NCBI GenBank assembly: GCA_036507655.1 | Contig: DATCIS010000019.1 | Location: 10,736 to 74,735, forward strand | Length of the DNA stretch: 64,000 nucleotides | Reading direction: 5' to 3' | Source of the DNA: Candidatus Saccharimonadales bacterium | Lineage (GTDB): Bacteria; Patescibacteriota; Saccharimonadia; Saccharimonadales; UBA10212 | In this document: piece by piece, positions 1-64,000 of the stretch | Layout: the number at the start of each line of letters is the position of its first letter | How positions within the stretch are numbered: position 1 is the first letter of the stretch | Notes under the pieces: generated by a model | Seen by the model: only the letters and a program-made list of their open reading frames with translations | The model's database searches: none | Told to the model about the DNA's origin: nothing | Position numbers and translations under genes: made by a program

Positions 1-341
1 TCATCGGCAATATTATTGGCGATCTGCAGCAGAAGCGTACTTTTGCCCATTCCCGGCTGTCCGGCCAACAGATTAACGCTACCGGCCACCAGCCCACCAC
101 CCAAAACATCATCAACATCGACACTTTTGGTAGAAATTCTCTTTGTCCTGGTAATCGCTGCCTGAGCAACCGACTCAATATTAAGCCGTTTGCCGCTCGT
201 GCCAGCGGTAGATGTGCTAACCTCGATTTGCTCTTGGAGCGTATTCCACTCGCTACAAACACGGCAACGGCCGGTCCAGGTGGTACTTAGGGCGCCACAA
301 TTACTACAAACATACCTAACCCCCAAAGACCTTTTCGCCAT
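1..341 (-). CDS. radA: DNA repair protein RadA/Sms, N-terminal part (gene runs off the window start)
   Basis: Minus-strand translation from ATG at 341-339 gives MAKRSLGVRYVCSNCGALSTTWTGRCRVCSEWNTL (C4 zinc ribbon), then Walker A LLAGQPGMGKSTLLLQIANNIAD; absent from ORF track because no stop lies inside the window. Confidence 0.75.
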   Translation of the reverse strand, partial: MAKRSLGVRYVCSNCGALSTTWTGRCRVCSEWNTLQEQIEVSTSTAGTSGKRLNIESVAQAAITRTKRISTKSVDVDDVLGGGLVAGSVNLLAGQPGMGKSTLLLQIANNIAD

Positions 342-358
342 AGCAACAGTTTAGCAGA

Positions 359-1342
359 CTAATTTGCAGACTGCGGTGAAAGACTGGTATCAAGAGACTC
401 GTATAAACTACTTAATTCGGCGGCTAATTCGTTATGGAGCGCAACCAATCTGTTATATTCGGCAATATCGCTTTTTAGTTGGATAATACCGGCATTATAG
501 TCGTTTACTGCCGCGTTAAAAGCCGTCACGGCAGCATTATATTCATTGACTCGCCCAGACACCCGCAGGCTATTCAGATGCCTTCTATCGGCTTCAAGCT
601 GGTCGAGTTGGCTGCTCAAGGCCTGCTCTTGGTTGTCTATCTTGTCCTTCAGAGTAGCCAGTTGCTGCTCGTAATCCTTGATCTTAGCTATGCGACTGGA
701 GAATTCGTCAGCATATTTACTGGCAAAAGCTACAACCGCCGAGCGGTTAGTGAAATAGCGCTGGTAATATGTCTCAAGCTCGGTATTTAGCACGCCTATC
801 TCAGTTGCAAAGATTGAATGCATCTCATTTAGTAGTTCGTCTGGTTCGGTCTGTTTATAGGTATCGATGGTCTCGAGAACTCTTTTATCATTAAGGTTGT
901 TGGTATAAAAATCATTCAAGAGCCCGTTAATACGTTGCTTCTCGCTCTGATTAAGGCGATCGTAAGCAGCGTGCAGCATTTCATGTGCCGCGGTGACCTC
1001 GACCACGCCGCTGAGCCTCGTGTCCTGAACGTTATAGATATAAATCACGCTGCTAAAGCTTGAGTGGTAACAACCAAGCACAATCGTTCGCTCAAAGCTC
1101 GGACAGGCTTGACGGAAAGCGGCGGCTTCTTCGATTAAATCAGGATGAGTGACATAAAATATGTGCTCGGCATCATCTGTCATAGTATCAGCTTTGGCAA
1201 TAGCCGTTATTTCTGGTGGCGGGGTGTAATTTCTGAGCCTCAGCCAATCCTCTATGGCCTGCAGATTAAACAGGCCAAATATCAGAAGCGCTAAGACTAC
1301 CAGGCTTGTTAACCCTACAAATACCCGCCTGAATCCGCTCAT
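359..1342 (-). CDS. membrane-anchored hypothetical protein with HExxH motif (HEMLH) and C-terminal coiled coil; possible zinc metallopeptidase
   Basis: N-terminal hydrophobic helix VFVGLTSLVVLALLIFGLF; TAAHEMLHAAYDRL HExxH motif; heptad-like Q/L/E-rich C-terminal third. Confidence 0.5.
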   Translation of the reverse strand: MSGFRRVFVGLTSLVVLALLIFGLFNLQAIEDWLRLRNYTPPPEITAIAKADTMTDDAEHIFYVTHPDLIEEAAAFRQACPSFERTIVLGCYHSSFSSVIYIYNVQDTRLSGVVEVTAAHEMLHAAYDRLNQSEKQRINGLLNDFYTNNLNDKRVLETIDTYKQTEPDELLNEMHSIFATEIGVLNTELETYYQRYFTNRSAVVAFASKYADEFSSRIAKIKDYEQQLATLKDKIDNQEQALSSQLDQLEADRRHLNSLRVSGRVNEYNAAVTAFNAAVNDYNAGIIQLKSDIAEYNRLVALHNELAAELSSLYESLDTSLSPQSAN

Positions 1343-1421
1343 GATTGTCCTACTAGTATATCAATGTCAGAGCCAGCCATTTCTTTGGCGACGCGGCCGG
1401 AGAAAGACCAATGGCGAGCGA

Positions 1422-3917
1422 CTATTCATTCTTGGATGAATAAGCCAGCTCAGGTTCTTTTCGCTTCTGTGATTTCTTAACCGCTACAGATACAACGTCA
1501 CCCTTGTGGAAAGTATCCTCCAACAGGCCGGCAGCAATCGCGTCTTCCAGAGTTTCCTGTAGCAAACGGCGCATCGGCCGGGCACCGTTATGCGCGTCGT
1601 AGCCTTTCTCAAGCAGATAGTCTTTGGCTGTTTTATTCACCTGCAGGCCGATGCCTTTTTTGACAAGACGGCTGCGTAGATCGTCAAGCTGTAAGTCTAA
1701 AATCCTCAAAGCGTCTTTCTTGGTTAGGGCGCGGAAGACGATTATCTTATCGATACGGTTCAGTAGTTCAGGCCTCATCATTCTTTTAATCTCGTCCAGG
1801 ACTTTTGTCTTGTTAGCGTCGTGCAGCTCATCAAGATTGTCCAGATCAGCAGCGCTAATAGCCGAGAAGCCAAAACTGGCCTCTTTTTGCAGTTTTTCGG
1901 CGCCGAGGTTACTGGTCATGATAATGATTGTATTCGTAAAGTCGATCTTACGGCCTTTGGCATCACTTAAAACACCGTCTTCAAGGATTTGCAGTAGAAT
2001 ATTGAAGACTTCCGGGTGGGCCTTCTCGATTTCGTCGAACAGCACTACGCTGTATGGCTGATGACGGATTTTATCCGTCAGCCGGCCGCCGTCGTCATAA
2101 CCTACGTACCCGGCCGGTGCGCCGACTAACCTGGCAACCGTGTGATGCTCACTAAATTCACTCATGTCGATTTTGACCAGCGTTTCTTCCGAACCGAAGA
2201 ACTCGCGGGCCAGCACACGGGCTAATTCTGTCTTGCCAACACCCGTCGGGCCAAGAAAAATAAATGAACCAATCGGCCTTTTTTCAGACGAGATACCGCT
2301 GCGTGAGCGGCGGACGGCCCGGGCTACGGTAGACACCGCTTCATCTTGGCCGATGATGTGCTTGCTCAAATTCTTCTCTAAACTAACAAGATACTTCGCC
2401 TCGGCGCGAATCACCTTGGTTACCGGAACACCTGTCATCCGTGATACGGTTTCAGCCACATCATCTGCGGACAAAGTTATCGGTTTACCAGCTTTGTGTG
2501 TCTTCTCAAGCTCTTTCATCTTTTCGTTAAGTTGGCTGGCAATCTGCTTTTCGCGCGCCGCTTTTTCATAATCTTCGGCATCAACCGCGTCTTCAATTCG
2601 TCCATTGACCAGTTTAAGTTCTTTTTGCAGCTGCCGCAGCTCGGGCGGAGTCTTACCCTTGTTTACTCGCAGGTAGGCGGCTGTTTCATCCAGCAAATCG
2701 ATAGCCTTATCCGGCATATAGCGGTCATTAATGTAACGGCGAGCGAATTGGACGGTGTCATCCAGCACTTCGTCATCAACCTTGACGCCGTGGAATTCCT
2801 CGTAGTATTTGCGCAAGCCCTTCAGAATAGCCAAAGTCTCAGACGGAGTGGCTTCAGGCACTTGGACCGGCTGGAAACGGCGTTCCAAGGCCGCATCTTT
2901 TTCGACGTGGCGGGTATATTCATCGGTAGTTGTTGCACCAACTAAGCGGATTTTGCCACGAGCCAGGCTCGGTTTGAGTATGTTGCCGGCATCCATTGAG
3001 CCTTCGGCAGCGCCGGCACCGACGATTAGGTGTAGCTCGTCAACGAAAACGATGGTTTCTTTGTCATTCTCGAGCTCGGCGATGACTTTCTTGAGACGGT
3101 CTTCGAACTCTCCGCGGTACTTAGTACCGGCAATCATACCGGCCAAGTCCAATGTAATAATTCGCTTGTTTAACAGGCTATCGGGCACTTCTTCATTGAT
3201 GATGCGTTGGGCAATACCCTCAACGATGGCTGTCTTTCCAACGCCAGGTTCGCCGATGAGCACCGGATTATTCTTGGTGCGGCGGTTCAGAATGGTAATT
3301 ACACGGCGGATTTGGGCTTCACGGCCGACTACTGGGTCTAGTTTGTTTTTACGCGCCAAATCGGTCATATCAGTGCCAAAGAATTCGAGTGTAGTTCTTC
3401 GCCCGCTTTTGCCCCGCCGGCGACCGGTGGCTCCGGATCTGTCATCTTCGTATTGCTGACGGTTAAGAAACTGTTCGACTTCGCCGCTCAGACGGTCGAT
3501 ATCCACCCCCATATCGCGCAGTAGAGTGGTAGCCCGGGCGTTCTTCTGGCTCAAAATGCTGTACAAGATGTGTTCTGTACCGCAGTAATCCTGATTAAAT
3601 TCCTGGGCGATTTCCCAAGCCATCTTCAAAGTTAACTTGGCGGTTTCGGATAGACCTTTACCGCCCATGTTAATAACTAGAGTCTTTGGTGTCAGATTAA
3701 GAGCCAAGCGCGCTCTGTCTAAATTAACGCCAACTCCTTCTAAAATTTTCGAACCCATTGAGCCCTCCTGGGCTAATACTCCTAGCAGCAGATGCTCGGT
3801 GCCAATGTAAGCGCTGCCCGATGCCCGGGCAATGGCGTCAGCGTGTTTTAATGAATGCAACGCGTTATTAGTCAAATGGCTTAAAAATTCTTGAAAATCC
3901 GGTGAATTTGGAATCAT
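1422..3917 (-). CDS. clpC: ATP-dependent Clp protease ATP-binding subunit ClpC (two AAA+ modules, Clp_N repeats, UVR-like linker)
   Basis: 831 aa; Walker A GEPGVGKTAI and GPTGVGKTEL, Walker B FVDELH and LFDEIEKA, sensor GARPMRR, N-terminal Clp_N repeat pair; TAG stop. Confidence 0.92.
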   Translation of the reverse strand: MIPNSPDFQEFLSHLTNNALHSLKHADAIARASGSAYIGTEHLLLGVLAQEGSMGSKILEGVGVNLDRARLALNLTPKTLVINMGGKGLSETAKLTLKMAWEIAQEFNQDYCGTEHILYSILSQKNARATTLLRDMGVDIDRLSGEVEQFLNRQQYEDDRSGATGRRRGKSGRRTTLEFFGTDMTDLARKNKLDPVVGREAQIRRVITILNRRTKNNPVLIGEPGVGKTAIVEGIAQRIINEEVPDSLLNKRIITLDLAGMIAGTKYRGEFEDRLKKVIAELENDKETIVFVDELHLIVGAGAAEGSMDAGNILKPSLARGKIRLVGATTTDEYTRHVEKDAALERRFQPVQVPEATPSETLAILKGLRKYYEEFHGVKVDDEVLDDTVQFARRYINDRYMPDKAIDLLDETAAYLRVNKGKTPPELRQLQKELKLVNGRIEDAVDAEDYEKAAREKQIASQLNEKMKELEKTHKAGKPITLSADDVAETVSRMTGVPVTKVIRAEAKYLVSLEKNLSKHIIGQDEAVSTVARAVRRSRSGISSEKRPIGSFIFLGPTGVGKTELARVLAREFFGSEETLVKIDMSEFSEHHTVARLVGAPAGYVGYDDGGRLTDKIRHQPYSVVLFDEIEKAHPEVFNILLQILEDGVLSDAKGRKIDFTNTIIIMTSNLGAEKLQKEASFGFSAISAADLDNLDELHDANKTKVLDEIKRMMRPELLNRIDKIIVFRALTKKDALRILDLQLDDLRSRLVKKGIGLQVNKTAKDYLLEKGYDAHNGARPMRRLLQETLEDAIAAGLLEDTFHKGDVVSVAVKKSQKRKEPELAYSSKNE

Positions 3918-3940
3918 AAATAAATTTTACTCCGTAAAAT

Positions 3941-3995
3941 TTAGCTGTTAGCCGATAGCCGTTAGCTAATAGCTAGCAGCTAATCGCTAATAGAT
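3941..3995. repeat. TAGC-rich low-complexity tract containing GCCGTTAGCT and AGCCGATAGCCG motifs
   Basis: ttagctgttagccgatagccgttagctaatagctagcagctaatcgctaatag; the same 10- and 12-mers recur at 10900-10924 and inside gatA at 19421-19452. Confidence 0.5.
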
Positions 3996-4008
3996 ATTGT
4001 AGCACAAA

Positions 4009-4035
4009 TTAGCACTCGTCAAGTTAGAGTGCTAA
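4009..4035. promoter_or_regulatory. CIRCE element (HrcA operator), perfect match TTAGCACTC-N9-GAGTGCTAA
   Basis: ttagcactc gtcaagtta gagtgctaa read directly; 92 nt upstream of the clpC ATG (minus) and 49 nt upstream of the 4084 ORF start (plus). Confidence 0.8.
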
Positions 4036-4083
4036 CTTGGGCTTATGCTTGCTATATCTCGGGTCGAGACTGATAATTGAGAT

Positions 4084-4557
4084 GTGAATTCAGGCGAAGT
4101 TTCAAGAGGTATCCCCGAAGCTGAAAAAGCAGCGGCTTATGATTTCTGTGAGTATATTAGGCACGCAGCCGAGCTAACCGAACAGGCAAAACGGCTTGAA
4201 TTGATAGCCCAAAGAGCCGGGTCAAATGTCATACAGAAAAGTATGTTTGGTAATTTACCTTTTGTGCTCAGTATTGATATCCCGTCAAGTACGGAGGCTT
4301 TCACCGTCCGAGATGATGATGTTATTGAGGAGCAACCGGCGGGTTTCGTGGCTACTGAAATACGGAGCGTCAGCGAGCATGGTGTTGAGTTTTATAATCG
4401 CAACACTGAAATCTGGCTTAAATTAAAGGGTTTTGAATTCGAAGTCTTTCCGGTTTTCGACGAACAGCAACCTGACACAGGGGGAATGGCCGAAGATTTA
4501 CTGGATGCAGCCCGAGAATCTAGTAAAGGTCTTGACCACTCCGACGACCTTGCCTAA
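4084..4557 (+). CDS. hypothetical protein (acidic C-terminus); GTG start as called, true start uncertain
   Basis: 157-aa ORF with no recognisable motif; no clear Shine-Dalgarno; sits immediately downstream of the CIRCE element. Confidence 0.35.
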   Translation: MNSGEVSRGIPEAEKAAAYDFCEYIRHAAELTEQAKRLELIAQRAGSNVIQKSMFGNLPFVLSIDIPSSTEAFTVRDDDVIEEQPAGFVATEIRSVSEHGVEFYNRNTEIWLKLKGFEFEVFPVFDEQQPDTGGMAEDLLDAARESSKGLDHSDDLA

Positions 4558-5795
4558 TCCTGTGTCTCTTTTTCGTCTTTTACTTCTTTTTTCTGTTTAC
4601 TGTCACCTGTAACCTGTCCGCTACCCTCGGTGCCGTGTTCTTCGATGGCCTCGAGCAGGGAGCTTTCCATATCGGTCTTCTTTTTTACTTGCTGGACAAC
4701 TGGCTTGGATTCAACTCCCGGTTGGATTTCCTCGGGCTTTTCTCTAACACCCTCGGCTTTCTCGGCCTCGACATCCAGCTCGTAGCCAGTCAACTTACCG
4801 GCTAATCGGACATTTTGGCCAGCTTTACCAATAGCTACACTAAGTTGGTCTTCCGGCACAATTACTGTGGCTTTCCGGCTTTTTTCATCGACTTTTACAC
4901 GCGTCACATTGGCCGGTTTCATAGCATTAGCAATAAATGTCGCTAAATCATCATCCCAAACGACAATATCTATCATCTCCTGGCTGCCGATTTCATCACG
5001 CACGGCATTGATACGGGTACCATGCCCGCCAACGAAAGTACCCACTGGGTCAATCCCCGGCACGTTACTGGAGACGGCGATTTTGGAACGGATTCCGGCT
5101 TCTCGGGCAATGGCTTTAATTTCGACAGCATCGCCACCCATCTCTGGCACCTCGGCGCGGAAAAGCTGTTCAACAAACTCTTTAGCCCCACGGCTAACAA
5201 TCAACTGCGGGCCACGGACGCTTTTCTCGACCTCTTTCAGATAAAACTTCAGGCGTTGGCCGGGGTGATAATGCTCACCCTGAATCTGATCGCTGATTGG
5301 CATAATACCCTGACCACGGCCAAGCTCAACCCTTATCAATCGGCCCTCAACCCGGCTGACTATGCCGTTAACAACTGTGCCGACTTTATCTTCAAACTCG
5401 CTCAAAACAATCTCGCGTTCGGCTTCGCGCAATCGCTGTAAAATAACTTGCTTGGCTGTCTGGGCCGCTACGCGGCCAAACTCTTTGACATTTTGAATCA
5501 TCTCCACTGTCTCACCGACTTTGGCGTTTTTACGCACGGCTTGGGCTTCAGCCAAGCTAATCTGCATATTAGGGTCTTCAACATTCTCAACCACCTCTTT
5601 GCTGAGATAAACAGTAACTTCGCCGGTATTTAAATTCATGGTCGCCCGGACTTCCTGGTCGCGGTCGCCGTAATCACGCCGCCAAGCGGCAGCCAAGGCC
5701 TGTTGCACGATATCTTGCACCTGCTCTTCCGGCAGATTTTTCTCTTCGGCAATGACTTTAATTGCCTGGGCCAGTTGTTTGAAATCCATCTCCAT
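4554..5795 (-). CDS. nusA: transcription termination/antitermination factor NusA
   Basis: 413 aa; N-terminal domain, S1 and tandem KH regions (RVKVDEKSRKATVIVPEDQLSVAIGKAGQNVRLAGKLTGYELD), acidic C-terminal tail. Confidence 0.92.
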   Translation of the reverse strand: MEMDFKQLAQAIKVIAEEKNLPEEQVQDIVQQALAAAWRRDYGDRDQEVRATMNLNTGEVTVYLSKEVVENVEDPNMQISLAEAQAVRKNAKVGETVEMIQNVKEFGRVAAQTAKQVILQRLREAEREIVLSEFEDKVGTVVNGIVSRVEGRLIRVELGRGQGIMPISDQIQGEHYHPGQRLKFYLKEVEKSVRGPQLIVSRGAKEFVEQLFRAEVPEMGGDAVEIKAIAREAGIRSKIAVSSNVPGIDPVGTFVGGHGTRINAVRDEIGSQEMIDIVVWDDDLATFIANAMKPANVTRVKVDEKSRKATVIVPEDQLSVAIGKAGQNVRLAGKLTGYELDVEAEKAEGVREKPEEIQPGVESKPVVQQVKKKTDMESSLLEAIEEHGTEGSGQVTGDSKQKKEVKDEKETQD

Positions 5796-5810
5796 TTTTT
5801 ATCTCCTTTC

Positions 5811-5838
5811 AAGAAAAAAGCCGACCTGAATCGGTCGG
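5811..5838 (-). terminator. candidate intrinsic terminator between aminopeptidase gene and nusA
   Basis: Minus strand reads CCGACC-gattca-GGTCGG followed by CTTTTTTCT, then the nusA SD AGGAG. Confidence 0.4.
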
Positions 5839-5879
5839 ACACTCATAGGAGGTTACCACACTATTGCTTCTACATCAAG

Positions 5880-7124
5880 CTAAACCGTAAATTGACCTTT
5901 TTGGTAGATGACTAACTCTTTACCGTTCTCTAAATTTGCGGTAACCGTCCGATCGGTAGTGGAAATCACGTCTGTGTGTGTTACTGAATCGTTAAAACCC
6001 AGCTTTTTTAAGACCGTCTTAGAGACATTAGACGAATGTTTTGAGTAGGTATCTTCGAATGATTTACCAACTGCTATGTGCATATTACCGTAGGGACCGC
6101 CCATGTTTTCGTCGTAGAGCTCTTCAGCCATCGGTTTTGTTATTCGAGATAAACGTTTGTCTGTTAGCGAGAACTCGCCCAGCTGCGATGAGCCTTTGTC
6201 AGTGTTGAGTAATTCCTTAAAGAACTTCTCGTTTCTGGTGGCCGAAACTTTAATAACTCTACCGGCCTTAAAATGAAGTTCTATGCCTTCTACCCTGGGG
6301 CCGTATTTAGCAACCGGATTATTAAATCGTGCCCAACCTTCGGTGCCGCGCCAATCAGGCGATGTGAAAACTTCGAAACTAGGGATATTCCGACCGCCAC
6401 CGCCCAGCCACTTACGATCCTTACCAATATTAATTCGTATGTCTGCGTCCCGACCGACTACGTGAATTTTGATGATTTTCAGGTCTGTTAATTTCTTAGC
6501 GACTCGATTGACCTCGGCGCTGACCTTCTTCCACTTAGCCACCGGATCGGCGTAATCTAAATAACAGGCCTTGATAATCTGGTCCCAATATTCTTTTGGG
6601 CTCAAGCCGGCTTCTTTAGCCATGGCGGGTGTTCCGTTAAGTGCTAACGTCCAGGTGTGTTTTCCGGCGTTTTCTTTTCGGTCTATCCATTCAATGAGCT
6701 TCTTTTTACTTTTTTGCTCTAAAAGCATCTTCTTAGGATCGACTCTGTCCAACTCACGTGTATTATGATCGCCTAGTATCGCTATTCGATGGTCTATATC
6801 AGCTACTAGCCCCTTATAAAAATTTTCCGGGAAGAAGGTTAGTTGCTCGTCAGTCGCATTTTTATACTTATATCGGTCCCAACCGCTCATATCGTCAACT
6901 ATAAGGCTGACGACATGCCCGCCACGATCGAAAACTGCCTTCCGTATCGCCCGGTAAAATGGTAGAGCCGACAGGGGCGTGGTCAAATAAACGAAATCGC
7001 CTTTTTTAATACCTTTGCCACCCCAAAGTGCAAAATTGACCAAAACTTTGGCATACTTCTCAAGAACCTCATCTGACGGCCGGTAACTCATCAGCCAATT
7101 ATACCCCAACTGATGAACTAGCAA
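5880..7124 (-). CDS. aminopeptidase, peptidase family M29 (AmpS/PepS-like); called start is TTG, likely true start is the in-frame ATG 11 codons downstream (MSYRPSDEVLEKYAKVLV)
   Basis: 414 aa with the typical M29 N-terminus (LEKYAKVLVNFAL, GKGIKKGDFVYL) and length; TAG stop. Confidence 0.75.
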   Translation of the reverse strand: MLVHQLGYNWLMSYRPSDEVLEKYAKVLVNFALWGGKGIKKGDFVYLTTPLSALPFYRAIRKAVFDRGGHVVSLIVDDMSGWDRYKYKNATDEQLTFFPENFYKGLVADIDHRIAILGDHNTRELDRVDPKKMLLEQKSKKKLIEWIDRKENAGKHTWTLALNGTPAMAKEAGLSPKEYWDQIIKACYLDYADPVAKWKKVSAEVNRVAKKLTDLKIIKIHVVGRDADIRINIGKDRKWLGGGGRNIPSFEVFTSPDWRGTEGWARFNNPVAKYGPRVEGIELHFKAGRVIKVSATRNEKFFKELLNTDKGSSQLGEFSLTDKRLSRITKPMAEELYDENMGGPYGNMHIAVGKSFEDTYSKHSSNVSKTVLKKLGFNDSVTHTDVISTTDRTVTANLENGKELVIYQKGQFTV

Positions 7125-7139
7125 ACATTTATCCCCCTG

Positions 7140-7177
7140 TACGTTATAACTTTGTTATAACAAAGTTATAACGTACT
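7140..7177. promoter_or_regulatory. 38-bp perfect palindrome carrying three GTTATAAC palindromic sites at 11-bp spacing
   Basis: gtacGTTATAACtttGTTATAACaaaGTTATAACgtac equals its own reverse complement; in the aminopeptidase upstream region / yraN downstream region. Confidence 0.5.
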
Positions 7178-7212
7178 TCAAGGAGAGTGGGCGCAGTGCA
7201 AGTAGAGCCTGC

Positions 7213-7554
7213 TTACTCGACTTCGGTGATTTGGATATTTTCGAAACCGGAGCCGGTGACTTCGGCGACGACAAGTCGGTAGTCTCCTTCCCAGTCGTTC
7301 TGAGCGGCCCAGAAATGGGCAGCGAACTGAAGCTGTCTAAGTTTTTTTGGCGTAATGTATTCAAATCCGGAGCCATGCGACTCAGAGAATCGGTACTTGA
7401 CTTCTATAAAATGGATAGTTTTAGCTTTTTGGACGATGAGGTCTATTTCGCACCATCGTGTCCGCCAGTTTTTAGCCAAAATTTTATAGCCGTTTGCCAC
7501 TAGATATTCGGCCACCGCGGCTTCCGCTTGGCGACCTGTTGTGGTTGTTTTCAT
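7213..7554 (-). CDS. yraN: YraN family (UPF0102) endonuclease-like protein
   Basis: 113 aa; GRQAEAAVAEYLVANGYKILAKNWRTRWCEIDLIV... characteristic UPF0102. Confidence 0.85.
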   Translation of the reverse strand: MKTTTTGRQAEAAVAEYLVANGYKILAKNWRTRWCEIDLIVQKAKTIHFIEVKYRFSESHGSGFEYITPKKLRQLQFAAHFWAAQNDWEGDYRLVVAEVTGSGFENIQITEVE

Positions 7555-8120
7555 CCTGCTTGATTGATCAACTTTGATACCGGAGAGTAAGACGCCCGAT
7601 GCACGAATTTTATTATGCCGAATGAGTTAATGGCTTTTAGGTGCTGGGCCGTACCATAGCCGACATGGTTTTCGAACTTATAAGACGGGTGTCTTTTGGC
7701 AAGCTCAATCATGAAATTATCCCTTGTGACCTTGGCATAAATACTAGCAGCTGAGACGATAGGCACTAAATTGTCAGCATCAACTAGACAACTGGTTTTT
7801 TTAAACTTCTTTGGCATGTAATTTACTTTGCCGTCCATAATAATTTCTTCGTCTTCTTGAGCCTCGATACCATTTAGGGCTCGCTTAATTCCAAGCTTCA
7901 AAGCCTTGGCTAATCCATATCTGTCAATCTCGACTGCTTTTATCCAGCCTTCACCAAACTCACATGTAATACTTAACTTGTTAAGTATTACATCTCTCTG
8001 TTTGCGACTTAATAGCTTTGAATCGCGCAGGCCGTTGGGCAGCTGCTTCTTTGCTCTGGCTGCCACCACTAAAATCGGCCCAGCTAAACAACCTCTACCT
8101 ACCTCGTCTACCCCAACCAT
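7551..8120 (-). CDS. rnhB: ribonuclease HII
   Basis: 189 aa; N-terminal VGVDEVGRGCLAGP catalytic motif; 4-bp overlap with yraN. Confidence 0.9.
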   Translation of the reverse strand: MVGVDEVGRGCLAGPILVVAARAKKQLPNGLRDSKLLSRKQRDVILNKLSITCEFGEGWIKAVEIDRYGLAKALKLGIKRALNGIEAQEDEEIIMDGKVNYMPKKFKKTSCLVDADNLVPIVSAASIYAKVTRDNFMIELAKRHPSYKFENHVGYGTAQHLKAINSFGIIKFVHRASYSPVSKLINQAG

Positions 8121-8220
8121 ATGAAACAGAATATAGAATTTAGAATTAAGAATCTAGGGTGATATCCTTTCAAATTGACTATGCTTGCAAACCATATTCT
8201 TACAAACTACTATTTAACAA

Positions 8221-8691
8221 ATGCCAAGAGTTTCCCAAGAAGAAAGACGTTGGAGCTATTTCGTCGAAATCGAAGACGTCGAAGAGCCGGACATGAAAGA
8301 TTTCGAAAGAGGGAAAAGGCTAGCTGAAGGCCTGGCAAAAATTAGGAACAGTCTTCTTAACGTAGACGATGAACACCTGAACATTAGATGGAGCTCCTTA
8401 AATAGGGCTCGTATCATAGTACTGCCTTCGTTTCCTGTTGAACGCGAAATAGTTAGGTCAGACGGGTTTTATGAATACACCTCTCCTCACGAAATTTCGG
8501 AGTCGGATATTCCTCTTGTAATCAACCATTTCGAGATAGTAAAGCCAAGGCTTGGGGAATCTATTCCTGAGGTCATTCTTATAAATGGCAGCGGTCCAAC
8601 TTATCACACGCCTCAAGGAGGATTCCAAGTTCAGGAACTTTACCGCAGTCTCGACTTATTACCACACAAGGTAGCAATGCAGAAGAGATAG
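8221..8691 (+). CDS. hypothetical protein
   Basis: 156-aa ORF on the opposite strand from its neighbours, convergent with rplS; no recognisable motif. Confidence 0.35.
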   Translation: MPRVSQEERRWSYFVEIEDVEEPDMKDFERGKRLAEGLAKIRNSLLNVDDEHLNIRWSSLNRARIIVLPSFPVEREIVRSDGFYEYTSPHEISESDIPLVINHFEIVKPRLGESIPEVILINGSGPTYHTPQGGFQVQELYRSLDLLPHKVAMQKR

Positions 8692-9237
8692 CTATTTATC
8701 TTCTGTTTTGGCTTCTGTAGCTTTTTCTTCGTGTTTGACGAGCGCTTCTTCAGCTTTGGCTTCTTCTTGGGCCTGCTTTTCGGCTTTTTTGGCCTCTTTT
8801 TCTTCGTGGGCTTTCTCTGCCGCCTCTTTCAGCTTCTCGGCTTCAGCCTCAGCTTCTTCGTCATGAATAATATTAACTTTCTCTTTATCAAAATCAACAC
8901 CCATTAAGCGAGCGCTTTTACCTGTCAACTGGCGCATATACGTCAAATAGTTGCGTCGGACTTTTGCGCGCTTGGTGACCTCGACTTTCAAGACGTTCGG
9001 TGAGTGGATAAAGAAGGTTTTTTCAACGCCGATGCCGCTAGCAATACGCCGCACAGTGAAATTTGAAGTGTGGCTGTTTTTACGAGATGTTCTAATAACT
9101 AAGCCCTCGAAAACCTGGATGCGCTCTTTGCCGCGCTCTTTGATTTTTTGCGAAACTTTAACTGTATCGCCGCTGCGTACATCAACAACGGCCTTCTTCT
9201 TATACTGGGCATTAATTTTCTCTATCACACTCTCCAT
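8692..9237 (-). CDS. rplS: 50S ribosomal protein L19 with a ~60-aa Lys/Glu/Ala-rich C-terminal extension
   Basis: L19 core (KVSQKIKERGKERIQVFEGLVI...FTVRRIASGIGVEKTFFIHSPNV) then EEAEAEAEKLKEAAEKAHEEKEAKKAEKQAQEEAKAEE tail. Confidence 0.9.
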   Translation of the reverse strand: MESVIEKINAQYKKKAVVDVRSGDTVKVSQKIKERGKERIQVFEGLVIRTSRKNSHTSNFTVRRIASGIGVEKTFFIHSPNVLKVEVTKRAKVRRNYLTYMRQLTGKSARLMGVDFDKEKVNIIHDEEAEAEAEKLKEAAEKAHEEKEAKKAEKQAQEEAKAEEALVKHEEKATEAKTEDK

Positions 9238-9265
9238 AGACCAGTGAATTTTACACTATAACTTC

Positions 9266-10864
9266 TTAACCGACAACTCTGTAGACTTCTTCGATGGTCG
9301 TCAGGCCAGCAAGGGCTTTTAGGACACCGTCCTGTTCCATCGTTTGCATACCATCTCTGACGGCCTGTGCCTCAAGCATTTCGGTTGTTACCTCATTCGG
9401 TGGTCGCCGTAATAATTCCTGTACTCCGGGTGTCATTAGAAGCTGCTCACGAATAGGCAATACGCCGGAATAACCAAACGGGTTATCAGCTGAGCTACCG
9501 GCATTGTAGAGAGTAGGGTTTTGCAAGTTCGGCCTTTGCACTTGAGACGGCAGCCGGTCTATGACTGTGAGCAAATGTTTTTTGAGGTTTTCATCGGGTT
9601 GGTAGGGTTGCTTGGTGGCGTCGTCCAACCGCCTAACTAGCCTTTGGGCCATAACTAGTCTCATAGCACTGGCAAACAACGGGTTGATGCCGACCATGTC
9701 CAGCATCCTTGATAAAGCCGCCGCCGCACTGCCGGCGTGGAAAGTCGTCAGCACCAGATGCCCTGTTAGTGCGCCTTGCAGAGCCGTTTTGGCGGTATCC
9801 TTGTCGCGAATTTCGCCAACCATTACTACATCGGGGTCGAGCCTAAGTACCGCCCGCAGCTTCTCGGCAAAACTTTCGGCTTCCAACGCGCCGTGCACCG
9901 GAATTTGGACCACTCCTGGCATGTTGTACTCAACTGGATCCTCCAAAGTTATGATTTTTCGCTCCGGGGTATTAAGCGTATTTAAAATCGAGTAAAGTGT
10001 GGTGGTTTTTCCCGAGCCGGTCGGACCGACGACGATAACCATACCAGTTGGGCGCTTAATAATATCTTGAACGGCCGCCATCTCTGGAGCGCTTAGGCTA
10101 AGGTTCTCGAGTTTGAAAAGTTCAAGTCTGAGGTTGAAAAGGCGCATAACGATGTCCATGCCATAAACGGTCGGAACGGTTTCGACACGCAGGTTGAGTG
10201 CTACTTCTTCGCCAGTGGCCATTTTGTATTGCCGACTGATGTGCCCTTGTTGGGCGTCGTCGGCGTTAGTTGAAACATTAGCCGCGCTGGCTATAGCCGC
10301 CGTTAGGTGACGGTACTTTTCGTGACCAACAAATGCTATTGGGTGCAGCACACCGTCGATGCGGAGGCGGACTCTGATGTTATCTTTTTGAGTTTCCAGA
10401 TGGATGTCGCTGGCTTTGAGCTTGTAAGCCTGCTGGACCAGGTATGCCAGCATGTCATCTGGCCGCACTTCTACTAGAGTTTTGCTGACCGTGTCGATTA
10501 TGTTCTGACGGCCAGCTTCGGCAATTGTTATATCGTGGTATTCAACCTGTTTTGGCGGGTCATAAAGCTGCATGTATTCGCGGAAACCGGCGTCAGATAT
10601 AAGCGAGAACTTGGTTATGTAATCAGTGAACCGGCCCCTGAGTTGATTTATTGTCTGCTGTGGGGTGGTGGTGATGATGCCGAAGTGGATATTGTGCTCA
10701 TCGGCCATCAATGGCACAACCCGCAGGCTGTAGAGCTCAGGCACAGCCAGGATAGTCTTATAAAGCTGTTTTTGCAGTTGCGAGGTGTCAATGTAGTTTA
10801 AGCCGAGAACTTGCGCTCGGCGCTGCGCCATTATTTCTTCGTCACGACGCCCACCCTGATTCAT
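9266..10864 (-). CDS. pilB: type IV pilus assembly ATPase PilB (GspE/PilB family secretion ATPase)
   Basis: 532 aa; N-terminal T2SSE_N-like region, Walker A VVGPTGSGKTTTLYS, Asp/His boxes; length fits PilB rather than PilT. Confidence 0.85.
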   Translation of the reverse strand: MNQGGRRDEEIMAQRRAQVLGLNYIDTSQLQKQLYKTILAVPELYSLRVVPLMADEHNIHFGIITTTPQQTINQLRGRFTDYITKFSLISDAGFREYMQLYDPPKQVEYHDITIAEAGRQNIIDTVSKTLVEVRPDDMLAYLVQQAYKLKASDIHLETQKDNIRVRLRIDGVLHPIAFVGHEKYRHLTAAIASAANVSTNADDAQQGHISRQYKMATGEEVALNLRVETVPTVYGMDIVMRLFNLRLELFKLENLSLSAPEMAAVQDIIKRPTGMVIVVGPTGSGKTTTLYSILNTLNTPERKIITLEDPVEYNMPGVVQIPVHGALEAESFAEKLRAVLRLDPDVVMVGEIRDKDTAKTALQGALTGHLVLTTFHAGSAAAALSRMLDMVGINPLFASAMRLVMAQRLVRRLDDATKQPYQPDENLKKHLLTVIDRLPSQVQRPNLQNPTLYNAGSSADNPFGYSGVLPIREQLLMTPGVQELLRRPPNEVTTEMLEAQAVRDGMQTMEQDGVLKALAGLTTIEEVYRVVG

Positions 10865-10899
10865 ACAACCATTAAAGCATAGCCTTTAATGAGCTGAAA

Positions 10900-10924
10900 G
10901 CCGTTAGCTGACAGCCGATAGCCG
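10900..10924. repeat. second copy of the GCCGTTAGCT / AGCCGATAGCCG motif pair
   Basis: aagccgttagctgacagccgatagccgaa in the pilB/trmH divergent region, next to an 8-bp inverted repeat CATTAAAG-N6-CTTTAATG at 10868-10889. Confidence 0.45.
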
Positions 10925-10971
10925 AAATGATTAAGCTATGAGCCAAAAACTATTAGCTATAAGCTAAAGCT

Positions 10972-11508
10972 ATGCTCCGCATAGTTTTAATAGCGCATAA
11001 CGTACGCTCGGCCCACAATGTCGGCTCAATTCTACGCAGCGCCGACGGTTTTGGTGTGGAGAGGGTTTACCTGACCGGCTTTACGCCGCATCCGCAAACA
11101 AGCGATGATAAAAGGATGCCGCATGTGGCTAAACGAGCGGCGGATCAGATAGCCAAAACCGCTTTGGGGGCCTAAAAAAAACTTAATTGGCAGCACCGTT
11201 CAGATGTCATAAAACTGCTAGCCAAACTGAAAAAAGAGGGATTTTCATTGGCGGCTCTGGAACAAACCGACAAGGCCGTAGCTTTGCCAAATTTCAGTCC
11301 CACTAACGACATGGCCTTGATTGTCGGTAGCGAAATCGCCGGCATTGAGCAAAGCATATTGAATGCCGCTGAAATTCATCTGTCGATACCGATGCTAGGA
11401 AAAAAAGAGTCCTTTAACGTGGCTGTGGCAGCCGCTGTAGCGCTATACTATTTACGATGGTATAATCGTAAGCTGAATGACCGCCAAAATAAAAATGCGC
11501 TCATATAA
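10972..11508 (+). pseudogene. SpoU/TrmH-family RNA 2'-O-methyltransferase interrupted by one in-frame TAA at 11173-11175
   Basis: ORFs 10972-11175 and 11248-11508 share a frame. Read-through gives one ~178-aa SpoU protein: motif 1 [15 protein letters not shown], motif 2 ALIVGSEIAGI, motif 3 IPMLGKKESFNVAVAAAVALYY. The stop sits in ...LGA*KKLNWQ before an A8 run. Confidence 0.6.
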
Positions 11509-12538
11509 AACCGGCCATCGCTCACCCCGTAAACCAAAAGGGATAAGCGATAAGGCTTTTAGAAGAGTTTATTGGCCGTACCTACCGGTGGTTCTGATAA
11601 TTGGTGTTCTGCTGTCGTTTAGCTCGCAGGCCGGTGTCTTTTCGGCATTGATTCATCAACCAGGCGGCCGGGTTCTGGCCTACGCCACCAGTATGAGCAG
11701 CGGTGGACTTCAAGGCAGTACAAACAGCGCCAGGGCCCAAAACGGTGTAGCATCGCTACAAATAAACAGCAAGCTGGCGGCTGCCGCTCAGGCCAAAGCT
11801 GACGATATGGCCAGCCGTAATTACTGGAGCCACAACACACCCGAAGGCAACCCCCCTTGGACGTTCGTTACTGCCCAAGGATATAGCTACCAGAAACTCG
11901 GCGAGAACCTGGCCGCCGGTTTTAGTGATGAGCAATCGGCTATTAACGGTTGGATGGGTTCGCCGCCTCATCGAGACAATATGCTTGATTCGGCCTTTTT
12001 GGAGGTTGGCTTCGGCTGGGCCAGCAATCCAAACTACACTTCAGCTGGTGGTGGGCCGATGACGATTGTTGTGGCTTTTTATGGTAAGCCGCAGGTCCTA
12101 TCAAGCCAATCGTCAAACAATTCCACCCCACCGCCATCAGCGTCAGTTAAGTCAACAGCGCCGGCACCAACATCACCGGATATAACAATACAACCGCCAT
12201 CATCAGCGCCGGCCGAAGTTACCGAACCCAAGAATGAGGCTGCTACAGCGTCACCAAACACCGATACGAACATCAATTCATCTCAACTGGCTGGTAAATC
12301 CTCAAGGTTACAGCTTGTCTTAGCTAGCTTCCCAGTGGCTAAATTCGCCACCACATTTGCGCTTTTAGGAGCGGTCGCCGCCATTGCTATATGGCTGGGC
12401 CGACATGCGCTAGCGGTCCGCCGGGCTTTATTTAAAAGCGAGCGTTTTGCAATTAGGCACCCGATTCTAGACTTAGGCCTGCTAATCATCGCGGCGCTAT
12501 CCTACTTACTGACACAAACCGCCGGATTTATCCAATAG
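11477..12538 (+). CDS. CAP/SCP/PR1-like (YkwD-type) domain protein with N-terminal signal-anchor, Ser/Pro-rich linker and C-terminal transmembrane segments
   Basis: CAP core NGWMGSPPHRDNMLDSAFLEVGFGWA; low-complexity SSQSSNNSTPPPSASVKSTAPAPTSPDITIQPPSSAPA; hydrophobic tail; start probably at a downstream ATG (MRSYK...). Confidence 0.65.
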   Translation: MTAKIKMRSYKTGHRSPRKPKGISDKAFRRVYWPYLPVVLIIGVLLSFSSQAGVFSALIHQPGGRVLAYATSMSSGGLQGSTNSARAQNGVASLQINSKLAAAAQAKADDMASRNYWSHNTPEGNPPWTFVTAQGYSYQKLGENLAAGFSDEQSAINGWMGSPPHRDNMLDSAFLEVGFGWASNPNYTSAGGGPMTIVVAFYGKPQVLSSQSSNNSTPPPSASVKSTAPAPTSPDITIQPPSSAPAEVTEPKNEAATASPNTDTNINSSQLAGKSSRLQLVLASFPVAKFATTFALLGAVAAIAIWLGRHALAVRRALFKSERFAIRHPILDLGLLIIAALSYLLTQTAGFIQ

Positions 12539-12600
12539 CCTCACTCGCACCGCCACCCTGCCAGCCAGCTGAGCCGGCTGCACCGGTGGCTTATCCAGAC

Positions 12601-15600
12601 CTACTTCACGACTATGTTGGTGGGGCCGAAAATAGCCGCTAAAGCACGCAGACTCTCCTCGTTGACGCTGATAGTTTGGGGTAATTTAATAGCCTGCTTG
12701 GCTTCAGGGTTGCCAGTAACAATGACCACCTCGGTATCACCTTGGAAACTATCCAGCTTATCCTTCAGGTTCATAAGCAGTGGCTGGTCCGAGCTGTTTT
12801 CTAGTCTAATGAATAGGCGCTGGGTAGAATCATTGTTATCACCCTTAGAGTCGGTGCCTTTGGCGGCGTCTTCGGGCGTAAGGATTCGGGCTTCTTCGAC
12901 AATCACTTTCCAATCATCGGTCTCTGAGTTGTCCCTATCACGTGTAGTTAGCCTGCCCTTGGCCAGTACGACATTATCTCTTATCCATAAATGCGGCTTG
13001 GCTTCATAGAATCTCGGGAAAACTATCAATTCTATCTCGCCGCTTAAATCAGCAATTTTAGCAAAAGCCATCTTTGAACCATTCTTAGTAGTTATCTCGC
13101 GGGTACTGGTAATTGAACCGCCCACTGTCACTTCACGCCCGTCCATTTCGGCTTCTAAACTGCCAATTGGTTTGGCCTGCTGGTCGAGCACGTCTGCGTA
13201 GTCATCGAGCGGGTGCTGGCTTAGATATAAACCGAGAAGTTCGCGCTCCCATGACAACTGAATGTTTTGAGAATATGGAACGGCCTCTTCGTCCCAGCGC
13301 ATTTTGAGCGAAGTCGCGGAGTCATCGCCGCCACCACCGAACAAATCAACTTGCCCGCTCAAAGTCTCTTTGCCTAGCCTCTGTGCCAGACTTAAGATGT
13401 TCTCGACATTGTTAAGTAACCGGCTGCGGTCTCCAAGCGAATCAATTGTGCCCGATTTAATCAGGCTCTCCAAAGCCTTGCGATTAACAATATGGGCGTT
13501 GACGTGCCGGCTGAAATCCTCGATTGATTTGAATTTGCCACCTAATTTTTCACGGGCCAGCAGAATTTCCTCGACCGTGCCGTGCCCGACGTTCTTTATG
13601 GCATCCAGTCCGAATCGTATCTGATTTTTACCCGGCACAACAGCGAATTCGTGGAATGATTCGTTTATATCCGGCGGCAGAACTTCAATGCCCATGTGCT
13701 TGCATTCGGTAATTTCAATAGCCAATCGGTCGATATTGTCATAATCACTGGTCATCAGCGCTGCCATAAAGGCCGCTGGATAATGAGCTTTGAGATAAGC
13801 GGTTTGGTAGGCAATCAGGCCATAGCAGGCGGAATGAACCTTATTAAAGCAATAAGCGGCAAACTCCTCTAGCTGGCGCCAGAAACGCTCCATCATCTTA
13901 CGGTCAGCGCCGACGGTTTTAATTCCCCCTTCAATGAAATCCTTCTTCAGCTTAGCCATGACGATTGGATTTTTCTTGCCTATGGCATAGCGTAGTGTAT
14001 CAGCATGGCCACCAGAGAATCCGCACATCTCCATGCTTATCTGCATCACTTGTTCTTGGTAGACAATCACCCCATAGGTATTTTCGAGGGCCGACTTCAT
14101 GGCCGGGTGGAGATATTCGATTTGGCGCTGCCCATGCTTACGAGCGATAAAATCTTCAATCCATTGCATCGGACCGGGGCGGTAGAGTGCAACCATGGCG
14201 ATGATATCTTCAAAAACGGTCGGTTTGAGCTGTTTCAGATACCGCTTCATACCGGCTGATTCAAGTTGAAAAACACCGGTCGTTTCACCTTTTTGCAGCA
14301 ACTCAAAGGTTTTTTTATCGTCAAGTGGAATCTCACCGATATCAATGTTTTTGCCGTAGACCTTCTTAACTATGCGTAGTGTATTTTTAATGATTGTCAG
14401 GTTAGACAAACCCAAGAAGTCCATCTTAAGGAGCCCTAGATCTTCTATCGGGAACATCGAGTACTGGGTAGCGATGGCTCCGCTCTGAGCCACTTCGAGC
14501 GGCACAAAATTAACAATTTCATCAGGTGCAATTACCACTCCGGCGGCATGAACGCCGTGGCTGCGAATAGTGCCCTCAAGCCGCATAGCCAAATCAAAAA
14601 CCTGTCTGGCTCTTCCGTTCTCAGCGTACTCCCGCTTCAAATCGGGTACCTGCTTCAGGTGTTGAGCCAAGGCTGTGTGCCTGCCCTGAACAGGTGGCGG
14701 AATCATTTTGGCTAATCTATCAGCCTCGGCATACGGCACCCGCAGTACCCGGGCGACATCTCTTACGGAGTTGCGTGCTGCCATCTGTCCGAATGTCACA
14801 ATGTTGGCTACCCTGTCGCGGCCATACTTTTCAATACAATAATTTATAACCTCATCACGCCTGTTGTCTTGGATGTCGATATCCATATCGGGCATGCTGA
14901 TGCGATCGGGGTTAAGAAAACGTTCAAAGAGCAGGTCGTATTTTAGTGGCTCGATCTCAGTAATACGCAAGCCGTAGGCCATTATCGAGCTGGCGGCGCT
15001 ACCGCGGCCAGGTCCGAACACTATTCCATGATCTTTCCCCCAATTAATAAAATCAGCCACGATTAGAAAATAGCCATTAAAATCCATGCTATTGACTACT
15101 CCTAGCTCATATTTCGCTCGGTCAATGACCTCCCCCCTTAAAGTCTTCTTGGCATCCGTAACTGTCAGCTTATTGGCCTTTGTACGTGAGACGCCGCCGT
15201 AACGCCACGCCAGACCCCGCCAGACCTCTTTTTCCAATAGGCTACGCTCGGTTTCACCCCTGGGTGTTGGAAACTGTGGGATTAGGATTTTGCCAAGCTC
15301 TAACTCAACGCCGCAGCGCTCAGCAATCTCACGTGTATTTTGTAACAACTCTGGGTGCTGCCTATTCCATCTTCTGATAATGTCTTTGGGGTCGGCCACC
15401 TGTAACTGAAAGTCTTTCAGGCTCATGCGCTCAGTGTCTTCTAAAAATGCTCCGGTTTGAATACAAAGAAGTACCTCGTGAGCTTCCTGATCCTCCTGCA
15501 TTAGATAGTGTGAATCGCAAGTAACGACAGCCGGTATGTTGAGTTCGCTACTTAGTTTGAGAAGGTCCTGGTTGACTCTGGTCTGTTCATCCCAAACATT

Positions 15601-16176
15601 CGGGTGCTCAGCGTGTCCGTGGTCTTGCAGCTCAAGATAATATCGATCGCCAAAAATCTTTTTATACCAGCTGGCAACTTTTTTAGCCTGCTCCAGCCGG
15701 CCGGATCTGAGTGCGTTGCCGAGTTCGCCCTGCAGGCAGCCGGAAAGGACAATAAGGCCTTCGTTATACTTTTCAATCAGTTCTTTATCTACTCTCGGAC
15801 GATAATAAAACCCCGCTAAGTTAGCGATTGAAGACAGACGCATGAGGTTCTGGTAGCCGGCATTATTGCTAGCTAGCATTGTCAGGTGATAAGCTGCCCG
15901 GTCATACGCCGGGTCCTTGTCCTTGTGAGAACGCGGAGCAACATAGGCCTCCATGCCGATTATCGGTTTGATATTGTGGTCTTTGGCGTGTTTATAAAAT
16001 TCAACCGCGCCGCTCATCAATCCGTGATCGGTCATGGCTACCGCCTCCATGCCAAGTTCAACCACTCGCTCCATTAATGCCGGAACTTTAGTCAGACCAT
16101 CCAGCAATGAATACTGAGTATGATTATGTAAGTGAACAAAGTCACTCGGCTTAAGTTTTACCCCCGGCTTGGCCAT
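12601..16176 (-). CDS. dnaE: DNA polymerase III alpha subunit
   Basis: 1191 aa; PHP domain FVHLHNHTQYSLLDG, polymerase core, OB fold. Confidence 0.95.
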   Translation of the reverse strand: MAKPGVKLKPSDFVHLHNHTQYSLLDGLTKVPALMERVVELGMEAVAMTDHGLMSGAVEFYKHAKDHNIKPIIGMEAYVAPRSHKDKDPAYDRAAYHLTMLASNNAGYQNLMRLSSIANLAGFYYRPRVDKELIEKYNEGLIVLSGCLQGELGNALRSGRLEQAKKVASWYKKIFGDRYYLELQDHGHAEHPNVWDEQTRVNQDLLKLSSELNIPAVVTCDSHYLMQEDQEAHEVLLCIQTGAFLEDTERMSLKDFQLQVADPKDIIRRWNRQHPELLQNTREIAERCGVELELGKILIPQFPTPRGETERSLLEKEVWRGLAWRYGGVSRTKANKLTVTDAKKTLRGEVIDRAKYELGVVNSMDFNGYFLIVADFINWGKDHGIVFGPGRGSAASSIMAYGLRITEIEPLKYDLLFERFLNPDRISMPDMDIDIQDNRRDEVINYCIEKYGRDRVANIVTFGQMAARNSVRDVARVLRVPYAEADRLAKMIPPPVQGRHTALAQHLKQVPDLKREYAENGRARQVFDLAMRLEGTIRSHGVHAAGVVIAPDEIVNFVPLEVAQSGAIATQYSMFPIEDLGLLKMDFLGLSNLTIIKNTLRIVKKVYGKNIDIGEIPLDDKKTFELLQKGETTGVFQLESAGMKRYLKQLKPTVFEDIIAMVALYRPGPMQWIEDFIARKHGQRQIEYLHPAMKSALENTYGVIVYQEQVMQISMEMCGFSGGHADTLRYAIGKKNPIVMAKLKKDFIEGGIKTVGADRKMMERFWRQLEEFAAYCFNKVHSACYGLIAYQTAYLKAHYPAAFMAALMTSDYDNIDRLAIEITECKHMGIEVLPPDINESFHEFAVVPGKNQIRFGLDAIKNVGHGTVEEILLAREKLGGKFKSIEDFSRHVNAHIVNRKALESLIKSGTIDSLGDRSRLLNNVENILSLAQRLGKETLSGQVDLFGGGGDDSATSLKMRWDEEAVPYSQNIQLSWERELLGLYLSQHPLDDYADVLDQQAKPIGSLEAEMDGREVTVGGSITSTREITTKNGSKMAFAKIADLSGEIELIVFPRFYEAKPHLWIRDNVVLAKGRLTTRDRDNSETDDWKVIVEEARILTPEDAAKGTDSKGDNNDSTQRLFIRLENSSDQPLLMNLKDKLDSFQGDTEVVIVTGNPEAKQAIKLPQTISVNEESLRALAAIFGPTNIVVK

Positions 16177-16268
16177 TACCTAAATTATAAAGGAGAGGCT
16201 GGTTGGGTTATAGGGTTTTAGACGAAATAACTACAGTCCTACCCGCTAGACCACTATAACGCTCTTTT

Positions 16269-16679
16269 TCAGCTTTTGAAATATTTGCTCAGATTCTTTT
16301 TGGCTTGTTTTGCCTGTTTGATGGCTTTATTCAATTCCGGGTCTTTTGCCTCGCCGGCCTTAAAGGCTTTTAAGACGGCCCCGGACTTGTTCTTGGCATC
16401 TTTGGCTGCGACTACTGCTTCGTTGAATTCCTCGCGGGCTTTGGCGCTTAGTGCCATCGTCTTATCTTTGGCGTCTTTAACAAGTTCGTCAAGTTCATCG
16501 CGCAAGTCTTGCAACTGCTCTGCGGCTTCATCCTTTAACTCTGAGACTTTCTCGGCTAAATCTTCCCTGGTTTCCTGGCCGCTTTTGGGTGCTGTTAAAA
16601 TACCGGTGATGTAACCAACGGCTCCGGCCAGTAAAGCGCCGATAGCTATCTTTCTACCAGTGTGCTGATCTTTGACCAT
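16269..16679 (-). CDS. YtxH-like general stress protein
   Basis: 136 aa; N-terminal anchor IAIGALLAGAVGYITGILTAPKSG then Lys/Ala/Glu-rich helical region typical of the YtxH family. Confidence 0.5.
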   Translation of the reverse strand: MVKDQHTGRKIAIGALLAGAVGYITGILTAPKSGQETREDLAEKVSELKDEAAEQLQDLRDELDELVKDAKDKTMALSAKAREEFNEAVVAAKDAKNKSGAVLKAFKAGEAKDPELNKAIKQAKQAKKNLSKYFKS

Positions 16680-16682
16680 AAT

Positions 16683-16913
16683 CTAACCCTTTCTACCGCG
16701 CGTGCGCGTGATTATATTTGTTACTAGGCGAACCCACGGCATGGCTGCCGCGCTCCTTCTGAACGCGGTGGCTGCCGATTCCACGCTATCGGCCACGTTA
16801 TCCGCCTTGCGCAGGAATTTAATGAAAAAAATCAACGTAATACTTAGTAGTAATAGAAATACAGCTAATACCGAGCTAACGATGATAAGTAAAACGTTGG
16901 CTGCCGTTTCCAT
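16683..16913 (-). CDS. DUF948-like small membrane protein
   Basis: 76 aa; single TM LLIIVSSVLAVFLLLLSITLIFFIKFL followed by a short helical region; adjacent to a YtxH-like gene as in ytxG-ytxH arrangements. Confidence 0.4.
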   Translation of the reverse strand: METAANVLLIIVSSVLAVFLLLLSITLIFFIKFLRKADNVADSVESAATAFRRSAAAMPWVRLVTNIITRTRGRKG

Positions 16914-16916
16914 GCG

Positions 16917-18356
16917 TTAATTATACCCCAGATGTTTCTTAATAAGTTTCTCGGCCAGGGCCGGATTGGCTTGGCCGTGGGATTTAGTCATTACCTGGCC
17001 AACCAGAAAACCGATAGCCCTCTCCTGGCCGGCCTTGATGTCTTCGACTACTTTAGGATTTTGGGCGATGACTGCGACTACAACTTTTTCAACTTCTGCT
17101 TCATCCGAGACTTGCAGCAAGTTGAGTTTTTGTGCAATTGTGCGGGGGTCGTCGGTTGTGCTCAATAGCTGCTCAAAGACAGTTCTGGCCGCCGTCGAGC
17201 TGAGCTCGCCTCCATCCACCATTTTAGAAAGAGTTATTAACCGCTCCGAGTCGACTTCCGGTTCGATTTCGCCAGTCATTGCTTCATCGGGCGGTTCGGC
17301 CTGTATAAGCCAAAAGGCTGCTCGCCGAGCGTCTTCTGGCCCGGCGGCCTCCAATACGTCCAGGATTGGCTTAATAATCGATGCTCTATCTAGTATATCT
17401 TCAATTACTTGCGGCTTAATTTCGAGTTTACCGAGTTGGGCACGGGTCTCACCGGGTAACTTGGGTAGTTTAGCTTTAATCCGATCAATAAAAGCGTCAT
17501 CTAGCTCTACCGGCGGTACATCCGGCTCTGGCATATAACGGTAATCCTCAGCTTCCTCTTTAGTCCGCTGGGCAAAGGTTTTTTGTTTGGCTTCGTCCCA
17601 GCCGCGGGTTTCTTGCACTACGCTGCCGCCTTTTTCTAGCACTTCAATCTGGCGCTTGATTTCATAGGCTACGGCCGCTTCAACGCTGCGGAAGCTGTTT
17701 AAGTTTTTGACCTCGCTTCTGGTTCCCAATTTGCCCGGGTCTGAGCTGACGCTAACATTCAGATCAAACCGCATATGCCCGTGATACAAATCTCCATCGG
17801 AGACATCGGCGTACTTCATTAGTAAATATAGCTCGCGGACATAGGCTTTGGCCTCAGCCGGTGAGTGGATGTCTGGCTTACTAACTATTTCCAATAGTGG
17901 CGTTCCGGCCCGGTTGAGGTCAACGAGTGAATAATCAGCACCAGCCGGATGGGTATTCTTGCCGGCATCTTCTTCTAGGTTGGCCCGTTCTATAGCGATA
18001 TTTCTGTCGCGGCCATCAACATCGATTTGAACCTGCCCACCTATAATAATCGGGTCTTCATACTGAGTTATTTGATAGCCTTTGGGCAAATCCGGGTAAA
18101 AATAGTGTTTACGCTCAAATTTGCAGAATTTTTGAGGTCGGGTGCCAAGCGCAAAGGCTGCACACACACATATATTTATTGCTTCGCGGTTTAGAACCGG
18201 TAGGGCGCCTGGCATACCAACGCAAATATGGCTAATCAGAGAGTTTGGCGAGGCGCTTCTGGCATCATTGCCGACTGCCGCGAAGAGCTTAGTTTTGGTC
18301 TTTAGTTGTACATGGGTTTCGATACCAATTGTCGGGGCGTACTTCTCCGAACTCAT
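16917..18356 (-). CDS. gatB: Asp-tRNA(Asn)/Glu-tRNA(Gln) amidotransferase subunit B
   Basis: 479 aa; GatB N-terminal catalytic and C-terminal YqeY-like domains. Confidence 0.95.
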   Translation of the reverse strand: MSSEKYAPTIGIETHVQLKTKTKLFAAVGNDARSASPNSLISHICVGMPGALPVLNREAINICVCAAFALGTRPQKFCKFERKHYFYPDLPKGYQITQYEDPIIIGGQVQIDVDGRDRNIAIERANLEEDAGKNTHPAGADYSLVDLNRAGTPLLEIVSKPDIHSPAEAKAYVRELYLLMKYADVSDGDLYHGHMRFDLNVSVSSDPGKLGTRSEVKNLNSFRSVEAAVAYEIKRQIEVLEKGGSVVQETRGWDEAKQKTFAQRTKEEAEDYRYMPEPDVPPVELDDAFIDRIKAKLPKLPGETRAQLGKLEIKPQVIEDILDRASIIKPILDVLEAAGPEDARRAAFWLIQAEPPDEAMTGEIEPEVDSERLITLSKMVDGGELSSTAARTVFEQLLSTTDDPRTIAQKLNLLQVSDEAEVEKVVVAVIAQNPKVVEDIKAGQERAIGFLVGQVMTKSHGQANPALAEKLIKKHLGYN

Positions 18357-18760
18357 AAAGCCCCCAAATCCTGAAGTGTCTGTTTAATGCCGGCTAGGGC
18401 GTTCTTGGCTTCACTCTTCCGTATCCGTACGTTCGGTTCGTGTACCAATCGGTTGCGCAGCTTATGGGCATACCAAGCGCTATCGTTATTACTTAGCGCT
18501 CGCTGGGCAGCTACTAAGCGCTCACCCATAGTTTTGCCTTTGTAACCTTTCCGCTTAAGGGCTTCATCCAGCAGTTTATCGGCGTCAATAACGGCCAGCG
18601 TCATACCCTCAACTGTTTTGACACGGGTTAAAAGTTCTGTCCACCTCCTCTCAAAATACCGTCGGTTAAGGGGCTGGACAAATCGGCGGCCAAAACGGCT
18701 AAGTAGGATTAGTATCAGAATGCCAAAGACTATAGCGCCGATTAAGAAAACAGTTGTCAT
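18353..18760 (-). CDS. hypothetical single-pass membrane protein inserted between gatA and gatB; helical cytoplasmic domain with an RNRLVH (Rx4H) motif
   Basis: 135 aa; TM VFLIGAIVFGILILILL; 4-bp overlaps with gatA stop and gatB start (translational coupling). Confidence 0.5.
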   Translation of the reverse strand: MTTVFLIGAIVFGILILILLSRFGRRFVQPLNRRYFERRWTELLTRVKTVEGMTLAVIDADKLLDEALKRKGYKGKTMGERLVAAQRALSNNDSAWYAHKLRNRLVHEPNVRIRKSEAKNALAGIKQTLQDLGAL

Positions 18761-20187
18761 TTCAGCGCCTCAAACGCCTTAGAGATTGACAACAGATTAC
18801 GGTCGGCTCGCTGCGGCGCGATAATTTGTAGCCCAACAGGCAGTTCATCGTGCCTGTCAACCGGCAGGCTAATAGCCGGATTGCCCGAAATGTTAGCTGC
18901 TACGGTCATTATGTCGCTGAGGTACATCTGGAGTGGATCAGCAGTCCGCTCACCAATCTTGAAGGCTACATTTGGCGCGGTTGGGCCAATTAGAAAATCA
19001 AACTGTTCGAAGGCTGTTTTGAAGTCGTTGATAATTTTTGTGCGCACGGTTTGGGCTTTTTTATAGTAGGCCTCGTAGTAACCGCTTGAAAGCACATAGG
19101 CACCGATCATGATGCGCCTCTTAGCCTCAGCGCCGAAACCGGCTTCACGGCTCAGAAAGTAGCTGTCTTCAAGGTTTTTGGCTTCAGTTGTGCTTAAGCC
19201 GTACCTTTGACCGTCATAACGCGCCAAATTACTGCTGACTTCTGCTGGACAAACGATATAATAAACCGCCAGTGCCAGCGGCAGACTGGGCAGGCTCACT
19301 TCTCTGATCTCGCCGCCAGCGGCGCGCATTTTTTCAATCGCCGCTTCAACCGATTGTCTTACTCCGGGCTCAAGCCCTTGGCTCATGTACTCGCGAATAA
19401 TGCCAATTCTGACATTATTCAGCCGATAGCCATTGGCCGATAGCCGATAGCCTTTTGCGTCGCTTTCGATGGTTGTTGAATCGAGCTCGTCTTTTCCGGC
19501 CATGACCTCGAGCACAATAGCGGTGTCATCTACGGTCCTGGCCAACGGGCCAATGACATCGGTACTGCTGGCCATGGCTACAACTCCCGAGCGTGATACC
19601 AACCCGTATGTCGGTTTATAACCAACGACCCCGCAAAAGGCCGCCGGAAGACGGATTGAACCACCAGTATCTGTGCCGATCGCGAATGGTACAGCTTTTA
19701 GGGCCACAACTACGGCCGAGCCGCCCGAACTGCCACCAGGTACACGCGTCTTATCATGTGGGTTTTTGGTTACAAAAAAATCGCTGTTTTCGGTGCTGCT
19801 GCCATGCGCCCAGGCATCTAGGTTGGCCTTTGCTACACAGATGGCACCGGCGGCTTCTAAGCGCTCGATAGCGGTCGCTTGGTATGGCGCTTCAAAGTCC
19901 TTCAACATATTGGATGCTGCCGTCGTTTTGCCTTCGAGGGTCAGAAAATTATCTTTGGCTACAAACGGCACCCCAGCCAGTGAGCCGATTTTTTCACCTC
20001 TGACTATTCTTGAATCGATGTCTTCAGCCCGCTCTAGTGCACGCTCTTTTAGATATGAGATAACCGCGTCATATTCGGCGGCGGCTTCGAGATTATTCAG
20101 CGCTTCTTGGACCAGATTTTTAGCGCCCAGTTCGCCGCTTTGTACCTTGCTGGCAATATCAGCGATCGGTAAATCGAGTACCCCCAT
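18757..20187 (-). CDS. gatA: Asp-tRNA(Asn)/Glu-tRNA(Gln) amidotransferase subunit A
   Basis: 476 aa amidase signature family (GGSSGGSAVVVA); carries a GYRLSANGYRL insertion encoded by the GCCGATAGCC repeats. Confidence 0.95.
   Translation of the reverse strand: MGVLDLPIADIASKVQSGELGAKNLVQEALNNLEAAAEYDAVISYLKERALERAEDIDSRIVRGEKIGSLAGVPFVAKDNFLTLEGKTTAASNMLKDFEAPYQATAIERLEAAGAICVAKANLDAWAHGSSTENSDFFVTKNPHDKTRVPGGSSGGSAVVVALKAVPFAIGTDTGGSIRLPAAFCGVVGYKPTYGLVSRSGVVAMASSTDVIGPLARTVDDTAIVLEVMAGKDELDSTTIESDAKGYRLSANGYRLNNVRIGIIREYMSQGLEPGVRQSVEAAIEKMRAAGGEIREVSLPSLPLALAVYYIVCPAEVSSNLARYDGQRYGLSTTEAKNLEDSYFLSREAGFGAEAKRRIMIGAYVLSSGYYEAYYKKAQTVRTKIINDFKTAFEQFDFLIGPTAPNVAFKIGERTADPLQMYLSDIMTVAANISGNPAISLPVDRHDELPVGLQIIAPQRADRNLLSISKAFEALK
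19421..19452. repeat. three copies of GCCGATAGCC inside gatA (in-frame coding repeat GYRLSANGYRL)
   Basis: agccgatagccattggccgatagccgatagcc on plus strand = GYRLSANGYRL on the minus coding strand. Confidence 0.6.
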
Positions 20188-20189
20188 AA

Positions 20190-20483
20190 CTACTCAATAA
20201 CCCGTTTTACTTTGTACTGATTTTTTTCGGTCGCCGGAGCGCCAGCCAGTAAGCCATGAGGATTGGCATGGTAATCAATAGCTTCATCGTCACGCATGAC
20301 GTTCCTAAGCCCGGTGACTTGGTATGTTGGTTTTAAGCCGTCTGTATCGGCTTGGTTGAGCATTTCAACATAAGCCAGGATTTCGCTCAACTCTTTGGCG
20401 AAGCGTTCGATTTCTTGGTCGGTCAACTTTAGCCGGCTTAAATGAGCCAATTTTAAGACTTGGTCTGCCGAGAGCTTACTCAT
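20190..20483 (-). CDS. gatC: Asp-tRNA(Asn)/Glu-tRNA(Gln) amidotransferase subunit C
   Basis: 97 aa; typical GatC; 2-bp gap to gatA. Confidence 0.85.
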   Translation of the reverse strand: MSKLSADQVLKLAHLSRLKLTDQEIERFAKELSEILAYVEMLNQADTDGLKPTYQVTGLRNVMRDDEAIDYHANPHGLLAGAPATEKNQYKVKRVIE

Positions 20484-20606
20484 AATCTGTAGGTAAGTAT
20501 AGCAAAGCTAGAGTTTAGATTTCACTCTTACCCCGCACCAAAGCATGAGCGGAGTAGTCGGTAATCGGATTATGGAGCTTCAAGTTTTTGGTGCTGGGGT
20601 CGGCGA

Positions 20607-22577
20607 TTATAATTTACCCTTCACTTCTTCTATGAGGTCGCGTAGTTCGGCGGCTTTTTCGAACTCCAAATTGGCAGCCGCCAAATCCATCTGTGAAGTT
20701 AGATCTCGAATCATATAGTCGTACTCCTCTTTAGGAATTTTTTTCAAATCAATTTTCATCCGCTTGCTGACGGATTCTTCCTTGACCGCTCTCGGCAGCA
20801 TTTCCACGACCTCTCGCTCGATGCTCTTAGGTGTAATTTTGTGCTTTTGGTTGTAAGCTTCTTGAATCTCGCGGCGGCGATTGGTTTCGTCTATTGCCCG
20901 ATGCATGCTGCCTGTTTGGCTATTGGCATACATGATGACATGGCCTTTTACGTGCCTTGCAGCCCGGCCGACTGTCTGGATTAAAGATTGTTCGGAGCGC
21001 AAAAATCCTTCTTTGTCAGCGTCGAGGATAGCCACCAGGCTAACTTCTGGCAAATCTAAACCTTCACGCAACAGATTGATTCCCACCAAGACATCGTAAA
21101 CCCCTAAACGTAAATCACGTAGAATATCAGTTCTCTCCAGGGTGTCGATTTCGGAATGCAGATACATTACTTTTATGTCCAAATCAGCCAAATATTCCGC
21201 TAAATCTTCGGCCATGCGTTTGGTAAGCGTAGTTACCAAAACTCGCTGTTTTTTACTGACTGTATCCTTAATTTCAGCAATTAAGTCATCGATTTGGCCT
21301 TCGGTTTTGCGGACATCGATTTGCGGGTCGAGCAAACCGGTCGGACGGATAATCTGCGCTGCCGGTTCCGGACTACGCGACAGTTCGTATTCCGCTGGTG
21401 TGGCACTGACATAAATTACATGGTTTATGTGGCGTTCGAATTCACTGAATGTCAACGGGCGGTTATCGAGCGCGCTTGGCAGGCGGAAACCGTGTTCCAC
21501 CAGAACTTGCTTGCGTGAACGGTCGCCGTGATACATGCCGCGTACTTGCGGCATGGTCATATGTGACTCATCAATGAACATCAAAAAGTCATCAGGGAAA
21601 TAGTCGAGCAAAGTCGCTGGCTGCTCGCCTTCTTCGCGATCTGTCAAATAGCGGCTGTAGTTCTCAATCCCTTTCACAAACCCGGTTTGCTCGAGCATTT
21701 CGATATCAAACTTAACTCGCTGTTCCAAGCGCTGGGCTTCCAGGAGTTTCCCGTGGTCTTTGAACCACTTAAGCCGCTGCCTAGTCTCTGCTTGGATTTT
21801 GACAATCGCCCGTTTGAGCTTCTCTTCCGGGGTCACGAAGTGGCTGCCTGGATAAATACTTAACAAGTCAAGCGATTTCTCAATTTCGCCAGTCAGTGGA
21901 TTAATTCGGGTCATACGCTCGACCTCATCGCCGAAGAATTCAATTCGATAGGCCGCTTCGTCACCAGCCGGAAAGACATCGACCACATCGCCGCGTACTC
22001 TGAAATTACCGCGTTCAAATGCCATATCATTACGGCGATACTGGATATCGGTTAGTTGCCGCATGAGTTTATCGCGCACTCTACGCTGGCCTTTCTTGAT
22101 TTTAATCGTCATGTTAGTGTAATCCTCTACCGATCCGATACCGTAAATGCAAGAGACGCTGGCTACTATAATCACGTCACGCCGCGACAGTAACGCCTCG
22201 GTCGCGGCGTGACGCAGCCGGTCGATTTCCTCATTAATGTCACTATCTTTTTCTATATAAGTGTCAGTCCGCGGCACGTAAGCTTCGGGCTGATAATAAT
22301 CGAAGTAACTAACGAAGTAGTGAACGGCGTTATTAGGGAAAAACTGGCGAAATTCGTTGTAAAGTTGAGCAGCCAGAGTTTTGTTGTGGCTAAGAACCAG
22401 TGTCGGCCTTTGGGTATTAGCAATGATATTAGCCATGGTGAAAGTCTTACCACTACCGGTAACACCTAGTAGAACTTGCTGATTGTCACCGGCATTTAAA
22501 CCTTCACTCAATTTAGCAATCGCCGTCGGCTGGTCTCCCGTTGGCCTATACTTACTCTTAAGCCTAAACTTGCTCAC
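20607..22577 (-). CDS. uvrB: excinuclease ABC subunit B
   Basis: 656 aa; Walker [14 protein letters not shown], helicase motifs, C-terminal UVR domain [22 protein letters not shown]. Confidence 0.95.
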
Positions 22578-22605
22578 CTATCAATTGTAGCAAGCTGAAC
22601 TTCTT

Positions 22606-23181
22606 CTAGCCTTGTTCGTACAAAGAGCGGTAGTGGTGGTTGTGTTTATCGAGTAAAGCAGTCAATCGGCTGATTAGTTTTTCCGGGTCTTCTTCAAAGA
22701 TAACTAGATCGGGGTCGGCGTTTGGCAAGAGCTTCAGTAAGCTCCCTATCTGCGCGCTGACACCGCCAGCACTTTCTAACACTCCGATCGGAGTATGGGT
22801 TTCGGCGGCAATCGTAAATTCGTGTAACGTGCCCAAACGGCCGCCAATCGTCACAACCGCATCGGCTGAATGAATCAGCAGGGCATCTCGGCCGCCATAG
22901 TGAAGCCCGGTATATAAAATCGCATCGTAATTTTTGAACGGTAGTCGGTATTTGACAACGTGTTCAGCTTTAGATGCCGCCGGGCTTAAGCCCAGGCTCA
23001 TTTTGCCACCGGCAGACTTGAAACCGGCGGCGGCATAATCTGGCAGTCCGGCTGTGGCTCCGGTCATCAAGCTATGGCCGGCTTTGGCTATGGCGATGCC
23101 GATGGCGTTGGCTAATTGGGCACCCTGCTCTACGCTGTCTCCTTTAGCCGCCCCGGAGACACAGATCTGATATTTTCCCAT
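22606..23181 (-). CDS. LOG/TIGR00725-like Rossmann-fold nucleotide-binding protein
   Basis: 191 aa; N-terminal ICVSGAAKG glycine-rich loop and TIGGRLGTLHE region typical of the LOG/DprA-like SLOG fold. Confidence 0.5.
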   Translation of the reverse strand: MGKYQICVSGAAKGDSVEQGAQLANAIGIAIAKAGHSLMTGATAGLPDYAAAGFKSAGGKMSLGLSPAASKAEHVVKYRLPFKNYDAILYTGLHYGGRDALLIHSADAVVTIGGRLGTLHEFTIAAETHTPIGVLESAGGVSAQIGSLLKLLPNADPDLVIFEEDPEKLISRLTALLDKHNHHYRSLYEQG

Positions 23182-23183
23182 AC

Positions 23184-24236
23184 TTACTCCGGACCAGCGT
23201 ATTCTTCGGCTAAATCGGCGTTAGTTGGTAGGACAGCTAATTCATCATGGCTGAAGTTATATTGAATATCTGGTGCTCTATCCGATAACGACCCAGCTAT
23301 TCTCCGATAGCGGGCCATAAGTTCACTCCACAGTGAATGCGCCCCATGGTGCCTGACAGCTTCAATCAGCTCGTGATGCTTAAGATGGTTGAGCGATACA
23401 TCTTTAAGGTTAAGCGACACTGGTTGTTCGTCGTCGGAAATCAAATGCTCGGTATCCGCCCACCAACCCAAGCCCGGACTTAACTCATGCAGGGCTTCAG
23501 AGTAACCCTTTGGATTTAATGAATGCAGACCCGCCAAAAGCAGCAGGGTTAGGCATAATACCGAAGCCTGGTTTAATTCTTCCGAAGGCCATACGGATAC
23601 AACGCCGATTTGTTGGTTGATTACAAAGTGAGACTGCGGACCCTTTAAACCCCGCCAGTGTTCGGCTTTAAGGTTTATTATTTTTGCCGGGCGCAGTTCG
23701 TACTGAGAAGCACTCAACTTGGGCAGATTTTTAGCGACATTTCTCTGCCAGGTGGTTGATTCCAGAACCGAACCGGCCAAGAATATCTCTGAGATATCTT
23801 GGCGTTTAATCATCGAGGCAACCGAACGATAGTGTAGACGCCTAGCGACGCGTTTTGGCGGGTATTTGACGAGGGTGGCCTTGGCAACGGCATTCTTGAC
23901 CACCCACACCTCGTCTGTTGAGGCGCAATGCTTCACAAGCTGGATGGCCTTGTTTAGGCGTTCGCTGAGCTTGGTAGAGTCATCGACTCCTAGTGCTTTA
24001 TCTAGTATCTGCGAATCTCTTTCGAACCGAGCTTGAAGCGCATGGTAAAGTTCTTCGTCGGTGGTGTCGTTTGCATCCAAACCAAGCTGCTCAATTTTAC
24101 TGCGCAGCTTATGTTTATTTTCGGCCATCAGCCTGATATCTTCGCTGGAAAAACCACATTGCTCTTCCAATACTGACAGGTCTTTGGCGACTTCCTCCTC
24201 ATGCTTATCTAGAAGTTTGGCCAGATTCCTTGACAT
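23184..24236 (-). CDS. hypothetical protein
   Basis: 350 aa, no recognisable motif; 2-bp spacing to both neighbours. Confidence 0.45.
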   Translation of the reverse strand: MSRNLAKLLDKHEEEVAKDLSVLEEQCGFSSEDIRLMAENKHKLRSKIEQLGLDANDTTDEELYHALQARFERDSQILDKALGVDDSTKLSERLNKAIQLVKHCASTDEVWVVKNAVAKATLVKYPPKRVARRLHYRSVASMIKRQDISEIFLAGSVLESTTWQRNVAKNLPKLSASQYELRPAKIINLKAEHWRGLKGPQSHFVINQQIGVVSVWPSEELNQASVLCLTLLLLAGLHSLNPKGYSEALHELSPGLGWWADTEHLISDDEQPVSLNLKDVSLNHLKHHELIEAVRHHGAHSLWSELMARYRRIAGSLSDRAPDIQYNFSHDELAVLPTNADLAEEYAGPE

Positions 24237-24237
24237 G

Positions 24238-25248
24238 TCAGCCCAACCTCACTGGGCGGTAATCTTCCGGGGCAATCCGCAGATAGTGTTCGATTTCGCG
24301 ATCTGTCAGTAGACCGGCTTGGGCGCCGACTTTCTGAACTACACTCATGGCGTTAATCGGTGCCCAAAGCAGCGCGCCGGCGATGTCGGCGCCTCTAATT
24401 ACGGCGGCTACGAAGGTCGAGCTAAAAGCATCACCGGCTCCCGTGCGGTCATAAGGTGGTTTTGGGTCGGGATAAATCGGCATTTTGTAGCGGCTAGCGC
24501 CATCGCTGGCATAGGCGCCTTTTGGCCCATCGCTAACCAGTACAATTTTTGGGCCAAGCTCATGCAGCTTGTCGAGTAATTCATGGATGTCATCTTCGTA
24601 ACGCTTACCAGCAATCTCGGCAGCCTCTTGGCGATTGACGGCCAGTATCTCGCTGCGGACATAAATTCGCCTTAGTCGCTGCGCTCCGGCTTCGAGCTGG
24701 AAGGTACCTGGCTGAAAGACCAATTTAATTTCTGGATGTCGTTCTAGCCACTGCGCCAGCTCATCGTGGTACCCTAGAGCGTGCTGGCTGACCGAGCTGA
24801 AATATATCCATCGAGGAATATCGATTGATCTGAAGCGTGGCCAGTTATAATCGTATTCCTCGTGCTTAATCAAGATGGTGCGGTCTTCCCTGTACCAGAG
24901 CACGTAGTGATAGTTGCTCTTTTTTTTGGGGTTGATGTGGACGAAGCGCCTGTCGACTTTAGCATTATGGAGTGCCCGCAGGATATCACGCCCCCAATCA
25001 TCGTCACCGATGTTAGATACCAATCCGGATTGCAAACCCACCTTGGCAATGCAAACGGCGGCGTTAGAAGCATTGCCTACAGCTGGAACTATTGTTGCAT
25101 GGTCAAATGGAATTTTGGTGGCAAAAGCCATGCTCAAACGCGGCCCGTCATCGGTTTTTTCGACCTTGGCTTCGTTATCCAAAAGCTTTATAAAAACATC
25201 GGTCACTACATCACCTATTGCCAGCACATCGAGCTGTTTCTGCGCCAT
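24238..25248 (-). CDS. PfkB-family carbohydrate kinase (ribokinase-like)
   Basis: 336 aa; N-terminal LAIGDVVTDVF and C-terminal PfkB signature DRTGAGDAFSSTFVAAV. Confidence 0.8.
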   Translation of the reverse strand: MAQKQLDVLAIGDVVTDVFIKLLDNEAKVEKTDDGPRLSMAFATKIPFDHATIVPAVGNASNAAVCIAKVGLQSGLVSNIGDDDWGRDILRALHNAKVDRRFVHINPKKKSNYHYVLWYREDRTILIKHEEYDYNWPRFRSIDIPRWIYFSSVSQHALGYHDELAQWLERHPEIKLVFQPGTFQLEAGAQRLRRIYVRSEILAVNRQEAAEIAGKRYEDDIHELLDKLHELGPKIVLVSDGPKGAYASDGASRYKMPIYPDPKPPYDRTGAGDAFSSTFVAAVIRGADIAGALLWAPINAMSVVQKVGAQAGLLTDREIEHYLRIAPEDYRPVRLG

Positions 25249-25277
25249 AATTCTTACGCCTATTTTAACACAAGCGC

Positions 25278-26189
25278 CTAAGCAGGTTTGGCTTTGCCAG
25301 AGGAGCTAAACATGTCAATTTTGGACTCTACAACCTCTTGAACTTCGTCGATAACTTTACCCATTAGCTTAACAACGGCATACTCGCCTTTATTTTTCTT
25401 AAGGACCGATTCAAGAGTATCGCGATAAGCCACCCGCATATCGGAGTTGATGTTGATTTTAGCGACGCCGATTTTTACTGCCTCTACAAAGTAGTGCTTG
25501 GCGGTCCCGCTGCCACCATGCAGGGAGATATTACAATCAATCGCTTGGCGAATTTGGCATAGCAGATCGAGGTCAAGGATTTTTGGCACTGGATATTTGC
25601 CGTGCAGGTTGCCAATCTGGGCGGCAAAAGTATCAATCCCGGTCCGGGCTACAAAATCTGCCGCCTCTTCCGGTTTGGTCATATATTTTTTGACTTCTTG
25701 GTAGTCGATTTTCTCTTTATGTAGGTTGGATGAGCCCAAAAAATAACGCTCTTCGGCTTCCACTAGCGCGCCGGTAAGCTTGGCGGCTTGTACGACTTTC
25801 TTGGTCTCAGAAATAATTTCTTCGCGGCTGGCGCCGTGTTTGGCTTGTGAGATATCGATATGGATACACTCAAAGCCGGCTGTAATTCCGGCGATGGCAT
25901 TATCTACAGTCGGGCTATGGTCTAAGTTAATATACATCTCGACGCTGTACTGGCTTTTGTAGTTATCGACAAGGTCACGTACATTTTCTAGCCCCATTGC
26001 GTCAGCTTCGGTCTGGCTGACCTCGACCAAGACCGGGGCTTTTTTGGCAATCGCCGCCCGCACCACAGCAATCAGCGTTTCCTGGTTATCCAAGTTGAAA
26101 GCTCCCAGCGCAAAATGTTCTTTATTGGCCCGTTCAAATGCCGCCCGTGCAGCTTGGCAGTTTCTTCTGATCTCAGTAAGTATCGGCAT
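25278..26189 (-). CDS. fba: class II fructose-bisphosphate aldolase (ketose-bisphosphate aldolase family); start set at internal ATG (MPILTEIRR), 4-bp ATGA overlap with upstream tkt
   Basis: ALGAFNLDNQETLIAVVRAA, ISLHGGSG motifs of class II aldolases; ORF-track N-terminal 25 aa overlap the transketolase gene and are probably not translated. Confidence 0.85.
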   Translation of the reverse strand: MPILTEIRRNCQAARAAFERANKEHFALGAFNLDNQETLIAVVRAAIAKKAPVLVEVSQTEADAMGLENVRDLVDNYKSQYSVEMYINLDHSPTVDNAIAGITAGFECIHIDISQAKHGASREEIISETKKVVQAAKLTGALVEAEERYFLGSSNLHKEKIDYQEVKKYMTKPEEAADFVARTGIDTFAAQIGNLHGKYPVPKILDLDLLCQIRQAIDCNISLHGGSGTAKHYFVEAVKIGVAKININSDMRVAYRDTLESVLKKNKGEYAVVKLMGKVIDEVQEVVESKIDMFSSSGKAKPA

Positions 26190-26190
26190 T

Positions 26191-27171
26191 TTAATGTTTA
26201 TGGTTGGTGTGGTCCAAAAGTAAATGATGGGCGGCCAAGGCGATGTGGTCGGCATCCAGGCCAAAGTGCCGCAGCAGTTCCTCGGGCTGGCCGCTTTCGC
26301 CGAAGCGGTCTTTCATGCCAATCCTTAACATTGGGGTTGGCAACTTTTCACCTAGCAGTTCGGCGATGGCGCCACCGAGCCCGCCATTGATCTGGCCCTC
26401 TTCGGCTGTCACTACATGTCGGGTTTTATGGGCACTTGCTAGGATGGTTCTCTCATCGAGTGGTTTGACGGTTGGCACGTGAACAACCTCGGCTTCTATG
26501 CCGTCTTTGGCTAGAATCTTAGCCGCTTCCATAGCCTGGTAGGTCATTGTGCCAGTAGTAATCAAACTGACATCGATACCTTCTTTATAAACATAGGCTT
26601 TGCCAATCTCGAACGGTGTGTGCTCGGTAGTGAAGACCGGTGTGGCTTCGCGTGCCAGACGCATGTAATTGGGCTGTCTGTCGGCCGCCATGGCTAAAGT
26701 GGCTTTGGCAGCTTCATTACTGTCACAAGGAGCAATTACCACCATGTTTGGTAGAGCGCGCATCAGCGCTATATCTTCCAGCATCTGGTGTGTCGCGCCG
26801 TCCGGACCGACGCTGATACCGGCGTGCGAGCCGACTATTTTAACCGGCCGATCGTTAAGTGCAATGGTAGTTCTAATCTGCTCCCAGTTGCGCCCGGGGC
26901 TGAAAGCGGCGTAGCTTGAAACGAACGGAATCTTTCCCATAGCTGCCATACCGGCTCCGACAGTTACTAGGTTTTGTTCAGCTACGCCAACCTCGACAAA
27001 TCTTTCCGGAAAAGCCTCAGCGAACAGGTGCATCTGTGTTGATTCGGTCAAGTCGGCCACAATTCCGACGATATTTTCCCAGCGTTTTCCGGCCTCTAGA
27101 AGGCCTTTACCAAATCCCTTACGAATCGGCTCCAGTGTGTCCCAACTATGCGCCAGATGCATCTCACTCAT
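26191..27171 (-). CDS. tkt: transketolase, C-terminal (pyrimidine-binding/C-terminal) subunit of a split enzyme
   Basis: 326 aa; Pyr and TKC domains; 8-bp overlap with the N-terminal subunit gene. Confidence 0.9.
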   Translation of the reverse strand: MSEMHLAHSWDTLEPIRKGFGKGLLEAGKRWENIVGIVADLTESTQMHLFAEAFPERFVEVGVAEQNLVTVGAGMAAMGKIPFVSSYAAFSPGRNWEQIRTTIALNDRPVKIVGSHAGISVGPDGATHQMLEDIALMRALPNMVVIAPCDSNEAAKATLAMAADRQPNYMRLAREATPVFTTEHTPFEIGKAYVYKEGIDVSLITTGTMTYQAMEAAKILAKDGIEAEVVHVPTVKPLDERTILASAHKTRHVVTAEEGQINGGLGGAIAELLGEKLPTPMLRIGMKDRFGESGQPEELLRHFGLDADHIALAAHHLLLDHTNHKH

Positions 27172-28069
27172 GTTCGCTCCGGATTTTGCCGCCTAAAGTC
27201 CGTAGCTCTTTAAGCGCCTTTACGGCTTGTTCGTGGTTGGGTGGTGCACCGTGCCAATGGAAGTCGTACTCCATAAAATCGACGCCCTTACCCGGAACTG
27301 TGTGGGCGATAATCATCACTGGCTTTTCGACTATGGCCTTGGCCATATTGCAGGCGTCAATTACAGCATCGATGTCGTTGCCGTCAATCTCCACAACGTG
27401 CCAGCCGAAAGCCTCCCATTTATCCCGTAAGTTCTCCAGTGGCATAACAACTTCTGTCGGCCCGTCTATCTGGATATTGTTACGGTCGGCGATAGCAATA
27501 ATGTTGTTGAGTTTGTACTTGGCGGCAAACATAGCGCCTTCCCAGGTGTTGCCTTCATCTTGCTCGCCGTCGCTCATAATGCAATAAACCCAGCGATGTT
27601 GAGCTTTATCCATCCGCAGCGCCATGGCCATTCCAGCAGCCTGACTTAGACCGCTGCCCAACGGCCCGCTGGTAGTTTCCAGCCCCGGCAGCCGAAGCCG
27701 TTCGGGGTGACCTTGCAGGCGCGAGCCAAACTGCCTGAGCGTCATTAGCTCCTTCTTTTCAAAGTAACCAGCGTGCGCCATGGTTACATAGCGAACCGGC
27801 GTGCAGTGGCCGTTCGAAAGAATTAGAATATCGCGCTCATCCCATTCGGGGGTTTCCGGATCGTGCTTTAGTATTTCGAAATATAGTGCCGTAAAGATAT
27901 CAGCTAAACCAAGCGGCCCAGCTGAGTGGCCGCTGCCGGCGTGCTCGAGCATTTTAATTAAATCGATGCGGATTTCGTTGGCTTTTTTCTCTAACGCCGG
28001 CAAAGAATGGTGTTTTTGCTCTTTTGTCATCTTGCTTATGATTTTACGTTGTGCCGGTCTCTTCAGCAA
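27164..28069 (-). CDS. tkt: transketolase, N-terminal (thiamine-diphosphate-binding) subunit
   Basis: 301 aa; TPP-binding GDG motif region CIMSDGEQDEGNTWEG. Confidence 0.9.
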   Translation of the reverse strand: MLKRPAQRKIISKMTKEQKHHSLPALEKKANEIRIDLIKMLEHAGSGHSAGPLGLADIFTALYFEILKHDPETPEWDERDILILSNGHCTPVRYVTMAHAGYFEKKELMTLRQFGSRLQGHPERLRLPGLETTSGPLGSGLSQAAGMAMALRMDKAQHRWVYCIMSDGEQDEGNTWEGAMFAAKYKLNNIIAIADRNNIQIDGPTEVVMPLENLRDKWEAFGWHVVEIDGNDIDAVIDACNMAKAIVEKPVMIIAHTVPGKGVDFMEYDFHWHGAPPNHEQAVKALKELRTLGGKIRSEHE

Positions 28070-28706
28070 TGCGCACTAGCGCGCGGTAAGCTCGTTCTGG
28101 GTTGTCAGAGTTCTGGATAAAACCGCCGACATTCAGCACGTCAACGCCGCCGAAAACCAGTTCGGCGACATTCTGATCATTAATGCCGCCGTCCCAACCG
28201 ACCTCCAGATCTGGTTTCTGGTTTTTCAGTATCTCTACCTTCTTGAGATGGCTCAAATTGGCTTGGCCGCCAAACCTTCCTAAGTCGCCGCTGAAAATCA
28301 ACACATGGTCGATGTCGTCGATTACCGAAAAGATCTCTTCTGGGAATGTTTGTGGCAAAAGTGCGACGCCCAACCTGATCGAATGGTCGCGACAAAAGTC
28401 AACAACCTGACCGAAGTCGCCCTCGGCTTCAGCGTGGACAATAATTAGATTGGGCTTGTGCTGCAAAATTTTTTGGATAGCCGGCAGCGGGTTTTGATAC
28501 ATCAGGTGGAAATCGGCTAAAAACCCAACAGGCCACCAAGCGTCTTCTGGAGCCACCGTTTTGTGTGGCACAAAAGTCCCATCTGTCAGGTCGATTTGTA
28601 TCCGGTGCGCAAAATGAGCGACATTTTGAATCTGTTTTTGATAATTATCTTTATCGGCGGCTAAAATCGCCGGGCAAATAATCGGTTTTTTAGCTGCCAA
28701 GTCCAT
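28044..28706 (-). CDS. rpe: ribulose-phosphate 3-epimerase
   Basis: 220 aa; ICPAILAAD, IDLTDGTFVP, HLMY motifs. Confidence 0.75.
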   Translation of the reverse strand: MDLAAKKPIICPAILAADKDNYQKQIQNVAHFAHRIQIDLTDGTFVPHKTVAPEDAWWPVGFLADFHLMYQNPLPAIQKILQHKPNLIIVHAEAEGDFGQVVDFCRDHSIRLGVALLPQTFPEEIFSVIDDIDHVLIFSGDLGRFGGQANLSHLKKVEILKNQKPDLEVGWDGGINDQNVAELVFGGVDVLNVGGFIQNSDNPERAYRALVRIAEETGTT

Positions 28707-29187
28707 TTATCTTACCAATGCGTCGTTGATGACGTGCTTCTTCACGAAAAGGCGTCTCCAACCATAATTTAATCACCTGCTTCATATCTTCGAGGGCTAC
28801 AAATCGGGCAGCCAGGCTCAGCATATTGGAATCATTGTGGGTTCGGCTTAGCCGGACAACCTCATATGGATCGTGGCTGGTGCGACCGGTCACATCAGTA
28901 ACTTTTCTGGACACGGCAGGCCCATAAAACAGGCTACACCGTATGCCTTTGATTTTATTAGCCACCATCGCCTCGCCTTGCCCTGAGCCACCAAAAACTA
29001 GGCCTCGTTGGCATTCGCCGGAAGCTACTGATTCGGCAGCCGGAATAATAAAATCCGGGTAATCATCATCTGGATTTAGACTCTTGGGGCCGAAATTTTT
29101 AACTTCGTGCCCTGCTGATTCGAGATAAGCGGCTATATCATTAAGTTGCTCAAATCCAGCGTGGTCAGATGCCAGTGCAATCTTCAT
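28690..29187 (-). CDS. rpiB: ribose-5-phosphate isomerase B (RpiB/LacAB family)
   Basis: 165 aa; MKIALASDHAGFE... GECQRGLVFGGSGQGEAMVANK typical of RpiB. Confidence 0.85.
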   Translation of the reverse strand: MKIALASDHAGFEQLNDIAAYLESAGHEVKNFGPKSLNPDDDYPDFIIPAAESVASGECQRGLVFGGSGQGEAMVANKIKGIRCSLFYGPAVSRKVTDVTGRTSHDPYEVVRLSRTHNDSNMLSLAARFVALEDMKQVIKLWLETPFREEARHQRRIGKINGLGS

Positions 29188-29217
29188 TTTTCTTCTCCCA
29201 TTTTAAGGAAAAGAGAA

Positions 29218-29280
29218 GCCCGAGCGGCGGATTCATTCCGCGCCCGGCGCGATGAGAAAAACGTAGTTTGTCTCATAAGC
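29218..29280 (+). repeat. double-hairpin intergenic repeat element, copy C
   Basis: gcccgagcggcggattcattccgcgcccggcgcgatgagaaaaacgtagtttgtctcataagc; 5' module shared with copy D, 3' gcgcgatgaga...tctcataag module shared with A, B and D. Confidence 0.6.
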
Positions 29281-29287
29281 GTCAGCG

Positions 29288-30661
29288 TCAAAACCTGTGG
29301 ACACCGTCGATATTGGTGGCGTCAGATGGCAAAGGGTGCTTTGGTTGCTCACCATCGATGATATATCCGGCCCCTTTGGTATCTTCACCGGCCGCCGATT
29401 TGTCGCCATCTTCGGCTGTAAGTGGTTCTTTGTCTTGTACTTCCAGACTTGGTACAGATTTTGCTAATAAATCAGGCTCTTTTTGAGTCGATTCAGGCGC
29501 TGGCAGTAGTGGCTCGTCCGGGGGTTCGGTGATATTTAGCTTTTTCTCTTTGGATTCAATATCTTTCTGGTCTTTGTGATGCCGATCGGCGTGTTTGGCT
29601 TCAACGTCTTTGAGATTGGCCTGATTATCTTCGTCTTCGGACTCAGAGCCACTGCTTAAGAGCCGCGCGACATCTGCCGTTAGTTCGACCAGGCGGTTAC
29701 TATAGCCCCATTCGTTGTCGTACCAAGCAACAACTTTAACTAAATTACCGTCAACAACCGCGGTTAGCGGCAAATCAACAATCGCTGAGTGGCTGTTACC
29801 GATAAAATCGCTGCTAACCAATTCCTCCTCAGTAACATCCAAAATGCCCTGGAAATATGGATCGGCTGAAGCTTTTTTAAGGACTTCGTTGACTTCTTCA
29901 ACCGTTGTGTTCTTTTTGGTAACTACAGCAAAATCGCTTAAAGACACGACCGGGGTTGGTACGCGCAGGCTCAGGCCGCCGAAAATTCCCTCCAGAGACG
30001 GCATGGCCTTAGCAGCCGCGATACTGGCGCCGGTCGTCGTCGGGACGATATTGGTGGCCGCGTTGCGAGCCTCACGAATGTCCTTGGCTGGGCCGTCCAA
30101 CAGAACCTGGCTGGCTGTATAACTGTGGATGGTTGTCATCATGGCTTTTTCGATACCGAAATTAGATTCGAGTATAGCCATAATCGGCGTTATAGAGTTG
30201 GTGGTACAGGAGGCATTACTAATTACTTCACTAGCTGAGTTTATTTTGTCCTCATTGACGCCGAGGACAATCGTCTCAGCACCATCGCCTTTGGCTGGTG
30301 CGCTGATTATGACTTTTTTAGCTCCGGCTTCAATATGGGCTTTGGCCTTGGCCGGGTCAGTGAAAAGTCCGGTAGACTCAATCACAACCTCAACACCTAA
30401 ATCCCTCCAGGGTAATTTGGCCGGGTCTTTCTCGGATAAAACTTTTATTTTCTGGTCTTTAACGATAATGTTCTGCTCATCGGACGCAACATCATATTGA
30501 TAAGCGCCGTAGTTACTGTCGTGCTTTAGTAGATGGGCCAAAGTCTTGGTATCGGTCAGGTCGTTAACGGCTACAATTTCCAAGTCAGGACGCTCAAAAG
30601 CAATCTTGAAGGTATTTCGGCCGATTCGACCGAAGCCGTTTATAGCGATTTTAGTTTTCAT
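29288..30661 (-). CDS. gap: glyceraldehyde-3-phosphate dehydrogenase with a ~125-aa acidic low-complexity C-terminal extension; start set at MKTKIAINGFGRIGR
   Basis: NAD-binding INGFGRIGR, catalytic ASCTTNS; GGGAG SD precedes the ATG at 30661; the ORF-track start at 30679 would lie inside the upstream hairpin. Confidence 0.9.
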   Translation of the reverse strand: MKTKIAINGFGRIGRNTFKIAFERPDLEIVAVNDLTDTKTLAHLLKHDSNYGAYQYDVASDEQNIIVKDQKIKVLSEKDPAKLPWRDLGVEVVIESTGLFTDPAKAKAHIEAGAKKVIISAPAKGDGAETIVLGVNEDKINSASEVISNASCTTNSITPIMAILESNFGIEKAMMTTIHSYTASQVLLDGPAKDIREARNAATNIVPTTTGASIAAAKAMPSLEGIFGGLSLRVPTPVVSLSDFAVVTKKNTTVEEVNEVLKKASADPYFQGILDVTEEELVSSDFIGNSHSAIVDLPLTAVVDGNLVKVVAWYDNEWGYSNRLVELTADVARLLSSGSESEDEDNQANLKDVEAKHADRHHKDQKDIESKEKKLNITEPPDEPLLPAPESTQKEPDLLAKSVPSLEVQDKEPLTAEDGDKSAAGEDTKGAGYIIDGEQPKHPLPSDATNIDGVHRF

Positions 30662-30671
30662 TAATCTCCCA

Positions 30672-30697
30672 CCATACAATTCATTTCAATTGTATGG
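30672..30697. promoter_or_regulatory. 10-bp perfect inverted repeat CCATACAATT-N6-AATTGTATGG just upstream of the gap SD
   Basis: ccatacaatt catttc aattgtatgg read directly; T-rich on the plus side. Confidence 0.4.
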
Positions 30698-30721
30698 TTT
30701 TATGCTAAAGCTTTCAACAGT

Positions 30722-31255
30722 TTATGAGGACTTCTGAGCCCGTTCGATCGACTCAGCAATGACTTTCTTGGCTTCTTCGGTATCACCCCAGCCTAAGACT
30801 TTGGTGCTGCCGGGTTTTTTTAGGTCTTTGTAGTGGGAGAAGTGGTGGTCAATTTTTTGCTTCCAGCGCTCCCCCAAATCGTCTAGAGATTTTATTGAAT
30901 CTCCGCTGTCACGGTCGTCAGCCGGAACAACGATGATTTTATGGTCCATCTCACCGTCATCCTCGAAATTCAGGATGCCGACTATTCTGCCTTTCAGCCA
31001 AACCCCAGTGCCAACCGGCTGGGAGGTAACTATCAATGTATCCAGTTCATCACCGTCTTCATCTAGGGTTTGCGGTATGAATCCGTAATTTACCGGCTTG
31101 GCAAAAATCTTCGGCTCAACTCTATCGAGCCTGAAAGCTGCTCGCTTACGATCCCATTCGATCTTCATGATAGAACCTTCCGGAATTTCAACGACGGTGT
31201 TGAGTTCGCCGTTGCGCCAATCACCCGGCTCTAAAACTTGATTGAAATCTGGCAT
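30722..31255 (-). CDS. ppa: inorganic pyrophosphatase (family I)
   Basis: 177 aa; EIPEGS, DEDGDELDTLIV, HYKDLK motifs. Confidence 0.9.
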   Translation of the reverse strand: MPDFNQVLEPGDWRNGELNTVVEIPEGSIMKIEWDRKRAAFRLDRVEPKIFAKPVNYGFIPQTLDEDGDELDTLIVTSQPVGTGVWLKGRIVGILNFEDDGEMDHKIIVVPADDRDSGDSIKSLDDLGERWKQKIDHHFSHYKDLKKPGSTKVLGWGDTEEAKKVIAESIERAQKSS

Positions 31256-31298
31256 CTTTAAGTTTCGGTTAACTGGCAGTATTGTACACTATTTTGAG

Positions 31299-31976
31299 AT
31301 GATTATTGTCGGTCACCGCGGTGCGTCGGGGTTAGCTCCGGAAAATACCATTAAGGCCTTAGAGCTCGGCCGGGATTTGGCCGACGGCGTGGAATTTGAC
31401 GTCAGAGTAACCAAGGATAAAGTTCCCATACTTAACCATGATGCCGGAATATTCGATAAAGATAGCAGACGGTGGTTGATAAAAGATTATAGCTATTCTC
31501 AGCTCAAAAAACTGAGACCGAGCCTGGCAACTCTGGAAGAAGCCCTGTCGCTCAAGTATGGTAAGACCCGTGTCTTCATTGAAATCAAAGCCCTAGAGCC
31601 AACCGAGCCGATAATTCAAGTTATTCGGCCATATTTTAAAAAAAGGCGGCTTCAAATCGCTATCGGGTCATTTGATTTTGAAGTTCTAAAAAAAGTTCGA
31701 ACTCAGCTCCCGGAAGTTCAGTTATTGATCAACGAAAGGTGGTCGAGCTTAAGGGCCAATTGGCGCGCCCGCCAACTTAATACCAATCAGATAAATATTG
31801 AGCACCGCTTCTTATGGTTTGGACTAGTAAGCATGCTGAGCAGGCGAGGGATTGTGCTCTATACTTACACTCTAAACGACCCCCGTAAAGCCCGCAATTG
31901 GCAAAAGCACGGCTTAGCCGGAGTATTTACAGATTTTCCTAACCTCTTTACAAGAAAAGTTAGTCGGTTACGCTAA
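31299..31976 (+). CDS. glycerophosphodiester phosphodiesterase (GDPD family); start set at MIIVGHRGASG
   Basis: HRGASGLAPENT and EFDVRVTKDKVPILNHD motifs; the ORF-track start at 31242 adds 19 unlikely residues. Confidence 0.75.
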   Translation: MIIVGHRGASGLAPENTIKALELGRDLADGVEFDVRVTKDKVPILNHDAGIFDKDSRRWLIKDYSYSQLKKLRPSLATLEEALSLKYGKTRVFIEIKALEPTEPIIQVIRPYFKKRRLQIAIGSFDFEVLKKVRTQLPEVQLLINERWSSLRANWRARQLNTNQINIEHRFLWFGLVSMLSRRGIVLYTYTLNDPRKARNWQKHGLAGVFTDFPNLFTRKVSRLR

Positions 31977-32391
31977 CCGTACCATGCATCGAGGGATGAA
32001 GACCGCAGATATAGTTAAAGCTGCCGACCTGGTTGAATGTAAAGCTAAAAGTATCATTATTGCCTAAGTTTTGGCTCTGAGGACCGCTGTCCGATTCGGC
32101 CTCAATAGTGTGAGCTACGCTGTCATTATTCGTCCAAGTTACCTTTGTTCCCTTCTTAACGGTTATATCAGTAGGTGAAAACGCGAAATTACTAATGCTG
32201 ACTTTATCAGTCGAAGCCGCTGATTGGTTATTCGAGGAAGTGTTTTGGCTATTTTGAGTAGTTGAGCTGCTCTGCTGGGTTGAGTTGTTATCAGTCTGAT
32301 TATTACCTCGACCGGCGACTATAAAAATAGCAGCCGCTATTAAGGCGATTACAATTAAACCCGCCAGATATTTCATTCTATAAACCTCCAT
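31960..32391 (-). CDS. cupredoxin (amicyanin/plastocyanin-like type-1 copper protein) with N-terminal membrane anchor and Ser/Thr/Asn/Gln-rich linker
   Basis: Ligand pattern H (SVAHTIE) ... YICGLHPSMHG (C-x2-H-x2-M as in amicyanin). Confidence 0.6.
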   Translation of the reverse strand: MEVYRMKYLAGLIVIALIAAAIFIVAGRGNNQTDNNSTQQSSSTTQNSQNTSSNNQSAASTDKVSISNFAFSPTDITVKKGTKVTWTNNDSVAHTIEAESDSGPQSQNLGNNDTFSFTFNQVGSFNYICGLHPSMHGTVSVTD

Positions 32392-32422
32392 TTATATGCC
32401 AAAAGATATAATATCACGCTGG

Positions 32423-33427
32423 CTACGCCGCTGAGTACGTCCGGCTGTCGGTTTGCATTGAGCGGTGAGGATGATCGCCGTGTTTACGGGCCGGTACTTG
32501 ATCCAGATATTCCCGGATGGTCAGGGCAGCAGTAGCGCCTTCGCCGACAGCGCTGGCAATCTGCTCTGTGGCACCGCTGCGCACATCACCAGCGCAAAAG
32601 ATTCCCAAAATATTCGTACCAAGATGCTCGTTGGTTTTTACAAAACCGCGTTCGTCAAGCTCGATGCCACTACCAGCTAGGAATTGGGTATTGGGAATCA
32701 GGCCGATGAATACAAAAACACCATCGGTTGCGAATTCGACATTTTGATTCGTCTGGTTGTTCTTGGCTACGACCCTTTTCACAAAGTTACCCTCTCCAAC
32801 AATCTGACTGATTTCGGTGTTGAAATGGACGGTTATATTGGGTGTCTTGGCAATCCGTTCAACCAATATGTCGCTAGCCCGCCACTGGTCTTTTCTAATC
32901 AAGATATCAATATGATCGACCAGCTTTGCCAAGAATAGGCTCTCTTGAGCCGCCGAATTACCACCGCCGACCGCAACTAGCCGTTTACCTTTATAAAGCG
33001 GTCCATCACAGGTCGCGCAGTAGTGTACGCCCTTACCGTAATACTCTTTTTCACCCTCTGCCTCTAAGCGTTTGTAGTTGTTGCCAGTAGCAATCAACAG
33101 TGTATGCGCTAGGTACTCCTTGTTATCGGCCGTATAAGCTTTCTTGACGTCTGATCCATTCTCAATCTTGGTTACGTCGCCATACTCGAGTTTGGTACCG
33201 AATCGTTCGGCTTGTGCTCGTAAGCGGTCGGCCAGCTCCAGGCCGCTGATGCCGTCAGGGAACCCTGGGTAATTTTCTACGCTGTCGGTGATTGCCGCCA
33301 GACCGCCTATCACGCCTTTTTCCAAAACCAATGTTTCTATATCTTCGCGGGTGGTATAAACCGCCGCACTGAGTGCTGCCGGTCCGGCCCCTATAACGAC
33401 TAGGTCGTGGACTGGATTATTTTCCAT
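32423..33427 (-). CDS. trxB: thioredoxin-disulfide reductase
   Basis: 334 aa; FAD GxGxxA (VVIGAGPAALSAA), redox-active CATCDG, NADPH site GGGNSAAQE. Confidence 0.9.
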   Translation of the reverse strand: MENNPVHDLVVIGAGPAALSAAVYTTREDIETLVLEKGVIGGLAAITDSVENYPGFPDGISGLELADRLRAQAERFGTKLEYGDVTKIENGSDVKKAYTADNKEYLAHTLLIATGNNYKRLEAEGEKEYYGKGVHYCATCDGPLYKGKRLVAVGGGNSAAQESLFLAKLVDHIDILIRKDQWRASDILVERIAKTPNITVHFNTEISQIVGEGNFVKRVVAKNNQTNQNVEFATDGVFVFIGLIPNTQFLAGSGIELDERGFVKTNEHLGTNILGIFCAGDVRSGATEQIASAVGEGATAALTIREYLDQVPARKHGDHPHRSMQTDSRTYSAA

Positions 33428-33676
33428 CTAAGCCACGGCGGGGGCGAGCCGCGGAATATTGTAGCCGATTACGACCTCTTTGGAATCGTCCTGCTTTGTC
33501 ACAACCGTTATCGGCACCGTTAAGGCACCACTCATTTCTAAGACTTCTTGTTGGAGTTCAGGTTGCTCGTCCAGATTGACTATCTCGTACTTGAGACCTT
33601 TCATATCCAAAAAACGCTCCACCATAACACAATAAGCGCAGGTGTTGGTAGTAAATATAGTAATACTTTTTGGCAC
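33428..33676 (-). CDS. nrdH: NrdH-like glutaredoxin (CxxC redoxin); start set at GTG preceded by GGAGGG
   Basis: ITIFTTNTCAYCVMVERFL thioredoxin-fold CxxC motif; the longer ORF-track version (to 33874) has an unlikely N-terminus and would overlap the FKBP gene. Confidence 0.65.
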   Translation of the reverse strand: MPKSITIFTTNTCAYCVMVERFLDMKGLKYEIVNLDEQPELQQEVLEMSGALTVPITVVTKQDDSKEVVIGYNIPRLAPAVA

Positions 33677-33727
33677 GTGACCCTCCTTTTTTTGGGGTTT
33701 TAGTTTTAAAAGCTGCTCTCGCTTAAT

Positions 33728-33756
33728 TAATATAGCTTGTGTAGCGTAGCGAGTCA
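33728..33756 (-). promoter_or_regulatory. candidate sigma70-type promoter for nrdH-trxB (TTGACT-17-TATATT on minus strand)
   Basis: Minus strand reads ttgact cgctacgctacacaagc tatatt about 50 nt upstream of the nrdH start. Confidence 0.4.
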
Positions 33757-33794
33757 ATAACGCTATATATTGTGTTTTTGTCAGCAAATATGCA

Positions 33795-34301
33795 TTACTG
33801 AACTGCCAGCAGTGTGATGTCAAAGACCAAATCGGCGTTTGGCGGTATGCCCGATGTGGGCGGCGGGTTAGCACCGTAAGCCAAGCTAGCCGGTATGAGT
33901 AGGCGCCTTTGCCCGCCGACTTTCATTCCTACCAGTCCTTCCTTCCAGCCTTCAATGACCTGATCGAGCTTAAAGCTTACGGGTTGCCCGCTGTCTTGAG
34001 AGCTTTCGAAAACAACCCCAGTCGATGCGATTGCGCCAGTGTAAATTACCGCGACGGTTGAGCTGGCTTTGGCCCCAGTACCGCTACCAACAGTTTTATC
34101 AATTTTTTGTAGTCCCTCGACCTTAGCCACGGGAACGAAGTCTGGCATTGGTTGGCCTTTAAGTTGGTTCTGGGGCTGGCTTTGGTTTTGATTACCGCCT
34201 CTTGTAGCTTGCCAGAAATAATAAATGCCCACGCCGACTCCGGTGAGGACGAATAAAATGGCCACAAACAGCCACATCGCCCGCCGCAAAAAATCTCTCA
34301 T
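33795..34301 (-). CDS. FKBP-type peptidyl-prolyl cis-trans isomerase, membrane-anchored
   Basis: 168 aa; N-terminal TM then FKBP core GVVFESSQDSGQPVSFKLDQVIEGWKEGLVGMKVGGQRRLLIPASLAYG. Confidence 0.85.
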   Translation of the reverse strand: MRDFLRRAMWLFVAILFVLTGVGVGIYYFWQATRGGNQNQSQPQNQLKGQPMPDFVPVAKVEGLQKIDKTVGSGTGAKASSTVAVIYTGAIASTGVVFESSQDSGQPVSFKLDQVIEGWKEGLVGMKVGGQRRLLIPASLAYGANPPPTSGIPPNADLVFDITLLAVQ

Positions 34302-34308
34302 ATACTTA

Positions 34309-37164
34309 TTAAGCCTCCTTGGGTGATCTTATTCTCAATACTAGGGGCCAGCCGATTGTCGTTGCTAGCATAATCACAGGCACTAGCTGCGGTAGGCTAG
34401 CAACCACTGATGCTCCAATTAAAGCAACGTTCGTAATTAACCACAACAAGAATGTTTTGCGTCTTATGTACAATCTTACAAACTCGGCCCCAAGATAATA
34501 ATAAGGAAAGACAACAACTACCAAGAAGGTGCTGGACAGTAGGCCGCACATTAAAGTCACTGCCAGTCCCTCCCAGAAGGGGTTGCTAAGATAAAGCGGG
34601 ATTAATGAGAAAACGGCCGTGAAAGAGGTGGCTATTAACGGACGGAATCGTTCTTGCAGAGCGATAGCCATTGAATCGACCGGTCCATGCCCTTGCCGCC
34701 TCGCCTGGTTGGCGTAATCAGTAAGCAAAATTGTGTTTTTAATACTTAGGCCGATTAACGCAAAGAAACCAAGCATTGTGAAGAAACTGAAGGCATTATC
34801 GGTCAGCCAAAGACCGGTAGTAATACCGAAGAGGCTGAACGGTATGGCCATAAAGATTAGTGCGGGCTGAAGCAACGATCGGAATTGGGTGATCAGAAGG
34901 AGATAAATTGCCAACAGCAGTATCGGCAGAGCAATCAGTAGGGTCTTGAACGAGTTCTGATTTTCACTCTCAAAACCGATATCGAAGGCGATAGCGTCTC
35001 GGGGTAAGCCATAGTTAGCTACTTTTTGGGGCGGAAAGTCTTTTTTAACGGCATTCTGAGCCAGAATTACCAAAGTTGATGTATCGGTATCGTCGAACTC
35101 CGAAGCAACAGAAACGTACGACTTGGTGTTGTATCTAGTTAGTGTATCGCTACCGCCGATATTAATGTTCTTTAAGTGGGCTAGGCTGCCGTCGGGTCGC
35201 TTTAGTTCAAGTTCGGCTAAATAATTCTTCAAGTCATCAGCCAGTTTGTAGGCGACATCTAAGTTCGTTGTCTCGATCCTCACCGAGAACGCTCCAGCCG
35301 GCGGGCCAACATCGCTGGAAGAAGTTTGTACCAAGGCCCCAGGGAAGTCGCTAAAGGCTTTGTCGAGCTGCTTTGTCAGCTTGGGCGCTGTCACATCCGG
35401 ACCTCGCTGCTTAAACGATTTCAGGTTAATGAACAGTTGCGCCTGGTGAGCATTACCGGTGGCGTAATATGCCGCATTTTTAAAGTTCGGCCCCAAAGTT
35501 TTGGCTACAGTCTCGTCGGCCCTATCGGCTGTGGTCTCAATTTGTTCTATTGACTGGTTGGGCGGATAGGTGAAAGTTATGGTTATCAGATCGCTGTCTT
35601 TAGAAGGTGCAAAAATATTGAAAGTCACTTTTTGAAACAGTGCAGCGCCACCGGCAATAAAGACGAGCCCTACCACAACCGCGCTGATACCAAGCGTGAA
35701 CTGGCGCTTGCGCCGACCGCGCATCCATAGTAGCGGCCTAGATAGAGTTTTGGCGACCAGTACTTCTATATGATGTGCTATCGACTCACTTTTATCGTCG
35801 CTACCGAGCATTTTTGGCCGCAGTAAGATTAAGCGAGACAGAAACGGTATGAACGTGATGGCTACAATTAAGCTAACTACCAAGCTGGTCATGACTGTTA
35901 TTGGTATAGCTCTAATGAATTCACCAAGTATGCCGCCCACAAAAATCAACGGCGCGAAGCCAAAAATAGCTGTAGCGGTGGCTGCCAGCATGGCCCGGCT
36001 GATTTTACGGCTGGCTTGGGCAATAGCTTCTCTGGCTGATTTAAGGCGGCGCCTGGCAGCGTCTATGGCTTCGACCATGATAATTGTGTCGTCGACTATC
36101 AAGCTCAGGCCCAGAACCAAAGAAAACAGCGTGATAGTGTTTATGCTGTAGCCGATTACATACAAGACACCTAGCGTGGTAATAACTACCAAAGCCATGG
36201 CACTAACCGTGATAATCGATGCCCGAAGGGCAATCAGAATGGCGCTAACAACCAGTATCGCCATCAATCCTTCGAGTAAAGAGCCCTGTAGGCCGCTTAT
36301 TTGGTCTGTAATCGATGGCGCGGAGCTGAATGTACGAGCAGCTTTGAAACCGCTGAATTCAGGTGCGGAGTTTAGCTTGTCAATAGACGCCAGAACCTGT
36401 TTATCCAAGTCAAGCACATCGAAGCCCTTTTGGCCCTTTATGCCAATGCTAACTGAGCGGTAAAACTTTGTTTGGTCATTCTGGCGAACGCCATAGAAAT
36501 CAAACTTGCTCTGGCTGATAGCCGGCTGGCCAGTCCGTGGGTCGGTTCCGCGGACATAAGGATCAACTATCTTGACATAAGTCGCCAGCGGAATTTTTGC
36601 CTGATTGGCAAGATATTTGGCAGCTTCTTCGGCTTTCCTGGTCAGTTCTTCGGTGCTGGTCTGATTGTCTTTATCAAAAAAAACAATCAGGATATCGTCA
36701 CCACGTTCGTTTACCGAAGGTGAAAGCGGCCTGAACTCAGGCTTGGCGTCTTCAGGCAATACTTCCGCGTCCTTAACGGCCTTCTCCAAATCAGCAGTGG
36801 CTTTTTGTTCCTGGGTGCCCTCTTCATACTGGACAACTACGTTAAAGGAGTTGGCGCTGGCAAAGGCCTGCACGGTCTTCACCCGAGGTTGCCTACTAAT
36901 AACTTCGCTAAGAGGTTTAGTGACGTCGCGGTCGACCTTTTGTGGGTCGTCAACTAGGTATGGGCCGTTTACATAAGTGTAAGGTATATGAATTTCCGGA
37001 AAACCCTCGCGTTTTAGTAGCGTCGTGTAACTAGCGATGCCAAAAGCGAATATCAAAAGCCAGATAAGCAGTGAGGATCTAGGACGATCATAAAAGAACA
37101 AGGTTATCCGAGAGATAAGCGGTATTCGTGTTTTATTAGCCCGCCGTTGGCGGAATCTCAACAT
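34309..37164 (-). CDS. RND-superfamily transporter (AcrB/MMPL-like, 12 TM with two large extracytoplasmic loops)
   Basis: 951 aa; N-terminus FYDRPRSSLLIWLLIFAFGIASYTTL...PEIHIPYTYV resembles AcrB-like permeases; two hydrophobic 6-TM bundles. Confidence 0.7.
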   Translation of the reverse strand: MLRFRQRRANKTRIPLISRITLFFYDRPRSSLLIWLLIFAFGIASYTTLLKREGFPEIHIPYTYVNGPYLVDDPQKVDRDVTKPLSEVISRQPRVKTVQAFASANSFNVVVQYEEGTQEQKATADLEKAVKDAEVLPEDAKPEFRPLSPSVNERGDDILIVFFDKDNQTSTEELTRKAEEAAKYLANQAKIPLATYVKIVDPYVRGTDPRTGQPAISQSKFDFYGVRQNDQTKFYRSVSIGIKGQKGFDVLDLDKQVLASIDKLNSAPEFSGFKAARTFSSAPSITDQISGLQGSLLEGLMAILVVSAILIALRASIITVSAMALVVITTLGVLYVIGYSINTITLFSLVLGLSLIVDDTIIMVEAIDAARRRLKSAREAIAQASRKISRAMLAATATAIFGFAPLIFVGGILGEFIRAIPITVMTSLVVSLIVAITFIPFLSRLILLRPKMLGSDDKSESIAHHIEVLVAKTLSRPLLWMRGRRKRQFTLGISAVVVGLVFIAGGAALFQKVTFNIFAPSKDSDLITITFTYPPNQSIEQIETTADRADETVAKTLGPNFKNAAYYATGNAHQAQLFINLKSFKQRGPDVTAPKLTKQLDKAFSDFPGALVQTSSSDVGPPAGAFSVRIETTNLDVAYKLADDLKNYLAELELKRPDGSLAHLKNINIGGSDTLTRYNTKSYVSVASEFDDTDTSTLVILAQNAVKKDFPPQKVANYGLPRDAIAFDIGFESENQNSFKTLLIALPILLLAIYLLLITQFRSLLQPALIFMAIPFSLFGITTGLWLTDNAFSFFTMLGFFALIGLSIKNTILLTDYANQARRQGHGPVDSMAIALQERFRPLIATSFTAVFSLIPLYLSNPFWEGLAVTLMCGLLSSTFLVVVVFPYYYLGAEFVRLYIRRKTFLLWLITNVALIGASVVASLPQLVPVIMLATTIGWPLVLRIRSPKEA

Positions 37165-37239
37165 AACAACCTCAGCTTTTTCTAACTTACTCTCATATTA
37201 GCATGCGCCTCTGTGAGACCAGTCACTTTTTCTAAAAAA

Positions 37240-39774
37240 CTAAACTCGTTCGGCGCCAAGTTCAGTTTCAGCCCTAGCGCTTATTTCATCAAGGATTTGA
37301 TTGACTTCGGGCGTGGTTAGAGTTCTCTGTGGATGCCAAAGTGTCAGCCGCCAAGTAGTCTGTTTAAGGCCTTTGCCCTTTGCTCGCTGGAAAATGTCGA
37401 GCGGCTCAATCGTAACACTGTAGCCGTGTTCTTTGGCGGCTTTATCTAGTTGCGTACCTAAAAAATCGGTCAATGCCGCATACGAAAACTGCGTTGATGA
37501 GCGTAAACACAGATCTTGATCAAGGCTAGGGAAGCGATTGAGCGGACGGTAATTGATCCGGGCGGCCGCTATGCTTTGTAGCAATGCAATATCGAGTTCG
37601 GCCATAGATGAGTCTGCCGAGAGCTTAAGAGCCAATTTCAGCTCGGCAGATGGTTCTCCGACAATCCCTAGAGCATTGCGACCGGCATATACCACGGCTG
37701 TACGTCGAGGTTCATAGGCCTCTGAGGCAACCTGCCATTCCTTGGTCAGTTTTTTAACTTCATCAAGCGGCTGATATTGGATATCGTCAATACTTAACTT
37801 GTTAAGTAAATTGTCTATATAATATTTAGCCCTATAGAATGGAGCGCCCAATTCTTTAGTCTTATCGACTGAGACCAGGACCAGGCCCAACCTCAGCAGT
37901 TCCGCCGGCAATTTTTCACTGTTATCTACTCCCCTGATGTGAGCCGCGCCAATTTCAAACAAGGCGAAACTGCTAAATCGGGCTTTGATATTTGGATGGA
38001 CTTTCTCAAGTAAGCTCGGCGTTAAACTCAATCGGTAATATTGTAAATCGGGGCTAGTTGCGTTGCGGATATGGTAGGCGTCTTTAGTAGCTTGGCCGGC
38101 ATTTTCAATCAGAGAACCGTGAACAAAACTATACGTCAAAACTTCATTAGCGCCAGCTGACGATAGAATGCCGCGCATGCGTGATTTGAAAGCCAGCACC
38201 GGATCAAGCTCAGCCGGGCTTAAATCGCGCGGCGGCAGCTGCTGTGGTAGATGCTCGTAACCATAGAGGCGCCCGATCTCTTCAACTATGTCTTCGGGGA
38301 TTTTTATGTCCTTCCGCCAGAACGGCACCTGGACCGCCAATGTTTTGCCACTCGTTTTAATCCTGAACTCAACATTTTCTAACAGCCGGCTCATTTCGCT
38401 AGCAGATAAGTTTATGCCTAAGCGTTCATTAACGAAAATAGTTGTGACTTTAACTGTCGGTGGCTTTACCAACTGACCTTTAAGGTCGTAAATACTGCGT
38501 GCTGGCAGCCCGCCCGACTCATGGATGACGGAGTCGACGGCGCGAGCCAGCACGCGGTCGGTCTGCCAGGGGGACTGATTTTTTGTGAAGCGGGCGGCAG
38601 CATCCGTAAATAGACCATAATCCATAGCGGTTCTGCGCGTGACGCGCATATCGAAATTACCGACTTCCAAAATGATACTTCTGGTTTTCTCATCAACTTC
38701 GGTTGCCGCCCCGCCCATTACCCCCGCCAAACCGATTGGCTGTTTATCTGTGGCAATCACCAGCTCGCCGCCTGACAGAGTAACTTCTTTACCGCCTAGC
38801 AACACCAGTTTTTCGCCCTTTTGGGCTTCACGGACTACAATTTTTGCTTGATTGTTGCCGCATAGACTTTTTAGCTTGTCGTAATCATAGGCGTGAATCG
38901 GCTGAGCCGTTTCAATCATTAGAAAGTTGGTAACATCGACGATGTTATTGATAGGCCGTACCCCAACGCGAGCCAAATAGCTTCGAATATCTAGTGAGGC
39001 ATCGTTGACTTTGACGTTTTTAACGACTTGCATCATAAACCGTGGGACCAAATTTGGTACCTGGTTTTTAACGCTTAGCAGCTTGTCGTCTGTCTTGTGG
39101 CGGCCGGTAGTCTTATCGCCCAAGTACCACTTGGGCGAGCGGAAAACCATGTGTTGAATGCCGGCCAGTTCGCGGGCTATGCCCAGCATGCCAAAACAGT
39201 CCGGCCGATGCGTGAACATCTTGTTTTCGATATCGATTATATAATCATCCAACTCATAAACTTTGGCAAAATTATCGCCTGGTTTGGCAGCTTTATCAAT
39301 TTCAATAATCCCGGTGTGGTCATCGCCCAGCTCCAGCTCTTTGGCGCTGGCCAACATGCCGTGGCTAACCACACCGCGGATCTCTCGAACTTCCAAGGTA
39401 AGCGGTTCTTTATCGATTGTGCTCGGAACAGCTACACCTGGCGGAATCCAGGCGGCTAACATACCGGTTTTGACGTTCGGCGCGCCGCAGACAATTTCAA
39501 TCAGCCCGTCTTTGTCACGTTTTACGCCCTTGATTTTGCCACCGTCGTCAGCCAAACAAACGCTTAGCTTATCGGCGTTTGGGTGCTTCTGGTTTGAAAC
39601 AACTTTAACGACAACAATCCCTTTGTATTTTTTTCCAACGTCAATAACTTCTTCTACGGCCCCGAGCTGGGCTCCTATTTTCTCAACTAAAGCATCAACA
39701 CCGTCAGGAACAAGATTGGCCGAGCACTGGTCGGCCTCGACAATCGACCTAATCCAGTTAAGGCTAACCTTCAT
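37240..39774 (-). CDS. pheT: phenylalanine--tRNA ligase beta subunit
   Basis: 844 aa; tRNA-binding, B3/B4, B5, catalytic-like and anticodon-binding domain order typical of PheT. Confidence 0.95.
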   Translation of the reverse strand: MKVSLNWIRSIVEADQCSANLVPDGVDALVEKIGAQLGAVEEVIDVGKKYKGIVVVKVVSNQKHPNADKLSVCLADDGGKIKGVKRDKDGLIEIVCGAPNVKTGMLAAWIPPGVAVPSTIDKEPLTLEVREIRGVVSHGMLASAKELELGDDHTGIIEIDKAAKPGDNFAKVYELDDYIIDIENKMFTHRPDCFGMLGIARELAGIQHMVFRSPKWYLGDKTTGRHKTDDKLLSVKNQVPNLVPRFMMQVVKNVKVNDASLDIRSYLARVGVRPINNIVDVTNFLMIETAQPIHAYDYDKLKSLCGNNQAKIVVREAQKGEKLVLLGGKEVTLSGGELVIATDKQPIGLAGVMGGAATEVDEKTRSIILEVGNFDMRVTRRTAMDYGLFTDAAARFTKNQSPWQTDRVLARAVDSVIHESGGLPARSIYDLKGQLVKPPTVKVTTIFVNERLGINLSASEMSRLLENVEFRIKTSGKTLAVQVPFWRKDIKIPEDIVEEIGRLYGYEHLPQQLPPRDLSPAELDPVLAFKSRMRGILSSAGANEVLTYSFVHGSLIENAGQATKDAYHIRNATSPDLQYYRLSLTPSLLEKVHPNIKARFSSFALFEIGAAHIRGVDNSEKLPAELLRLGLVLVSVDKTKELGAPFYRAKYYIDNLLNKLSIDDIQYQPLDEVKKLTKEWQVASEAYEPRRTAVVYAGRNALGIVGEPSAELKLALKLSADSSMAELDIALLQSIAAARINYRPLNRFPSLDQDLCLRSSTQFSYAALTDFLGTQLDKAAKEHGYSVTIEPLDIFQRAKGKGLKQTTWRLTLWHPQRTLTTPEVNQILDEISARAETELGAERV

Positions 39775-39937
39775 TCTTGGCCTCTCGCATCGCCTCTTCG
39801 TGCTCTATCGATTTCATAGATATCTCCAGGTTGCAAGCATTGTTAGCCTTGCAAAAAGCTTCGCACTCTTTGGCTAGATTCTCGTTCCGGTAATGGTGCC
39901 CGCACTCCGGACACTGGAAAATTTTTTCCTGGCTCAT
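39764..39937 (-). CDS. unannotated 57-aa Cys-rich (zinc-ribbon-like) small protein between pheS and pheT
   Basis: MSQEKIFQCPECGHHYRNENLAKECEAFCKANNACNLEISMKSIEHEEAMREAKNEG. Its ATG overlaps the pheS TGA (ATGA), and its last codons overlap the pheT ATG. It is below the ORF-track length cutoff. Confidence 0.45.
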   Translation of the reverse strand: MSQEKIFQCPECGHHYRNENLAKECEAFCKANNACNLEISMKSIEHEEAMREAKNEG

Positions 39938-40980
39938 GAAAACTGCCTCAGGAATGCTAAATTGCCACTTTCAAAATGACGGATGTCTTCGATGTTGTAT
40001 TTGAGCATCACTAGACGCTCGATGCCGAATCCCCAGGCAAAGCCGGTGTATTGGCTCGGGTTGATTCCGCCCTCTTTCAGAACATTGGGATGTATCATAC
40101 CGCAGCCGCCGAGTTCTATCCATCCGGTGTGTCCGCAGACATTACAGCCGGCTCCGCCGCAGAATGGACAACTGGCGGCGAATTCAAAACTGGGTTCAGT
40201 GAACGGGAAATAGAAGGGCTGGATTTTGATATCAATATCTTTTTGATAATAGTTGCTCAGCCAGGCTTTGATGGTCGCCACAAGATGTCCGGCGTGAATT
40301 CCCTTATCCACATAAACGCCCTCCAGTTGGTAAAAAGTGTGCTCGTGGCGGGCGTCCAAATCTTCGTTGCGGAAAACTCGGCCGGGAATTACAACTGCTA
40401 TCGCTTGACCGTTTTTGAGATTACCAGCGTACTGCTTCAGTACGCGGTTTTGCATGGTGCTGGTGTGGGCCGGCGCTATCAGCTTTTCGTCGGTCACAAA
40501 CGTGTCATAATCGTCGCGTGCCGGATGACCGGGCGGGAAGTTGAGCGAGCCGAACATATGGTAATCATCATCAAGCTCGCGCGATTCTACGGCCGTAAAA
40601 CCCATGCGGGCAAATATGTCGAGAGTAGTTTCCAGCTCGGTCATTAATGGATGCTGGCTGCCATATTCAGACGCTAAAAGTTTAGGGCGGTCGTCGGGCT
40701 CAACATTGGTATCAAATGGCGCGGTTACATCGATAGGAGTGCTTTTGGCTTTTGGCTTTTGGCTTTTTGTCAGTGAAATCAGGTTTTCCAACTCTTGCTT
40801 CAGTTGGTTGACTTCTCGACCGAATTCGGCGCGGGCTTTCCCCGCTGGTAATGTTTTTATGTGGTCAAACAAGGCTTGAAGCTCTGGAGCGCGTAAAATT
40901 ACCGGCTTATCATCAAGCTTGTCAAACTTAGCTTTCAGCCGTCTGGCAGCTTCCCGTATTTCGGGGTTCTTATACACCAT
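39934..40980 (-). CDS. pheS: phenylalanine--tRNA ligase alpha subunit
   Basis: 348 aa; class II motifs including FPFTEPSFEFA and GFAWGFGIERL. Confidence 0.95.
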   Translation of the reverse strand: MVYKNPEIREAARRLKAKFDKLDDKPVILRAPELQALFDHIKTLPAGKARAEFGREVNQLKQELENLISLTKSQKPKAKSTPIDVTAPFDTNVEPDDRPKLLASEYGSQHPLMTELETTLDIFARMGFTAVESRELDDDYHMFGSLNFPPGHPARDDYDTFVTDEKLIAPAHTSTMQNRVLKQYAGNLKNGQAIAVVIPGRVFRNEDLDARHEHTFYQLEGVYVDKGIHAGHLVATIKAWLSNYYQKDIDIKIQPFYFPFTEPSFEFAASCPFCGGAGCNVCGHTGWIELGGCGMIHPNVLKEGGINPSQYTGFAWGFGIERLVMLKYNIEDIRHFESGNLAFLRQFS

Positions 40981-41037
40981 CTTGTTAAAAAGTATAACAA
41001 CTCTAACCCCTATACCCTAGCGCCTCCACCGCGGCTT

Positions 41038-41119
41038 TGCCGTATAAGACACCCCTTTGGGTTTCCTATCGCGCAGGGCGCGGAATGAATCCGCTACTCG
41101 GGATACCTTCCCGAGGAAT
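41038..41119 (-). repeat. double-hairpin intergenic repeat element, copy D (inverted orientation, in pheS 5' leader)
   Basis: Minus strand cctcgggaaggtatcccgagtagcggattcattccgcgccctgcgcgataggaaacccaaaggggtgtcttatacggc; matches copy C 5' module and copy B 3' module. Confidence 0.6.
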
Positions 41120-41124
41120 AAGTT

Positions 41125-41157
41125 CTATATCCTATTCATTAAATCCTATATCCTATT
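41125..41157 (+). promoter_or_regulatory. two perfect 12-bp direct repeats CTATATCCTATT with 21-bp period, ending 4 nt before the GH63-like gene ATG
   Basis: ttCTATATCCTATTcattaaatcCTATATCCTATTagt ATG. Confidence 0.4.
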
Positions 41158-41160
41158 AGT

Positions 41161-42477
41161 ATGGATGAGATTGAGCTTCTTAAGAACGCTCAAGAAGTTC
41201 TGAAACAAAACGACAGGAGAAAGTGGACAGTGCCGGCTGGCGATCTATACCCTCATCAATGGTTGTGGGACAGCTGTTTTATTGCCATTGGATTGAGGCA
41301 TCTGGACGTTGAGCGTGCCCAGACAGAGCTTATAAGCTTGCTGCGTGGCCAGTGGAACAACGGTATGCTCCCCAATATTATTTTCTCAGAAGGCGAGGAA
41401 CACCGCCGCCACCGCGAGCTCTGGCGCAGTTATGTCAGTCCTTATGCCCCGCCCAAAATCGCCACCTCGGGTATAACCCAGCCGCCCATGTTGGCCGAAG
41501 CTGTAGTGCAAATCGGCCAAAAGCTCGCTCAGCCGGAAAGACGCAGCTGGTACCGCCAAATGTACCCCTACCTGCTCAATTATCATCGATGGCTTTATGC
41601 CGACCGCGACCCGCATGGCGAAGGCTTAATAATCTTACTGCACCCCTACGAATGCGGCATGGACAACTCGCCGCCCTGGATTAGTGAACTTCGTAAACAC
41701 AGTATGCCCTGGTGGATAAGCTTAATCGAGAGATTGCGCCTGGATGGCATCGTCAATTTTGTCAGACGAGATACGCGCCACGTACCGCCTGGTCAGCGTA
41801 TGAGCAATATCGAGGCCATGGCTTATTGGGCGGCGGTCCATCGGCTAAGACGTAAGGCTTATAACTCTGAAGCTTTGCTTTCGCGTTCGCTCTTCGCGGT
41901 CGAAGATTTAGGGTTTAACTGTATCCTAATCCGAGCCAACACTCGTCTGCAGACAATCGCTAGGGATATCGGTCATAAAATACCAGAGGGCTTAGCCCGA
42001 AAGATGCAAAAAACCGAGGCCGCCTTAGAGCAGTTATGGGATGAGAACAGCGGCCAATATTACAGCCGCAGTTTTGTCAGCCATAAATTGATAGAAGAAC
42101 CGACAATTGCCACATTGTTACCTCTTTATGCCGGTAGTATTACAAATGAGCGGGCTGAGCATTTGTATAAGGCGTTAAGATCTAAGGAGCACTTCGCACT
42201 AAAATGGCCGGTACCGAGCGTGCCGTACGACTCCGGCTTTTTTGAGCCGCTCAAATATTGGCAAGGACCGACATGGGTAAATACTAACTGGCTGATAATC
42301 GATGGTTTAAAACGTTACGGTTTTGAGACCGAAGCCAAAAACTTGCAAGATAGGACTCTTCGATTAGTGGCCAGGGGTGGGTTGAACGAATATTTCAACC
42401 CGTTCAACGGTCAGGCCGCTGGTGCCGAAAAATTCTCATGGACTGCCGCTCTTACTATAGATTTACTTAAGAACTAG
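41161..42477 (+). CDS. (alpha/alpha)6-barrel glycoside hydrolase, GH63-like (mannosylglycerate/glucosylglycerate hydrolase or debranching-enzyme-like)
   Basis: 438 aa; HQWLWDSCFIAIGL, PYECGMDNSPPW, YWQGPTWVNTNWLIIDGL motifs typical of GH63/MGH-type hydrolases. Confidence 0.5.
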   Translation: MDEIELLKNAQEVLKQNDRRKWTVPAGDLYPHQWLWDSCFIAIGLRHLDVERAQTELISLLRGQWNNGMLPNIIFSEGEEHRRHRELWRSYVSPYAPPKIATSGITQPPMLAEAVVQIGQKLAQPERRSWYRQMYPYLLNYHRWLYADRDPHGEGLIILLHPYECGMDNSPPWISELRKHSMPWWISLIERLRLDGIVNFVRRDTRHVPPGQRMSNIEAMAYWAAVHRLRRKAYNSEALLSRSLFAVEDLGFNCILIRANTRLQTIARDIGHKIPEGLARKMQKTEAALEQLWDENSGQYYSRSFVSHKLIEEPTIATLLPLYAGSITNERAEHLYKALRSKEHFALKWPVPSVPYDSGFFEPLKYWQGPTWVNTNWLIIDGLKRYGFETEAKNLQDRTLRLVARGGLNEYFNPFNGQAAGAEKFSWTAALTIDLLKN

Positions 42478-42494
42478 CTTTACCGGAGCTCTAT

Positions 42495-43559
42495 TTATTC
42501 GTCATCCATATTGGGGCGCTCAAGCAACATCGGGTCTACACCGGAGCTGGTTTCAGCGATTTTTACGACATCTTTATCTATTTTGCCCAACTCTTTATAA
42601 GTGGCGTTATAATGCCCAACGGTCGTACTCAAACTACCGCCAAGTTTTTGCATATAGACATTGTGAGCAACAAGATGCCTGCTCAGTTGCTCGATATTTC
42701 TGCGAATTCTTTCGGTATCTTGATGGATTTCTAGCGACCGAAGACCTTGGACTATGATTTGCAACATGGCCGCCAATGTGCTGGGCCCGACGATGGTGAC
42801 TTTCTTCTCAGAGGCGGCATAGTGCATCAGGTTACGGCCGCTTACACCCCCAAGACCGACTTTATTAGCCAGTAAATCATAGTAAATCGCCTCGCTCGGA
42901 ATAAACATCAAAGCCTGGTCCAAAGTATTTTTGTTTTGCTTGATATATTTGGACGTTTCGTCTATGCGCTTTTTTAAATCCTCTTTGAAAGCTTTTTCAA
43001 GAGCCGGACGATCCTCAGCCCTAGCTTCAACTAAGCGATTATAGTTCTCTAGGGAAAATTTACTGTCGATCGGCAACAACTTGTCGTCCAGCTTGATAAT
43101 AGCGTCAACTATCAGACCTTCGGCGAGCTTGTATTGAAGCTGGAATGTTCCGGGGGGGAGCATATCCTTTAAGATCTGCTCCAGATAGTATTCACCCAGG
43201 ACTCCGCGCTGTTTGGGGTTTTGTAGGACATTTTGTAGAGTCTTAAGCTCGGCCGCTACGTCGCCAACGCTCTTATTTGTTCTGTCCAGTTCTGTAAGTT
43301 TTTGAGTTACCTCGGTAATTATTTTGGCGCTGGCTTGGAACTGAGCAGCCATCTGTTTATTACTGGTGCCGAGCTGTTCTGTTAGTTGTTTTTGCAAGCC
43401 TTGTTGCAGCGCGCCCATAGACTTAGTTAGCTCAACCATATCGGCCTTTAAAAGTAGTGCTGAGTCGGACTTCGAATTTTTCGGACGACTTAGCTGCCAA
43501 AAAATAAAGCCAGCTAGCACCAAACACAAAACTCCCAAAATAATAATAGCCGCGACCAT
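42495..43559 (-). CDS. rmuC: DNA recombination protein RmuC; start set at MVAAIIILG
   Basis: N-terminal TM, long coiled coil, C-terminal RmuC nuclease-like domain; the ORF-track start at 43604 would lie inside a hairpin. Confidence 0.8.
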   Translation of the reverse strand: MVAAIIILGVLCLVLAGFIFWQLSRPKNSKSDSALLLKADMVELTKSMGALQQGLQKQLTEQLGTSNKQMAAQFQASAKIITEVTQKLTELDRTNKSVGDVAAELKTLQNVLQNPKQRGVLGEYYLEQILKDMLPPGTFQLQYKLAEGLIVDAIIKLDDKLLPIDSKFSLENYNRLVEARAEDRPALEKAFKEDLKKRIDETSKYIKQNKNTLDQALMFIPSEAIYYDLLANKVGLGGVSGRNLMHYAASEKKVTIVGPSTLAAMLQIIVQGLRSLEIHQDTERIRRNIEQLSRHLVAHNVYMQKLGGSLSTTVGHYNATYKELGKIDKDVVKIAETSSGVDPMLLERPNMDDE

Positions 43560-43590
43560 AACGCTACCCCTCTTTAAATTTATGGACAAA

Positions 43591-43620
43591 GAAGCGGCGA
43601 TCAACCGCTTCTTTGTTTTA
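43591..43620 (+). terminator. hairpin GAAGCGG-cgatcaa-CCGCTTC followed by TTTGTTTT (terminator-like, plus-strand sense)
   Basis: read directly; sits in the rmuC upstream region. Confidence 0.35.
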
Positions 43621-43853
43621 GAGGGCTTGTCCTTTTCGATAGCTTTTGGCGAAAGTGCACTTTCTTAAAACATCTACGTGTTCTTAAGCAACTTCTACTT
43701 CGAGACAATTTTTCCAAGTACCCGCACCTTCTAGCAGTTTTACCGGCAGGGATCTCATGAAATGCGATATGCCATACATATACCCCATCTGGTGTAAATC
43801 TAATTATACTCCCAGCGTTAAAAAAACTTGAAGTATTTATGACAATAGCAAGA

Positions 43854-44585
43854 CTAATCTATAGCGATACGGGTAAGGAGGAACATAGAAAGAGCGCCCA
43901 TAATTGTTAGGCCAATTGTCAGGCGGGAAGAATTTTTGCTATGCGCCTGCGGTAAGATGTCGCTGGCGCCGATATATAGTAAAAAGCCGGCAAAAAACCC
44001 CAGATAAACCGCCAACACAGCTCCCGAGAGCGAAAAAAGTAAACTGCTTAGGCCGCCCATAATCGGCATCACCGCGGCTATCGCCAGCATTTTTTTAGCC
44101 CGGGATGGTTTGTTTTGGTGGTAAAGCATAACGTTGGTGGTGTTAAAACCATCGGCGAAGCGGTGGCCAATGACGGCAATTGCTACTGCTGCACCGACCG
44201 CAGTGCTAACTTGGAAGCCGATGCCTATACTCAGACCGTCTAGAAAGCTGTGTCCTGACAAAGCCACTGCCCCTGCAACACCGACAAAAGGATGCCGGTG
44301 CGGACCGTATTTTTCTTCGCTGCCATGGTGAATCAAGATAAGTTTTTCGATTACGTGAAATAGCAGAAAACCGCTGACCAAGGTTATCATTGGCCAAATA
44401 GGGTCAAGGTTTTCTGAGAAGCTAATCTCGAAAATCTCGGGTAGTAAGTTAAATGCCACCAACCCTAAAATCAAGCCGGCGGTAAAACCGAAGGCCAGGT
44501 GCAGCCTGCGTCGCCCGCGGATAGCAATAAACCCACCCAGCAATGCTGCCAAGGCAGCCGCCAGGGTTAGGAGGAACAACACCAT
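43854..44585 (-). CDS. ZIP-family metal (zinc/iron) permease
   Basis: 243 aa, 8 predicted TM, His-rich motifs HHGSEEKYGPHRH and SGHSFLDGLSIGIG. Confidence 0.85.
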   Translation of the reverse strand: MVLFLLTLAAALAALLGGFIAIRGRRRLHLAFGFTAGLILGLVAFNLLPEIFEISFSENLDPIWPMITLVSGFLLFHVIEKLILIHHGSEEKYGPHRHPFVGVAGAVALSGHSFLDGLSIGIGFQVSTAVGAAVAIAVIGHRFADGFNTTNVMLYHQNKPSRAKKMLAIAAVMPIMGGLSSLLFSLSGAVLAVYLGFFAGFLLYIGASDILPQAHSKNSSRLTIGLTIMGALSMFLLTRIAID

Positions 44586-44612
44586 GAGTTTATTCTATAT
44601 TCCGAACTCTAG

Positions 44613-44624
44613 AATTTGCAAATT
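44613..44624. promoter_or_regulatory. 12-bp perfect palindrome AATTTGCAAATT in the ZIP/Fur-family divergent promoter region (candidate Zur/Fur box)
   Basis: agAATTTGCAAATTtgtcgcaatttttt read directly; AT-rich flanks. Confidence 0.45.
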
Positions 44625-44653
44625 TGTCGCAATTTTTTATAATTTTGCTATAG

Positions 44654-45076
44654 ATGCACTACAAAACGTTGCGGGCACTACTGAAGAAAAACGGTTCGAG
44701 CCTTACCAAGCCGCGTAAGGTTGTTTTTGATTTACTTTTCAACCAAAAACCACAGACTATGCAGGTCTTAATCGGTCGGGCTAAAGATAGGGTGGACCGA
44801 GCCAGCGTTTATAGAGCTATGGAGTTGTTTGAGAAGCTGGGAATTGTCAACCGCTTAAATATCGGCTGGAAATACAAGTTCGAGTTATCTGATGTCTTCC
44901 AAGAACACCACCATCATTTCCACTGTACCAACTGCGGTACAACGTTCAGTCTTGAGCCAAACTCGATGCTTGAGACAATGATAGATACAGTAGCTGCCAA
45001 ATCCGGTCACTCGCCACGAGGCCACCAGCTAGAGGTTTACGGATTATGCGCCGATTGCCAACGTCGGACCGCCTAA
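44654..45076 (+). CDS. zur: Fur-family transcriptional regulator (Zur-like, divergent from ZIP transporter)
   Basis: 140 aa; winged helix then HHHHFHCTNCG ... LCADCQ metal-binding motifs. Confidence 0.85.
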   Translation: MHYKTLRALLKKNGSSLTKPRKVVFDLLFNQKPQTMQVLIGRAKDRVDRASVYRAMELFEKLGIVNRLNIGWKYKFELSDVFQEHHHHFHCTNCGTTFSLEPNSMLETMIDTVAAKSGHSPRGHQLEVYGLCADCQRRTA

Positions 45077-45093
45077 CTTTTTGATCATTTTTT

Positions 45094-45174
45094 CCGGATG
45101 AGCAGCCCGACAAAATGTATTCCATTTTGCCGGTGCGATGAGAAACCGCGAAGGGGTTTCTCATAAGGCCGGAG
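45094..45174 (+). repeat. double-hairpin intergenic repeat element, copy A (between convergent zur and MFS genes)
   Basis: ccggatgagcagcccgaCAAAATGtattcCATTTTGccggtgcgATGAGAAACCgcgaaggGGTTTCTCATaaggccgg; two perfect hairpins (7-bp and 10-bp stems). Confidence 0.65.
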
Positions 45175-45178
45175 GCCG

Positions 45179-46624
45179 TTAACCCATTGACATGGCTTCT
45201 TTGGCGTCAACTTTTCTGTTTTTGACTACCAAGAACACAACAACCGCGGCCGCCAAAGCCAGCCCAATACCTACTTGAAGTCCTGCTATATAACCATGTA
45301 CTTGAGCCCCCGCCCTAGGCCCACCAGCGGCAACTTCGGCAGTAATCGTCGAGAAGGCCACGGCTGATAGGATCGCCAGCCCGATTGCCCCACCGACCTG
45401 CTGCGAAGTGTTAAGGATACCCGACGCTAAGCCGGAGAAGTGTTTAGGCACTCCGGAAGTAGCCGCCAGTGTTCCTGATACGAACGTCAGGCCCATGCCG
45501 ACTGCCGCTGTAGCAAGTCCCGGGAAGACATTATGCCAATAGTCTCCATCGATTTTCATTGTCCGGCTGATAACAAATAGGCCGACTGCCAGTACCACTG
45601 GCCCTAGATTCATCGGCGGTTTGTAGCCGATTTTGGCAACCAGATTAGCAACTATTCCTGACACAACCGCGATTATGAACGTTACGGGCAAGAAACTAAC
45701 GCCGGTTTTTACCGGCGAATAGCCAAGGACGGTCTGGATGTAGAGTGTCAGGAAAAAAAACATCGAAAACATCGTGCAGGAAATTACTAAAAATGCCGAA
45801 TTGGCCCCAGACAAGTTACGTATTTTAAAAATCCTCAACGGCATCAAGGGCTGCTTAGCACGTTGTTCATTGAATACGAATAGTGTCAGTAGCGCCAAGC
45901 CAGCCACGATGAAGGCCCAAACAGTTACTGAATCCCAGCCATTACTTGGTGCTTTAGAAAGTCCGTAAACCAACGACATCAGACCGCCGGTAGCCAGAGT
46001 AGCACCGGGCAAATCCAGTTTGAGTTTCTTATGCTCTTCGCCGATATGCTTCGGCAGCAAATAGAAAGCCGTAAAGACTACCGCAATTCCAACCGGCACA
46101 TTGACGAAGAAGTTCCAGCGCCAATCCAGGTATTGTGTCAGTACACCGCCTAATAGCACCCCAGCGGCCGCCCCACCGGATGCCACTGCTGCCCAAACGC
46201 CCATGGCGGTATTACGCTCCTTCCCCTCTTTGAACTCAGCTAAGACGATAGAAAGGGCTGCCGGTGACATGATGGCACCACCCAGACCCTGAGCCGCTCG
46301 GGCTATGATGAGCTGAGTATCAGTCTGAGCCAACCCAGCGAGAAGAGACATGAGGGTAAAAAAGACCACGCCGGACATAAAGATCAAACGGCGGCCGTAA
46401 AGGTCGGCCGCCCGGCCGCCCAAAAGAAGGAAGCCGCCGAAAGTTAAGGTATAAGCTGTTATTACCCACTGCAGGTTATTGCCAGCAAAGTGTAAGTCTC
46501 GAGCTATAGAAGGTAGCGCTACGTTGACTATGGCAATGTCCAACACCACCATGAACTGTGCTACCGCAAGTAAAGCCAGGATGGCCCATTTATTTTCTGA
46601 ATGCTTAGTAATAGCTTTAACCAA
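45179..46624 (-). CDS. MFS transporter (14-TM DHA2/EmrB-like)
   Basis: 481 aa; GGRAADLYGRR MFS motif A-like loop, 14 hydrophobic segments. Confidence 0.85.
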   Translation of the reverse strand: MVKAITKHSENKWAILALLAVAQFMVVLDIAIVNVALPSIARDLHFAGNNLQWVITAYTLTFGGFLLLGGRAADLYGRRLIFMSGVVFFTLMSLLAGLAQTDTQLIIARAAQGLGGAIMSPAALSIVLAEFKEGKERNTAMGVWAAVASGGAAAGVLLGGVLTQYLDWRWNFFVNVPVGIAVVFTAFYLLPKHIGEEHKKLKLDLPGATLATGGLMSLVYGLSKAPSNGWDSVTVWAFIVAGLALLTLFVFNEQRAKQPLMPLRIFKIRNLSGANSAFLVISCTMFSMFFFLTLYIQTVLGYSPVKTGVSFLPVTFIIAVVSGIVANLVAKIGYKPPMNLGPVVLAVGLFVISRTMKIDGDYWHNVFPGLATAAVGMGLTFVSGTLAATSGVPKHFSGLASGILNTSQQVGGAIGLAILSAVAFSTITAEVAAGGPRAGAQVHGYIAGLQVGIGLALAAAVVVFLVVKNRKVDAKEAMSMG

Positions 46625-46751
46625 AACAGCACCTCCCTCTTTTATTGGCTTATTGGAGTTTATTATAAAGCAAAGCCAATCAATGCTTGTAAAACATATT
46701 GTAAGCGGCTGTGGATGACAAGCTTACGCCCCTCAGTTACACTTATACTAA

Positions 46752-47936
46752 ATGGCATCCGAGAAGCAGAAAGTCCTTATTTTAGGCGGCGGGTTCGGCG
46801 GAGTTAAGACCGCGCTGGAGCTGGCTAACCATCCTCATTTTGCGGTGACCCTGATGTCAGACCAGCTGAATTTCCGTTACTATCCCGCGCTATACCAGGC
46901 TGCCACCGGCGGTAGCCCGGTAGCGTCATCAATACCCCTTTCAGAGATTTTTGCCGGCAAAAACGTCCGGATAGTCCAAGACAGCGCTAAAAAGCTTGAT
47001 AGGCATAGCAAACAAATCCACTGCAAATCCGGCAAAATCTACGGCTATGATGTTCTTGTGGTAGCCCTGGGGGTAATTACCAACTATTTTGGGATTAAGG
47101 GATTAAAGGAGTATTCCTTCGGCATTAAAACCCTGGAAGATGCCCAAGAATTGCGCGACCACCTGCATAAACTCTTGATGGCTGAAGGCCAGCCGGACCT
47201 CAACTATGTAATCATCGGCGGCGGCCCGACCGGCGTCGAGTTGGCGGGCGTTCTGCCGGCCTATATCAAACACATTATGCAGAGGCATAAATTTCCCGCC
47301 AAAGCTATTCATGTTGAGCTAGTGGAGGCCGAACCGTATCTGGTACCGAGGATGCCGCGGCCTTATTCCATCGCTATCCAAAAACGGTTGCACCGCCTTG
47401 GCGTAAAGCTTCATTTGCACCAAAAAGTCGAGGCTGAAACCGCTGACAGACTGACGGTTAGCGGCCGCAGCATTGTTAGCCATACGGTCGTTTGGACGGC
47501 CGGTGTCACCAACCATCCCTTCCTAGCGGCTAATAAATTCAGCTTCAGTGAACAAGCCAAAGTTTTAGTTAACGAGTTGCTGCAGGCGGAAGAAGACATT
47601 TACGTTATCGGCGACAATGCCGACACCATATATTCGGGCATGGCGCAGACGGCTCTTTACGACGGTAAGTTCGTGGCTGAAAATTTTAAACGCCTGGCGA
47701 GGGGTAAACACCCTTGGCCGTATAAGCCCCGCAAACCGGTTTACGTCACTCCCGTCGGCCAACATTGGGCAGCGGTGCAATGGGGTAATCTGCAGATTTA
47801 CGGCTGGTTGGGGTGGGTGCTGCGGCGGGTAGCCGATTTTGTCGGCTATCACGACCTGCAGCCATGGTGGTCGGCTTACAAGCACTGGGAAGCCGAAAAT
47901 CAGAGCGGCGAAACCTGCAAAACATGTAGAGGTTAA
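46752..47936 (+). CDS. ndh: type II NADH dehydrogenase (NDH-2) / FAD-dependent pyridine nucleotide-disulfide oxidoreductase
   Basis: 394 aa; two Rossmann GxGxxG motifs (ILGGGFGG, IIGGGPTGVELAG). Confidence 0.75.
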   Translation: MASEKQKVLILGGGFGGVKTALELANHPHFAVTLMSDQLNFRYYPALYQAATGGSPVASSIPLSEIFAGKNVRIVQDSAKKLDRHSKQIHCKSGKIYGYDVLVVALGVITNYFGIKGLKEYSFGIKTLEDAQELRDHLHKLLMAEGQPDLNYVIIGGGPTGVELAGVLPAYIKHIMQRHKFPAKAIHVELVEAEPYLVPRMPRPYSIAIQKRLHRLGVKLHLHQKVEAETADRLTVSGRSIVSHTVVWTAGVTNHPFLAANKFSFSEQAKVLVNELLQAEEDIYVIGDNADTIYSGMAQTALYDGKFVAENFKRLARGKHPWPYKPRKPVYVTPVGQHWAAVQWGNLQIYGWLGWVLRRVADFVGYHDLQPWWSAYKHWEAENQSGETCKTCRG

Positions 47937-47941
47937 AGCCT

Positions 47942-49483
47942 ATGGACGCCAAAAAACTGATTTTTAAAGGACAACGGGCACTCGATTTAGTTGATGGACG
48001 GCTGGATCGACTAACGTCATATCGGCTGGTGCTGTACTCGCTGCTGGCTTTTGTGGCCTGGGGAATACTGGGTGGTTTGATGGGCGAGATCGCCTTTGAA
48101 TGGCACCAGGTTTTAGCTTCAACCGCCTTTTTGGCGGTCGTTTGCGTCACCGTCAACTACATAGCTTCTGAGCTACTCAATATCCCGCGCAACAAAGAAT
48201 CCGACTATATAACCGCTTTGATACTGGCTCTGATTTTAATGCCAGCCCAAGAACCTAATGATTACCTGATTTTGGCTGCAGCCGGTTCAGCCGCGATGCT
48301 GTCAAAGTACGTTCTGGTTTACGGCCAGCGGCATATTTTTAACCCGGCGGCAGCCGGCGCGTTCACGGTAGCTCTGCTATTTGATTATTTCCCGGCCTGG
48401 TGGATTGGGACGGCTTTTCTGGTACCGCTGGTCTTTATTGCCGGACAGCTGATTTTGCGCAAGATGAAGCGTTATTTAATGGTCAGCGTTTTTATGAGCA
48501 TCTATTTAGGTTACCTGGTTATTAATTTCTTTCTTAAAGACCAGGCCGGCGATCTGCTAAATATTGTCTGGGTCGGGCTGACTGCTACGCCAGTACTCTT
48601 CTTTGCCTACATTATGCTGACCGAGCCATCTTCTTCTCCGCATAAGCCGAAGCAAATGCTGGCCTACGCCACTCTCGTGGGAGTACTTTACTCGGTCAGC
48701 GATTGGCACTTCGCACCCGAAGAAGCCCTGCTTCTTGGCAATCTGTTCGCTTTTATCATGGCGCCCAATCGCCGTTTTGAGCTAGCGCTCAAACAAAAGA
48801 AAAAAGAGGCTAAAGATATCTACAGCTACATATTTAGTGGTAAAAAGAATTTACGGTTTGCTGCCGGCCAATATATGGAGTGGACACTACCGATGGTTAA
48901 GGCCGATACCCGCGGCAACCGGCGTTATTTTACTGTTTCTTCAGCGCCAACCGAAGATTATCTGATGTTTACCACCAAAGAACCAGAGAAGCGCAGCAGT
49001 TTTAAAGCCGGGCTGGAGAAACTGCAAGAGGGCGATAAGATGCTGGCCTACCAGCTCGAAGGCTCGTTTGTATTACCAAAGCACACTAGCCAAAAGTTGG
49101 CTTTTTTGGCCGGCGGCATCGGTGTTACGCCATTTCGCAGTATCATTAAATACCTCCTCGACAGCCGGCAAAAGCGCGACATCACACTGCTATATTCAGC
49201 CAACAGCGCCGATGAGTTCGCTTTTACCGACTTATTTCAACAATCACTACAAGCTGGCATCACAACGCATTACGCGCTCAGCGGTGAGGCACCCGATAAT
49301 TGGCTTGGTTTCAAAGGCCCGGTAGATGCCGCAATGATAAAGACCGCAGTTCCCGATTACAAAGAGCGTGTTTTCTACATATCCGGACCGTACGGTTTCG
49401 TTACCGGGTTACGGCAAACCCTGCTTAAAATGGGTTTGCCTCGCCAAAAAATCATTTCTGACTACTTCCCGGGTTACGGCTAG
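47942..49483 (+). CDS. fusion protein: N-terminal RnfD/NqrB-like membrane domain (with TATP flavinylation-type motif) + C-terminal FNR-like FAD/NAD(P)H-binding reductase domain
   Basis: [28 protein letters not shown] aligns with RnfD [33 protein letters not shown] matches the RnfD/NqrB S-x-A-T-P-L FMN-attachment motif. C-terminal RYFTVSS (RxYS), [20 protein letters not shown] are FNR-family motifs. Confidence 0.6.
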   Translation: [513 protein letters not shown]

Positions 49484-50149
49484 AGCTTCGTAGTCTTTTT
49501 GTTTTTTGACAAAATCGATGCCTTTTTTGCCCATGGCGAAGGCGGCCGTGGCTAGAACATCGGCTGAGATGATATCCGGACCGACCACAGTAATGCTTAG
49601 TATTTCGTCGGCCGGTTTTTTAGTTTTGGGGTTGATGATGTGCCCTCCGCGCTCGTAATTCCCCGATGTAGCCACCGCTCCGTTAGAAATACTTAACTTG
49701 TTAAGTATTCTCTGCTTATCAGTTGGATCTTGGATACCGATTTTCCAAATTTTATCGCTGCTCGAACGGCATAAAATATCACCACCAGCATAGATGGAGT
49801 AGGTTTTTTGGCCTTTGGATTCTAAAACCCTTCCAGCCTCGGCTATCGCCCAGCCTTTTACATACCCACTCGGGTCACAACTATCGCCGTACCATGCCGA
49901 GAAATAGCCATCTGTTTTTTCTTCAGCCCTTCGGCAGGCATGAAGTATGAATTTCATCTCGGGGCTCAAAGTCAGCTCATTTAGCTCACCGCGGTTATAT
50001 TTGGAAAGCTCGCTGTTCTTCTTATAGGGGCTGAACTGCCTATCAATCGCCCGCAATCTGTCAAAAGCGGCTTTTACAACAGACTCATTTTTAAGCTGTG
50101 GGACCTCGATAGTCACGGCCATGCCCATAACTCGGGCGGTTTTTCTCAT
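49409..50149 (-). CDS. apbE: ApbE-family FAD:protein FMN transferase (short form)
   Basis: 246 aa; N-terminal VMGMAVTIEV (MGT-type start), GGD, SISNGAVATSG, ADVLATAAFAMG motifs; 3' end overlaps the convergent fusion gene by 75 bp. Confidence 0.75.
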   Translation of the reverse strand: MRKTARVMGMAVTIEVPQLKNESVVKAAFDRLRAIDRQFSPYKKNSELSKYNRGELNELTLSPEMKFILHACRRAEEKTDGYFSAWYGDSCDPSGYVKGWAIAEAGRVLESKGQKTYSIYAGGDILCRSSSDKIWKIGIQDPTDKQRILNKLSISNGAVATSGNYERGGHIINPKTKKPADEILSITVVGPDIISADVLATAAFAMGKKGIDFVKKQKDYEALAVTREVVRNDFLARQTHFKQGLP

Positions 50150-50152
50150 GAC

Positions 50153-50593
50153 CTATGATTTAGAAGCATCGTATGCTTTATCAAGCGCCGACTGCAGCGA
50201 TTCCTGATAGCCGTAACTGGTACTGGTGGCCCCTGTTACAAAATCGATTTGATCACTTTGCTTTTCGAGGGTAGTGGCTTTAAGTAGGGGCTTGGACATT
50301 TCGGTTAGTTGTTGAGTACGACCGTCGTCTTTATCAGGCATCTGCCTAAACTGCACATCGCTAATTTTGCCGCTGGTTATTACAATTGTAATCTGAACAT
50401 TGCCATACAGCGTCTCAGCCACATCACTAGTGTACGTACCGTTCGGGTAATTATTCGCCTGAGTAGACCTATCCCCAATCCGGTTCTGGCTGGCCTGGAC
50501 GGCCGGTTCGTTAGATTCATTCTGTATCAACATATAACCACCCAGCCCACCTAAAATCGCCACCACCAAAACAATAACTAAACCTTTTTTCAC
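50153..50593 (-). CDS. FMN_bind-domain protein (NqrC/RnfG-like), membrane-anchored, with flavinylation motif
   Basis: 146 aa; N-terminal TM LVIVLVVAILGGLGGYML; C-terminal DFVTGATSTS (S/T-G-A-T-S/T flavin-attachment consensus); 3-bp gap to apbE. Confidence 0.75.
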   Translation of the reverse strand: MKKGLVIVLVVAILGGLGGYMLIQNESNEPAVQASQNRIGDRSTQANNYPNGTYTSDVAETLYGNVQITIVITSGKISDVQFRQMPDKDDGRTQQLTEMSKPLLKATTLEKQSDQIDFVTGATSTSYGYQESLQSALDKAYDASKS

Positions 50594-50667
50594 TACATTC
50601 AGTTTACCAGCAGACTTTAATTTAAGCTGAAGTCTAAGTTTTCACTTTGAGTTGACCGCCCTTTTTC

Positions 50668-50747
50668 TCCGGAAGAGCAGCCAGACAAAATGTATTCCAT
50701 TTTGCCTGCGCGATGAGAAACCACGAAGGGGTGTCTCATAAGGCCGT
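50668..50747 (+). repeat. double-hairpin intergenic repeat element, copy B (about 90% identical to copy A)
   Basis: tccggaagagcagccagacaaaatgtattccattttgcctgcgcgatgagaaaccacgaaggggtgtctcataaggccg; ends 8 nt before the ABC permease stop codon. Confidence 0.65.
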
Positions 50748-50754
50748 TAGGCGC

Positions 50755-51501
50755 CTAGACCTGGATGCGGTTGAAGCGGTTGACGGCAAAGGTTGTGGCG
50801 ACTACCAGCGTTATGAACAGTACTGCCATGTCCAGCGCAATCGAAAAGTGGCTTTCGCCGAGTAGAACATACCGTAGGCCATCAACTGCGTAAGATAGAG
50901 GATTGACCGAAGCAATGATACGCAAAATATCTGGCGCATTGGTCAGCGGGTATAACGCATTTGACAGGAAAAATAGTGGGAACATCACGAAGCTGTTAAT
51001 AGCTTGGAAGCCCTGAAAGTCTTCAACCGCCGAGGCCAAGCCAGCGCCAAAATGCGCCAGAGCCAACGACATAGCAGCCATTATCCCAACCGCTATAGGT
51101 ACCGCTAGCCAATTCTCGGGTCTGAAACCAAGCGCCAGGGCAATAACGAATACCAGGCAAGCTTGGACGAGCGTAATTGTGGCACCACCCAGTGCGCTAC
51201 CAAGTAAAATTCTCAGTCGTGAAACAGGCGCTACTAAAAGCTCTGATAAGAAGCCGAAACGGCGATCGAATATGATAATGGCTCCCCAAAAGATTGAAGT
51301 GAACAAGATAGTCTGCATGATGATTCCGGGAACCAAAAATTGCAGGTAGTCCCCTTGCCCGGCACGTTCGAAAACCGCACCGAGCCCATAACCCAAAGCC
51401 AGCAAGAAAAGCAGGGGCTGACCGATAGAACCGATAATACGCGAGCGGCTTCGGAAATAACGCCGCATCTGCCTCAGCCACAAAACCGCCAATATCTGCA
51501 T
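50755..51501 (-). CDS. ABC-2 family transporter permease
   Basis: 248 aa, 6 TM, typical ABC-2 exporter permease. Confidence 0.75.
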   Translation of the reverse strand: MQILAVLWLRQMRRYFRSRSRIIGSIGQPLLFLLALGYGLGAVFERAGQGDYLQFLVPGIIMQTILFTSIFWGAIIIFDRRFGFLSELLVAPVSRLRILLGSALGGATITLVQACLVFVIALALGFRPENWLAVPIAVGIMAAMSLALAHFGAGLASAVEDFQGFQAINSFVMFPLFFLSNALYPLTNAPDILRIIASVNPLSYAVDGLRYVLLGESHFSIALDMAVLFITLVVATTFAVNRFNRIQV

Positions 51502-51502
51502 A

Positions 51503-52312
51503 TTAGCTCCTTAAGCTCCTGATTCGCATTGCGCTTTTCATATTTAACCCGTCGTATGCATCACTGGTTTCGTCGCGAATGGTTTCGCCGGTCAATTTCA
51601 GATAAGCCTGCTCTAAGTTTTTAGTCTTGGTCAGCTTAGCCAGGTCTTTAGCCGTTCCAATTGCCACGATTTTGCCGTGGTCGATGATGGCTATGCGGCC
51701 AGCGACTTCTTCGGCTTCATCCAGATAATGGGTAGTGAAGAAAATCGTCATTCCCTCGTGCTTGGAAAGTTTCTTAACATAGTCCCATAAGACATTCCTA
51801 GTCTGGGTATCAAGTCCCAAGGTTGGTTCGTCTAAAAACAGCACCTTGGGATGATGGAGCAAACCGCGGGCGATTTCCAGCCGGCGGCGCATGCCACCCG
51901 AGAATGTTTTAATATAACTGTCTTTTCGCTCTTGCAGCCCGACTAAATTAAGTAACTCCTCAATGCGCTGGTCTTGCTCTGGTTTGGGCACATGATAAAG
52001 CGCCGCATGCAGCTCCATATTTTCTTTTGCGGTCAGCTCTTCATCCAGACTTGGGTCCTGAAAGACGATACCCAAAGATTGTCGCACTGCCGCCTGGTCT
52101 TTGGTTACATCGTGCCCGGCCAGATACAACTTGCCGCTGGTTGGCCGCAGCATGGTGGTCAGCATTTTAATGGTGGTGCTTTTACCGGCACCGTTAGGAC
52201 CTAAGAATGCAAAGATTTCTCCGGGATATATCTCGAAGTTAATGTGATTGACAGCTTTAATCTTGCCGAAGCTCTTGTAAACGTCTTCGGCCGCTATTAT
52301 CGGCCTGGCCAT
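51503..52312 (-). CDS. ABC transporter ATP-binding protein
   Basis: Walker A GPNGAGKST, signature FSGGMRRRLEIA, Walker B LFLDEPT. Confidence 0.9.
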   Translation of the reverse strand: MARPIIAAEDVYKSFGKIKAVNHINFEIYPGEIFAFLGPNGAGKSTTIKMLTTMLRPTSGKLYLAGHDVTKDQAAVRQSLGIVFQDPSLDEELTAKENMELHAALYHVPKPEQDQRIEELLNLVGLQERKDSYIKTFSGGMRRRLEIARGLLHHPKVLFLDEPTLGLDTQTRNVLWDYVKKLSKHEGMTIFFTTHYLDEAEEVAGRIAIIDHGKIVAIGTAKDLAKLTKTKNLEQAYLKLTGETIRDETSDAYDGLNMKSAMRIRSLRS

Positions 52313-52321
52313 GGGGTTACA

Positions 52322-53647
52322 TTATATCAGCTTGAGGACTTCCTCGATTGTGCTGCCGGGTTTATAAAATCGTAAATCGCTGCTACCCATTCTCCATCTC
52401 TCTTGAATCGGCTCCAATATCCTCCAGCTCTCCAAGACCTCACCGCTACTGGCAAATAGACTCTGGCTACCGCGTATGGCGTCAAGCAGAACCCGCTCAT
52501 AAGCATCTGGTAAGCGTTCATAGTGCTGCTCATAAGTAAAGGCTAGCGATTTTTGCTTTAAGCGCCGCTCGTAGCCTGGCTCTTTGACCCATAGATCGAG
52601 CTCGATACCCTCTTTGGGTTGCACCCGAAGCGCTAAGCGATTGGCTTCTGATGTTTCTTTCTTTTTGAAGTAAATTCTAATCTCTGTCAGCTTATCGTTA
52701 AGGTTTTTACCTGAGGCTAAAAGAATCGGAACGCCTTGCCAGCGCCGCTCCTTTGACTTCAGCGTCAGCCCGACGAATGTCTCGGTAGTCGAACCGGGAT
52801 TGGCAACTTCTTTCTGGTAGCTTTTATACTGTGCCCGGATAATCGGCTTGTCTATATCGATCGAAAGGGCCTTTAGAGCTATCAGCCGTCTGCTCGGAAG
52901 CTCTTCGTATTCAAATACGTCGGCATAAGGCTCCATGAGCGTTAAAGCTGCCAGCTGTAATAGGTGGCTTTGAATAACATCGCGCAAGGCGCCGGTCGAT
53001 TCATAAAATAAAGCCCGGGCCTCAATATTGATTTTCTCAGCCACGATGATGACGATTTTCTCGATGAACCGGTGGCTCCAGACATTACGGAAAAGGGCGT
53101 TGCTGCCCAGAAATACCACAATGTTCTGCGCCACTTCTTTAGCTAAGTAATGGTCAATCCGGTACACCTGCTTTTCCGGGAAGTGTTTAGCCGTTTGCGT
53201 AATCAGCTCACGCGCCGATGCCAAATCAAATCCGAAAGGCTTCTCCAACAGCAGCTTGGCTTGGGAGTGATTCAAGCCGGCTTGGCCCAGATGCCGGATA
53301 ATCGGTAAAACGGCTGCCGGCGGCACCGACAAATAGAAAATGACTTGTGGCTTCGCGCCTGATTTTTGGCCGATGGCTGATAGCTTTTTCTTTAACGCCA
53401 GATAATCGCCCTGAGCGTTCAAATCCATCTGAAAAAGCTTGGTGAAATGTTTCAGGTTTTTGTTATTATCGCCGAGTACCTCGGCTATAGACACATCACG
53501 GCGTGAGACCCCCAAGATTGTGAAGTTCTCAGGCAAGTTGGCTGAGCGACAAACTTCAGACAGAGCTGGAAGCAGATATCGCCGGCTCAAGTCACCGGTT
53601 ATTCCAAATACAACTAAAATAGTGCCTGGTAAGACTCCCTTGGCCAT
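52322..53647 (-). CDS. zwf: glucose-6-phosphate 1-dehydrogenase
   Basis: 441 aa; NADP site VVFGITGDLSRRYLLPAL, active-site RIDHYLAKE. Confidence 0.9.
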   Translation of the reverse strand: MAKGVLPGTILVVFGITGDLSRRYLLPALSEVCRSANLPENFTILGVSRRDVSIAEVLGDNNKNLKHFTKLFQMDLNAQGDYLALKKKLSAIGQKSGAKPQVIFYLSVPPAAVLPIIRHLGQAGLNHSQAKLLLEKPFGFDLASARELITQTAKHFPEKQVYRIDHYLAKEVAQNIVVFLGSNALFRNVWSHRFIEKIVIIVAEKINIEARALFYESTGALRDVIQSHLLQLAALTLMEPYADVFEYEELPSRRLIALKALSIDIDKPIIRAQYKSYQKEVANPGSTTETFVGLTLKSKERRWQGVPILLASGKNLNDKLTEIRIYFKKKETSEANRLALRVQPKEGIELDLWVKEPGYERRLKQKSLAFTYEQHYERLPDAYERVLLDAIRGSQSLFASSGEVLESWRILEPIQERWRMGSSDLRFYKPGSTIEEVLKLI

Positions 53648-53695
53648 ACCAGCAGTATAGAGGTTATTGCTTGAAAAATTAATTTTCGGCAGGGA

Positions 53696-56077
53696 TTAAG
53701 CCTGGCGCTGGTTATCAATCGGATCCAAATCGCCGACATCCAGTTTTACCACGCTTCCGGGTTGAGCCTCACCGCGCAGAATTTTGGTTGCCACAACGTC
53801 CTCCACTGCATCGGCAATTACCCGCCGCATTGGACGGGCGCCAAATTCCGGATCATATCCGGCCTGGATTAATTTAGCCAAGGCCGCATCGCTCAACTGG
53901 ACCGAGACATTTTGCTTGGCCAAAGTTTGGTTGACATTATTAATCATCAGCTTGGCGACTTGGGTTAGCTCTGGCTGGTTCAGCGACCTGAACAACACGA
54001 TTCCATCGAAACGGTTTATCAGCTCAGCTCGAAAAACATTGCTAGCTATGAGCTTGTCGATCAGCGGCCTCTCAAATGATTCCAACGTATCACCGGCCGC
54101 CACCCTTTGAGTAATCTCGGCTGAACCAGCATTTGATGTAGTGATGATTATAGCATTGCGGAATGACGCTGGGTGGCCGGCTTTATCAGTCAGGCGACCT
54201 TCATCCAGAACCTGCAGTAGCAGGTTAAGCACGGCCTGGCTAGCTTTTTCGACTTCATCTAGCAGTACAACTGAAAACGGTTGCTGCCGGATTTGTAAAA
54301 TCAGGCTTTTGTTGGCCGGGCCGCCGGCCTCCACTAACCGCTCGGCAGCCTCTGACTGGTGATACTCGGTCATGTCTAAGCGAATCATTCGCCGTTCGTC
54401 GCCGAAATAAACCGCTGCCAATGAGCGCCCTAGTTCAGTCTTGCCAACACCGGTTGGACCCAAGAACAAAAAGCTGCCAACCGGGCGCTTGGGGTCGGCC
54501 ACGCCGGCCCGGCCACGTCGCAGCGCTGCCGACACTACTTGAACTGCCCTTTCCTGATTAATCATACGGCTGTGGATACGTTCTTCCAGATTGAGCAAAA
54601 CATCGGCTTCCGGAGCTTCGGCTTTTGCGACTTTTACGCCGCGAGTGATTTCAACAGCCGCTTGCACTGATTCAGCGGTCATAATCTTATCTTGGGTGTA
54701 AGGGATGGACTGCTCAAGCAGGCTGATAGCCTTGCCTGGATAAGCCTGATCCTGCATGTATTGGTCGCTTAGGCGATAGGCCTCACGCACTGCCTGATAC
54801 GTGACATTGATGTGATTTTGGGCCTCCAGCGTTAATGCACTGTCCTCTAAAATCTGCATCGTAATAGTTTGGTCAGGTTCGTTAATGATAATCGGCGCCA
54901 TATGCGCCGCCAGCGACTCACGGTTCGATTTTAATTGCTGCCAGAACTCCGGTGTGAAGGCTGCAACGACTTTTACCGTGTGGTTTTGTAACAGCGGCAG
55001 CAGTATCTGGCTGACGTCAAAAGCGCCTGTGCCTTTTCCAAAAAATAGCTCGGCCTCGTCTAGAAAAATAATGATGTTGCGGGCATGCACGGCTTCATTG
55101 AACAGACGAAGCATAATTTTTTCGAGCTTATCGCCAGCCGCCGACAAAATAGCTGAGGCATTAAGGCTGACAATCTGGTAGTACTGGAGGCTTTGGTCTT
55201 GGCCCCTCAGTAATCTTTCGGCTAGCGCGTACACTAGTGACGTCTTGCCAGTGCCAGCTGGGCCAACAAGCGCAGCGTTCCCCTGGGGCTGGCTCAAAGA
55301 ATGGACTACGCTGTCCAAAACTTCGCCGTGTGCCAGGGTGTGAAAATGGCCATGCCCGGCTTCGACAGCCGAACTGATATTCTGGCCGAACTGGTCGAGG
55401 GTCGGCGTGAAGCCCGATGCCCAGTCGCGGCCAATACCACCAAAATACGGCTTGGGTTGGTTTAAAGACCGGCTTAGACGCCCCAGCCAGTCCGAAGTTT
55501 CCAGTAAATCTTCGCTTGTCAAGTTAAGTTTAGCTAAATAATCTTTTGCCGGTTGAGAGCTAGTAAGCAGAGATGCGGCTAATATCCCGGCGTGTAACTC
55601 GGGGCTGTTTTGCCGCTTCATCAATTCTTGAGCGTTGTGCCAGACAGCTGCCATTTCGTCCGGTACCTCGCTTAATGAGCGTGAAACCTGCTCAGTTGAA
55701 AGCAATAAGTGATTAATGATGAACCTGCCCTGCCACTCCAACGTGACGGCTTGCCAAGTACTGCGCGGAGTAACCGGTGTCGGCTTACTGAAACGAGCTA
55801 GCAGTTTAGGTTCGAGAATATCGTCGAGCGTACGCGGCGCTAAGTTAGGCGGAAGTTTTGCTAAATCACGGCGATACCATAGGCCGATAACGGCGGTGAA
55901 TGATGACAGGCACAGGCCAGCAAAGCCGAGATTTTTTGAGTCAGCGGCAATCAGAAAGGCAATTCCTAGAACTACCGAGACGACCGAGCTGGATAACAGC
56001 ACAAGGCCTCCTCTGTTGCCTATCAAAGCTGCCAGCCTGGCTTGGCGCGCCCGCAGACTGTTGAGTTCTAGCTCCAT
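53696..56077 (-). CDS. membrane-anchored Hsp100/Clp-family AAA+ ATPase (two TM helices, Clp_N-like repeats, two AAA+ modules, no ClpP-docking IGF/LGF loop)
   Basis: 793 aa; TM LVLLSSSVVSVVLGIAFLIAA and FAGLCLSSFTAVIGLWY; NBD1 GPAGTGKTS/IIIFLDEAE; NBD2 GPTGVGKTE/VVLLDEVEKA, sensor GARPMRR. Confidence 0.8.
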   Translation of the reverse strand: MELELNSLRARQARLAALIGNRGGLVLLSSSVVSVVLGIAFLIAADSKNLGFAGLCLSSFTAVIGLWYRRDLAKLPPNLAPRTLDDILEPKLLARFSKPTPVTPRSTWQAVTLEWQGRFIINHLLLSTEQVSRSLSEVPDEMAAVWHNAQELMKRQNSPELHAGILAASLLTSSQPAKDYLAKLNLTSEDLLETSDWLGRLSRSLNQPKPYFGGIGRDWASGFTPTLDQFGQNISSAVEAGHGHFHTLAHGEVLDSVVHSLSQPQGNAALVGPAGTGKTSLVYALAERLLRGQDQSLQYYQIVSLNASAILSAAGDKLEKIMLRLFNEAVHARNIIIFLDEAELFFGKGTGAFDVSQILLPLLQNHTVKVVAAFTPEFWQQLKSNRESLAAHMAPIIINEPDQTITMQILEDSALTLEAQNHINVTYQAVREAYRLSDQYMQDQAYPGKAISLLEQSIPYTQDKIMTAESVQAAVEITRGVKVAKAEAPEADVLLNLEERIHSRMINQERAVQVVSAALRRGRAGVADPKRPVGSFLFLGPTGVGKTELGRSLAAVYFGDERRMIRLDMTEYHQSEAAERLVEAGGPANKSLILQIRQQPFSVVLLDEVEKASQAVLNLLLQVLDEGRLTDKAGHPASFRNAIIITTSNAGSAEITQRVAAGDTLESFERPLIDKLIASNVFRAELINRFDGIVLFRSLNQPELTQVAKLMINNVNQTLAKQNVSVQLSDAALAKLIQAGYDPEFGARPMRRVIADAVEDVVATKILRGEAQPGSVVKLDVGDLDPIDNQRQA

Positions 56078-56079
56078 AA

Positions 56080-56439
56080 TCAGCCCGTGAATGCCCTGAT
56101 TAAGAAGTAAATTGCCGCCAATGGCAGAAGCGGCCAGATCACGGCCACTACCAGGCTGAAAATTGCATTTACACTTATTACTACCGCTGCCGCAATCAAT
56201 GTCAAAAGACGCACAAAGAAGCCAATGGTCCTGGAAACCAGATTATCGATGGTCGCTCTGAATTTTTCATCTATAGACCTGCCGGGTGCTGATATAAGCT
56301 GTTTCCAAGGCGCAAATAAATTCTCGAGTAATGGGGGGATGGAAAATTCCAGACCAGCTCTTTTGATGGACCTGGGAACGTCGCGCCAGGCTTCAAGCCA
56401 ACCTAAGCCATACCACCACTTGAAGAGCTCAAAAAACAT
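56080..56439 (-). CDS. small membrane protein (2 TM) in an operon with the membrane Clp-like ATPase
   Basis: 119 aa; C-terminal hydrophobic segments IGFFVRLLTLIAAAVVISVNAIFSLVVAVIWPLLPLAAIYFLI; stop 2 nt before the ATPase start. Confidence 0.5.
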   Translation of the reverse strand: MFFELFKWWYGLGWLEAWRDVPRSIKRAGLEFSIPPLLENLFAPWKQLISAPGRSIDEKFRATIDNLVSRTIGFFVRLLTLIAAAVVISVNAIFSLVVAVIWPLLPLAAIYFLIRAFTG

Positions 56440-56517
56440 AAGCCCATTTTATCAGGAATTAGGATATAAGAAGAAATGACAAGCAGACGTTAAATTATTT
56501 TGGGGCAGCCAGCGTGT

Positions 56518-57096
56518 TTAACCCGCCGGCCGCCCCTTTATCCAGTACCCTCTGGCTGCATTACCTCTCGGTGCAGGCGGTAAGCCAGATTGACGAATCA
56601 TCTCAGACCACGATCCGAAGACCTTCTGAACGCAGCGTAGTGGTGGAGCTTCGAACTCGTAGTAGCGATTGACCCGTTCCAGGTGGCCCTGCCTTACTGC
56701 TTGGGCTGGATGCCAATCTGCAACCGCGGGCGTGTAACCAAAATGCTTATGCCACTCACGGGCTTTTTGTAGAATTGACTCGCTAGTCCATTTCTTGCCG
56801 CCCGCAGGACGGTAGATTCCTGACATCACTCGCAAATCGGCTACTCTTCTCACCCCGAGACCCAATTTTGCGGCGATTTCCTCATCGCTCTTACCGGCTT
56901 CGGCAAGTACTCGAACTTGCTCTTGCCTAACCTTAGTCCGACTGTTTTCTCGATTGAGGTTTCCGACCACCTGTCGAATTCGCTCAGCAGTTACACCTTC
57001 GCGAGCTCCGATTTCCTTTAGGGTCTTACCTTCCTCAAGAAGTTCTTTGCGCATGGTCTCGATTTTCTCGGGAGACCATCGCCGGTTCGGTGGCAT
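56518..57096 (-). CDS. DNA-binding protein with two sigma-70 region-4-like HTH motifs and a C-terminal HEARO-like (homing-endonuclease-associated repeat) domain
   Basis: LKEIGAREGVTAERIRQV and EEIAAKLGLGVRRVADLRV HTH; C-terminal WTSESILQKAREWHKHFGYTP...FGSWSEMIRQSGL resembles the HEARO consensus FGSW..A...AGL; AAAGGAGG SD. Confidence 0.45.
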   Translation of the reverse strand: MPPNRRWSPEKIETMRKELLEEGKTLKEIGAREGVTAERIRQVVGNLNRENSRTKVRQEQVRVLAEAGKSDEEIAAKLGLGVRRVADLRVMSGIYRPAGGKKWTSESILQKAREWHKHFGYTPAVADWHPAQAVRQGHLERVNRYYEFEAPPLRCVQKVFGSWSEMIRQSGLPPAPRGNAARGYWIKGRPAG

Positions 57097-57440
57097 TTTA
57101 GCCTCCTTTAGTCTAGAAGTCTGCTTGTCAAGAGTTCGTCTTGGAGTCCGTACCAGGCGGACTCAATAAAGACTACCATACTATAAAATATCCACACCTT
57201 TATTACAATTCGCCTAAGTGAGGGTATTAAATTGGTTGGCATCGCGATGCTCACCTGAGCAGACACGTCAAAAGTATCAACATCTAAGCCGAGGACTTGC
57301 CGAGCGAATTTTTTGAGGGAAACTCATGAGCGAGACCGACCGTTAGGGAGTTCCGCAGGTTGTTGTGTGCTTTGACAGGTGGCTGCATCAAGCGAGAAGA
57401 ACGTTAGCGAATTTGATACCCGAACGCCTGAGCTGCTACA

Positions 57441-58277
57441 ATGACTTCGAATGCCACTGGGAAATGTCAATTGGGGGTTGCTTTGCTAAGCATGGATTTC
57501 GCCACCGAGGCTTTGGCAGCCGAGAAACTATTTAATCTTGGCCCTCTACCGTTCACCAATAGTATGCTCTTTGGTATCCTGATGGCTATTCTGGTACTAG
57601 GTTTATTCGGCTTGGCTGCTCGCGTCAGCCAACTATGGCCCAAAAATCGACTCGTCTACTGGTTTGAGAGTTTTACTGAACTGGTGATGGGTATGATTAT
57701 CGAGACTTTCGGTGGTGATCGTAAACGCGCGCTGCGGCATTTTCCTCTGCTGATTACACTTTTGGTTTTTATCTTGGCCTGCAATCTTAGCGGTTTACTA
57801 CCAGGGGTGGGTTCTATTACCTACAATGGCACTCAGTTATTTCGCGCCTGGACCACTGACTTGAACTCAACTTTAGCAATGGCGACTTTGGCCTTGGCGA
57901 CTGTCCACATCTACGCCGTTAAGGAAATTGGTGGACTGGGTTATTTCCGCCATTTTTTCTCCGGCAATCTTAAAAACCCAATGAATATCTTTATCGGACT
58001 TAACGAGCTCTTCGGAGAAGTTTTGCGTCTGGTAACACTATCGCTGCGTCTTTTCGGGGTTATATACGGCGGTGAGGCCCTGCTTTTCGCCATTGCGGCA
58101 CTGGCTGGCAACTTGGCCTGGGCAGCCACATTACCGATAATGTTTCTGGAAATCTTTGTGGCGTTTGTCCAGGCCTATCTGTTCATGATGCTGACTGCCA
58201 GCTATCTGATGATGTCCACTACTCATAACGAGTCATCGGAGAGTCACTCGATTCAGGCGGCTGGAGCCAGGAATTAA
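57441..58277 (+). CDS. atpB: F0F1 ATP synthase subunit a
   Basis: 278 aa; LSLRLFGVIYGGE conserved a-subunit motif with essential Arg; start may be the internal MDFATE. Confidence 0.85.
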   Translation: MTSNATGKCQLGVALLSMDFATEALAAEKLFNLGPLPFTNSMLFGILMAILVLGLFGLAARVSQLWPKNRLVYWFESFTELVMGMIIETFGGDRKRALRHFPLLITLLVFILACNLSGLLPGVGSITYNGTQLFRAWTTDLNSTLAMATLALATVHIYAVKEIGGLGYFRHFFSGNLKNPMNIFIGLNELFGEVLRLVTLSLRLFGVIYGGEALLFAIAALAGNLAWAATLPIMFLEIFVAFVQAYLFMMLTASYLMMSTTHNESSESHSIQAAGARN

Positions 58278-58296
58278 TAGGTAAAAAGGAGATTAT

Positions 58297-58512
58297 ATGG
58301 AAGTAGACCCGTCACTAATTAAAGGTTTGACAATCGGCTTGGGCGCTATCGGACCGGCCGTCGGTATCGGTTTAATTGGTGCGGCCGTGGTAGGTGCGGT
58401 CGGGCGGAATCCGGAAATGCAAGGCAAAATCCTGGCTACGGCCTTTATCATGGTCGGGCTAGTGGATGCCGTATTCGCATTCGTGCTGTTAATACTATTC
58501 ACAACTTCATAA
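58297..58512 (+). CDS. atpE: F0F1 ATP synthase subunit c
   Basis: 71 aa hairpin; GLGAIGPAVGIG and conserved carboxylate helix. Confidence 0.85.
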   Translation: MEVDPSLIKGLTIGLGAIGPAVGIGLIGAAVVGAVGRNPEMQGKILATAFIMVGLVDAVFAFVLLILFTTS

Positions 58513-58522
58513 AGGAGCTTAA

Positions 58523-59074
58523 TTGGTTTTGACGATTAGCGTGCCGCTACAATTTGCTCAAGCAGAAGAATCCGCTAGCGGAATCGGTGCTTTTAATATC
58601 AACTTCAAGTCTTTTCTATTCCAGTTGGCAACTTTCGTAATCGTCCTTCTGGTATTGCGGCGTTGGGTATTCCCTAAATTGACTGCCATCATCGAGGCCA
58701 GGCGTAAAACGCTCGAGGAGAGCTTAGTTAAGGCAAAAGAGACAGATGAAGCACTAGCGAGGGCCGAGGAAAAGGCTGGGCAGATTATTAAATCTGCTCG
58801 CGAACAAGCGGATAAGGCCTTGGCTGATGCTCAAATCCAAGCCAAAGAGATAGCCGCTAAGGCTGAAGCAGCCACCGATGCTCAAGCCAAGCGCCTGATA
58901 GACGAGGCTAAGGAACGACTGGGCCACGAGCACCTAAAACTTCGGGAGCAGCTTAAGGCTGAATTAACGGATATGGTTATAATGTCGACCGAGAAAGTCC
59001 TGCGCCAAAAAATCAACCAGGCAGAAGACCGTCGTTTAGTTGAATCCACTGTCAAGGAGCTGGTCAATGATTAG
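58523..59074 (+). CDS. atpF: F0F1 ATP synthase subunit b
   Basis: 183 aa; N-terminal TM then long charged helix; operon position. Confidence 0.7.
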   Translation: MVLTISVPLQFAQAEESASGIGAFNINFKSFLFQLATFVIVLLVLRRWVFPKLTAIIEARRKTLEESLVKAKETDEALARAEEKAGQIIKSAREQADKALADAQIQAKEIAAKAEAATDAQAKRLIDEAKERLGHEHLKLREQLKAELTDMVIMSTEKVLRQKINQAEDRRLVESTVKELVND

Positions 59075-59459
59075 TTTGTCCCGGCGGCGCTTAGCCCAAT
59101 ACGCGGTTGATGAAATACTCGCTGAGCTTCCGGCAGCTGATTTATCGGCTCGCCTGGCAGCGGCTTTAATAGCGACCAACCGGCGCAATGAAATTGATTT
59201 ATTACTATCAGACATTGACCAGGAGTTGGAAGAGCGCCGATTGCTGGTCAGAGCCCATCTGACAAGTGCCTACTGGCTATCAGAAAAGCTGAAGCACGAG
59301 CTCATGACACAGCTTAAGAAGATGACACAAACCCAGGAAGTGGTTTTACGAGAAGAGGTCGATAAATCCGTCATCGGCGGAATCAGGGTTGAGACGGCGA
59401 CCCGCAGCTGGGATATGACGATAAGGCGGACGCTGAACAAGCTTAAGGAGGCCGCCTAG
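59067..59459 (+). CDS. atpH: F0F1 ATP synthase subunit delta (short form); start set at ATG overlapping the atpF stop
   Basis: C-terminal VIGGIRVETATRSWDMTIRRTLNKL matches the delta/OSCP C-terminal motif; the ORF-track TTG start at 59040 is less likely. Confidence 0.65.
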   Translation: MISLSRRRLAQYAVDEILAELPAADLSARLAAALIATNRRNEIDLLLSDIDQELEERRLLVRAHLTSAYWLSEKLKHELMTQLKKMTQTQEVVLREEVDKSVIGGIRVETATRSWDMTIRRTLNKLKEAA

Positions 59460-61063
59460 ATGTCAGGCGTCAAGTTCAATGTCAAAGACCTGGCTGAAGA
59501 GGTCCGGCGCTCGATTGCCAAACTCGAAGCTGCCGGTGATGAAAAAACGGCCGGTGTAGTGACGCGCGTGGGTGATGGTGTTGCCTGGATTTACGGTTTA
59601 GGCTCGTGTGGCTACGCCGAAATGCTGGAAATCGAAGGCTCAAAGGGCCCAGTTTCAGCCTTTGCCTTGAACCTACTGGAAGATGAGATTGGGGCAGTAC
59701 TTCTTGGTGAGGATGTAGGAGTTAAGGCTGGCAATCGTGTTAAACAGACCGGCCAGATTTTGTCAGTTCCGATTGGGCCGGAGCTCGTCGGCCGAGTCAT
59801 TGACCCGCTTGGTCGACCGCTAGACGGCAAAGGACCGGTTGAGGCCAAGCAGCATGGCGAAATCGAAAAAATCGCACCCAATGTACTGGCCCGGCGGAGC
59901 GTTTACCAATCTGTGCCCACAGGAATTACGGCTATTGACGCCATGGTGCCGATTGGCCGCGGGCAACGAGAGCTTATCTTGGGCGACCGCCAGACCGGTA
60001 AAACCGCTATAGCTGTGGATACTATGATTAACCAGGCGCGCCAAAAGACAGGCATTATTAATATTTACGTAGCTATCTCTCAAAAAAGAGCTAAAATCGC
60101 CCGGTTGATTGATCGGCTGCGCCGCGAGGGCGTGATGGAAACAAGCGTTATTGTTGTCACTTCAGCAGCCGACCCGGCGCCGCTGCAATATCTGGCACCG
60201 TATGCCGGCAGCGCCATCGGTGAATGGTTCCGTGACAACAAACAACACGCTCTGATTATCTACGATGATCTTTCCAAGCACGCCGTGGCTTATCGCCAGA
60301 TGTCATTGCTACTGCGTCGTCCACCGGGGCGCGAAGCTTACCCGGGTGACGTTTTCTATCTGCATTCACGGCTGCTTGAGCGAGCCGCCAAGCTGTCTGA
60401 TGAGCTGGGTGGCGGCTCGCTGACCGCCCTACCGATCATCGAGACCCAGGCCGGCGATGTCAGCGCCTATATTCCTACCAATGTGATTTCGATTACTGAT
60501 GGCCAAATCTATCTGGAATCGGACCTGTTCTATCAGGGTATCAGACCGGCGATTTCAGTCGGCCTGTCAGTCTCGCGCGTCGGCGGAAACGCCCAGCCGC
60601 CAGCCATCAAAGAGGTGGCCGGCCGGCTGCGTCTGGATTTGGCCCAGTACCGCGAACTGGCAGCTTTTTCGCAGTTCGCCACTGACTTGGACACCGAGAC
60701 CCAAGCCCGGCTTAGCCGCGGCCGCCTGCTGACGGAAATTTTGAAGCAGCCGCAATACTCGCCGCTGCCCGTCTGGCAGCAAACCACTAGCATCTATGCT
60801 GCTACAGAAGGTGCGTTCGACGGTATACCGATCGAGAACGTCAAGACCGCTCAAAACGCTCTGCTGCGGGAACTGGAGCAAAAGCATGCTAAGCTCGCAG
60901 ATGAATTACAAAAGGGCGAGAAAGCTGGCGACGAGATGAAAAAGGCCATTCTACAAGCTGCCCAAACTGTTGCTGGCCAGTATAAGACGAACCCGGCTGC
61001 CGATAAAAGTACGGAAAACGGTAAACGGCAAACGGTTAACCGAGTGACTGGAGGGAGCATCTA

Positions 61064-61064
<1 letters not shown>
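59460..61064 (+). CDS. atpA: F0F1 ATP synthase subunit alpha
   Basis: 534 aa; Walker [12 protein letters not shown], full alpha-subunit conservation. Confidence 0.95.
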
Positions 61065-63346
<2,282 letters not shown>

Positions 63347-63347
<1 letters not shown>

Positions 63348-63775
63348 TGGCTATCCATTTCCAACTGGTTTCGGCTACCGGCGTCAAGTTTGACGACGAA
63401 GCATATGAGGTACTAGTGCCGACAAAAGACGGCCAAATTGCGGTCTTTGAAGACCATATGCCGCTGCTATCTGCTGGAATGCCTGGCGTTCTAAGCATCC
63501 GCAAACAAGCCAGTGATGTTGACCGGGAAATGGAGCATTTTGCCGTTTACGGCGGCGTATTGGAAGTTGACGGCAAAAATGCCCGCTTTGTGACTGAAGA
63601 TGTAACCGCGGCCGACGAAGTTAGTGAGCAAGAAGCCCATGAGGCGCTGGCTAGAGCGCGAAGACTGGTTGAGGCAGCTGGCAACAGACAGGCCTTGCAC
63701 GAGGCTCAAACCGTCTTACACCACCAGAGTGCCAAGCTCCATCTAGCCCAGTTGAAACGTCGCCACCACCACTAG
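63347..63775 (+). CDS. atpC: F0F1 ATP synthase subunit epsilon (C-terminal His-rich tail)
   Basis: 142 aa; N-terminal beta-sandwich LVSATGVKFDDEAYEVLVPTKDGQIAVFEDHMPLL, C-terminal helices, ends RRHHH. Confidence 0.85.
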
Positions 63776-63784
63776 TGATTCTTC

Positions 63785-64000
63785 TTAACGTTTTTGTTTG
63801 GCGAGCGGAGAGGCTTTCCAGAAAACTTTGATGAGATTAGAGTCGTCGTGGGCGATCCGGCGCGAAATCGCCCACATCTCGACCGGTTTATCACCTTCAT
63901 TGCGGTGTGAACGTGGAGTTTTGGGTGCAACACGAACAGCCGAACCAGCAGGTATTTTTACGATATCATCGCCAAAACGCATGGTCAGCGTACCTTTAGT
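63785..64000 (-). CDS. cupin-domain protein, C-terminal part (gene runs off the window end)
   Basis: Minus-strand translation gives ...PAGSAVRVAPKTPRSHRNEGDKPVEMWAI, matching cupin motif 2 (P-x-G-x2-H-x3-N). Confidence 0.4.
   Translation of the reverse strand, partial: TKGTLTMRFGDDIVKIPAGSAVRVAPKTPRSHRNEGDKPVEMWAISRRIAHDDSNLIKVFWKASPLAKQKR

Follow-up and report, generated by a model that had tools for sequence, protein, structure and literature searches.

The closest described relatives of the locus analysed here are two variants of HrcA/CIRCE control and the CtsR regulon. In the B. subtilis type (class I heat-shock regulation), which also exists in other bacteria, HrcA acts on the dnaK and groESL operons. 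The B. subtilis CIRCE operator is situated downstream of the transcription start and ahead of the start codon, and it is part of the mRNA in the dnaK and groE leaders. The HrcA repressor needs GroEL to stay active, as it is known from Bacillus and Chlamydia. To our knowledge, transcriptional regulation in Patescibacteria/CPR is almost unexplored, and a full-text search found no literature linking HrcA or CIRCE to Saccharibacteria, Patescibacteria or CPR. [quoted passage not shown] On HrcA, Wilson et al. (2005) is cited in PMC4652624.

Here we describe a CIRCE element in front of clpC in a Saccharibacteria genome. The window, i.e. the whole stretch of 64,000 nucleotides that was analysed, carries the element between clpC and a divergent open reading frame (ORF). 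Comparison of related sequences makes it probable that a genuine HrcA operator is fused to the clpC promoter in Saccharibacteria (CPR) and that clpC is under HrcA repression.

The CIRCE operator and the probable promoter of clpC

The features to which we refer are the following:

359..1342, minus strand: gene of a 327-aa predicted coiled-coil protein, on the same strand as clpC and separated from it by a 79-nt gap, followed by radA beyond the window start
1422..3917, minus strand: clpC, 831 aa, the gene that the operator is predicted to control (Pfam Clp_N, AAA, AAA_lid_9, AAA_2 and ClpB_D2-small)
3918..3989, minus strand: predicted clpC 5' leader of approximately 72 nt (tandem repeats at 3942-3993 and RNA fold)
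3996..4004, minus strand: probable extended -10 box of clpC, TGcTACAAT, 7 nt past the CIRCE arm (anchored alignment)
4009..4035, no strand: CIRCE operator with arms TTAGCACTC and GAGTGCTAA and a 9-nt spacer, predicted HrcA site (consensus match and conservation)
4017..4022, minus strand: probable -35 box of clpC, TTGACG, with five of its bases within the CIRCE spacer and the sixth within the arm (sequence)
4049..4077, plus strand: own promoter of the 157-aa ORF, TTGCTA-17-GATAAT, 14 nt from the operator (promoter scan)
4084..4557, plus strand: 157-aa ORF with GTG start, between nusA and clpC (homologs 52-56% identical)
4554-5795, minus strand: nusA, the neighbour convergent with the 157-aa ORF

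The sequence TTAGCACTCGTCAAGTTAGAGTGCTAA at 4009-4035 agrees with the CIRCE consensus TTAGCACTC-N9-GAGTGCTAA at 18 of 18 positions with 0 mismatches, as the first-pass annotation of this DNA had claimed. Its distances to the flanking genes were also given correctly there, with 91 nt between CIRCE and the clpC ATG (3917) and 48 nt between CIRCE and the GTG at 4084. It is the sole CIRCE match in the 64-kb window, even if up to three mismatches are permitted, and at up to five mismatches the window gains just two sites, both with 5 mismatches. By chance, 0.02 CIRCE matches are expected in the window, and any match occurred in 2 of 100 dinucleotide-preserving shuffles. The element is located in the promoter/5' region of a proteostasis gene, where it overlaps the predicted -35 box and promoter spacer of clpC. 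Judged by its sequence, position and phylogenetic footprint, the element at 4009-4035 qualifies as a true CIRCE.

In the direction of clpC, the sequence reads TTAGCACTC-TAACTTGAC-GAGTGCTAA-TTTGTGC-TACAAT. The spacer between the probable -35 and -10 boxes is 15 nt long and thus suboptimal, compared to 16-18 nt in the relatives. The promoter scan of the window did not call the TTGACG/TACAAT promoter, because its spacer is below the minimum of 16 nt set in the tool; the assignment is based on the comparison with relatives and on the TG-extended -10 box. A TTGxxx hexamer is present inside the CIRCE spacer at all Saccharibacteria clpC loci. In the five Saccharibacteria genome loci, a TATTAT, TATAAT, TATACT or TATTCT box follows 4-6 nt past the arm, the promoter spacer measures 17 nt and the orientation is always toward clpC. 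A TAnnnT box past the arm is likewise found in all eight metagenomic clpC loci discussed below and also in the genome loci. Since both the -35 and the -10 box face clpC and this layout is conserved before clpC, it is strongly supported that the operator belongs to clpC and not to the divergent 157-aa ORF.

This arrangement suggests a simple mechanism. An HrcA dimer on the palindrome would cover the -35 box and spacer of clpC, so that RNA polymerase would be excluded and clpC repressed. The genes of the coiled-coil protein and RadA would probably be repressed along with it. By analogy with the known systems, unfolded protein would titrate GroEL, thereby HrcA would become inactive and clpC would be derepressed together with hrcA-grpE, dnaK, dnaJ and groES. 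HrcA binding to the clpC CIRCE, its GroEL dependence and the induction by stress are inferred.

The naming of clpC is justified by several features of the protein. It combines a pair of Clp_N repeats and two AAA+ modules with a short UVR-like middle domain, the ortholog at locus L099 gives a UVR Pfam match, an FGF loop ('...KEASFGFSAIS...') occupies the ClpP-docking position of ClpC/ClpA/ClpX, and the scores stay under the ClpA and ClpB equivalog cut-offs. An identical ClpC is encoded on a 103-kb ENA metagenome contig (ERZ27254795 k141_3952430). Downstream, the gap of 79 nt to the 327-aa gene contains no convincing terminator, and the order clpC-hypothetical-radA is kept in L099, on the source contig and in the cultivated Saccharibacterium Southlakia (SEML1_0512-0510). 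The short gap, the lack of a convincing terminator in it and the conserved order make co-transcription of clpC with the coiled-coil gene and radA probable. The coiled-coil protein of approximately 330 aa between clpC and radA is common to the window, L099 (6473-7474) and Southlakia (SEML1_0511). It has no significant family match and gave sub-threshold hits of the AAA_13 and SMC/Rad50 type only; we regard it as a candidate for a ClpC partner/adaptor or a DNA-repair factor.

The TAGC-rich repeat tract that the first-pass annotation placed beside the operator is real; it consists of tandem repeats with periods of 7/14 at 3942-3993 and belongs to the clpC 5' leader. The heptad 'TAGC' repeats form hairpin 1 of the leader (approximately 3990-3948), and hairpin 2 (3943-3921) has a stem of 10 bp, nearly all of them A-U, whose loop contains the GGAG Shine-Dalgarno sequence (3933-3930). 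The predicted fold has -24 kcal/mol (z = -3.76), and none of 200 shuffles reached this stability. The clpC leaders of relatives are short or unstructured, hence the structure is lineage-specific. A search for an Rfam family of the clpC leader gave no match. We considered the repeat tract also as a conserved RNA element or as a source of extra HrcA half-sites and rejected both, given the unstructured leaders of the relatives and the missing Rfam match. The predicted hairpins are possibly a lineage-specific add-on with a role in mRNA stability or a thermometer-like function of the fourU/ROSE kind.

Two further observations concern the clpC leader. The window and the 103-kb ENA contig show one difference in 11,342 aligned bases, a T/C at 3971, which is situated among the heptad repeats and affects the pair that closes the inner loop of hairpin 1. 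Furthermore, in the Nanosyncoccus-like loci the clpC ATG is found 6 nt past the -10 box, which implies a leaderless clpC mRNA there; a clpC start 6 nt past the -10 box was seen in L006, L142, L177, L151, L118 and L140.

Conservation of the operator at clpC and the divergent gene

For an unbiased view, 80 ClpC loci were collected by ClpC protein similarity with one genome per GTDB species and with no selection for CIRCE. The closest relatives, all of them Candidatus Saccharibacteria, show ClpC identities of 72, 61, 51, 47 (a Nanosyncoccus) and 48%; the identities in all other phyla are at or under approximately 47%. A CIRCE with at most two mismatches was found in all five Saccharibacteria loci, 41-103 nt upstream of the start of the clpC match. 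In the other phyla (75 loci), no CIRCE occurs within -400 to +60 of clpC, even at up to three mismatches. The CIRCE is perfect before clpC in L003, L005, L006 and L007. In L004 it reads TTGGCACTC-N9-GAGTGCCAA, with both arms changed symmetrically, as it is expected of a palindrome that binds a dimer. Across the clpC loci, the arms are conserved, and the spacer and flanks vary.

The genes upstream differ. nusA, on the same strand, directly precedes CIRCE-clpC in L004 and L007, a tRNA-like sequence (recognised by eye) is located upstream in L006, and an unrelated divergent gene in L005; in the window, the 157-aa ORF takes this place. From these changing upstream neighbours it follows that the CIRCE travels with clpC. 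Eight further metagenomic clpC loci have the same CIRCE-promoter design, six of which are Saccharibacteria-like by their neighbouring genes or ClpC identity; they were found via the CIRCE pattern itself and thus serve as illustrations, not as an unbiased test. One of them, L099, has the order nusA-CIRCE-clpC-coiled coil-radA.

These comparisons bear on the possibility that the palindrome is a chance inverted repeat, a terminator or an RNA hairpin of the upstream gene rather than a protein operator. The terminator scan indeed flags a weak hairpin with a T-rich tail at 4019-4040 on the plus strand, and only a short distance separates the nusA stop codon from the element in L004 and L007. However, in the window an oppositely oriented ORF lies between nusA and the element, an embedded promoter facing clpC invariably accompanies the element, and its arms agree with the CIRCE consensus at each base down to 47% ClpC identity with no compensatory changes, which speaks against an RNA stem. 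A chance palindrome has to be set against the expectation of 0.02 per window. On conservation and chance expectation together, we rejected a terminator or chance palindrome, and we give this whole group of explanations next to no weight.

The usual clpC regulator in other bacteria provided a positive control. When we searched for the CtsR box (A/G)GTCAAA-NAN-(A/G)GTCAAA, such boxes appeared approximately 2-2.3 kb upstream of clpC in 18 other loci, by record title mostly of Clostridia/other Bacillota, which is the position expected for a ctsR-mcsA-mcsB-clpC operon. Hence the control works, and the view that CtsR usually regulates clpC is supported by these 18 loci; such boxes occur in 0 Saccharibacteria loci. 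The window has no CtsR box at up to one mismatch, there is none within 3.5 kb upstream of clpC in Saccharibacteria, and no ctsR, mcsA or mcsB gene precedes clpC in the window or on the source contig. CtsR control of the window clpC was rejected, because the box is absent both in the window and at Saccharibacteria clpC. The alternative raised in the first-pass annotation, HrcA control of clpC, gained strong support from the comparison: the CIRCE overlaps the probable clpC promoter and is kept at every Saccharibacteria clpC examined, with changing upstream neighbours.

The same annotation had offered the divergent 157-aa ORF as a new member of the HrcA regulon. Homologs with 52-56% identity exist in a few metagenome proteins, and the family comprises 44 cluster representatives of 125-170 aa with one invariant Cys. 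In the AF2 model (pLDDT 89), a long helix at the N-terminus is followed by a beta domain of eight strands and by another helix at the C-terminus; it has no significant PDB match. The TGCTTGC...-17-(G/A)ATAAT promoter is also present before the homologs in L084 and L206, and the homolog loci L083, L084, L206 and L207 have neither a CIRCE (up to 4-5 mismatches) nor a clpC neighbour. The ORF is absent from nusA-CIRCE-clpC in L004, L007 and L099. It is best read, from this distribution, as a real gene that was inserted lineage-specifically between nusA and clpC. Its GTG is located 6 nt past its -10 box, which makes its mRNA probably leaderless.

It is conceivable that the CIRCE is shared by back-to-back promoters and that HrcA also or even mainly controls this ORF. 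The operator is just 14 nt upstream of the -35 box of the ORF (4049) and 48 nt from its start codon, and a repressor at approximately -75 to -49 of the ORF start could disturb upstream promoter contacts. Nevertheless, the operator does not overlap the core promoter of the ORF, the conserved CIRCE-clpC arrangement exists in L004, L007 and L099 without the ORF, the homologs in L083, L084 and L206/L207 keep the promoter without CIRCE or clpC, and the 157-aa protein shows no chaperone- or protease-like domain or fold match. A conserved regulon membership is not supported by this comparison, since the ORF is served by a separate promoter that the operator does not reach and four homolog loci lack CIRCE and clpC; we consider a shared operator unlikely. 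As the operator ends only 14 nt upstream of the -35 box, a modest influence of bound HrcA on the ORF promoter is possible.

With regard to the ORF family, it can be added that the window ORF and its L083 homolog have their GTG (at 4072-4086 of the window and 457-472 of L083) 6-7 nt past a (G/C)ATAAT box in a shared ATGTGA context, which suggests leaderless, GTG-initiated mRNAs. Moreover, L084 contains two tandem paralogs of the family (2-361 and 433-879).

HrcA in the phylum and promoter-fused operators in metagenome loci

The window does not encode hrcA, groES/EL or dnaK according to Pfam searches of size-matched ORFs, and an HMM built from short HrcAs did not detect hrcA among all window ORFs. 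The 10 kb beyond the window start on the source contig are equally free of hrcA, groES/EL and dnaK. Given that the window and its reachable flank are without hrcA, the repressor is known at the level of the lineage and not in the source organism. As to the remaining content of the window, two ORFs have no Pfam match (8221-8691, plus strand, 156 aa; 23184-24236, minus strand, 350 aa). It also contains a 1191-aa ORF (12601-16176, minus strand), a type II/IV secretion ATPase (9266-10864) and a CAP-domain protein (11477-12538).

In Southlakia epibionticum, SEML1_0720 is annotated as K03705 (HrcA), has the domains PF01628 and PF03444 and a length of 242 aa, and belongs to the gene order gmk-hrcA-grpE-dnaK (PMC10633639). 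All three Tn-seq analyses in that study classified hrcA as essential; clpC and clpP were scored non-essential. Its gene tables contain no annotated CtsR, McsB, MecA, HspR or other heat-shock regulator (PMC10633639). The order nusA-clpC-hyp-radA is represented by SEML1_0513 to 0510, as at the window (PMC10633639). Published TM7x transcriptomes report mostly on host genes and nothing specific on TM7x clpC or hrcA. Among the metagenome loci, L117 and L199 have the Southlakia-like order gmk-hrcA-grpE...dnaK with a CIRCE before hrcA and two tandem CIRCEs before dnaK, and L117 has an additional CIRCE before dnaJ. These hrcA/dnaK loci were tentatively placed in Saccharibacteria by synteny with Southlakia and weak protein similarities. 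With a short hrcA behind its own CIRCE, an autoregulated hrcA is, as read from gene arrangement, present in the lineage.

The HrcAs with fused operator are 217-245 aa long (L107, 271-981; L117, 5138-5854; L190, 8438-9139; L089, 7334-8020; L122, 5148-5885). An alignment with HrcAs of 343-370 aa shows that a contiguous block of approximately 100 residues is missing from their middle, where the longer proteins have the inserted dimerisation-type domain. Short and long HrcAs do not differ in the winged-helix motif SSATIRNEM...PHTSAGRIPTDKGYRFY.

The shortened protein could raise the suspicion that the operator is functional but read by a non-canonical HrcA or another regulator, or independently of GroEL. 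In addition to the missing block, it would fit this explanation that the short HrcA aligns by sequence to the solved T. maritima HrcA in the winged-helix domain only, and that ECOD assigns two of the 1STZ domains to SEML1_0720. The invariant DNA-binding motif speaks against it, as does the classical autoregulatory arrangement, in which the short hrcA genes follow the same CIRCE, and the lack of any other annotated heat-shock regulator in Southlakia. We regard such a deviation from canonical HrcA control as very unlikely.

The combination of operator and promoter is not restricted to clpC. The pattern TTAGCACTC-TTGN6-GAGTGCTAA-TT was found at 120 metagenome loci, for which the first downstream gene was scored and representatives were confirmed by Pfam. 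A TAnnnT box 2-9 nt past the right arm was counted as -10 box, with the following result for each downstream product:

Short HrcA (217-245 aa): -10 box in 20 of 21 loci
DnaK: 16 of 16 loci
ClpC: 8 of 8 loci
DnaJ: 5 of 5 loci
ClpB without N-domain: 4 of 4 loci
ClpP: 4 of 4 loci
Full-length ClpB: 3 of 3 loci
Hsp20: 2 of 2 loci
GroES: 2 of 3 loci
Long HrcA (several with streptococcal-type N-termini, by eye): 2 of 19 loci
HtpG: 0 of 5 loci

Thus, the loci of long HrcA and HtpG match the pattern, but the adjacent -10 box is mostly missing. Operators of hrcA, dnaK and dnaJ outside the pattern selection contain a TTGACA-like hexamer in the spacer, too. Tandem CIRCEs 18-23 nt apart precede dnaK in L107 (2960-3031), L199 (5037-5108), L190 (5183-5259), L117 (3304-3376) and L171 (10716-10787), one with the -35 box and the other nearer to the gene, whereas clpC has a single operator.

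Several of these loci deserve a separate mention. An N-domain-less, ClpB-like double-AAA+ protein of 711-728 aa is encoded behind a fused CIRCE-promoter in L148 (568-2703), L102, L170 and L194; L148 is an 820-kb contig that may represent a near-complete CPR genome. In L116, L133, L166 and L192, clpP has its own fused CIRCE-promoter, and these ClpPs share 60-65% identity with the Nanosyncoccus protein. Nanosyncoccus-like genomes have clpP approximately 1 kb downstream of clpC, with no separate CIRCE (L006, 8007-8591; L177, 3864-4286). Genes of small FmdB-type zinc-ribbon proteins (PF09723) follow a pattern-matching CIRCE without adjacent -10 box in L121 (56-397) and L136 (624-911); in other lineages, the HrcA regulon may extend to such genes.

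On a wider reading of these data, proteostasis in Saccharibacteria, and probably in much of the CPR, would be governed by just one master repressor, a truncated HrcA that works via promoter-fused operators. Its proposed regulon would comprise hrcA-grpE, dnaK, dnaJ, groES/EL, clpC, clpB, clpP and hsp20. We put this forward tentatively, as a possibility about which we are more doubtful than confident. If it were true, the loss of HrcA would unleash unfoldase/protease expression; the inclusion of ClpCP in such an expanded regulon could be the reason why hrcA is essential and clpC and clpP are non-essential in the Southlakia Tn-seq data.

Comparison with the described systems

The proposed HrcA-clpC link is concrete, conserved and testable in a phylum with genetically tractable members, and the compact operator-in-promoter design might be used in Saccharibacteria genetics to make expression inducible by stress. 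The link is also an example of regulon rewiring in reduced genomes, with CtsR/McsAB in Bacillota versus HrcA in Saccharibacteria, parallel to clpB and lon in Mollicutes.

With the B. subtilis type, the system shares the operator consensus, and hrcA of the phylum has both Pfam domains and is located next to grpE-dnaK. In contrast to B. subtilis, the target is clpC, which encodes an Hsp100 unfoldase, instead of a class I chaperone operon, and the Saccharibacteria repressor is approximately 100 aa shorter. Furthermore, since the Saccharibacteria clpC CIRCE overlaps the -35 box and spacer, it is predicted not to be transcribed, unlike in B. subtilis.

The Mollicutes resemble Saccharibacteria in their reduced genomes, few regulators and HrcA/CIRCE at genes of AAA+ disaggregases/proteases, as far as covered by the accessible part of the source. 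There, tandem CIRCEs are given for dnaK and clpB, whereas the loci compared here have tandem CIRCEs before dnaK and single ones before clpC, clpB, clpP and dnaJ. Neither clpC nor clpP is among the HrcA-controlled promoters named in that part of the source (PMC5138195). A further difference is that the present system occurs in Patescibacteria/CPR and has the promoter embedded in the operator spacer. With regard to its targets, clpC and, in related loci, clpP, dnaJ and hsp20 set it apart.

The CtsR regulon of Bacillota (ctsR-mcsA-mcsB-clpC, clpP and clpE) likewise places clpC, followed by radA, under a dedicated stress repressor. The window and the Saccharibacteria clpC loci, however, lack the CtsR heptad-repeat box, ctsR/mcsA/mcsB do not precede clpC and are not annotated in Southlakia either; the repressor appears to have been replaced, not shared. 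Hence, from the loci compared, HrcA/CIRCE appears to play in Saccharibacteria the part that in Bacillota falls to CtsR at clpC. The type of system as such is well known; what the conserved sequence arrangement points to is clpC as a new, lineage-conserved target of the canonical HrcA/CIRCE operator.

Follow-up and report, generated by a model that had tools for sequence, protein, structure and literature searches.

A dispersed palindromic element with candidate antitoxin-operator boxes upstream of an M29 aminopeptidase promoter in Saccharimonadales

A perfect 38-bp palindrome, gtacGTTATAACtttGTTATAACaaaGTTATAACgtac, separates yraN from a gene for an M29 aminopeptidase in the window, by which we mean the whole 64-kb stretch of DNA analysed here. 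The element is real, inserted, multi-copy and intergenic, and it is under strong purifying selection (or homogenisation). It is built from three copies of the box GTTATAAC, which is identical to the consensus operator box of the AbrB/MazE-Doc toxin–antitoxin (TA) family. We give about even chances to the reading that the palindrome is an orphan, dispersed and selected copy of an AbrB/MazE-type TA operator array, spread in one Saccharimonadales clade and inserted before the M29 promoter, with antitoxin-like dimers as its candidate binders. Which protein binds the element in this organism, and with what effect on M29, we infer from the comparisons below.

The palindrome and its setting upstream of M29

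The original prediction placed a perfect 38-bp palindrome at positions 7140–7177. Its sequence is real, while the coordinates were off by one base, the true position being 7139–7176. The three-box array is present as described, with a spacing of 11 bp (Table 1). The 64-kb window has no other exact GTTATAAC site, the expected total being 0.62, and at least three such sites anywhere were obtained in 2 of 100 shuffles. One-mismatch boxes occur at chance level (23 against 20.4 expected in the window) and are unclustered. The 19-nt half-element has no second copy in the window at up to three mismatches, and a further 9.6 kb of the same contig (an ENA metagenome contig of 103 kb) contains no second element copy, which leaves one copy in 73.6 kb. 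Since the same 38-mer recurs in independent ENA, NCBI, JGI and Logan assemblies with unique flanks on either side, the element is not an assembly artefact.

Two further points concerned sequences related to the box. A weaker related pair had been reported before dnaE (16198–16260); it has only GTTATAG in common with the palindrome and is not an inverted repeat, so the resemblance is a matter of chance. The worry that the site might be a restriction-modification target was dispelled by k-mer statistics, as TTATAA occurs 25 times against 24.4 expected and the counts of GTTATA and TATAAC likewise agree with expectation; with the box neither over- nor under-represented, this candidate was rejected. 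No canonical parS site was found in the window, and nothing links the element to partition. Literature searches for a GTTATAAC-type motif matched only primers, and those for palindromic repeats in Saccharibacteria returned nothing.

Table 1. Coordinates of the palindrome and of the neighbouring features in the window
Feature	Position	Strand	Remarks
Palindrome core	7139..7176	.	Conserved core of the dispersed element; inner 30 bp invariant in 14/14 copies, GTAC ends in 12
GTTATAAC box 1, promoter-proximal	7143..7150	.	Centre about −55.5 from ATG/TSS 7091; equals the AbrB-type antitoxin/Doc operator consensus, as judged by sequence
GTTATAAC box 2, palindrome centre	7154..7161	.	Centre about −66.5
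GTTATAAC box 3	7165..7172	.	Centre about −77.5
yraN (UPF0102)	7213..7554	-	Upstream gene; directly abuts the M29 promoter in relatives
Spacer between yraN stop and palindrome	7177..7212	-	Part of the ~100-nt lineage-specific insertion; first ~12 nt fit the family flank consensus GTAC-tACTGGGAGA
Spacer between palindrome and −10 box	7104..7138	-	Within the insertion; purine-rich flank AGGGGGA; −35-like TTGCTA at 7124–7119
TATAAT −10 box	7098..7103	-	6 nt upstream of ATG 7091; ancestral M29 leaderless promoter, kept in relatives
M29 aminopeptidase, start corrected, 403 aa	5880..7091	-	Followed by a canonical terminator at 5838–5821

The local gene order on the minus strand is rnhB (7551–8120), yraN, the M29 aminopeptidase gene and nusA. 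The palindrome lies 36 nt 3′ of the yraN stop codon (7213), 14 nt upstream of the called TTG start of M29 (7124) and 47 nt upstream of ATG 7091. The suggestion that the ATG is the likelier start is borne out by the homologues: almost all of those among the matches listed are 403 aa long, and the N-terminus MSYRP of the window protein corresponds to MSY(K/Q)P in three fetched relatives. On these grounds of size and shared N-terminus, M29 starts at ATG 7091 and not at TTG 7124, and the miscalled TTG falls within a −35-like hexamer, TTGCTA.

The corrected start is preceded at a distance of 6 nt by ggggTATAAT, and relatives have ggTATAAT-N6/7-ATG. TTGCTA is spaced 15 nt from this −10 box; an alternative hexamer, TGTTTG, is spaced 18 nt from it. 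A TAnnnT hexamer ending 4–9 nt before the start codon accompanies 20 of the 63 predicted starts in the window, compared with 7.4% at random positions, indicating that leaderless transcripts are common and that the M29 transcript is among them. The palindrome, at about −48 to −85, thus stops short of the promoter on its upstream side and does not overlap it.

The order rplS-rnhB-yraN-M29-nusA(-clpB) is kept in three relatives from two lineages (L204; L205 and L206). Their yraN-M29 spacers measure 15–21 nt, contain no palindrome and are occupied by the ggTATAAT-N6/7-ATG promoter, into which rnhB-yraN runs directly; in the window the spacer measures 121 nt. This difference indicates an insertion of about 100 nt, with the palindrome as a part of it, in the lineage of the window. 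The closest M29 homologues among the matches listed are 67% identical in amino-acid sequence and come from Saccharibacteria/Saccharimonadales; with no nearer relative in the collections, the insertion boundaries are approximate. A JGI protein (P0001) is a 100%-identical match; it was not traced to a contig.

The same gene block supplies a positive control. A perfect CIRCE element (TTAGCACTC-N9-GAGTGCTAA, 4009–4035) lies upstream of clpB and is conserved in L205. A genuine ancestral operator thus survives the same divergence, and the absence of the palindrome from the relatives therefore counts against an ancestral M29 operator. The original prediction had read the array as an operator dedicated to the aminopeptidase and bound by a local dimeric repressor, a proposal that its location directly upstream of the M29 promoter and its multi-box architecture would suit. 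However, the array is missing from the orthologous spacers while CIRCE is kept nearby, a search for a neighbouring regulator found no repressor gene near the palindrome, the boxes lie upstream of the −35 region and not over the promoter, and the same 38-mer stands beside unrelated genes elsewhere. The orthologous loci largely refute this proposal, and we regard it as hardly tenable.

Two orphan ORFs (8221–8691 and 4084–4557) and a 192-aa tandem-HTH protein were also considered as binders. They gave no family matches or only a weak HTH match, have no link to the element and were rejected.

Dispersed intergenic copies of the element

A search of one genome per species for box triplets with short gaps detected the identical 38-mer in a Saccharimonadales MAG (L014), between divergent rpmB and M50 protease genes. 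A second scan covered JGI metagenomes with the pattern ACGTTATAAC-N3-GTTATAAC-N3-GTTATAACGT and returned at least 13 loci, 11 of which carry the same core with TTT/AAA spacers and represent 10 distinct sites, each with different flanks. The identical core is also carried by one Logan contig. It is thereby found at no fewer than 12 further intergenic sites with unrelated neighbours, the copy numbers from genome and metagenome scans being lower bounds. Tandem repeats within coding sequence, of period 9, 15, 18 or 21, account for many of the array matches in genomes.

Every copy of the element, whether from the window, L014, JGI or Logan, is intergenic. Neighbouring genes encode an AbrB-type antitoxin with a Doc toxin, Pcm, a nuclease, a tyrosine recombinase and small membrane proteins, and they are arranged co-directionally, divergently (L014, L193) or convergently (L195). 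No tRNA or known RNA family was found at or near the copies. A further Saccharibacterium (L008) carries a related but diverged element.

Conservation of the TTT/AAA spacers, and in most copies of the GTAC ends, is as strong as that of the boxes. The copy in L331 lacks the GTAC ends, which reduces the invariant core to 30 bp, comprising the three boxes and the TTT/AAA spacers. In another lineage (L191/L198) the spacers are ATT/AAT instead, with palindromy kept. Outside the core, a purine-rich consensus GTAC-tACTGGGAGA (ACTACTGGGAGA-like) is common to the copies for about 12 nt; beyond that distance no flank homology, which would be a sign of a longer mobile unit, was found among the copies compared. 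The shared flanks speak for descent of the sites, by copying, from one ancestral sequence of about 58 bp and against their evolution in place.

Filled and empty sites were found at two of the dispersed loci. The rpmB-M50 locus carries the element in L014 and is empty in relatives whose M50 proteins are 84% and 80% identical; these have a 60-nt spacer with the same two −10 boxes and no element, and a third relative has a different inverted repeat in the spacer. A locus next to a PQ-loop gene is filled in L195, L202 and L331 and empty, with a spacer of 0–4 nt, in L325–330, L332 and L333, the cupredoxin neighbour being common to L333 (empty) and L202 (filled). When L195 is compared with L202, nucleotide identity is 86% for the adjacent gene and 58%, with indels, for the spacer, while the core agrees at 37 of 38 positions. 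Degenerate copies were absent from the 164 kb of Saccharimonadales DNA examined. The contrast between core and spacer, together with the filled and empty sites, points to a core that is mobile on an evolutionary scale and is maintained by strong purifying selection or homogenisation.

The same data bear on the idea that the palindrome is a regulon site of some other clade-wide global transcription factor, with M29 as one of at least 12 targets and a coincidental match to TA operators. This we consider quite unlikely. The strong conservation of the core would agree with it, as would the location of gene starts 47–110 nt from the core in at least eight loci, with a −35-like hexamer 11–18 nt past the core edge, and the function of several neighbours in protein turnover or repair (M29, M50, Pcm). 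However, independently evolved sites should not share flanks or be identical over 38 bp including the spacers, and the filled and empty sites favour insertion over in-situ evolution. The regulators visible in the window are also poor candidates: the divergent region of the Fur-family gene has AATTTGCAAATT instead of GTTATAAC, and the 192-aa tandem-HTH protein poorly fits two-fold symmetric boxes. A Zur/Fur box, at which a zinc regulon of M29, M50 and L28 had hinted, was rejected separately, as the region of the Fur-family and ZIP genes contains AATTTGCAAATT and no GTTATAAC, and the Fur/Zur geometry is 7-1-7 compared with 8-3-8 in the palindrome.

Insertion could alternatively reflect a recombination or mobility site, that is, a target or end used by a site-specific recombinase or transposase, such as a minimal MITE or an att-like site bordering inserted DNA. 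Several observations speak for it: three loci are polymorphic for the presence of the element, synteny among L195, L202 and L331 is lost precisely where the element stands, the L202 element arrived with a 53-aa leaderless ORF, and in L203 a tyrosine recombinase gene ends 22 nt away from the element. Duplication of a palindromic target could account for the GTAC ends; however, no target-site duplication is definable at the filled and empty loci, where divergence leaves the boundaries coarse, and L331 is devoid of GTAC. Moreover, contigs carry one copy each, with no cassette between two copies, and neither the called genes and Pfam hits in 21 kb around the element nor the ten window ORFs scanned include a transposase. 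The element does not resemble dif or attC cores, and its full symmetry confers no directionality. Overall, a recombination site appears very unlikely.

Being multi-copy, intergenic and variably present among relatives, the element also has the traits of REP-type repeats. Like REP/REPIN, BIME, Correia and ERIC sequences, it is a short intergenic palindrome, often located after gene ends and capable of forming a hairpin. Unlike REP/REPIN, which run to tens or hundreds of copies per genome and include degenerate copies and inverted pairs, it is perfect, has a low copy number (1 in 73.6 kb) and left no degenerate copies in 164 kb; it ends in GTAC and lacks a GTAG motif, and the scanned genes include no RAYT. 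Its internal 11-bp box periodicity, which matches a protein operator, is another difference.

The main rival to the operator reading is a REP-like hairpin acting in single-stranded form, either in RNA (as a 3′-end stabiliser, an attenuator or terminator, or an insulator separating transcription units) or as a DNA cruciform, the box periodicity being incidental or a relic. The predicted hairpin is very stable (RNA z = −3.4 in context; DNA −16.4 kcal/mol, z = −8), most copies lie just downstream of a gene end, and a T-run follows two of the copies at the PQ-loop locus, where the genes converge (ccccgttttt in L195, cccttttttt in L331). Paired spacer changes that preserve palindromy (ATT/AAT in L191/L198 versus TTT/AAA) point in the same direction. 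So do dispersed four-box palindromes of similar type in Bacteroidales, which sit directly after stop codons and vary, in sequence and length, only in the central 3–4 nt, as a loop would. Canonical terminators, in addition, are not above chance in this genome (28 against 23.5, and 30 against 24.1).

Set against this, the L014 and L193 copies lie between divergent genes, upstream of both promoters, where they should stay untranscribed. Most copies lack a U-tract. The window copy is not called by a terminator scan, its stem is A+U-rich and its tail reads AGGGGGAUAAA, so that it does not qualify as an intrinsic terminator. Pairing is not maintained in the outer arms, and the construction of the arms from palindromic boxes phased at 11 bp, which equal a known operator consensus, is left unexplained. 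We hold the hairpin explanation to be unlikely.

Operator boxes of AbrB/MazE-type antitoxin-Doc modules

At three loci found by DNA pattern (L192, L003, L088) the arrays lie directly upstream of small AbrB/MazE-type genes, and the three antitoxins share an N-terminal hairpin motif K-[IV]-G-[NS]-S-x-G-V (‘KIGNS’). L192, an element-bearing Saccharimonadales contig, encodes a PF04014 antitoxin and a PF02661 Doc toxin. Its operon has a proximal operator of its own, ATTATAAT-ttt-GTTATAAT, at −44 to −26 and with the 11-bp spacing of the element, as well as a perfect element copy at −124 to −95. In L003 (Rhodospirillales) three boxes with 12-bp spacing are located 17 nt upstream of the antitoxin gene, and the Doc toxin carries HPFxDGNKR. 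L088, from another Saccharibacterium, has three arrays with 10-bp spacing.

A protein-led sample was drawn by tblastn of the L003 antitoxin against plasmids, which gave 126 records, mostly annotated as an AbrB/MazE/SpoVT protein with a death-on-curing toxin. Eight AbrB-Doc operons from five phyla were inspected (Salipiger, Chlorobium, Cyanobacterium, Crocosphaera, Leptospira, Methylobacterium, Nitrosomonas and Acetobacter). All eight have two or three GTTAnnAC-type boxes, mostly 12 bp apart, ending 10–30 nt before the ATG. A strict box-pair test was passed by 6 of the 8, compared with a chance expectation of 0.019 pairs per 1-kb locus, and it detected no box pairs elsewhere in the plasmid loci. 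Viral loci were chosen by protein similarity, using an alignment of these antitoxins. With up to one mismatch allowed, a box lies upstream in 10 of 16 distinct viral loci, and all five full-length viral relatives show two boxes spaced by 12 bp, provided that the second box may carry two or three mismatches in two of them. By these sequence comparisons, GTTATAAC is the consensus box of AbrB/MazE-type antitoxin/Doc operators (the eight plasmid operons, L003, L192 and the viral loci).

A related system has been characterized in E. faecalis, where a 2026 study showed that the AbrB-like Phd of a Phd-Doc module binds TGTATATACA in the operator Oln1 (PMC13034048). The Phd dimer covers about 8 bp with two β-hairpins about 12–14 Å apart and is reported to use a single site (PMC13034048). 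The L192 and L003 antitoxins match the PDB chains of this Phd weakly and have the same K-x-G-N-S hairpin. The element resembles these Phd-Doc-type operators in its 8-bp GT-(A/T)4-AC palindromic box, a length that suits one β-hairpin dimer. The proposed architecture of a multi-site operator for a dimeric repressor is thus supported: the box equals an antitoxin operator consensus, two or three boxes stand 10–12 bp apart, and the dimer of a homologue binds one 8-bp GT(AT)4AC-type palindrome (PMC13034048).

Arrays of GTTATAAC are not telling by themselves. Three other AT-rich 8-bp palindromes (CTTATAAG, GTAATTAC and GAATATTC) were taken as controls and form triple arrays in viral contigs at 48, 28 and 38 loci, versus 69 for GTTATAAC; arrays of CTTATAAG also favour the 11-bp spacing. 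Since control arrays are frequent too, the occurrence of GTTATAAC arrays in many phyla is nothing special, and the notion of a universal GTTATAAC-binding protein behind them is weakened. The argument for an antitoxin operator is instead made by the exact 38-mer family and by the operator consensus ascertained through proteins. That 8-bp palindrome triple arrays are generic in viral contigs nevertheless tells against the antitoxin-operator reading. So does the conservation of the spacers and of GTAC, which recognition of the boxes only would not predict and which fits a hairpin or cruciform, or concerted copying.

The window array agrees with the AbrB/MazE-Doc operators in having the exact GTTATAAC consensus in tandem within the 10–12 bp range of spacing seen in five phyla. 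It differs in having three perfect boxes at 11 bp instead of two degenerate ones at 12 bp. Canonical TA operators, mostly with 12-bp spacing, overlap the promoter, whereas the window array is located upstream of the −35 region; the element is, furthermore, multi-copy. Its neighbours in the window are yraN and M29, with no antitoxin-toxin operon adjoining, and among the exact-element loci only 1 of 13 adjoins a TA operon, which has a proximal operator of its own. A tblastn search of the window together with L334 (73.6 kb of the contig) detected neither an AbrB/MazE nor a Doc homologue, and the binder in this genome consequently stays predicted.

Phased short palindromes also make up the operators of P1 phd-doc and F ccdAB, where each palindrome takes one antitoxin dimer and the toxin bridges the dimers to give cooperative repression (‘conditional cooperativity’). 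A two-site model for P1 Phd is stated in the E. faecalis study (PMC13034048). The element shares the phased short palindromes with these two systems; P1 Phd, however, has a YefM-type fold and other box sequences, and cooperativity through toxin bridging is only proposed for the window element. Arrays of MetJ, Arc and CopG type are comparable as well, since several dimers recognize tandem short boxes on one DNA face by β-strands. They differ in their ribbon-helix-helix fold, boxes and spacing (8 bp for MetJ), and no such protein is implicated for the element.

Antitoxins are known to act beyond their own operons. Operator-like palindromes elsewhere in the genome place unrelated genes under the control of MqsA (rpoS/csgD), HipB and DinJ. 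Such additional sites are few in number and degenerate, and they arose in situ, whereas the element comprises at least 12 identical 38-bp copies with shared flanks and an inserted appearance.

Possible mode of action and significance

The element consists of an invariant core of 30–38 bp and decaying flanks of about 10 bp, and in the lineage of the window it entered, within a stretch of about 100 nt, between yraN and the M29 promoter, which is leaderless and ancestral. If the palindrome is indeed a dispersed antitoxin operator, three dimers of an AbrB-type antitoxin, or of a paralogous regulator, may occupy the three 8-bp boxes, one each, through a pair of β-hairpins. The 11-bp spacing would put these dimers on nearly one face of the helix. 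By analogy with other TA operators, a toxin could possibly bridge them and add cooperativity. The resulting complex, at about −48 to −85, would sit just downstream of yraN and immediately upstream of the M29 −35 region, where it might modulate the initiation of M29 transcription, insulate the gene from rnhB-yraN read-through, or do both.

We can further speculate that an AbrB-type antitoxin with Doc as co-repressor was recruited as a stress-responsive global regulator. The 38-bp three-box ‘super-operator’ would have been copied before at least 12 promoters, including those of M29, M50 with rpmB, Pcm, a nuclease and small membrane proteins, and proteolysis of the antitoxin would switch genes for protein turnover and repair. 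Bacteroidales and a deltaproteobacterium, in which similar palindromes with GTTATAAC boxes are dispersed, would offer parallels. This extended scenario seems to us possible but rather improbable.

Two outcomes concern annotation. The M29 gene has a leaderless promoter and starts at ATG 7091, which corrects its annotation, and GTTATAAC at 10–12 bp spacing may serve as a phylum-spanning signature for annotating AbrB-type antitoxin/Doc modules. Should the antitoxin assignment fail, the element would still define a new family of dispersed palindromes in Saccharibacteria, one whose conservation is unusually high. Should it hold, the operator of a TA repressor would have been multiplied across a genome and kept by selection, a case of regulatory wiring by ready-made operator modules, and such wiring would have arisen in bacteria with very few transcription factors, as in the reduced genomes of the CPR.

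Element loci and insertions in Saccharimonadales

The PQ-loop locus of the Saccharimonadales relative L202 carries, within positions 394–612, the element together with an ORF encoding a 53-aa membrane protein, which has its own leaderless promoter (TATATAAT-N7-ATG). Both are missing from L333, an empty site with the same cupredoxin neighbour, so the element and the ORF may have arrived together. The spacer between rpmB and the M50-protease gene was invaded independently in two related genomes: L208 possesses a different inverted repeat, AATTCAGTTGACT-N23-AGTCAACTGAATT (positions 1390–1440), at the place where L014 has the GTTATAAC element.

In the window, two ORFs interrupt the conserved block that runs from rplS to clpB (Table), and neither has a match in Pfam or NCBIfam. 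Relatives L205 and L206 have just 40–56 nt at the corresponding rplS/rnhB and nusA/clpB positions, so three lineage-specific insertions have entered this block. The coding region of rnhB contains an inverted repeat with perfectly matching 14-nt arms around a 2-nt centre (ATGTAATACTTAAC gt GTTAAGTATTACAT), an unusual feature within a coding sequence. A stop codon or frameshift breaks a SpoU-type methyltransferase gene, leaving ORFs of 67 and 86 aa; the gene is a pseudogene unless the break stems from an error in the assembly.

Table. Coordinates of features in the window
Feature	Position	Strand	Location or relation
clpB start	3917	-	
Imperfect palindrome, 50 nt	3941-3990		between CIRCE and clpB promoter
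Perfect CIRCE	4009-4035		~90 nt upstream of clpB
ORF, 157 aa	4084-4557	+	opposite strand, between nusA and clpB
Perfect 14-2-14 inverted repeat	7964-7993		within rnhB
ORF, 156 aa	8221-8691	+	opposite strand, between rplS and rnhB
SpoU-type methyltransferase gene	10972-11508	+	
ZIP zinc-transporter gene	43854-44585		divergent from Fur-family regulator gene
AATTTGCAAATT palindrome	44613-44624		Fur-family/ZIP shared promoter region
Fur-family regulator gene	44654-45076		divergent from ZIP zinc-transporter gene
192-aa protein	56518-57096	-	preceded by a 345-nt intergenic region

Candidate regulators and their sites

The promoter region shared by the Fur-family regulator and ZIP transporter genes contains a perfect AATTTGCAAATT palindrome, likely a Zur-type box. 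The clpB gene is preceded by a perfect CIRCE (TTAGCACTC-N9-GAGTGCTAA), also kept upstream of clpB in L205 (position 5073); because of this conservation, clpB appears to be controlled by HrcA in these Saccharimonadales. The imperfect palindrome in the same upstream region, TTAGCTGTTAGCCGATAGCCGTTAGCTAATAGCTAGCAGCTAATCGCTAA, is rich in TTAGC/GCTAA. A protein of 192 aa encoded elsewhere in the window combines two sigma-70-region-4-like HTH motifs with a homing-endonuclease-associated repeat; its match to the CRISPR repeat-binding protein Cbp1 is weak (E 7e-5) and falls far below the cut-off.

Phage arrays and other dispersed palindromes

Arrays of the form GTTATAAC(a[cg]t)GTTATAAC are present on phage contigs L132, L134, L147, L151, L177, L178, L186 and on viral contigs related to them. 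They often form two clusters about 130 bp apart, with a gene for a 588-aa primase-helicase immediately upstream, and probably serve as origin iterons or early operators. In related phages CTTATAAGagtCTTATAAG takes the place of GTTATAAC.

A dispersed palindrome of 41–42 bp, GTTATAACaatGTTATAAC-N3/4-GTTATAACattGTTATAAC, is found in Bacteroidales/Rikenellaceae genomes (L007, L010, L020, L023, L025, L027, L028, L032, L037, L043, L045, L051, L064, L075, L087, L091, L098, L102, L108, L109, L120). Each genome holds several copies, all intergenic, next to unrelated genes and often only a few nucleotides from a stop codon, and variation is limited to the central 3–4 nt. The third dispersed family, a four-box palindrome with 12-14-12 spacing (gagtgGTTATAACggatGTTATAACggattcGTTATAACatccGTTATAACcactc), occupies at least four loci of one deltaproteobacterial MAG (L019, L081, L099, L111).

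Transcript ends in the window

Canonical intrinsic terminators are no more frequent in the window than expected by chance. In about a third of its genes, 20 of 63, a -10-like TAnnnT hexamer ends 4–9 nt before the start codon, typically as TAnAAT-N6-ATG, and there is no Shine-Dalgarno sequence; an SD-like motif is present in 22 of the 63. Judged from start regions of this kind, leaderless mRNAs seem to be common in this Saccharimonadales genome.

Follow-up and report, generated by a model that had tools for sequence, protein, structure and literature searches.

Several kinds of small structured repeats are known from bacterial genomes. REPs are single palindromes of 20-40 nt with a GTAG head, present in hundreds of copies per genome and conserved in sequence within a genus; in RNA they act as barriers to 3' exonucleases. 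Rickettsia palindromic elements (RPEs) are self-folding units of ~100 nt in the very small genomes of host-dependent bacteria, and are known for in-frame insertion in protein-coding genes. MITEs, such as the Neisseria Correia elements, ERIC and pneumococcal BOX, are small intergenic units that are non-autonomous and affect or supply the expression signals of their neighbors. Here we compare with these systems four repeats in a 64,000-nucleotide stretch of DNA from a Candidatus Saccharimonadales bacterium (hereafter the window). They are copies of one conserved self-folding DNA/RNA element common to many Saccharibacteria genomes. A preliminary description, made from the sequence of the window, had proposed a REP/MITE-like role among others, and this is indeed the closest known kind. 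A full-text search of the literature returned no report of such an element, which appears not to have been described earlier.

Results

Four copies of one element in the window

The preliminary description had placed four double-hairpin repeats in the window, here called A to D. Scanned with a covariance model of the family (filters off), the window yields exactly these four, with E-values of 1e-16 to 1e-24, and nothing else above 10 bits except the palindromic hairpin 2 on the other strand. Copies A and B share 92% identity across 84 nt, in line with the earlier estimate of about 90% over some 80 nt, and the hairpins quoted at the time are present in the copies. Copy D lies on the minus strand and is 88% complementary to copy C over 41 nt, as expected from the opposite orientation assigned to it. 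All copies are intergenic beside the genes that had been named, as borne out by the Pfam families of their neighbors: FUR/MFS_1 (A), ABC2_membrane/FMN_bind (B), Gp_dh/LacAB_rpiB (C) and tRNA-synt_2d, that is pheS (D).

The extent of 65-80 bp first given to the repeats has to be revised, as a purine segment moves their start ~10 nt upstream and at the 3' end they close with a short hairpin adjoining a stop codon. Across the family, the element forms a sharply bounded, discrete unit of about 85-95 nt. From 5' to 3' it consists of the purine segment, a stem P1 carrying a variable hairpin 1, GCG, a conserved hairpin 2 (AUGAGA..UCUCAU), AAG and a mini-hairpin. Hairpin 1 is free in sequence and constant in shape, whereas hairpin 2 is constant in sequence, with a length range of 8 nt. 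The preliminary description mentions neither the purine segment nor its mirroring of hairpin 2. The copies and their parts are as follows.

29207..29287, plus strand: copy C, whole element, GGAAAAGAG subtype (covariance model 92.5 bits), between the gap stop codon (29288-29290, minus) and the rpiB start (29187, minus)
29207..29215, plus strand: copy C, 5' purine segment GGAAAAGAG, mirroring hairpin 2 strand GAGAAAAAC
29219..29248, plus strand: copy C, stem P1 and hairpin 1, CCCGAG-CGGCGGA-TTCAT-TCCGCG-CCCGGC
29252..29276, plus strand: copy C, hairpin 2, ATGAGAAAAAC-GTA-GTTTGTCTCAT, with the conserved A.G mismatch
29280..29287, plus strand: copy C, 3' mini-hairpin CGTCAGCG, directly adjoining the gap stop codon
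41032..41116, minus strand: copy D, whole element, the most diverged copy (covariance model 65.8 bits), with pheS (start 40980, minus) on one side and a divergent trehalase-like gene (start 41161, plus) on the other
41106..41115, minus strand: copy D, 5' segment CTCGGGAAGG
41073..41102, minus strand: copy D, stem P1 and hairpin 1 (CCCGAGTAGCGGATTCATTCCGCGCCCTGC)
41044..41069, minus strand: copy D, hairpin 2, ATAGGAAACC-CAAA-GGGGTGTCTTAT, with one compensated pair (G-C to A-U) and one G.U wobble
41032..41042, minus strand: copy D, 3' mini-hairpin, CGGC-AAA-GCCG
45094..45178, plus strand: copy A, whole element, CCGGATGAG subtype (covariance model 78.9 bits), occupying the space from the zur stop codon (45074-45076) to the convergent MFS stop codon (45179-45181), with a T-run (45088-45093) just ahead of it
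45094..45102, plus strand: copy A, 5' segment CCGGATGAG
45106..45134, plus strand: copy A, stem P1 and hairpin 1, CCCGA-CAAAATG-TATTC-CATTTTG-CCGGT
45138..45164, plus strand: copy A, hairpin 2, ATGAGAAACC-GCGAAGG-GGTTTCTCAT, all paired
45168..45178, plus strand: copy A, 3' mini-hairpin, GCC-GGA-GGC(CG), adjoining the MFS stop codon
50669..50754, plus strand: copy B, whole element, CCGGAAGAG subtype (covariance model 79.1 bits), between the FMN_bind gene start (50593, minus) and the ABC2_membrane stop (50755-50757, minus)
50669..50677, plus strand: copy B, 5' segment CCGGAAGAG
50681..50709, plus strand: copy B, stem P1 and hairpin 1
50713..50739, plus strand: copy B, hairpin 2, ATGAGAAACC-ACGAAGG-GGTGTCTCAT, with the family-typical A.G mismatch
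50743..50754, plus strand: copy B, 3' tail hairpin GCCGTTAGGCGC, adjoining the ABC2 stop codon

One public assembly contig breaks off within copy B.

C(GNA)G-closed loops are common among the copies, and the tail frequently has GCGAAGC. Outward-facing ribosome-binding (Shine-Dalgarno-like) purine motifs are visible at both ends: GGAG or GAAG in the 3' mini-hairpin and, in A/B-like subtypes, a CCTCC 5' flank that reads GGAGG on the opposite strand.

A family spread across Saccharibacteria

We searched for the family with an exact 20-nt core pattern and examined the resulting loci with the covariance model. The further copies sought since the preliminary description exist: the core pattern occurs at more than 116 loci, nearly all in metagenome-assembled genomes of Candidatus Saccharibacteria/Saccharimonadales, and family matches score 50-106 bits. 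This is not a four-member family at strain level but an element shared by more than 100 Saccharibacteria species genomes. In the loci read, only about one more element per 100 kb was found beyond the seeded copies. A metagenome scan for relatives around the window gave two loci, one of them useful. The sole match in viral contigs was due to chance, and we rejected a phage origin.

As had been proposed, this is a dispersed, orientation-independent intergenic repeat, found in both orientations and in all gene configurations (42 copies co-directional forward, 22 co-directional reverse, 15 divergent and 14 convergent). Some 37% of copies run antisense to the genes beside them, with stems paired equally well, and none of the loci classified by gene context has a copy within coding sequence. 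Forward orientation prevails beside rRNA, tRNA, ribosomal-protein and chaperone genes. Intra-operon sites include L23/L2, L5/S14, L13/S9, S6/SSB and atpH/atpA, while RNA-gene sites include the 23S-5S spacer, the position just ahead of 16S and the gaps between tRNAs; in four genomes the P3 loop of a SAM-I riboswitch carries the element. A conserved RNA downstream of the element that was considered as SRP RNA is 5S rRNA. Downstream of the element's end, mature 5' ends (5S, 16S, tRNAs) follow at 5-16 nt, and the start codons of rpsJ, rplK, rplL, rpsI, rpsN, rplB and rpsR, as well as of ssb, groEL, dnaK, clpB, hrcA, secY and thrS, at 11-25 nt.

Orientation is maintained at orthologous sites (lepA, reversed in 5/5 loci; 5S, forward in 7/7; SAM riboswitch, forward in 4/4), with hairpin 1 compensated there. 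Such persistence, together with class-wide conservation of the core, is more than one would expect if the element were nothing but selfish DNA in a streamlined genome, and it speaks for a function at the level of the host. Relative to local GC skew, orientation splits 63:37, no more strongly than relative to the direction of flanking genes; we therefore rejected a constant polarity with respect to replication. Of the four window copies, three are on the strand with negative GC skew.

Gain, loss and orientation at orthologous junctions

The atpH-atpA junction is empty in the window, filled with a forward copy in locus L058 and filled with a reversed one in locus L057.

59440..59465, plus strand: empty site in the window, the atpH stop (TAG) followed directly by the atpA ATG

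In relative L123, sites A and B are both empty, the zur and MFS stops overlap (CTAG), and no element occurs anywhere in 13 kb. Site A reads GCC-TAA-[102 nt]-TTA-ACC in its filled form (window) and GCC-TAG-CCC in its empty form (L123); a duplication of TA(A) is possible, but ~10 extra bases that do not belong to the element are also present. No clear target-site duplication is visible at the two filled atpH-atpA sites. One locus (L114) carries a tandem duplicate of the element and another (L095) two copies. The element has thus been gained or lost at particular intergenic junctions, and either orientation is possible at one and the same junction. Tight linkage of cistrons does not prevent insertions between them, and the gaps between tRNAs, rRNA spacers and a riboswitch loop tolerate them as well.

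Terminal inverted repeats are absent: the two ends (GGGAAAAGAG... and ...CATAAG plus the mini-hairpin) are not inverted copies of each other, and a repeat search found no such pair. Neither the called genes of the window nor those of the 66.7 kb of contig read include a transposase, a Y1_Tnp or a HUH-type gene.

A fold kept by compensatory change

Across the family alignment, 97.7% of stem cells are paired. The structure-preserving covariation anticipated in the preliminary description is strong: 334 stem cells are doubly changed, against 92.5 +/- 6.6 in shuffles, and the stem covariation score is 0.446, against at most 0.115 for slid partners. The fold is preserved through compensatory change, and unpaired nucleotides are conserved as well. 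These data modify two earlier readings. The two different 5' modules from which a modular family had been deduced are one homologous stem-loop, hairpin 1, which covaries such that its sequence change is fully compensated. Copy B does have the mismatch noted in its hairpin 2, but this is no defect: A.G stands at this position in about 85% of family members and is ancestral, copy A being the exception.

The 5' segment is a mirror of the 5' strand of hairpin 2, following a simple rule in which A stands over A-T and G over G-C, with T tolerated over A-T. The lengths of the A-runs obey n = p-1 in 102 of 110 copies, through four length states. Mutual information between the segment and hairpin 2 equals that of the Watson-Crick stems, and the observed score was reached in 0 of 20000 trials when unique haplotypes were shuffled. 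The relation is retained in divergent copies: in copy D, the change of GAG to GG(T) in the 5' segment matches that of GAG to AGG in its hairpin 2. Base-for-base covariation of a third strand with the pairs of a helix is the sequence signature expected of a triplex, and the mirror relation fits a three-stranded contact with hairpin 2. The triplex code predicted from it would be of purine or A-minor type on the sense strand, and U.A-U and C+.G-C on the antisense strand.

The P1/hairpin 1 fold is ~3.3 kcal/mol more stable on the reverse strand than on the forward strand, mainly owing to one conserved position that is A.C (forward) or G.U (reverse) and is also seen as A.A and C.C. The remaining wobble pairs (99 G.U vs 71 A.C) are independent of gene context and pick no strand.

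Searches for promoters, terminators, known RNAs and peptides

Upstream of the 5' segment no sequence is conserved (information at most 0.14 bit per position), and no promoter-like site was found at copies A or B. We rejected a sigma-70 promoter on these grounds and because internal spacing is variable: with a hairpin 2 that varies by 8 nt in length, a fixed promoter spacing across it is impossible. An intrinsic (Rho-independent) terminator was likewise rejected, as neither strand has a terminator-like site at A or B and copies occupy intra-operon positions. Rfam 15 gave no match in the window, just noise at E<=10 around copy A; in other loci it matched neighbors (5S, LSU, SSU, tRNA, SAM) and never the element. 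A boxA (UGCUCUUUAACAA) was dismissed, UGCUCUUUU being confined to the reverse strand of the C-like subtype while rRNA-operon copies are forward. Open reading frames for a small peptide ('MSHK...' or from the invariant ATG of GCGATGAG) are artefacts, since the hairpin 2 loop varies in length by steps other than multiples of three, and in some copies a stop codon interrupts the frame.

Discussion

We give about an even chance to the explanation that these repeats are an old, Saccharibacteria-specific family of non-autonomous insertion elements of the REP/MITE/RPE kind, without a gene of their own. In this scenario, a single strand would fold into two coaxially arranged hairpins (P1 with hairpin 1, and hairpin 2) followed by the short 3' hairpin, with the 5' purine segment probably lying along hairpin 2 as a third strand. 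The conserved core would be the structure recognized, on single-stranded nucleic acid, by a putative factor acting in trans that copies, inserts or homogenizes the elements. Insertions would be harmless because the element folds on itself and carries outward Shine-Dalgarno-like motifs at both ends. RNA-level roles are likely, though unproven: when transcribed, the compact fold may serve as punctuation, either an exonuclease barrier or a processing landmark beside the adjacent RNA, and this would account for the persistence of copies in very streamlined genomes.

A somewhat doubtful alternative makes the element primarily an RNA, a sense transcript with two hairpins and a third strand. Immediately upstream of highly expressed RNAs it would be a processing landmark or a 5' stabilizer (such as a block to 5'-to-3' exonucleases or a protein-binding platform), reversed copies acting as 3'-end caps for the gene on that side. 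The short distances to mature 5' ends and start codons speak for it, as do the strong covariation, the conserved unpaired nucleotides and the intact copies within a riboswitch that is certainly transcribed; the 5' segment would moreover enter P1 at its junction with hairpin 2, the topology of an A-rich pseudoknot loop in a groove. However, the antisense copies pair equally well, the atpH-atpA junction accommodates both orientations, wobble-pair counts favor no strand whatever the direction of transcription, and relatives dispense with the element at the same sites without visible replacement. Independence from gene orientation would instead suit a fixed, non-mobile DNA element, in which a strand exposed during transcription or replication folds with GNA loops and a purine-type intramolecular triplex to form a host-protein site or topological signal. 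The mirror rule matches the antiparallel purine triplex code, which is established for DNA, and C(GNA)G loops are frequent, as is GCGAAGC, an unusually stable DNA mini-hairpin, in the tail. We nonetheless consider such an element unlikely: it has no known partner protein, polarity to GC skew is weak, GNA loops and base triples are frequent in RNA too, and the empty, forward and reversed states of the atpH-atpA junction are left unexplained.

Two further roles had been suggested for the window copies. As a bidirectional or factor-dependent transcription terminator or attenuator, the element would be well placed directly after stop codons at one or both ends (A, B and C), and the reverse strand of the C-like subtype has a GC-rich hairpin followed by UGCUCUUUUCC. 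It is not a canonical terminator, the A/B-like subtypes having a poor U-tract and copies A and B no terminator-like site, and relatives have copies in a riboswitch aptamer loop and within operons for ribosomal proteins, ATP synthase, tRNA and rRNA, all places at which ending transcription would do harm; we regard this role as quite improbable. Even less credence, very little in fact, goes to an independent multi-copy small RNA gene: the element is a discrete unit of conserved structure oriented independently of its neighbors, but it has no conserved upstream promoter, no terminator was found at A or B, and its ends adjoin coding sequences and mature RNA ends.

We tentatively suggest, from the mirror covariation, that the fold could hold a genuine intramolecular triple helix. 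In transcripts, the outer segment would be tucked onto hairpin 2 and cap the RNA end facing the element, the 5' or the 3' end depending on orientation, providing general transcript punctuation in rRNA, tRNA and mRNA operons. If so, this cap would be a bacterial counterpart, in Saccharibacteria, of exonuclease-resistant and ENE-type structures.

Few known genomes are more streamlined than those of ultra-small bacteria including Saccharibacteria, and yet these bacteria retain an elaborately folded non-coding element of roughly 90 nt, copies of which persist even in rRNA and ribosomal-protein operons and in a riboswitch aptamer. If selfish, it is an unusually long-lived and well-camouflaged element, and its mover would be a new mobilization system; if the host has adopted it, it may act as a general RNA processing or stability signal in a phylum with a barely known RNA metabolism. 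Base-for-base mirror covariation makes it a concrete candidate for a natural triple helix. In practical terms, the element breaks assemblies, and it may serve as a portable self-folding spacer in genetic tools for these bacteria.

Among triple-helix RNAs (A-rich pseudoknot loops, SAM-II and preQ1-II riboswitches, the ENE/MALAT1 3'-end triplex), the likeness lies in a strand at a coaxial helix junction that covaries with the helix, and in a reverse-strand code that would be theirs. The triplex proposed here is inferred from sequence, its sense-strand code is of a purine type not established in natural RNAs, and ligand, poly(A) tail and frameshift context are lacking.

With REPs and BIMEs the element shares its extragenic position, structure, occurrence in both orientations and presence within operons and at their ends; compensatory change preserves the hairpin, copies are homogenized within genomes, and recognition as a single-stranded hairpin is plausible for both. 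It differs from the REP palindrome in its size and composition (85-95 nt, with two unlike hairpins, a putative third-strand segment and a mini-hairpin), and GTAG occurs in it only in the hairpin 2 loop of one subtype. Copies probably number few to tens per genome, the sequence is conserved class-wide, REPIN-style inverted pairs are missing, and no RAYT gene was seen in the window or the 66.7 kb of contig read. MITEs resemble it in being small, non-autonomous and intergenic with effects on neighboring expression signals, in their subfamilies and modular look, and in presence/absence polymorphism at orthologous sites, and copies A and B show the matching within-genome identity. Unlike them, it has neither terminal inverted repeats nor a clear target-site duplication, and consists of two separate hairpins rather than one long end-to-end hairpin. 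RPEs have no sequence relationship to the element, which is not seen inside coding sequence; the two are nevertheless alike in length, self-folding and the reduced genomes of their host-dependent carriers, in persisting at orthologous sites across species with no known transposase, and in inserting into functional RNAs, here the SAM riboswitch P3 loop and the rRNA and tRNA spacers.

One family of structured repeats in the window

The four repeats of the window belong to a single family of self-folding intergenic elements of about 85-95 nt. With filters off, a covariance model derived from the wider family matches exactly four copies in the whole 64-kb window, a piece of a 103-kb metagenome contig, with bit scores of 92.5 (C), 79.1 (B), 78.9 (A) and 65.8 (D):

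Copy A, 45094-45178, plus strand, covariance-model match, neighbours zur and an MFS gene
Copy B, 50669-50754, plus strand, covariance-model match, neighbours ABC2 permease and FMN_bind genes
Copy C, 29207-29287, plus strand, covariance-model match, neighbours gap and rpiB
Copy D, 41032-41116, minus strand, covariance-model match, neighbours a trehalase-like gene and pheS

The sequences are found where the preliminary description had located them, and the neighbouring genes it named agree with a gene check of the window; its extents had the right places but were too short, each copy being slightly longer. Copies A and B lie 5.6 kb from each other and share 92% identity across 84 nt, copies C and D match at 88% across 41 nt in inverted orientation, and all four can be aligned over their full length.

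The window carries other repeats as well. The near-perfect palindrome (GT)AATACTTAAC-TT-GTTAAGTATT(AC) occurs at 7966-7991, 37789-37810 and 49688-49709 (two exact copies and one with two mismatches, against a chance expectation of none). Every copy falls within coding sequence (RNase HII, pheT and ApbE), and among the fetched loci the palindrome is found only in those of the window's own genome. Repeat family D2 (3937-3974, 10886-10923 and 19415-19452) consists of 7-nt units resembling AGCCGAT, AGCCGTT or AGCTGAC, 66-79% alike, and at least two of its three stretches lie just upstream of minus-strand genes (ClpB-like and PilB/T2SSE-like).

Architecture and selection on the fold

Comparison of the copies shows that each is built alike. 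Read 5' to 3' on its own strand, the element comprises:

Purine segment, G(2-3) A(2-5) GAG
CAG
Outer stem P1 around hairpin 1, P1 being interrupted by a conserved bulge and by an internal loop of 1x1
GCG
Hairpin 2, AU-GAGA-A-A(n)C(n) ... G(n)U(n)-G-UCUC-AU
AAG
Mini-hairpin, for example GGC-GAA-GCC, C-GAAG-CG or GCC-GGA-GGC

In subtypes like A, B and D the purine segment includes a short pyrimidine flank able to pair with it, and hairpin 2 usually has an A.G mismatch and a GNA-type loop. The separate 5' module that had been attributed to copies C and D turns out to be hairpin 1 after compensated change at each of its pairs. Among the loci fetched from other genomes and contigs (L-numbers), five carry an additional hairpin within P1 that makes a three-way junction (L014, L017, L028, L046, L059), those of L014 and L028 sitting in 23S-5S spacers, and in several (L041, L058, L074, L080, L092) the motif GCG(N)AGC of the 3' mini-hairpin occurs as a tandem duplicate, e.g. 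GCGGAGCGTGAGCGGAGCC.

The structure is under selection. Across 109 model-aligned copies, standard pairs fill 97.7% of stem cells (78.6% after shuffling), both sides have changed in 334 cells (92.5 ± 6.6 shuffled), and the covariation score of 0.446 compares with 0.113 after shuffling and no more than 0.115 when partners are slid; the RNAalifold result agrees. Doubly compensated pairs are numerous in P1, hairpin 1 and the apical half of hairpin 2, while no variation was possible in its basal half because the search pattern fixed those bases.

For P1 and hairpin 1 the reverse strand has the better folding energy in 105 of 117 copies, by a mean of 3.3 kcal/mol, mostly because one conserved position is A.C on the forward and G.U on the reverse strand. 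Variants at that position (AC 59, AU 11, AA 11, CA 9, CC 7) fit neither strand reading cleanly, and once it is excluded the forward reading gives 99 G.U versus 71 A.C. The ratio of G.U to A.C is independent of the strand that the flanking genes would transcribe.

The 5' segment mirrors hairpin 2

Backwards, the 5' segment reads the same as the 5' strand of hairpin 2 does forwards. In succession, G faces G-C, A faces A-U, G faces G-C, A faces A-U and A faces the A.G mismatch; A then faces A-U along the whole A-run, and G comes last. The A-run lengths satisfy n = p-1 for 102 of 110 copies, distributed over four states, (2,3) in 40 copies, (3,4) in 3, (4,5) in 50 and (5,6) in 9; the apical sequences of the three (3,4) copies are unrelated. 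The 5' segment and hairpin 2 share 0.8-0.9 bit of mutual information, as much as the strands of hairpin 2 share with each other, and no other long-range signal was seen. Divergent copies keep the rule:

L043:3619, 5' segment GGGGUGAG, hairpin 2 5' strand GAGAGGGG
L105:1317, 5' segment GGAGAGAG, hairpin 2 5' strand GAGAGAACC
L116, extra G at position 7 of the 5' segment and extra G at position 7 of the hairpin 2 5' strand
Window copy D, GAG to GG(U) in the 5' segment, GAG to AGG in the hairpin 2 5' strand

With each unique haplotype counted once (n = 41), the true partners agree at 242 positions, against 224 ± 3.8 after shuffling of partners, and 0 of 20,000 shuffles reached 242. Gene conversion of the whole element could move both parts jointly, without explaining why one rule holds across every state. 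As judged from sequence, the mirror relation is the pattern that a third strand lying along the helix would give. P1 and hairpin 2 probably stack on each other, because a single nucleotide separates them, and the 5' segment, entering P1 at the junction, would by analogy run along a groove as an A-rich pseudoknot loop does. The reverse strand, in such a geometry, would have a pyrimidine tail in the major groove, forming U.A-U and C+.G-C triples.

Distribution across Saccharimonadia

An exact scan for the core pattern GCGATGAGAAA-N8-16-TCTCATAAG, with one genome per species, matches at least 116 loci. Three of the listed matches (L005, L007, L045) are chance matches without the rest of the element; all the others are complete. 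The 80 titled records among the matches listed are nearly all metagenome-assembled Candidatus Saccharibacteria, Saccharimonadia or Saccharimonadales, with record names pointing to groundwater, a peat site and a termite-associated isolate among other sources. One complete element, with the hairpin 1 variant of window copies A and B, lies on a contig binned as Candidatus Binatia (L074), probably a binning error. In about 0.8 Mb of fetched flanks nhmmer added no more than seven copies and the covariance model three weak ones, so that the density elsewhere is below the window's four per 64 kb.

Elements reside between genes and inside operons

Elements are co-directional with both neighbours in 42 cases and reversed between co-directional genes in 22; 15 lie between divergent and 14 between convergent genes. 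As a rule the element takes up the entire spacer, and at either end only a few bases separate it from a stop or start codon. Forward copies precede ssb, rpsR, rpsJ, rplK, rplL, rpsI, rpsN, rplB and rpmG, as well as groEL, dnaK, clpB, hrcA, ftsA, secY, thrS, metK and atpA, and are demonstrably intra-operon at L23/L2, L5/S14, L13/S9, S6/SSB and the ATP synthase delta/alpha subunits. Reversed copies, whose neighbours were mostly named from N-terminal sequences, precede lepA (5 genomes), msrA (4), dinB (4) and rpiB (2, including window copy C), and also dnaX, gltX, rpsP, fpg and atpA. At orthologous loci orientation is constant, while the hairpin 1 sequence varies with compensated changes.

Stable RNA genes and a riboswitch also host the element. 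A forward copy ends 5-13 nt (mostly about 10 nt) before 5S in the 23S-5S spacers of seven genomes, two elements stand in tandem in a single such spacer of L095 (540-612 and 769-849), and one forward copy, in L037 only, lies 9 nt before 16S. Forward copies stand before or between tRNAs in the clusters of L046, L052, L077 and L108. In the SAM-I riboswitch upstream of metK a forward element sits within the P3 loop (L033, L009, L089, L067); at L033 1136-1335 the Rfam SAM model aligns end to end (50.3 bits) around an insertion of about 99 nt that is the whole element. At L013, around 5197-5290, a tRNA-like start (GCCCCGGTAGCTCAGTGGA) directly follows an element, and Rfam finds a tRNA only at 5297-5369; the sequence after the element may represent an unusual tRNA gene or one with an intron.

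Empty, forward and reversed sites

The atpH-atpA junction occurs in three states: empty in the window (about 59440-59465), where the atpH stop TAG is directly followed by the atpA ATG, forward in L058 and reversed in L057. In L123, a relative's locus with 70% protein identity, the zur and MFS reading frames reach the same last residues as their window counterparts. There they converge on a shared CTAG (1037-1040) that holds both stops inside 4 nt, with no spacer, against 45074-45181 in the window, and with no element within 13 kb; this overlap illustrates how little room such genes leave between them when the element is missing. In L114 a local tandem duplication of about 143 bp takes in the lepA start region, with elements at 1983-2060 and 2126-2200. 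Taken together, the three states, L123, the likeness of copies A and B and the L114 duplication show that the element has been gained by insertion, or lost precisely, at junctions between genes, in either orientation. A Logan contig terminates within copy B, as expected of a repeat.

Discussion

The element is most likely an old, Saccharimonadia-specific, non-autonomous insertion element of the REP/MITE/RPE kind. Other identities failed: a search of the upstream flanks and promoter/terminator-site searches at copies A and B speak against a sigma-70 promoter or canonical terminator, loop lengths break every reading frame and so exclude a coding sequence, the sequence matching boxA is on the wrong strand, and viral contigs gave one chance match and nothing else, against a phage-borne origin. 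No transposase was found near the element among the genes read in the window and contig parts, and neither a repeat search nor the comparison of filled and empty site A revealed terminal inverted repeats or a clear target duplication. Mobilisation would fall to a factor in trans, recognising the conserved core as a single strand. Insertions would be made harmless by the self-contained fold and by ribosome-binding motifs facing outward, GGAG/GAAG in the 3' mini-hairpin and GGAGG opposite the CCTCC flank; in L057 the opposite strand of that flank reads as the atpA ribosome-binding site.

The chief alternative, an RNA element dedicated to processing or stability, is compatible with an insertion element. 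That copies have long been kept at orthologous sites of streamlined genomes argues for a benefit to the host from at least some of them, and at the RNA level they may act as barriers or processing landmarks.

Rfam 15 has no family matching the element, and full-text searches of the literature gave no description of such an element. REP elements are insertion elements and RNA processing or stability elements alike, and the element described here is a new family within this known general kind. It is unusual in being conserved throughout one whole class, in residing inside rRNA, tRNA and ribosomal-protein operons and a riboswitch aptamer, and in bearing what appears to be the signature of a three-stranded contact.

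Follow-up and report, generated by a model that had tools for sequence, protein, structure and literature searches.

A 57-codon frame between pheS and pheT in a Candidatus Saccharimonadales genome is a real, strongly conserved gene. With moderate confidence, we regard its product as a metal-binding microprotein that is carried as a passenger in a hypervariable pheS–pheT slot and whose family is tied to copper and metal handling. By analogy with its relatives, the microprotein most likely binds a thiophilic metal, Cu(I) and/or Zn(II), and buffers it or hands it over. We draw this function from neighbouring genes and domain fusions, that is, from guilt by association. The window referred to below is the whole 64-kb stretch of DNA that was analysed.

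A conserved gene between pheS and pheT

The microprotein gene lies on the minus strand at 39764–39937 (ATG 39937–39935, TAG 39766–39764; assigned from the ORF listing and the sequence) and translates as MSQEKIFQCPECGHHYRNENLAKECEAFCKANNACNLEISMKSIEHEEAMREAKNEG. It occupies the 159-nt spacer between pheS (39934–40980, minus strand), which encodes the 348-aa PheRS alpha subunit (Pfam tRNA-synt_2d, 3.8e-73; TIGR00468), and pheT (37240–39774, minus strand), which encodes the 844-aa beta subunit (TIGR00472 (pheT_bact), 6e-166; Pfam domains B3_4, B5, tRNA_synthFbeta, tRNA_bind, and FDX-ACB). The pheS stop codon TGA (39936–39934) is shared with the microprotein ATG as ATGA. At the other end, the microprotein TAG falls 11 nt past the start of pheT (ATG 39774–39772), giving an 11-nt overlap. 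Shine–Dalgarno (SD)-like motifs read from the sequence precede both starts on the minus strand: GAGG (39946–39949) in the last pheS codons (..L-R-Q-F), 8 nt 5′ of the microprotein ATG, and GAGAGG (39781–39786), located in the microprotein gene's 3′ end and 6 nt 5′ of the pheT ATG. The initial annotation had described a Cys-rich 57-aa ORF filling this spacer, overlapping the pheS stop and the pheT start and embedded in a pheS-X-pheT operon, and all of this is borne out by the sequence and the ORF listing. It had also called the ORF unannotated, which is accurate in that no name has been given, yet the gene is present in the public predictions for the source contig and lacks only that name.

Judging from the sequence, the gene would owe its expression to the essential pheS–pheT operon, in which it rides as a passenger. 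Ribosomes ending pheS would restart at the ATGA by means of the SD that lies within the end of pheS, and the microprotein gene would in turn supply the pheT SD from its own 3′ end.

Open length by itself is within reach of chance, as a 57-codon open frame is expected with a probability of (61/64)^57, or ~0.07, per frame; we consider the ORF real because it is conserved. Compared with its closest relative (locus L001), the gene has dN = 0.051, dS = 0.95, and ω = 0.054, and pheT from the same pair has ω = 0.091, which places the microprotein gene under the tighter constraint. A second ortholog pair gave ω = 0.042; these two pairs supply the only usable ω values because dS is saturated in most others. 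The 23 nucleotide differences from L001 are distributed 5/1/17 over codon positions 1, 2, and 3. The codon-substitution check thus upholds the earlier proposal of a genuine coding gene.

Scans of the microprotein against Pfam, NCBIfam, PADLOC, and PHROGs gave no match at threshold, and tblastn against plasmid and phage collections gave none either, so there is no sign of a mobile-element or defence gene. Over 36.5–41.5 kb, Rfam, promoter, and terminator scans yielded no Rfam match and no excess of promoters or terminators, which indicates that no known leader or riboswitch occupies the spacer.

A microprotein family with a predicted Cys4 finger

The five Cys residues noted at the outset are confirmed at positions 9, 12, 25, 29, and 35 (codons on the minus strand at 39913–39911, 39904–39902, 39865–39863, 39853–39851, and 39835–39833). 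They form a predicted metal-ligand core, C9-x2-C12-x12-C25-x3-C29-x5-C35 (39833–39913), with H15 and Y16 placed between the Cys pairs; the motif is unique in the window. An exhaustive search recovered at least 820 clusters at 50% identity, spread across the Patescibacteria, and two profiles retrieved 438 and 655 homologues. Conservation of the Cys residues in relatives, on which the first reading had been made to depend, is nearly complete: the exact spacing is kept in 119 of 120 homologues among the matches listed. Across 113 sequences, no variation is seen at C9, C12, Y16, C25, C29, or C35, and H15 is conserved in at least 90%; I39 and E45 are near-invariant in the family. The protein itself is small (6.6 kDa) and acidic (pI 5.3, net charge −4), and the family has a median pI of 5.6, with a few basic members reaching 9.5.

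Two subfamilies can be distinguished by residues 28 and 34. The F-type (F28/A34) includes the window protein, and the W-type (W28/S34) belongs to Parcubacteria-type genomes. Wherever sources name family members, the sole name is "hypothetical protein". The family sits, as judged from profile scores, at the edge of Pfam DUF7128 (PF23447), which is itself uncharacterised and is alone among curated families in recognising these proteins. At E ≤ 0.1, DUF7128 matches 99 of 113 members, mostly below threshold, and some CopA-linked W-type members exceed its gathering score (26.8–30.5 versus 25.7 bits). The window protein has no DUF7128 match at E ≤ 0.1 and falls short of the 25.7-bit gathering threshold. 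Literature searches returned no paper mentioning DUF7128, and nothing directly relevant on Saccharibacteria pheS/pheT or on a small zinc finger together with Patescibacteria and copA.

An AlphaFold2 model (pLDDT 89) contains a hairpin (residues 7–8/15–16) and a helix (19–32). Residues 5–32 are predicted to form a classical ββα zinc finger with C9, C12, C25, and C29 as its four ligands, and we infer zinc as the bound metal. Two short helices are predicted to follow, bearing the fifth invariant Cys (C35), I39, and E45. Among the Foldseek matches listed, the PDB structures are almost all C2H2 fingers; the closest superpose with an rmsd of 0.6–0.9 Å over 22–26 residues, with E-values that are all non-significant (≥0.8) because the domain is tiny. 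In a PDB profile search, the family profile aligns with the stretch "EKPYKCPECGKSF" of consensus fingers. Together, the Cys spacing and the model lend support to the zinc-finger-like character proposed earlier.

Ligand spacing and hydrophobic positions are identical to those of C2H2 fingers (PF00096), (F/Y)-x-C-x2-C-x3-(F/Y)-x5-(L/A)-x2-ligand-x3-ligand, here F7-x-C9-x2-C12-x3-Y16-x5-A22-x2-C25-x3-C29. This agrees with the C2H2 pattern C-x2-4-C-x12-(ligand)-x3-5-(ligand) and with its conserved aromatic residues at −2 and +4 of the Cys pair. In contrast to C2H2 fingers, Cys takes the place of both His ligands (C25 and C29, invariant in the 113 sequences), and the protein is an acidic, single, stand-alone finger of bacterial (Patescibacteria) origin whose conserved helical extension, 25 residues long, bears a fifth Cys; against the Pfam zf-C2H2 profile it scores 13.7 bits, below the 25.2-bit cut-off. 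Archaeal small CPxCG zinc-finger microproteins are often missed by annotation, and those of the HVO_2753 type (PF07754) are likewise stand-alone, ~50–60 aa long, and built on a CPxCG knuckle. Their ligand architecture and phylum differ, and PF07754-type matches occur at the knuckle level only (Pfam E 0.43, for a relative; PDB profile search E 0.1). TRASH/YHS domains are also small Cys4 modules found beside heavy-metal ATPases, with a proposed role in metal sensing or traffic. Their spacing, as Ettema and colleagues reportedly gave it in 2003, is C-x2-C-x19-22-C-x3-C. The inter-pair spacing of the microprotein is 12 rather than 19–22, its predicted fold is ββα rather than a treble clef, and the Pfam YHS profile gave no match at E ≤ 1.

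Relatives in copper and metal loci

The metal-handling assignment is carried by the genomic contexts of relatives. In a metagenome sample drawn with a single peptide pattern as its seed and including near-duplicate contigs, 21 of 78 loci place the family gene beside a P1B ATPase of the CopA type, with two HMA domains and a CPC motif. The family gene lies upstream and overlaps the ATPase start in 20 of these 21; in the remaining locus (L122), the ATPase is upstream. Two loci (L110 and L119) add a CsoR-family repressor upstream. Other neighbours of family genes are ArsP_1 permeases, to which the family gene is coupled, DUF3105, Cation_efflux (CDF), and HMA-DsbD_2. An F-type member with 60% identity is ATGA-coupled to a Cupredoxin/Copper-bind protein, and F-type members also adjoin ArsP_1, cupredoxin, and CDF genes. 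Family proteins are further found fused to HMA, HMBD, and DUF2933 domains above Pfam cut-offs, and elsewhere DUF2933 is encoded in copA clusters (PMC8478169). It is the W28/S34 subfamily that shows the metal link most strongly, and the window protein is F28/A34. Homologues of CopA, CsoR, ArsP_1, CDF, and DUF3105 were sought in the 64-kb window and none was found; the same search returned only a weak cupredoxin-like match (31969–32202).

The arrangement in relatives recalls the canonical csoR-copZA order of Bacillus subtilis (PMC7558416). As with CopZ in csoR-copZ-copA (PMC7558416), the relatives' genes overlap a Cu-type P1B ATPase from upstream, sometimes with CsoR further upstream, and the family gene would take the copZ position in such csoR-X-copA operons. 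The family also resembles CopZ in being small, soluble, and Cys-rich, and one relative is fused to HMA. Unlike CopZ, the microprotein lacks the HMA ferredoxin-like fold (the HMA profile PF00403 gave no match to it) and MxCxxC, and its predicted fold is ββα. Also unlike CopZ, the window copy is not beside copA; the position upstream of copA belongs to the W-type relatives.

The same Cys residues could instead serve a zinc-stabilised protein-interaction module or a thiol-redox switch, an adaptor or stress sensor with an oxidisable Cys, that traffics no metal. Acidic single zinc fingers often mediate protein contacts, and the microprotein is an acidic single finger. Pyridine-nucleotide disulfide oxidoreductases or DsbD_2 proteins are found among the neighbours, an uncharacterised CxxC domain is fused in two family members (P0142 and P0191), and the invariant fifth Cys and near-invariant His15 go beyond the canonical four ligands. 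We nevertheless consider this explanation unlikely: the dominant contexts (CopA, CsoR, CDF, and cupredoxin) are those of metal binding and transport rather than redox enzymes, and all recognisable fusions are to metal modules.

The pheS–pheT junction as a hypervariable slot

Tight coupling to both synthetase genes had led to the proposal that the product may be a small subunit of PheRS, or a regulator of it, specific to this lineage. A census of 71 related Saccharimonadales pheS–pheT loci shows that this junction is a hypervariable slot holding different small genes in different lineages. In 23 of the loci pheS and pheT overlap directly, and in 46 the two are separated by one to six unrelated genes that are co-oriented and for the most part coupled. 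By Pfam, the cargo comprises HIT, MazG, DUF5674, PNPOx, 23S_rRNA_IVP, NYN, DUF3850, hydrolases, and others. The zinc-finger (ZF) gene occurs in only eight of the 71, scattered on the PheS tree, such that close sisters differ (L022 has it, L016 does not). Two loci, L004 and L167, have a structured 126-nt element that might be an RNA or the remnant of a mobile element. Gene order varies as well (pheS-ZF-DUF5674-x-IVP-pheT; pheS-IVP-ZF-PNPOx-pheT; pheS-NYN-MazG-DUF3850-ZF-pheT), and unrelated cargo often separates the ZF gene from pheS and/or pheT. The pheS 3′-end motif CTGAGGCA is conserved in almost all 71 loci regardless of the gene that follows, most other cargo genes carry GAGG/GGAG motifs at their 3′ ends, and more than 14 cargo families, unrelated to one another, show coupling of the same kind. 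The ZF gene therefore looks like one of many interchangeable passengers; since unrelated genes fill the slot, location there does not imply a function in PheRS.

That the microprotein is a partner co-produced with PheS and PheT and binding the synthetase is, in our view, distinctly unlikely. In a variant of this proposal, the microprotein might feed or guard the PheS Cys4 knuckle or tune Zn-dependent side reactions. The overlap with both genes is tight, the three closest relatives looked up (65–73% identity) sit in the slot, as do all of the closest F28/A34 members (65–77% identity), some 30 slot loci overall contain the gene, and the signature F/Y28 with A34 is enriched among slot members. 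Such recurrent residence in one operon could reflect a functional tie to PheRS. PheS has a CxxC..CxxC knuckle, and PheRS is a classical Zn-dependent producer of Ap4A (Plateau et al. 1981, as listed in PMC7072326). Against these points stands the census itself. The ATGA and the pheS-embedded SD serve any following gene, including pheT itself in the 23 loci without cargo, so the idea that coupling marks a subunit or regulator finds no support. A lineage-specific subunit would be expected to accompany pheS–pheT throughout the lineage, and the gene, patchy and variable in its distribution, occurs in eight of 71 loci. Nor is the family confined to a PheRS context: about three quarters of the sampled metagenomic members are away from pheS and pheT (~20 of 80 loci are near), and these adjoin CopA, ArsP_1, cupredoxin, or further genes, F-type members among them. 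We also asked whether the PheS knuckle co-varies with the microprotein and rejected this, as the knuckle is present in 81 of 81 PheS sequences with or without the ZF gene.

A broader version, which we judge improbable, takes the slot as a lineage-specific PheRS accessory module: its passengers would be interchangeable and would target PheRS itself or the side products it makes. The candidates would be the HIT and MazG nucleotide hydrolases, the NDT-like and NYN proteins, and the zinc-finger protein. HIT enzymes could then clear aminoacyl-adenylate or Ap4A, and the zinc-finger protein could either load the PheS knuckle or control the Zn(II) by which PheRS is driven to make Ap4A. If this were true, PheRS in ultra-small Saccharibacteria would have the microprotein as a facultative regulator.

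Remaining alternatives

The ββα fold is the archetypal DNA- or RNA-binding finger. Given this predicted fold and the few basic family members, the microprotein might be a nucleic-acid-binding regulator, for instance of its own operon, comparable to Ros/MucR or to the archaeal TRASH-domain regulators next to copA. We find this very doubtful. The charge and pI of the window protein, and a family median pI on the acidic side, argue against nucleic-acid binding and contrast with the basic DNA-binding surface of Ros/MucR; the ROS_MUCR (PF05443) profile, like YHS, gave no match even at E ≤ 1. The copA loci already have a dedicated repressor in CsoR, and the family gene is co-translated with the transporter, as a chaperone would be, rather than divergent as regulators are.

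That the frame is no gene at all, and instead a chance ORF or an RNA element (a leader or an attenuator, for example), could appeal to its 57 codons and the lack of a named family at threshold, but this reading is almost certainly wrong and, judged from the conservation pattern, effectively refuted by an ω of 0.05, the third-position bias, Cys residues invariant over hundreds of homologues in differing genomic contexts, and the Rfam, promoter, and terminator results.

Conclusions

The reading of a metal-binding passenger recovers a strongly constrained microprotein from below common ORF cut-offs and places it in a large, Patescibacteria-wide family that had no proposed function. The csoR-X-copA position and the HMA, HMBD, and DUF2933 fusions provide a concrete, testable hypothesis on what that family does. 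These findings also caution against taking translational coupling for evidence of shared function, as in Saccharimonadales the junction of an essential two-gene operon is a hot spot for lineage-varying small genes that share a pheS-embedded ribosome-binding site. The slot shows how streamlined genomes express accessory genes without promoters of their own. In this context, the Cys4 ββα finger may be a copper/zinc handler of candidate-phyla-radiation bacteria, possibly replacing CopZ.

Constraint on the microprotein gene

The 57-codon ORF between pheS (39934..40980, minus strand) and pheT (37240..39774, minus strand) lies at 39764..39937 on the same strand according to the ORF listing and sequence. 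It fills the 159-nt spacer as proposed in the initial annotation, with both flanking genes confirmed by Pfam and NCBIfam. The double overlap described there is seen in the sequence: the ATG of the ORF overlaps the pheS TGA (ATGA), and its TAG sits 11 nt into pheT. GAGG (39949-39946, minus strand), within the pheS codons for ..L-R-Q-F, stands 8 nt upstream of the ORF ATG, and GAGAGG (39786-39781, minus strand), within the ORF, stands 6 nt upstream of the pheT ATG. The microprotein gene, which public gene predictions for the source contig include, is embedded in the pheS-pheT operon with common SD and overlap architecture, and would be translated via coupling. Within the ORF region, an Rfam scan matched no family and promoter- or terminator-like sites were not in excess.

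Compared with L001, the closest genome locus (PheS 84% identical), the ORF has dN 0.051, dS 0.95, and omega 0.054; for the same pair, pheT omega is 0.091 and pheS dN is 0.113. A second ORF pair (L007/L003) gave omega 0.042. The ORF differs from that of L001 at 23 nucleotides, distributed 5/1/17 over codon positions 1/2/3; this codon-substitution check bears out the earlier proposal that the ORF is a real coding gene, and shows it to be constrained. While a word-indexed search with the single sequence returned only 3 proteins, a profile from 11 orthologues found 438, and an exhaustive HMM search of 1.84 billion representatives yielded 820 clusters at E ≤ 1e-3 (360 at E ≤ 1e-10). Members are nearly all 48-65 aa and, wherever sources name them, are called only 'hypothetical protein'. 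The frame and Cys conservation sought in relatives was found: C9, C12, Y16, C25, C29, and C35 are invariant, G13, L14, H15, A22, I39, and E45 are conserved to 90% or more, and the exact C-x2-C-x12-C-x3-C-x5-C spacing occurs in 119/120 of the homologues listed.

Predicted fold and metal ligands

The protein had been described as zinc-ribbon-like. Its conserved Cys motif is indeed zinc-finger-like, with F/Y-x-C-x2-C-x3-Y-x5-A-x2-C-x3-C matching the classical C2H2 consensus, except that Cys replaces both His. AlphaFold2, run with a 113-sequence alignment, confidently models a beta-beta-alpha fold (pLDDT 89; hairpin 7-8/15-16; helices 19-32, 37-40, and 44-55), in which C9, C12, C25, and C29 would bind Zn; C35 and H15 are a possible second metal site. 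Almost all Foldseek matches listed from the PDB are C2H2 fingers (Tramtrack, CTCF, Zif268), the closest among them with rmsd 0.6-0.9 Å across 22-26 residues. E-values are no lower than 0.8, which a domain of this size would lead one to expect. The family profile likewise matches consensus-finger proteins via the 'EKPYKCPECGKSF' hairpin, and the Pfam zf-C2H2 score of the microprotein is below threshold. The only curated family recognizing these proteins is DUF7128, which 99 of 113 relatives match at E ≤ 0.1 and whose cut-off some CopA-linked members exceed; the window protein has no DUF7128 match, and a literature search found no paper mentioning this family. The window protein is acidic (net charge −4, pI 5.3; family median pI 5.6), which argues against nucleic-acid binding.

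A hypervariable slot between pheS and pheT

A PheS-based scan with one genome per species gave 80 Saccharimonadales loci, 71 with both gene ends placeable. The slot, which in L001-L080 (pheS on the plus strand) begins near 5020 and ends where pheT starts, and which corresponds to 39775-39933 in the window, is hypervariable. The two genes overlap directly (ATGA) in 23 of the 71 loci, one locus has an 18-nt gap, another has a 126-nt gap that contains no convincing ORF, and 46 carry 1-6 co-oriented inserted genes. This cargo is mostly small and ATGA-coupled, and spans more than 14 unrelated Pfam families. A Pfam census covering 64 of the cargo genes gave HIT (13), MazG (9), DUF5674 (5), PNPOx_N (5), 23S_rRNA_IVP (3), NYN (3), DUF3850/ASCH (3), Ser_hydrolase (3), and Nuc_deoxyrib_tr (2), with SDR, GDSL lipase, flavin reductase, cupin, and methyltransferase as singletons. 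Since the pheS 3′ end is ..TT(C/T)TGAGGCA(A/G)TT..ATGA in almost all loci, one embedded SD and stop/start overlap serve any following gene; GAGG/GGAG shortly upstream of the pheT ATG closes most cargo genes.

The coupled gene had been taken as a possible lineage-specific PheRS subunit or regulator, a reading that is disfavoured for the slot-subfamily microprotein, as many unrelated genes are equally coupled and its distribution is patchy, with repeated gain or loss. Only 8 loci carry it, scattered on the PheS neighbour-joining tree (the window with L001; L003; L007 with L008; L051; L019; L035; L022), and L016, a close sister of L022, lacks it. HIT is more clade-coherent on this tree, and the position of the zinc-finger gene varies from right after pheS to right before pheT or between other cargo. 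Many passengers handle nucleotides (HIT, MazG, NDT-like, NYN), and Plateau and colleagues (1981, listed in PMC7072326) are said to have described PheRS as a Zn-dependent Ap4A producer; a functional tie along these lines is speculative and improbable. PheS itself contains a Cys4 knuckle insertion, CPFCGGAGCNVCGH (residues 271-284; 40129-40170, minus strand), present in 81/81 Saccharimonadales PheS sequences examined, with or without the microprotein, and therefore independent of it.

Some slots contain a conserved element of ~100-130 nt (L004:5018-5150; L167:3168-3350; partly L003:5840-5960), which in L004 is the entire 126-nt spacer, without the zinc-finger gene. Its fold is very stable (−54.4 kcal/mol, z = −6.2), with hairpins CTGATTT/AAATCAG and TCTAACGGG/CCCGTTAGA. 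The element has no Rfam match, is absent from the window, and could be a small RNA, attenuator, or mobile-element remnant. One close relative has a further putative ORF of 58 aa with a non-ATG start, predicted in the interval that separates its zinc-finger gene from pheT (L166:3153-3329); this ORF has no conserved Cys motif.

Links to copper and metal genes

Scanning metagenome contigs from a motif seed recovered 80 loci, about 20 of them at pheS or pheT. In the largest other class (21 loci), the gene adjoins a 720-830-aa P1B-type ATPase (E1-E2_ATPase, two HMA, CPC motif), whose start its stop overlaps in 20; L122 has the ATPase upstream. W28 and S34 characterise these CopA-linked members as a subfamily, with source names, where given, of Nomurabacteria, Azambacteria, Parcubacteria group, and unclassified Patescibacteria. 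In Parcubacteria-type contigs (L109, L110, L119, L121, L136-L140, L143-L149, L159, L163, and L164), the subfamily gene, at ~3500-3650 in the 7-kb loci, is directly upstream of the Cu-type ATPase gene and overlaps it. L110 and L119 also have a CsoR-family repressor upstream. The canonical arrangement is csoR-copZ-copA (PMC7558416); given the ATPase overlap and upstream CsoR, the family gene in these relatives thus holds the copZ position. In 9 ATPase-type loci, an unannotated protein of 153-163 aa, secreted or membrane-anchored, recurs upstream.

In the slot, members carry F/Y28 and, for the most part, A34, a type also found near ArsP_1, cupredoxin, and CDF genes. Other neighbours of the family encode ArsP_1 permeases, DUF3105, Cation_efflux, an HMA-DsbD_2 membrane protein, and pyridine-nucleotide disulfide oxidoreductases. 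One family member, which shares 60% identity with the window protein, is coupled through ATGA to the gene for a Cupredoxin/Copper-bind protein. Natural fusions, all exceeding Pfam cut-offs, join family proteins to HMA (P0222), HMBD (P0146), or a DUF2933 membrane module (P0180, P0201, P0261), the last a regular component of copA clusters (PMC8478169); occasional GrpE or methyltransferase fusions look incidental. Searches of plasmid and phage collections gave no match, nor did defence and phage HMM libraries. The family is not specific to PheRS, and its links with copper and metal genes recur.

An uncharacterised ~120-aa domain ('FVYNAKSGFLN...C-x-L-C...FLHKDEF') is fused N-terminally to the finger in P0142 and P0191 (residues 1-120), whereas in L127 (3071-3442) it has a gene of its own, immediately before those for the finger protein and an ArsP_1 permease; Pfam has no match for it. 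Within the window, a ZIP-family metal transporter (43854-44585, minus strand) and a divergent Fur-family (Zur-like) regulator (44654-45076, plus strand), with Pfam labels taken from gene calls of the source contig, lie ~3-4 kb upstream of pheS, with RmuC and a trehalase-like glycosidase in between. This pair is a zinc-uptake locus near the pheS-pheT operon and outside it. The stretch at 31969-32202 (minus strand) gives a weak cupredoxin-like match, 36% identical across 87 aa (E 7e-12), to the blue-copper protein that is coupled in L169 to a member of the family.

The window gene adds a new, sub-threshold member to kinds already known, namely small stand-alone zinc-finger proteins and DUF7128. 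Two points founded solely on comparative genomics, the hypervariability of the pheS-pheT slot and a candidate copper/zinc role in Patescibacteria, appear to be undescribed in the searchable literature. The copper and metal contexts suggest that the microprotein binds or hands over thiophilic metals.
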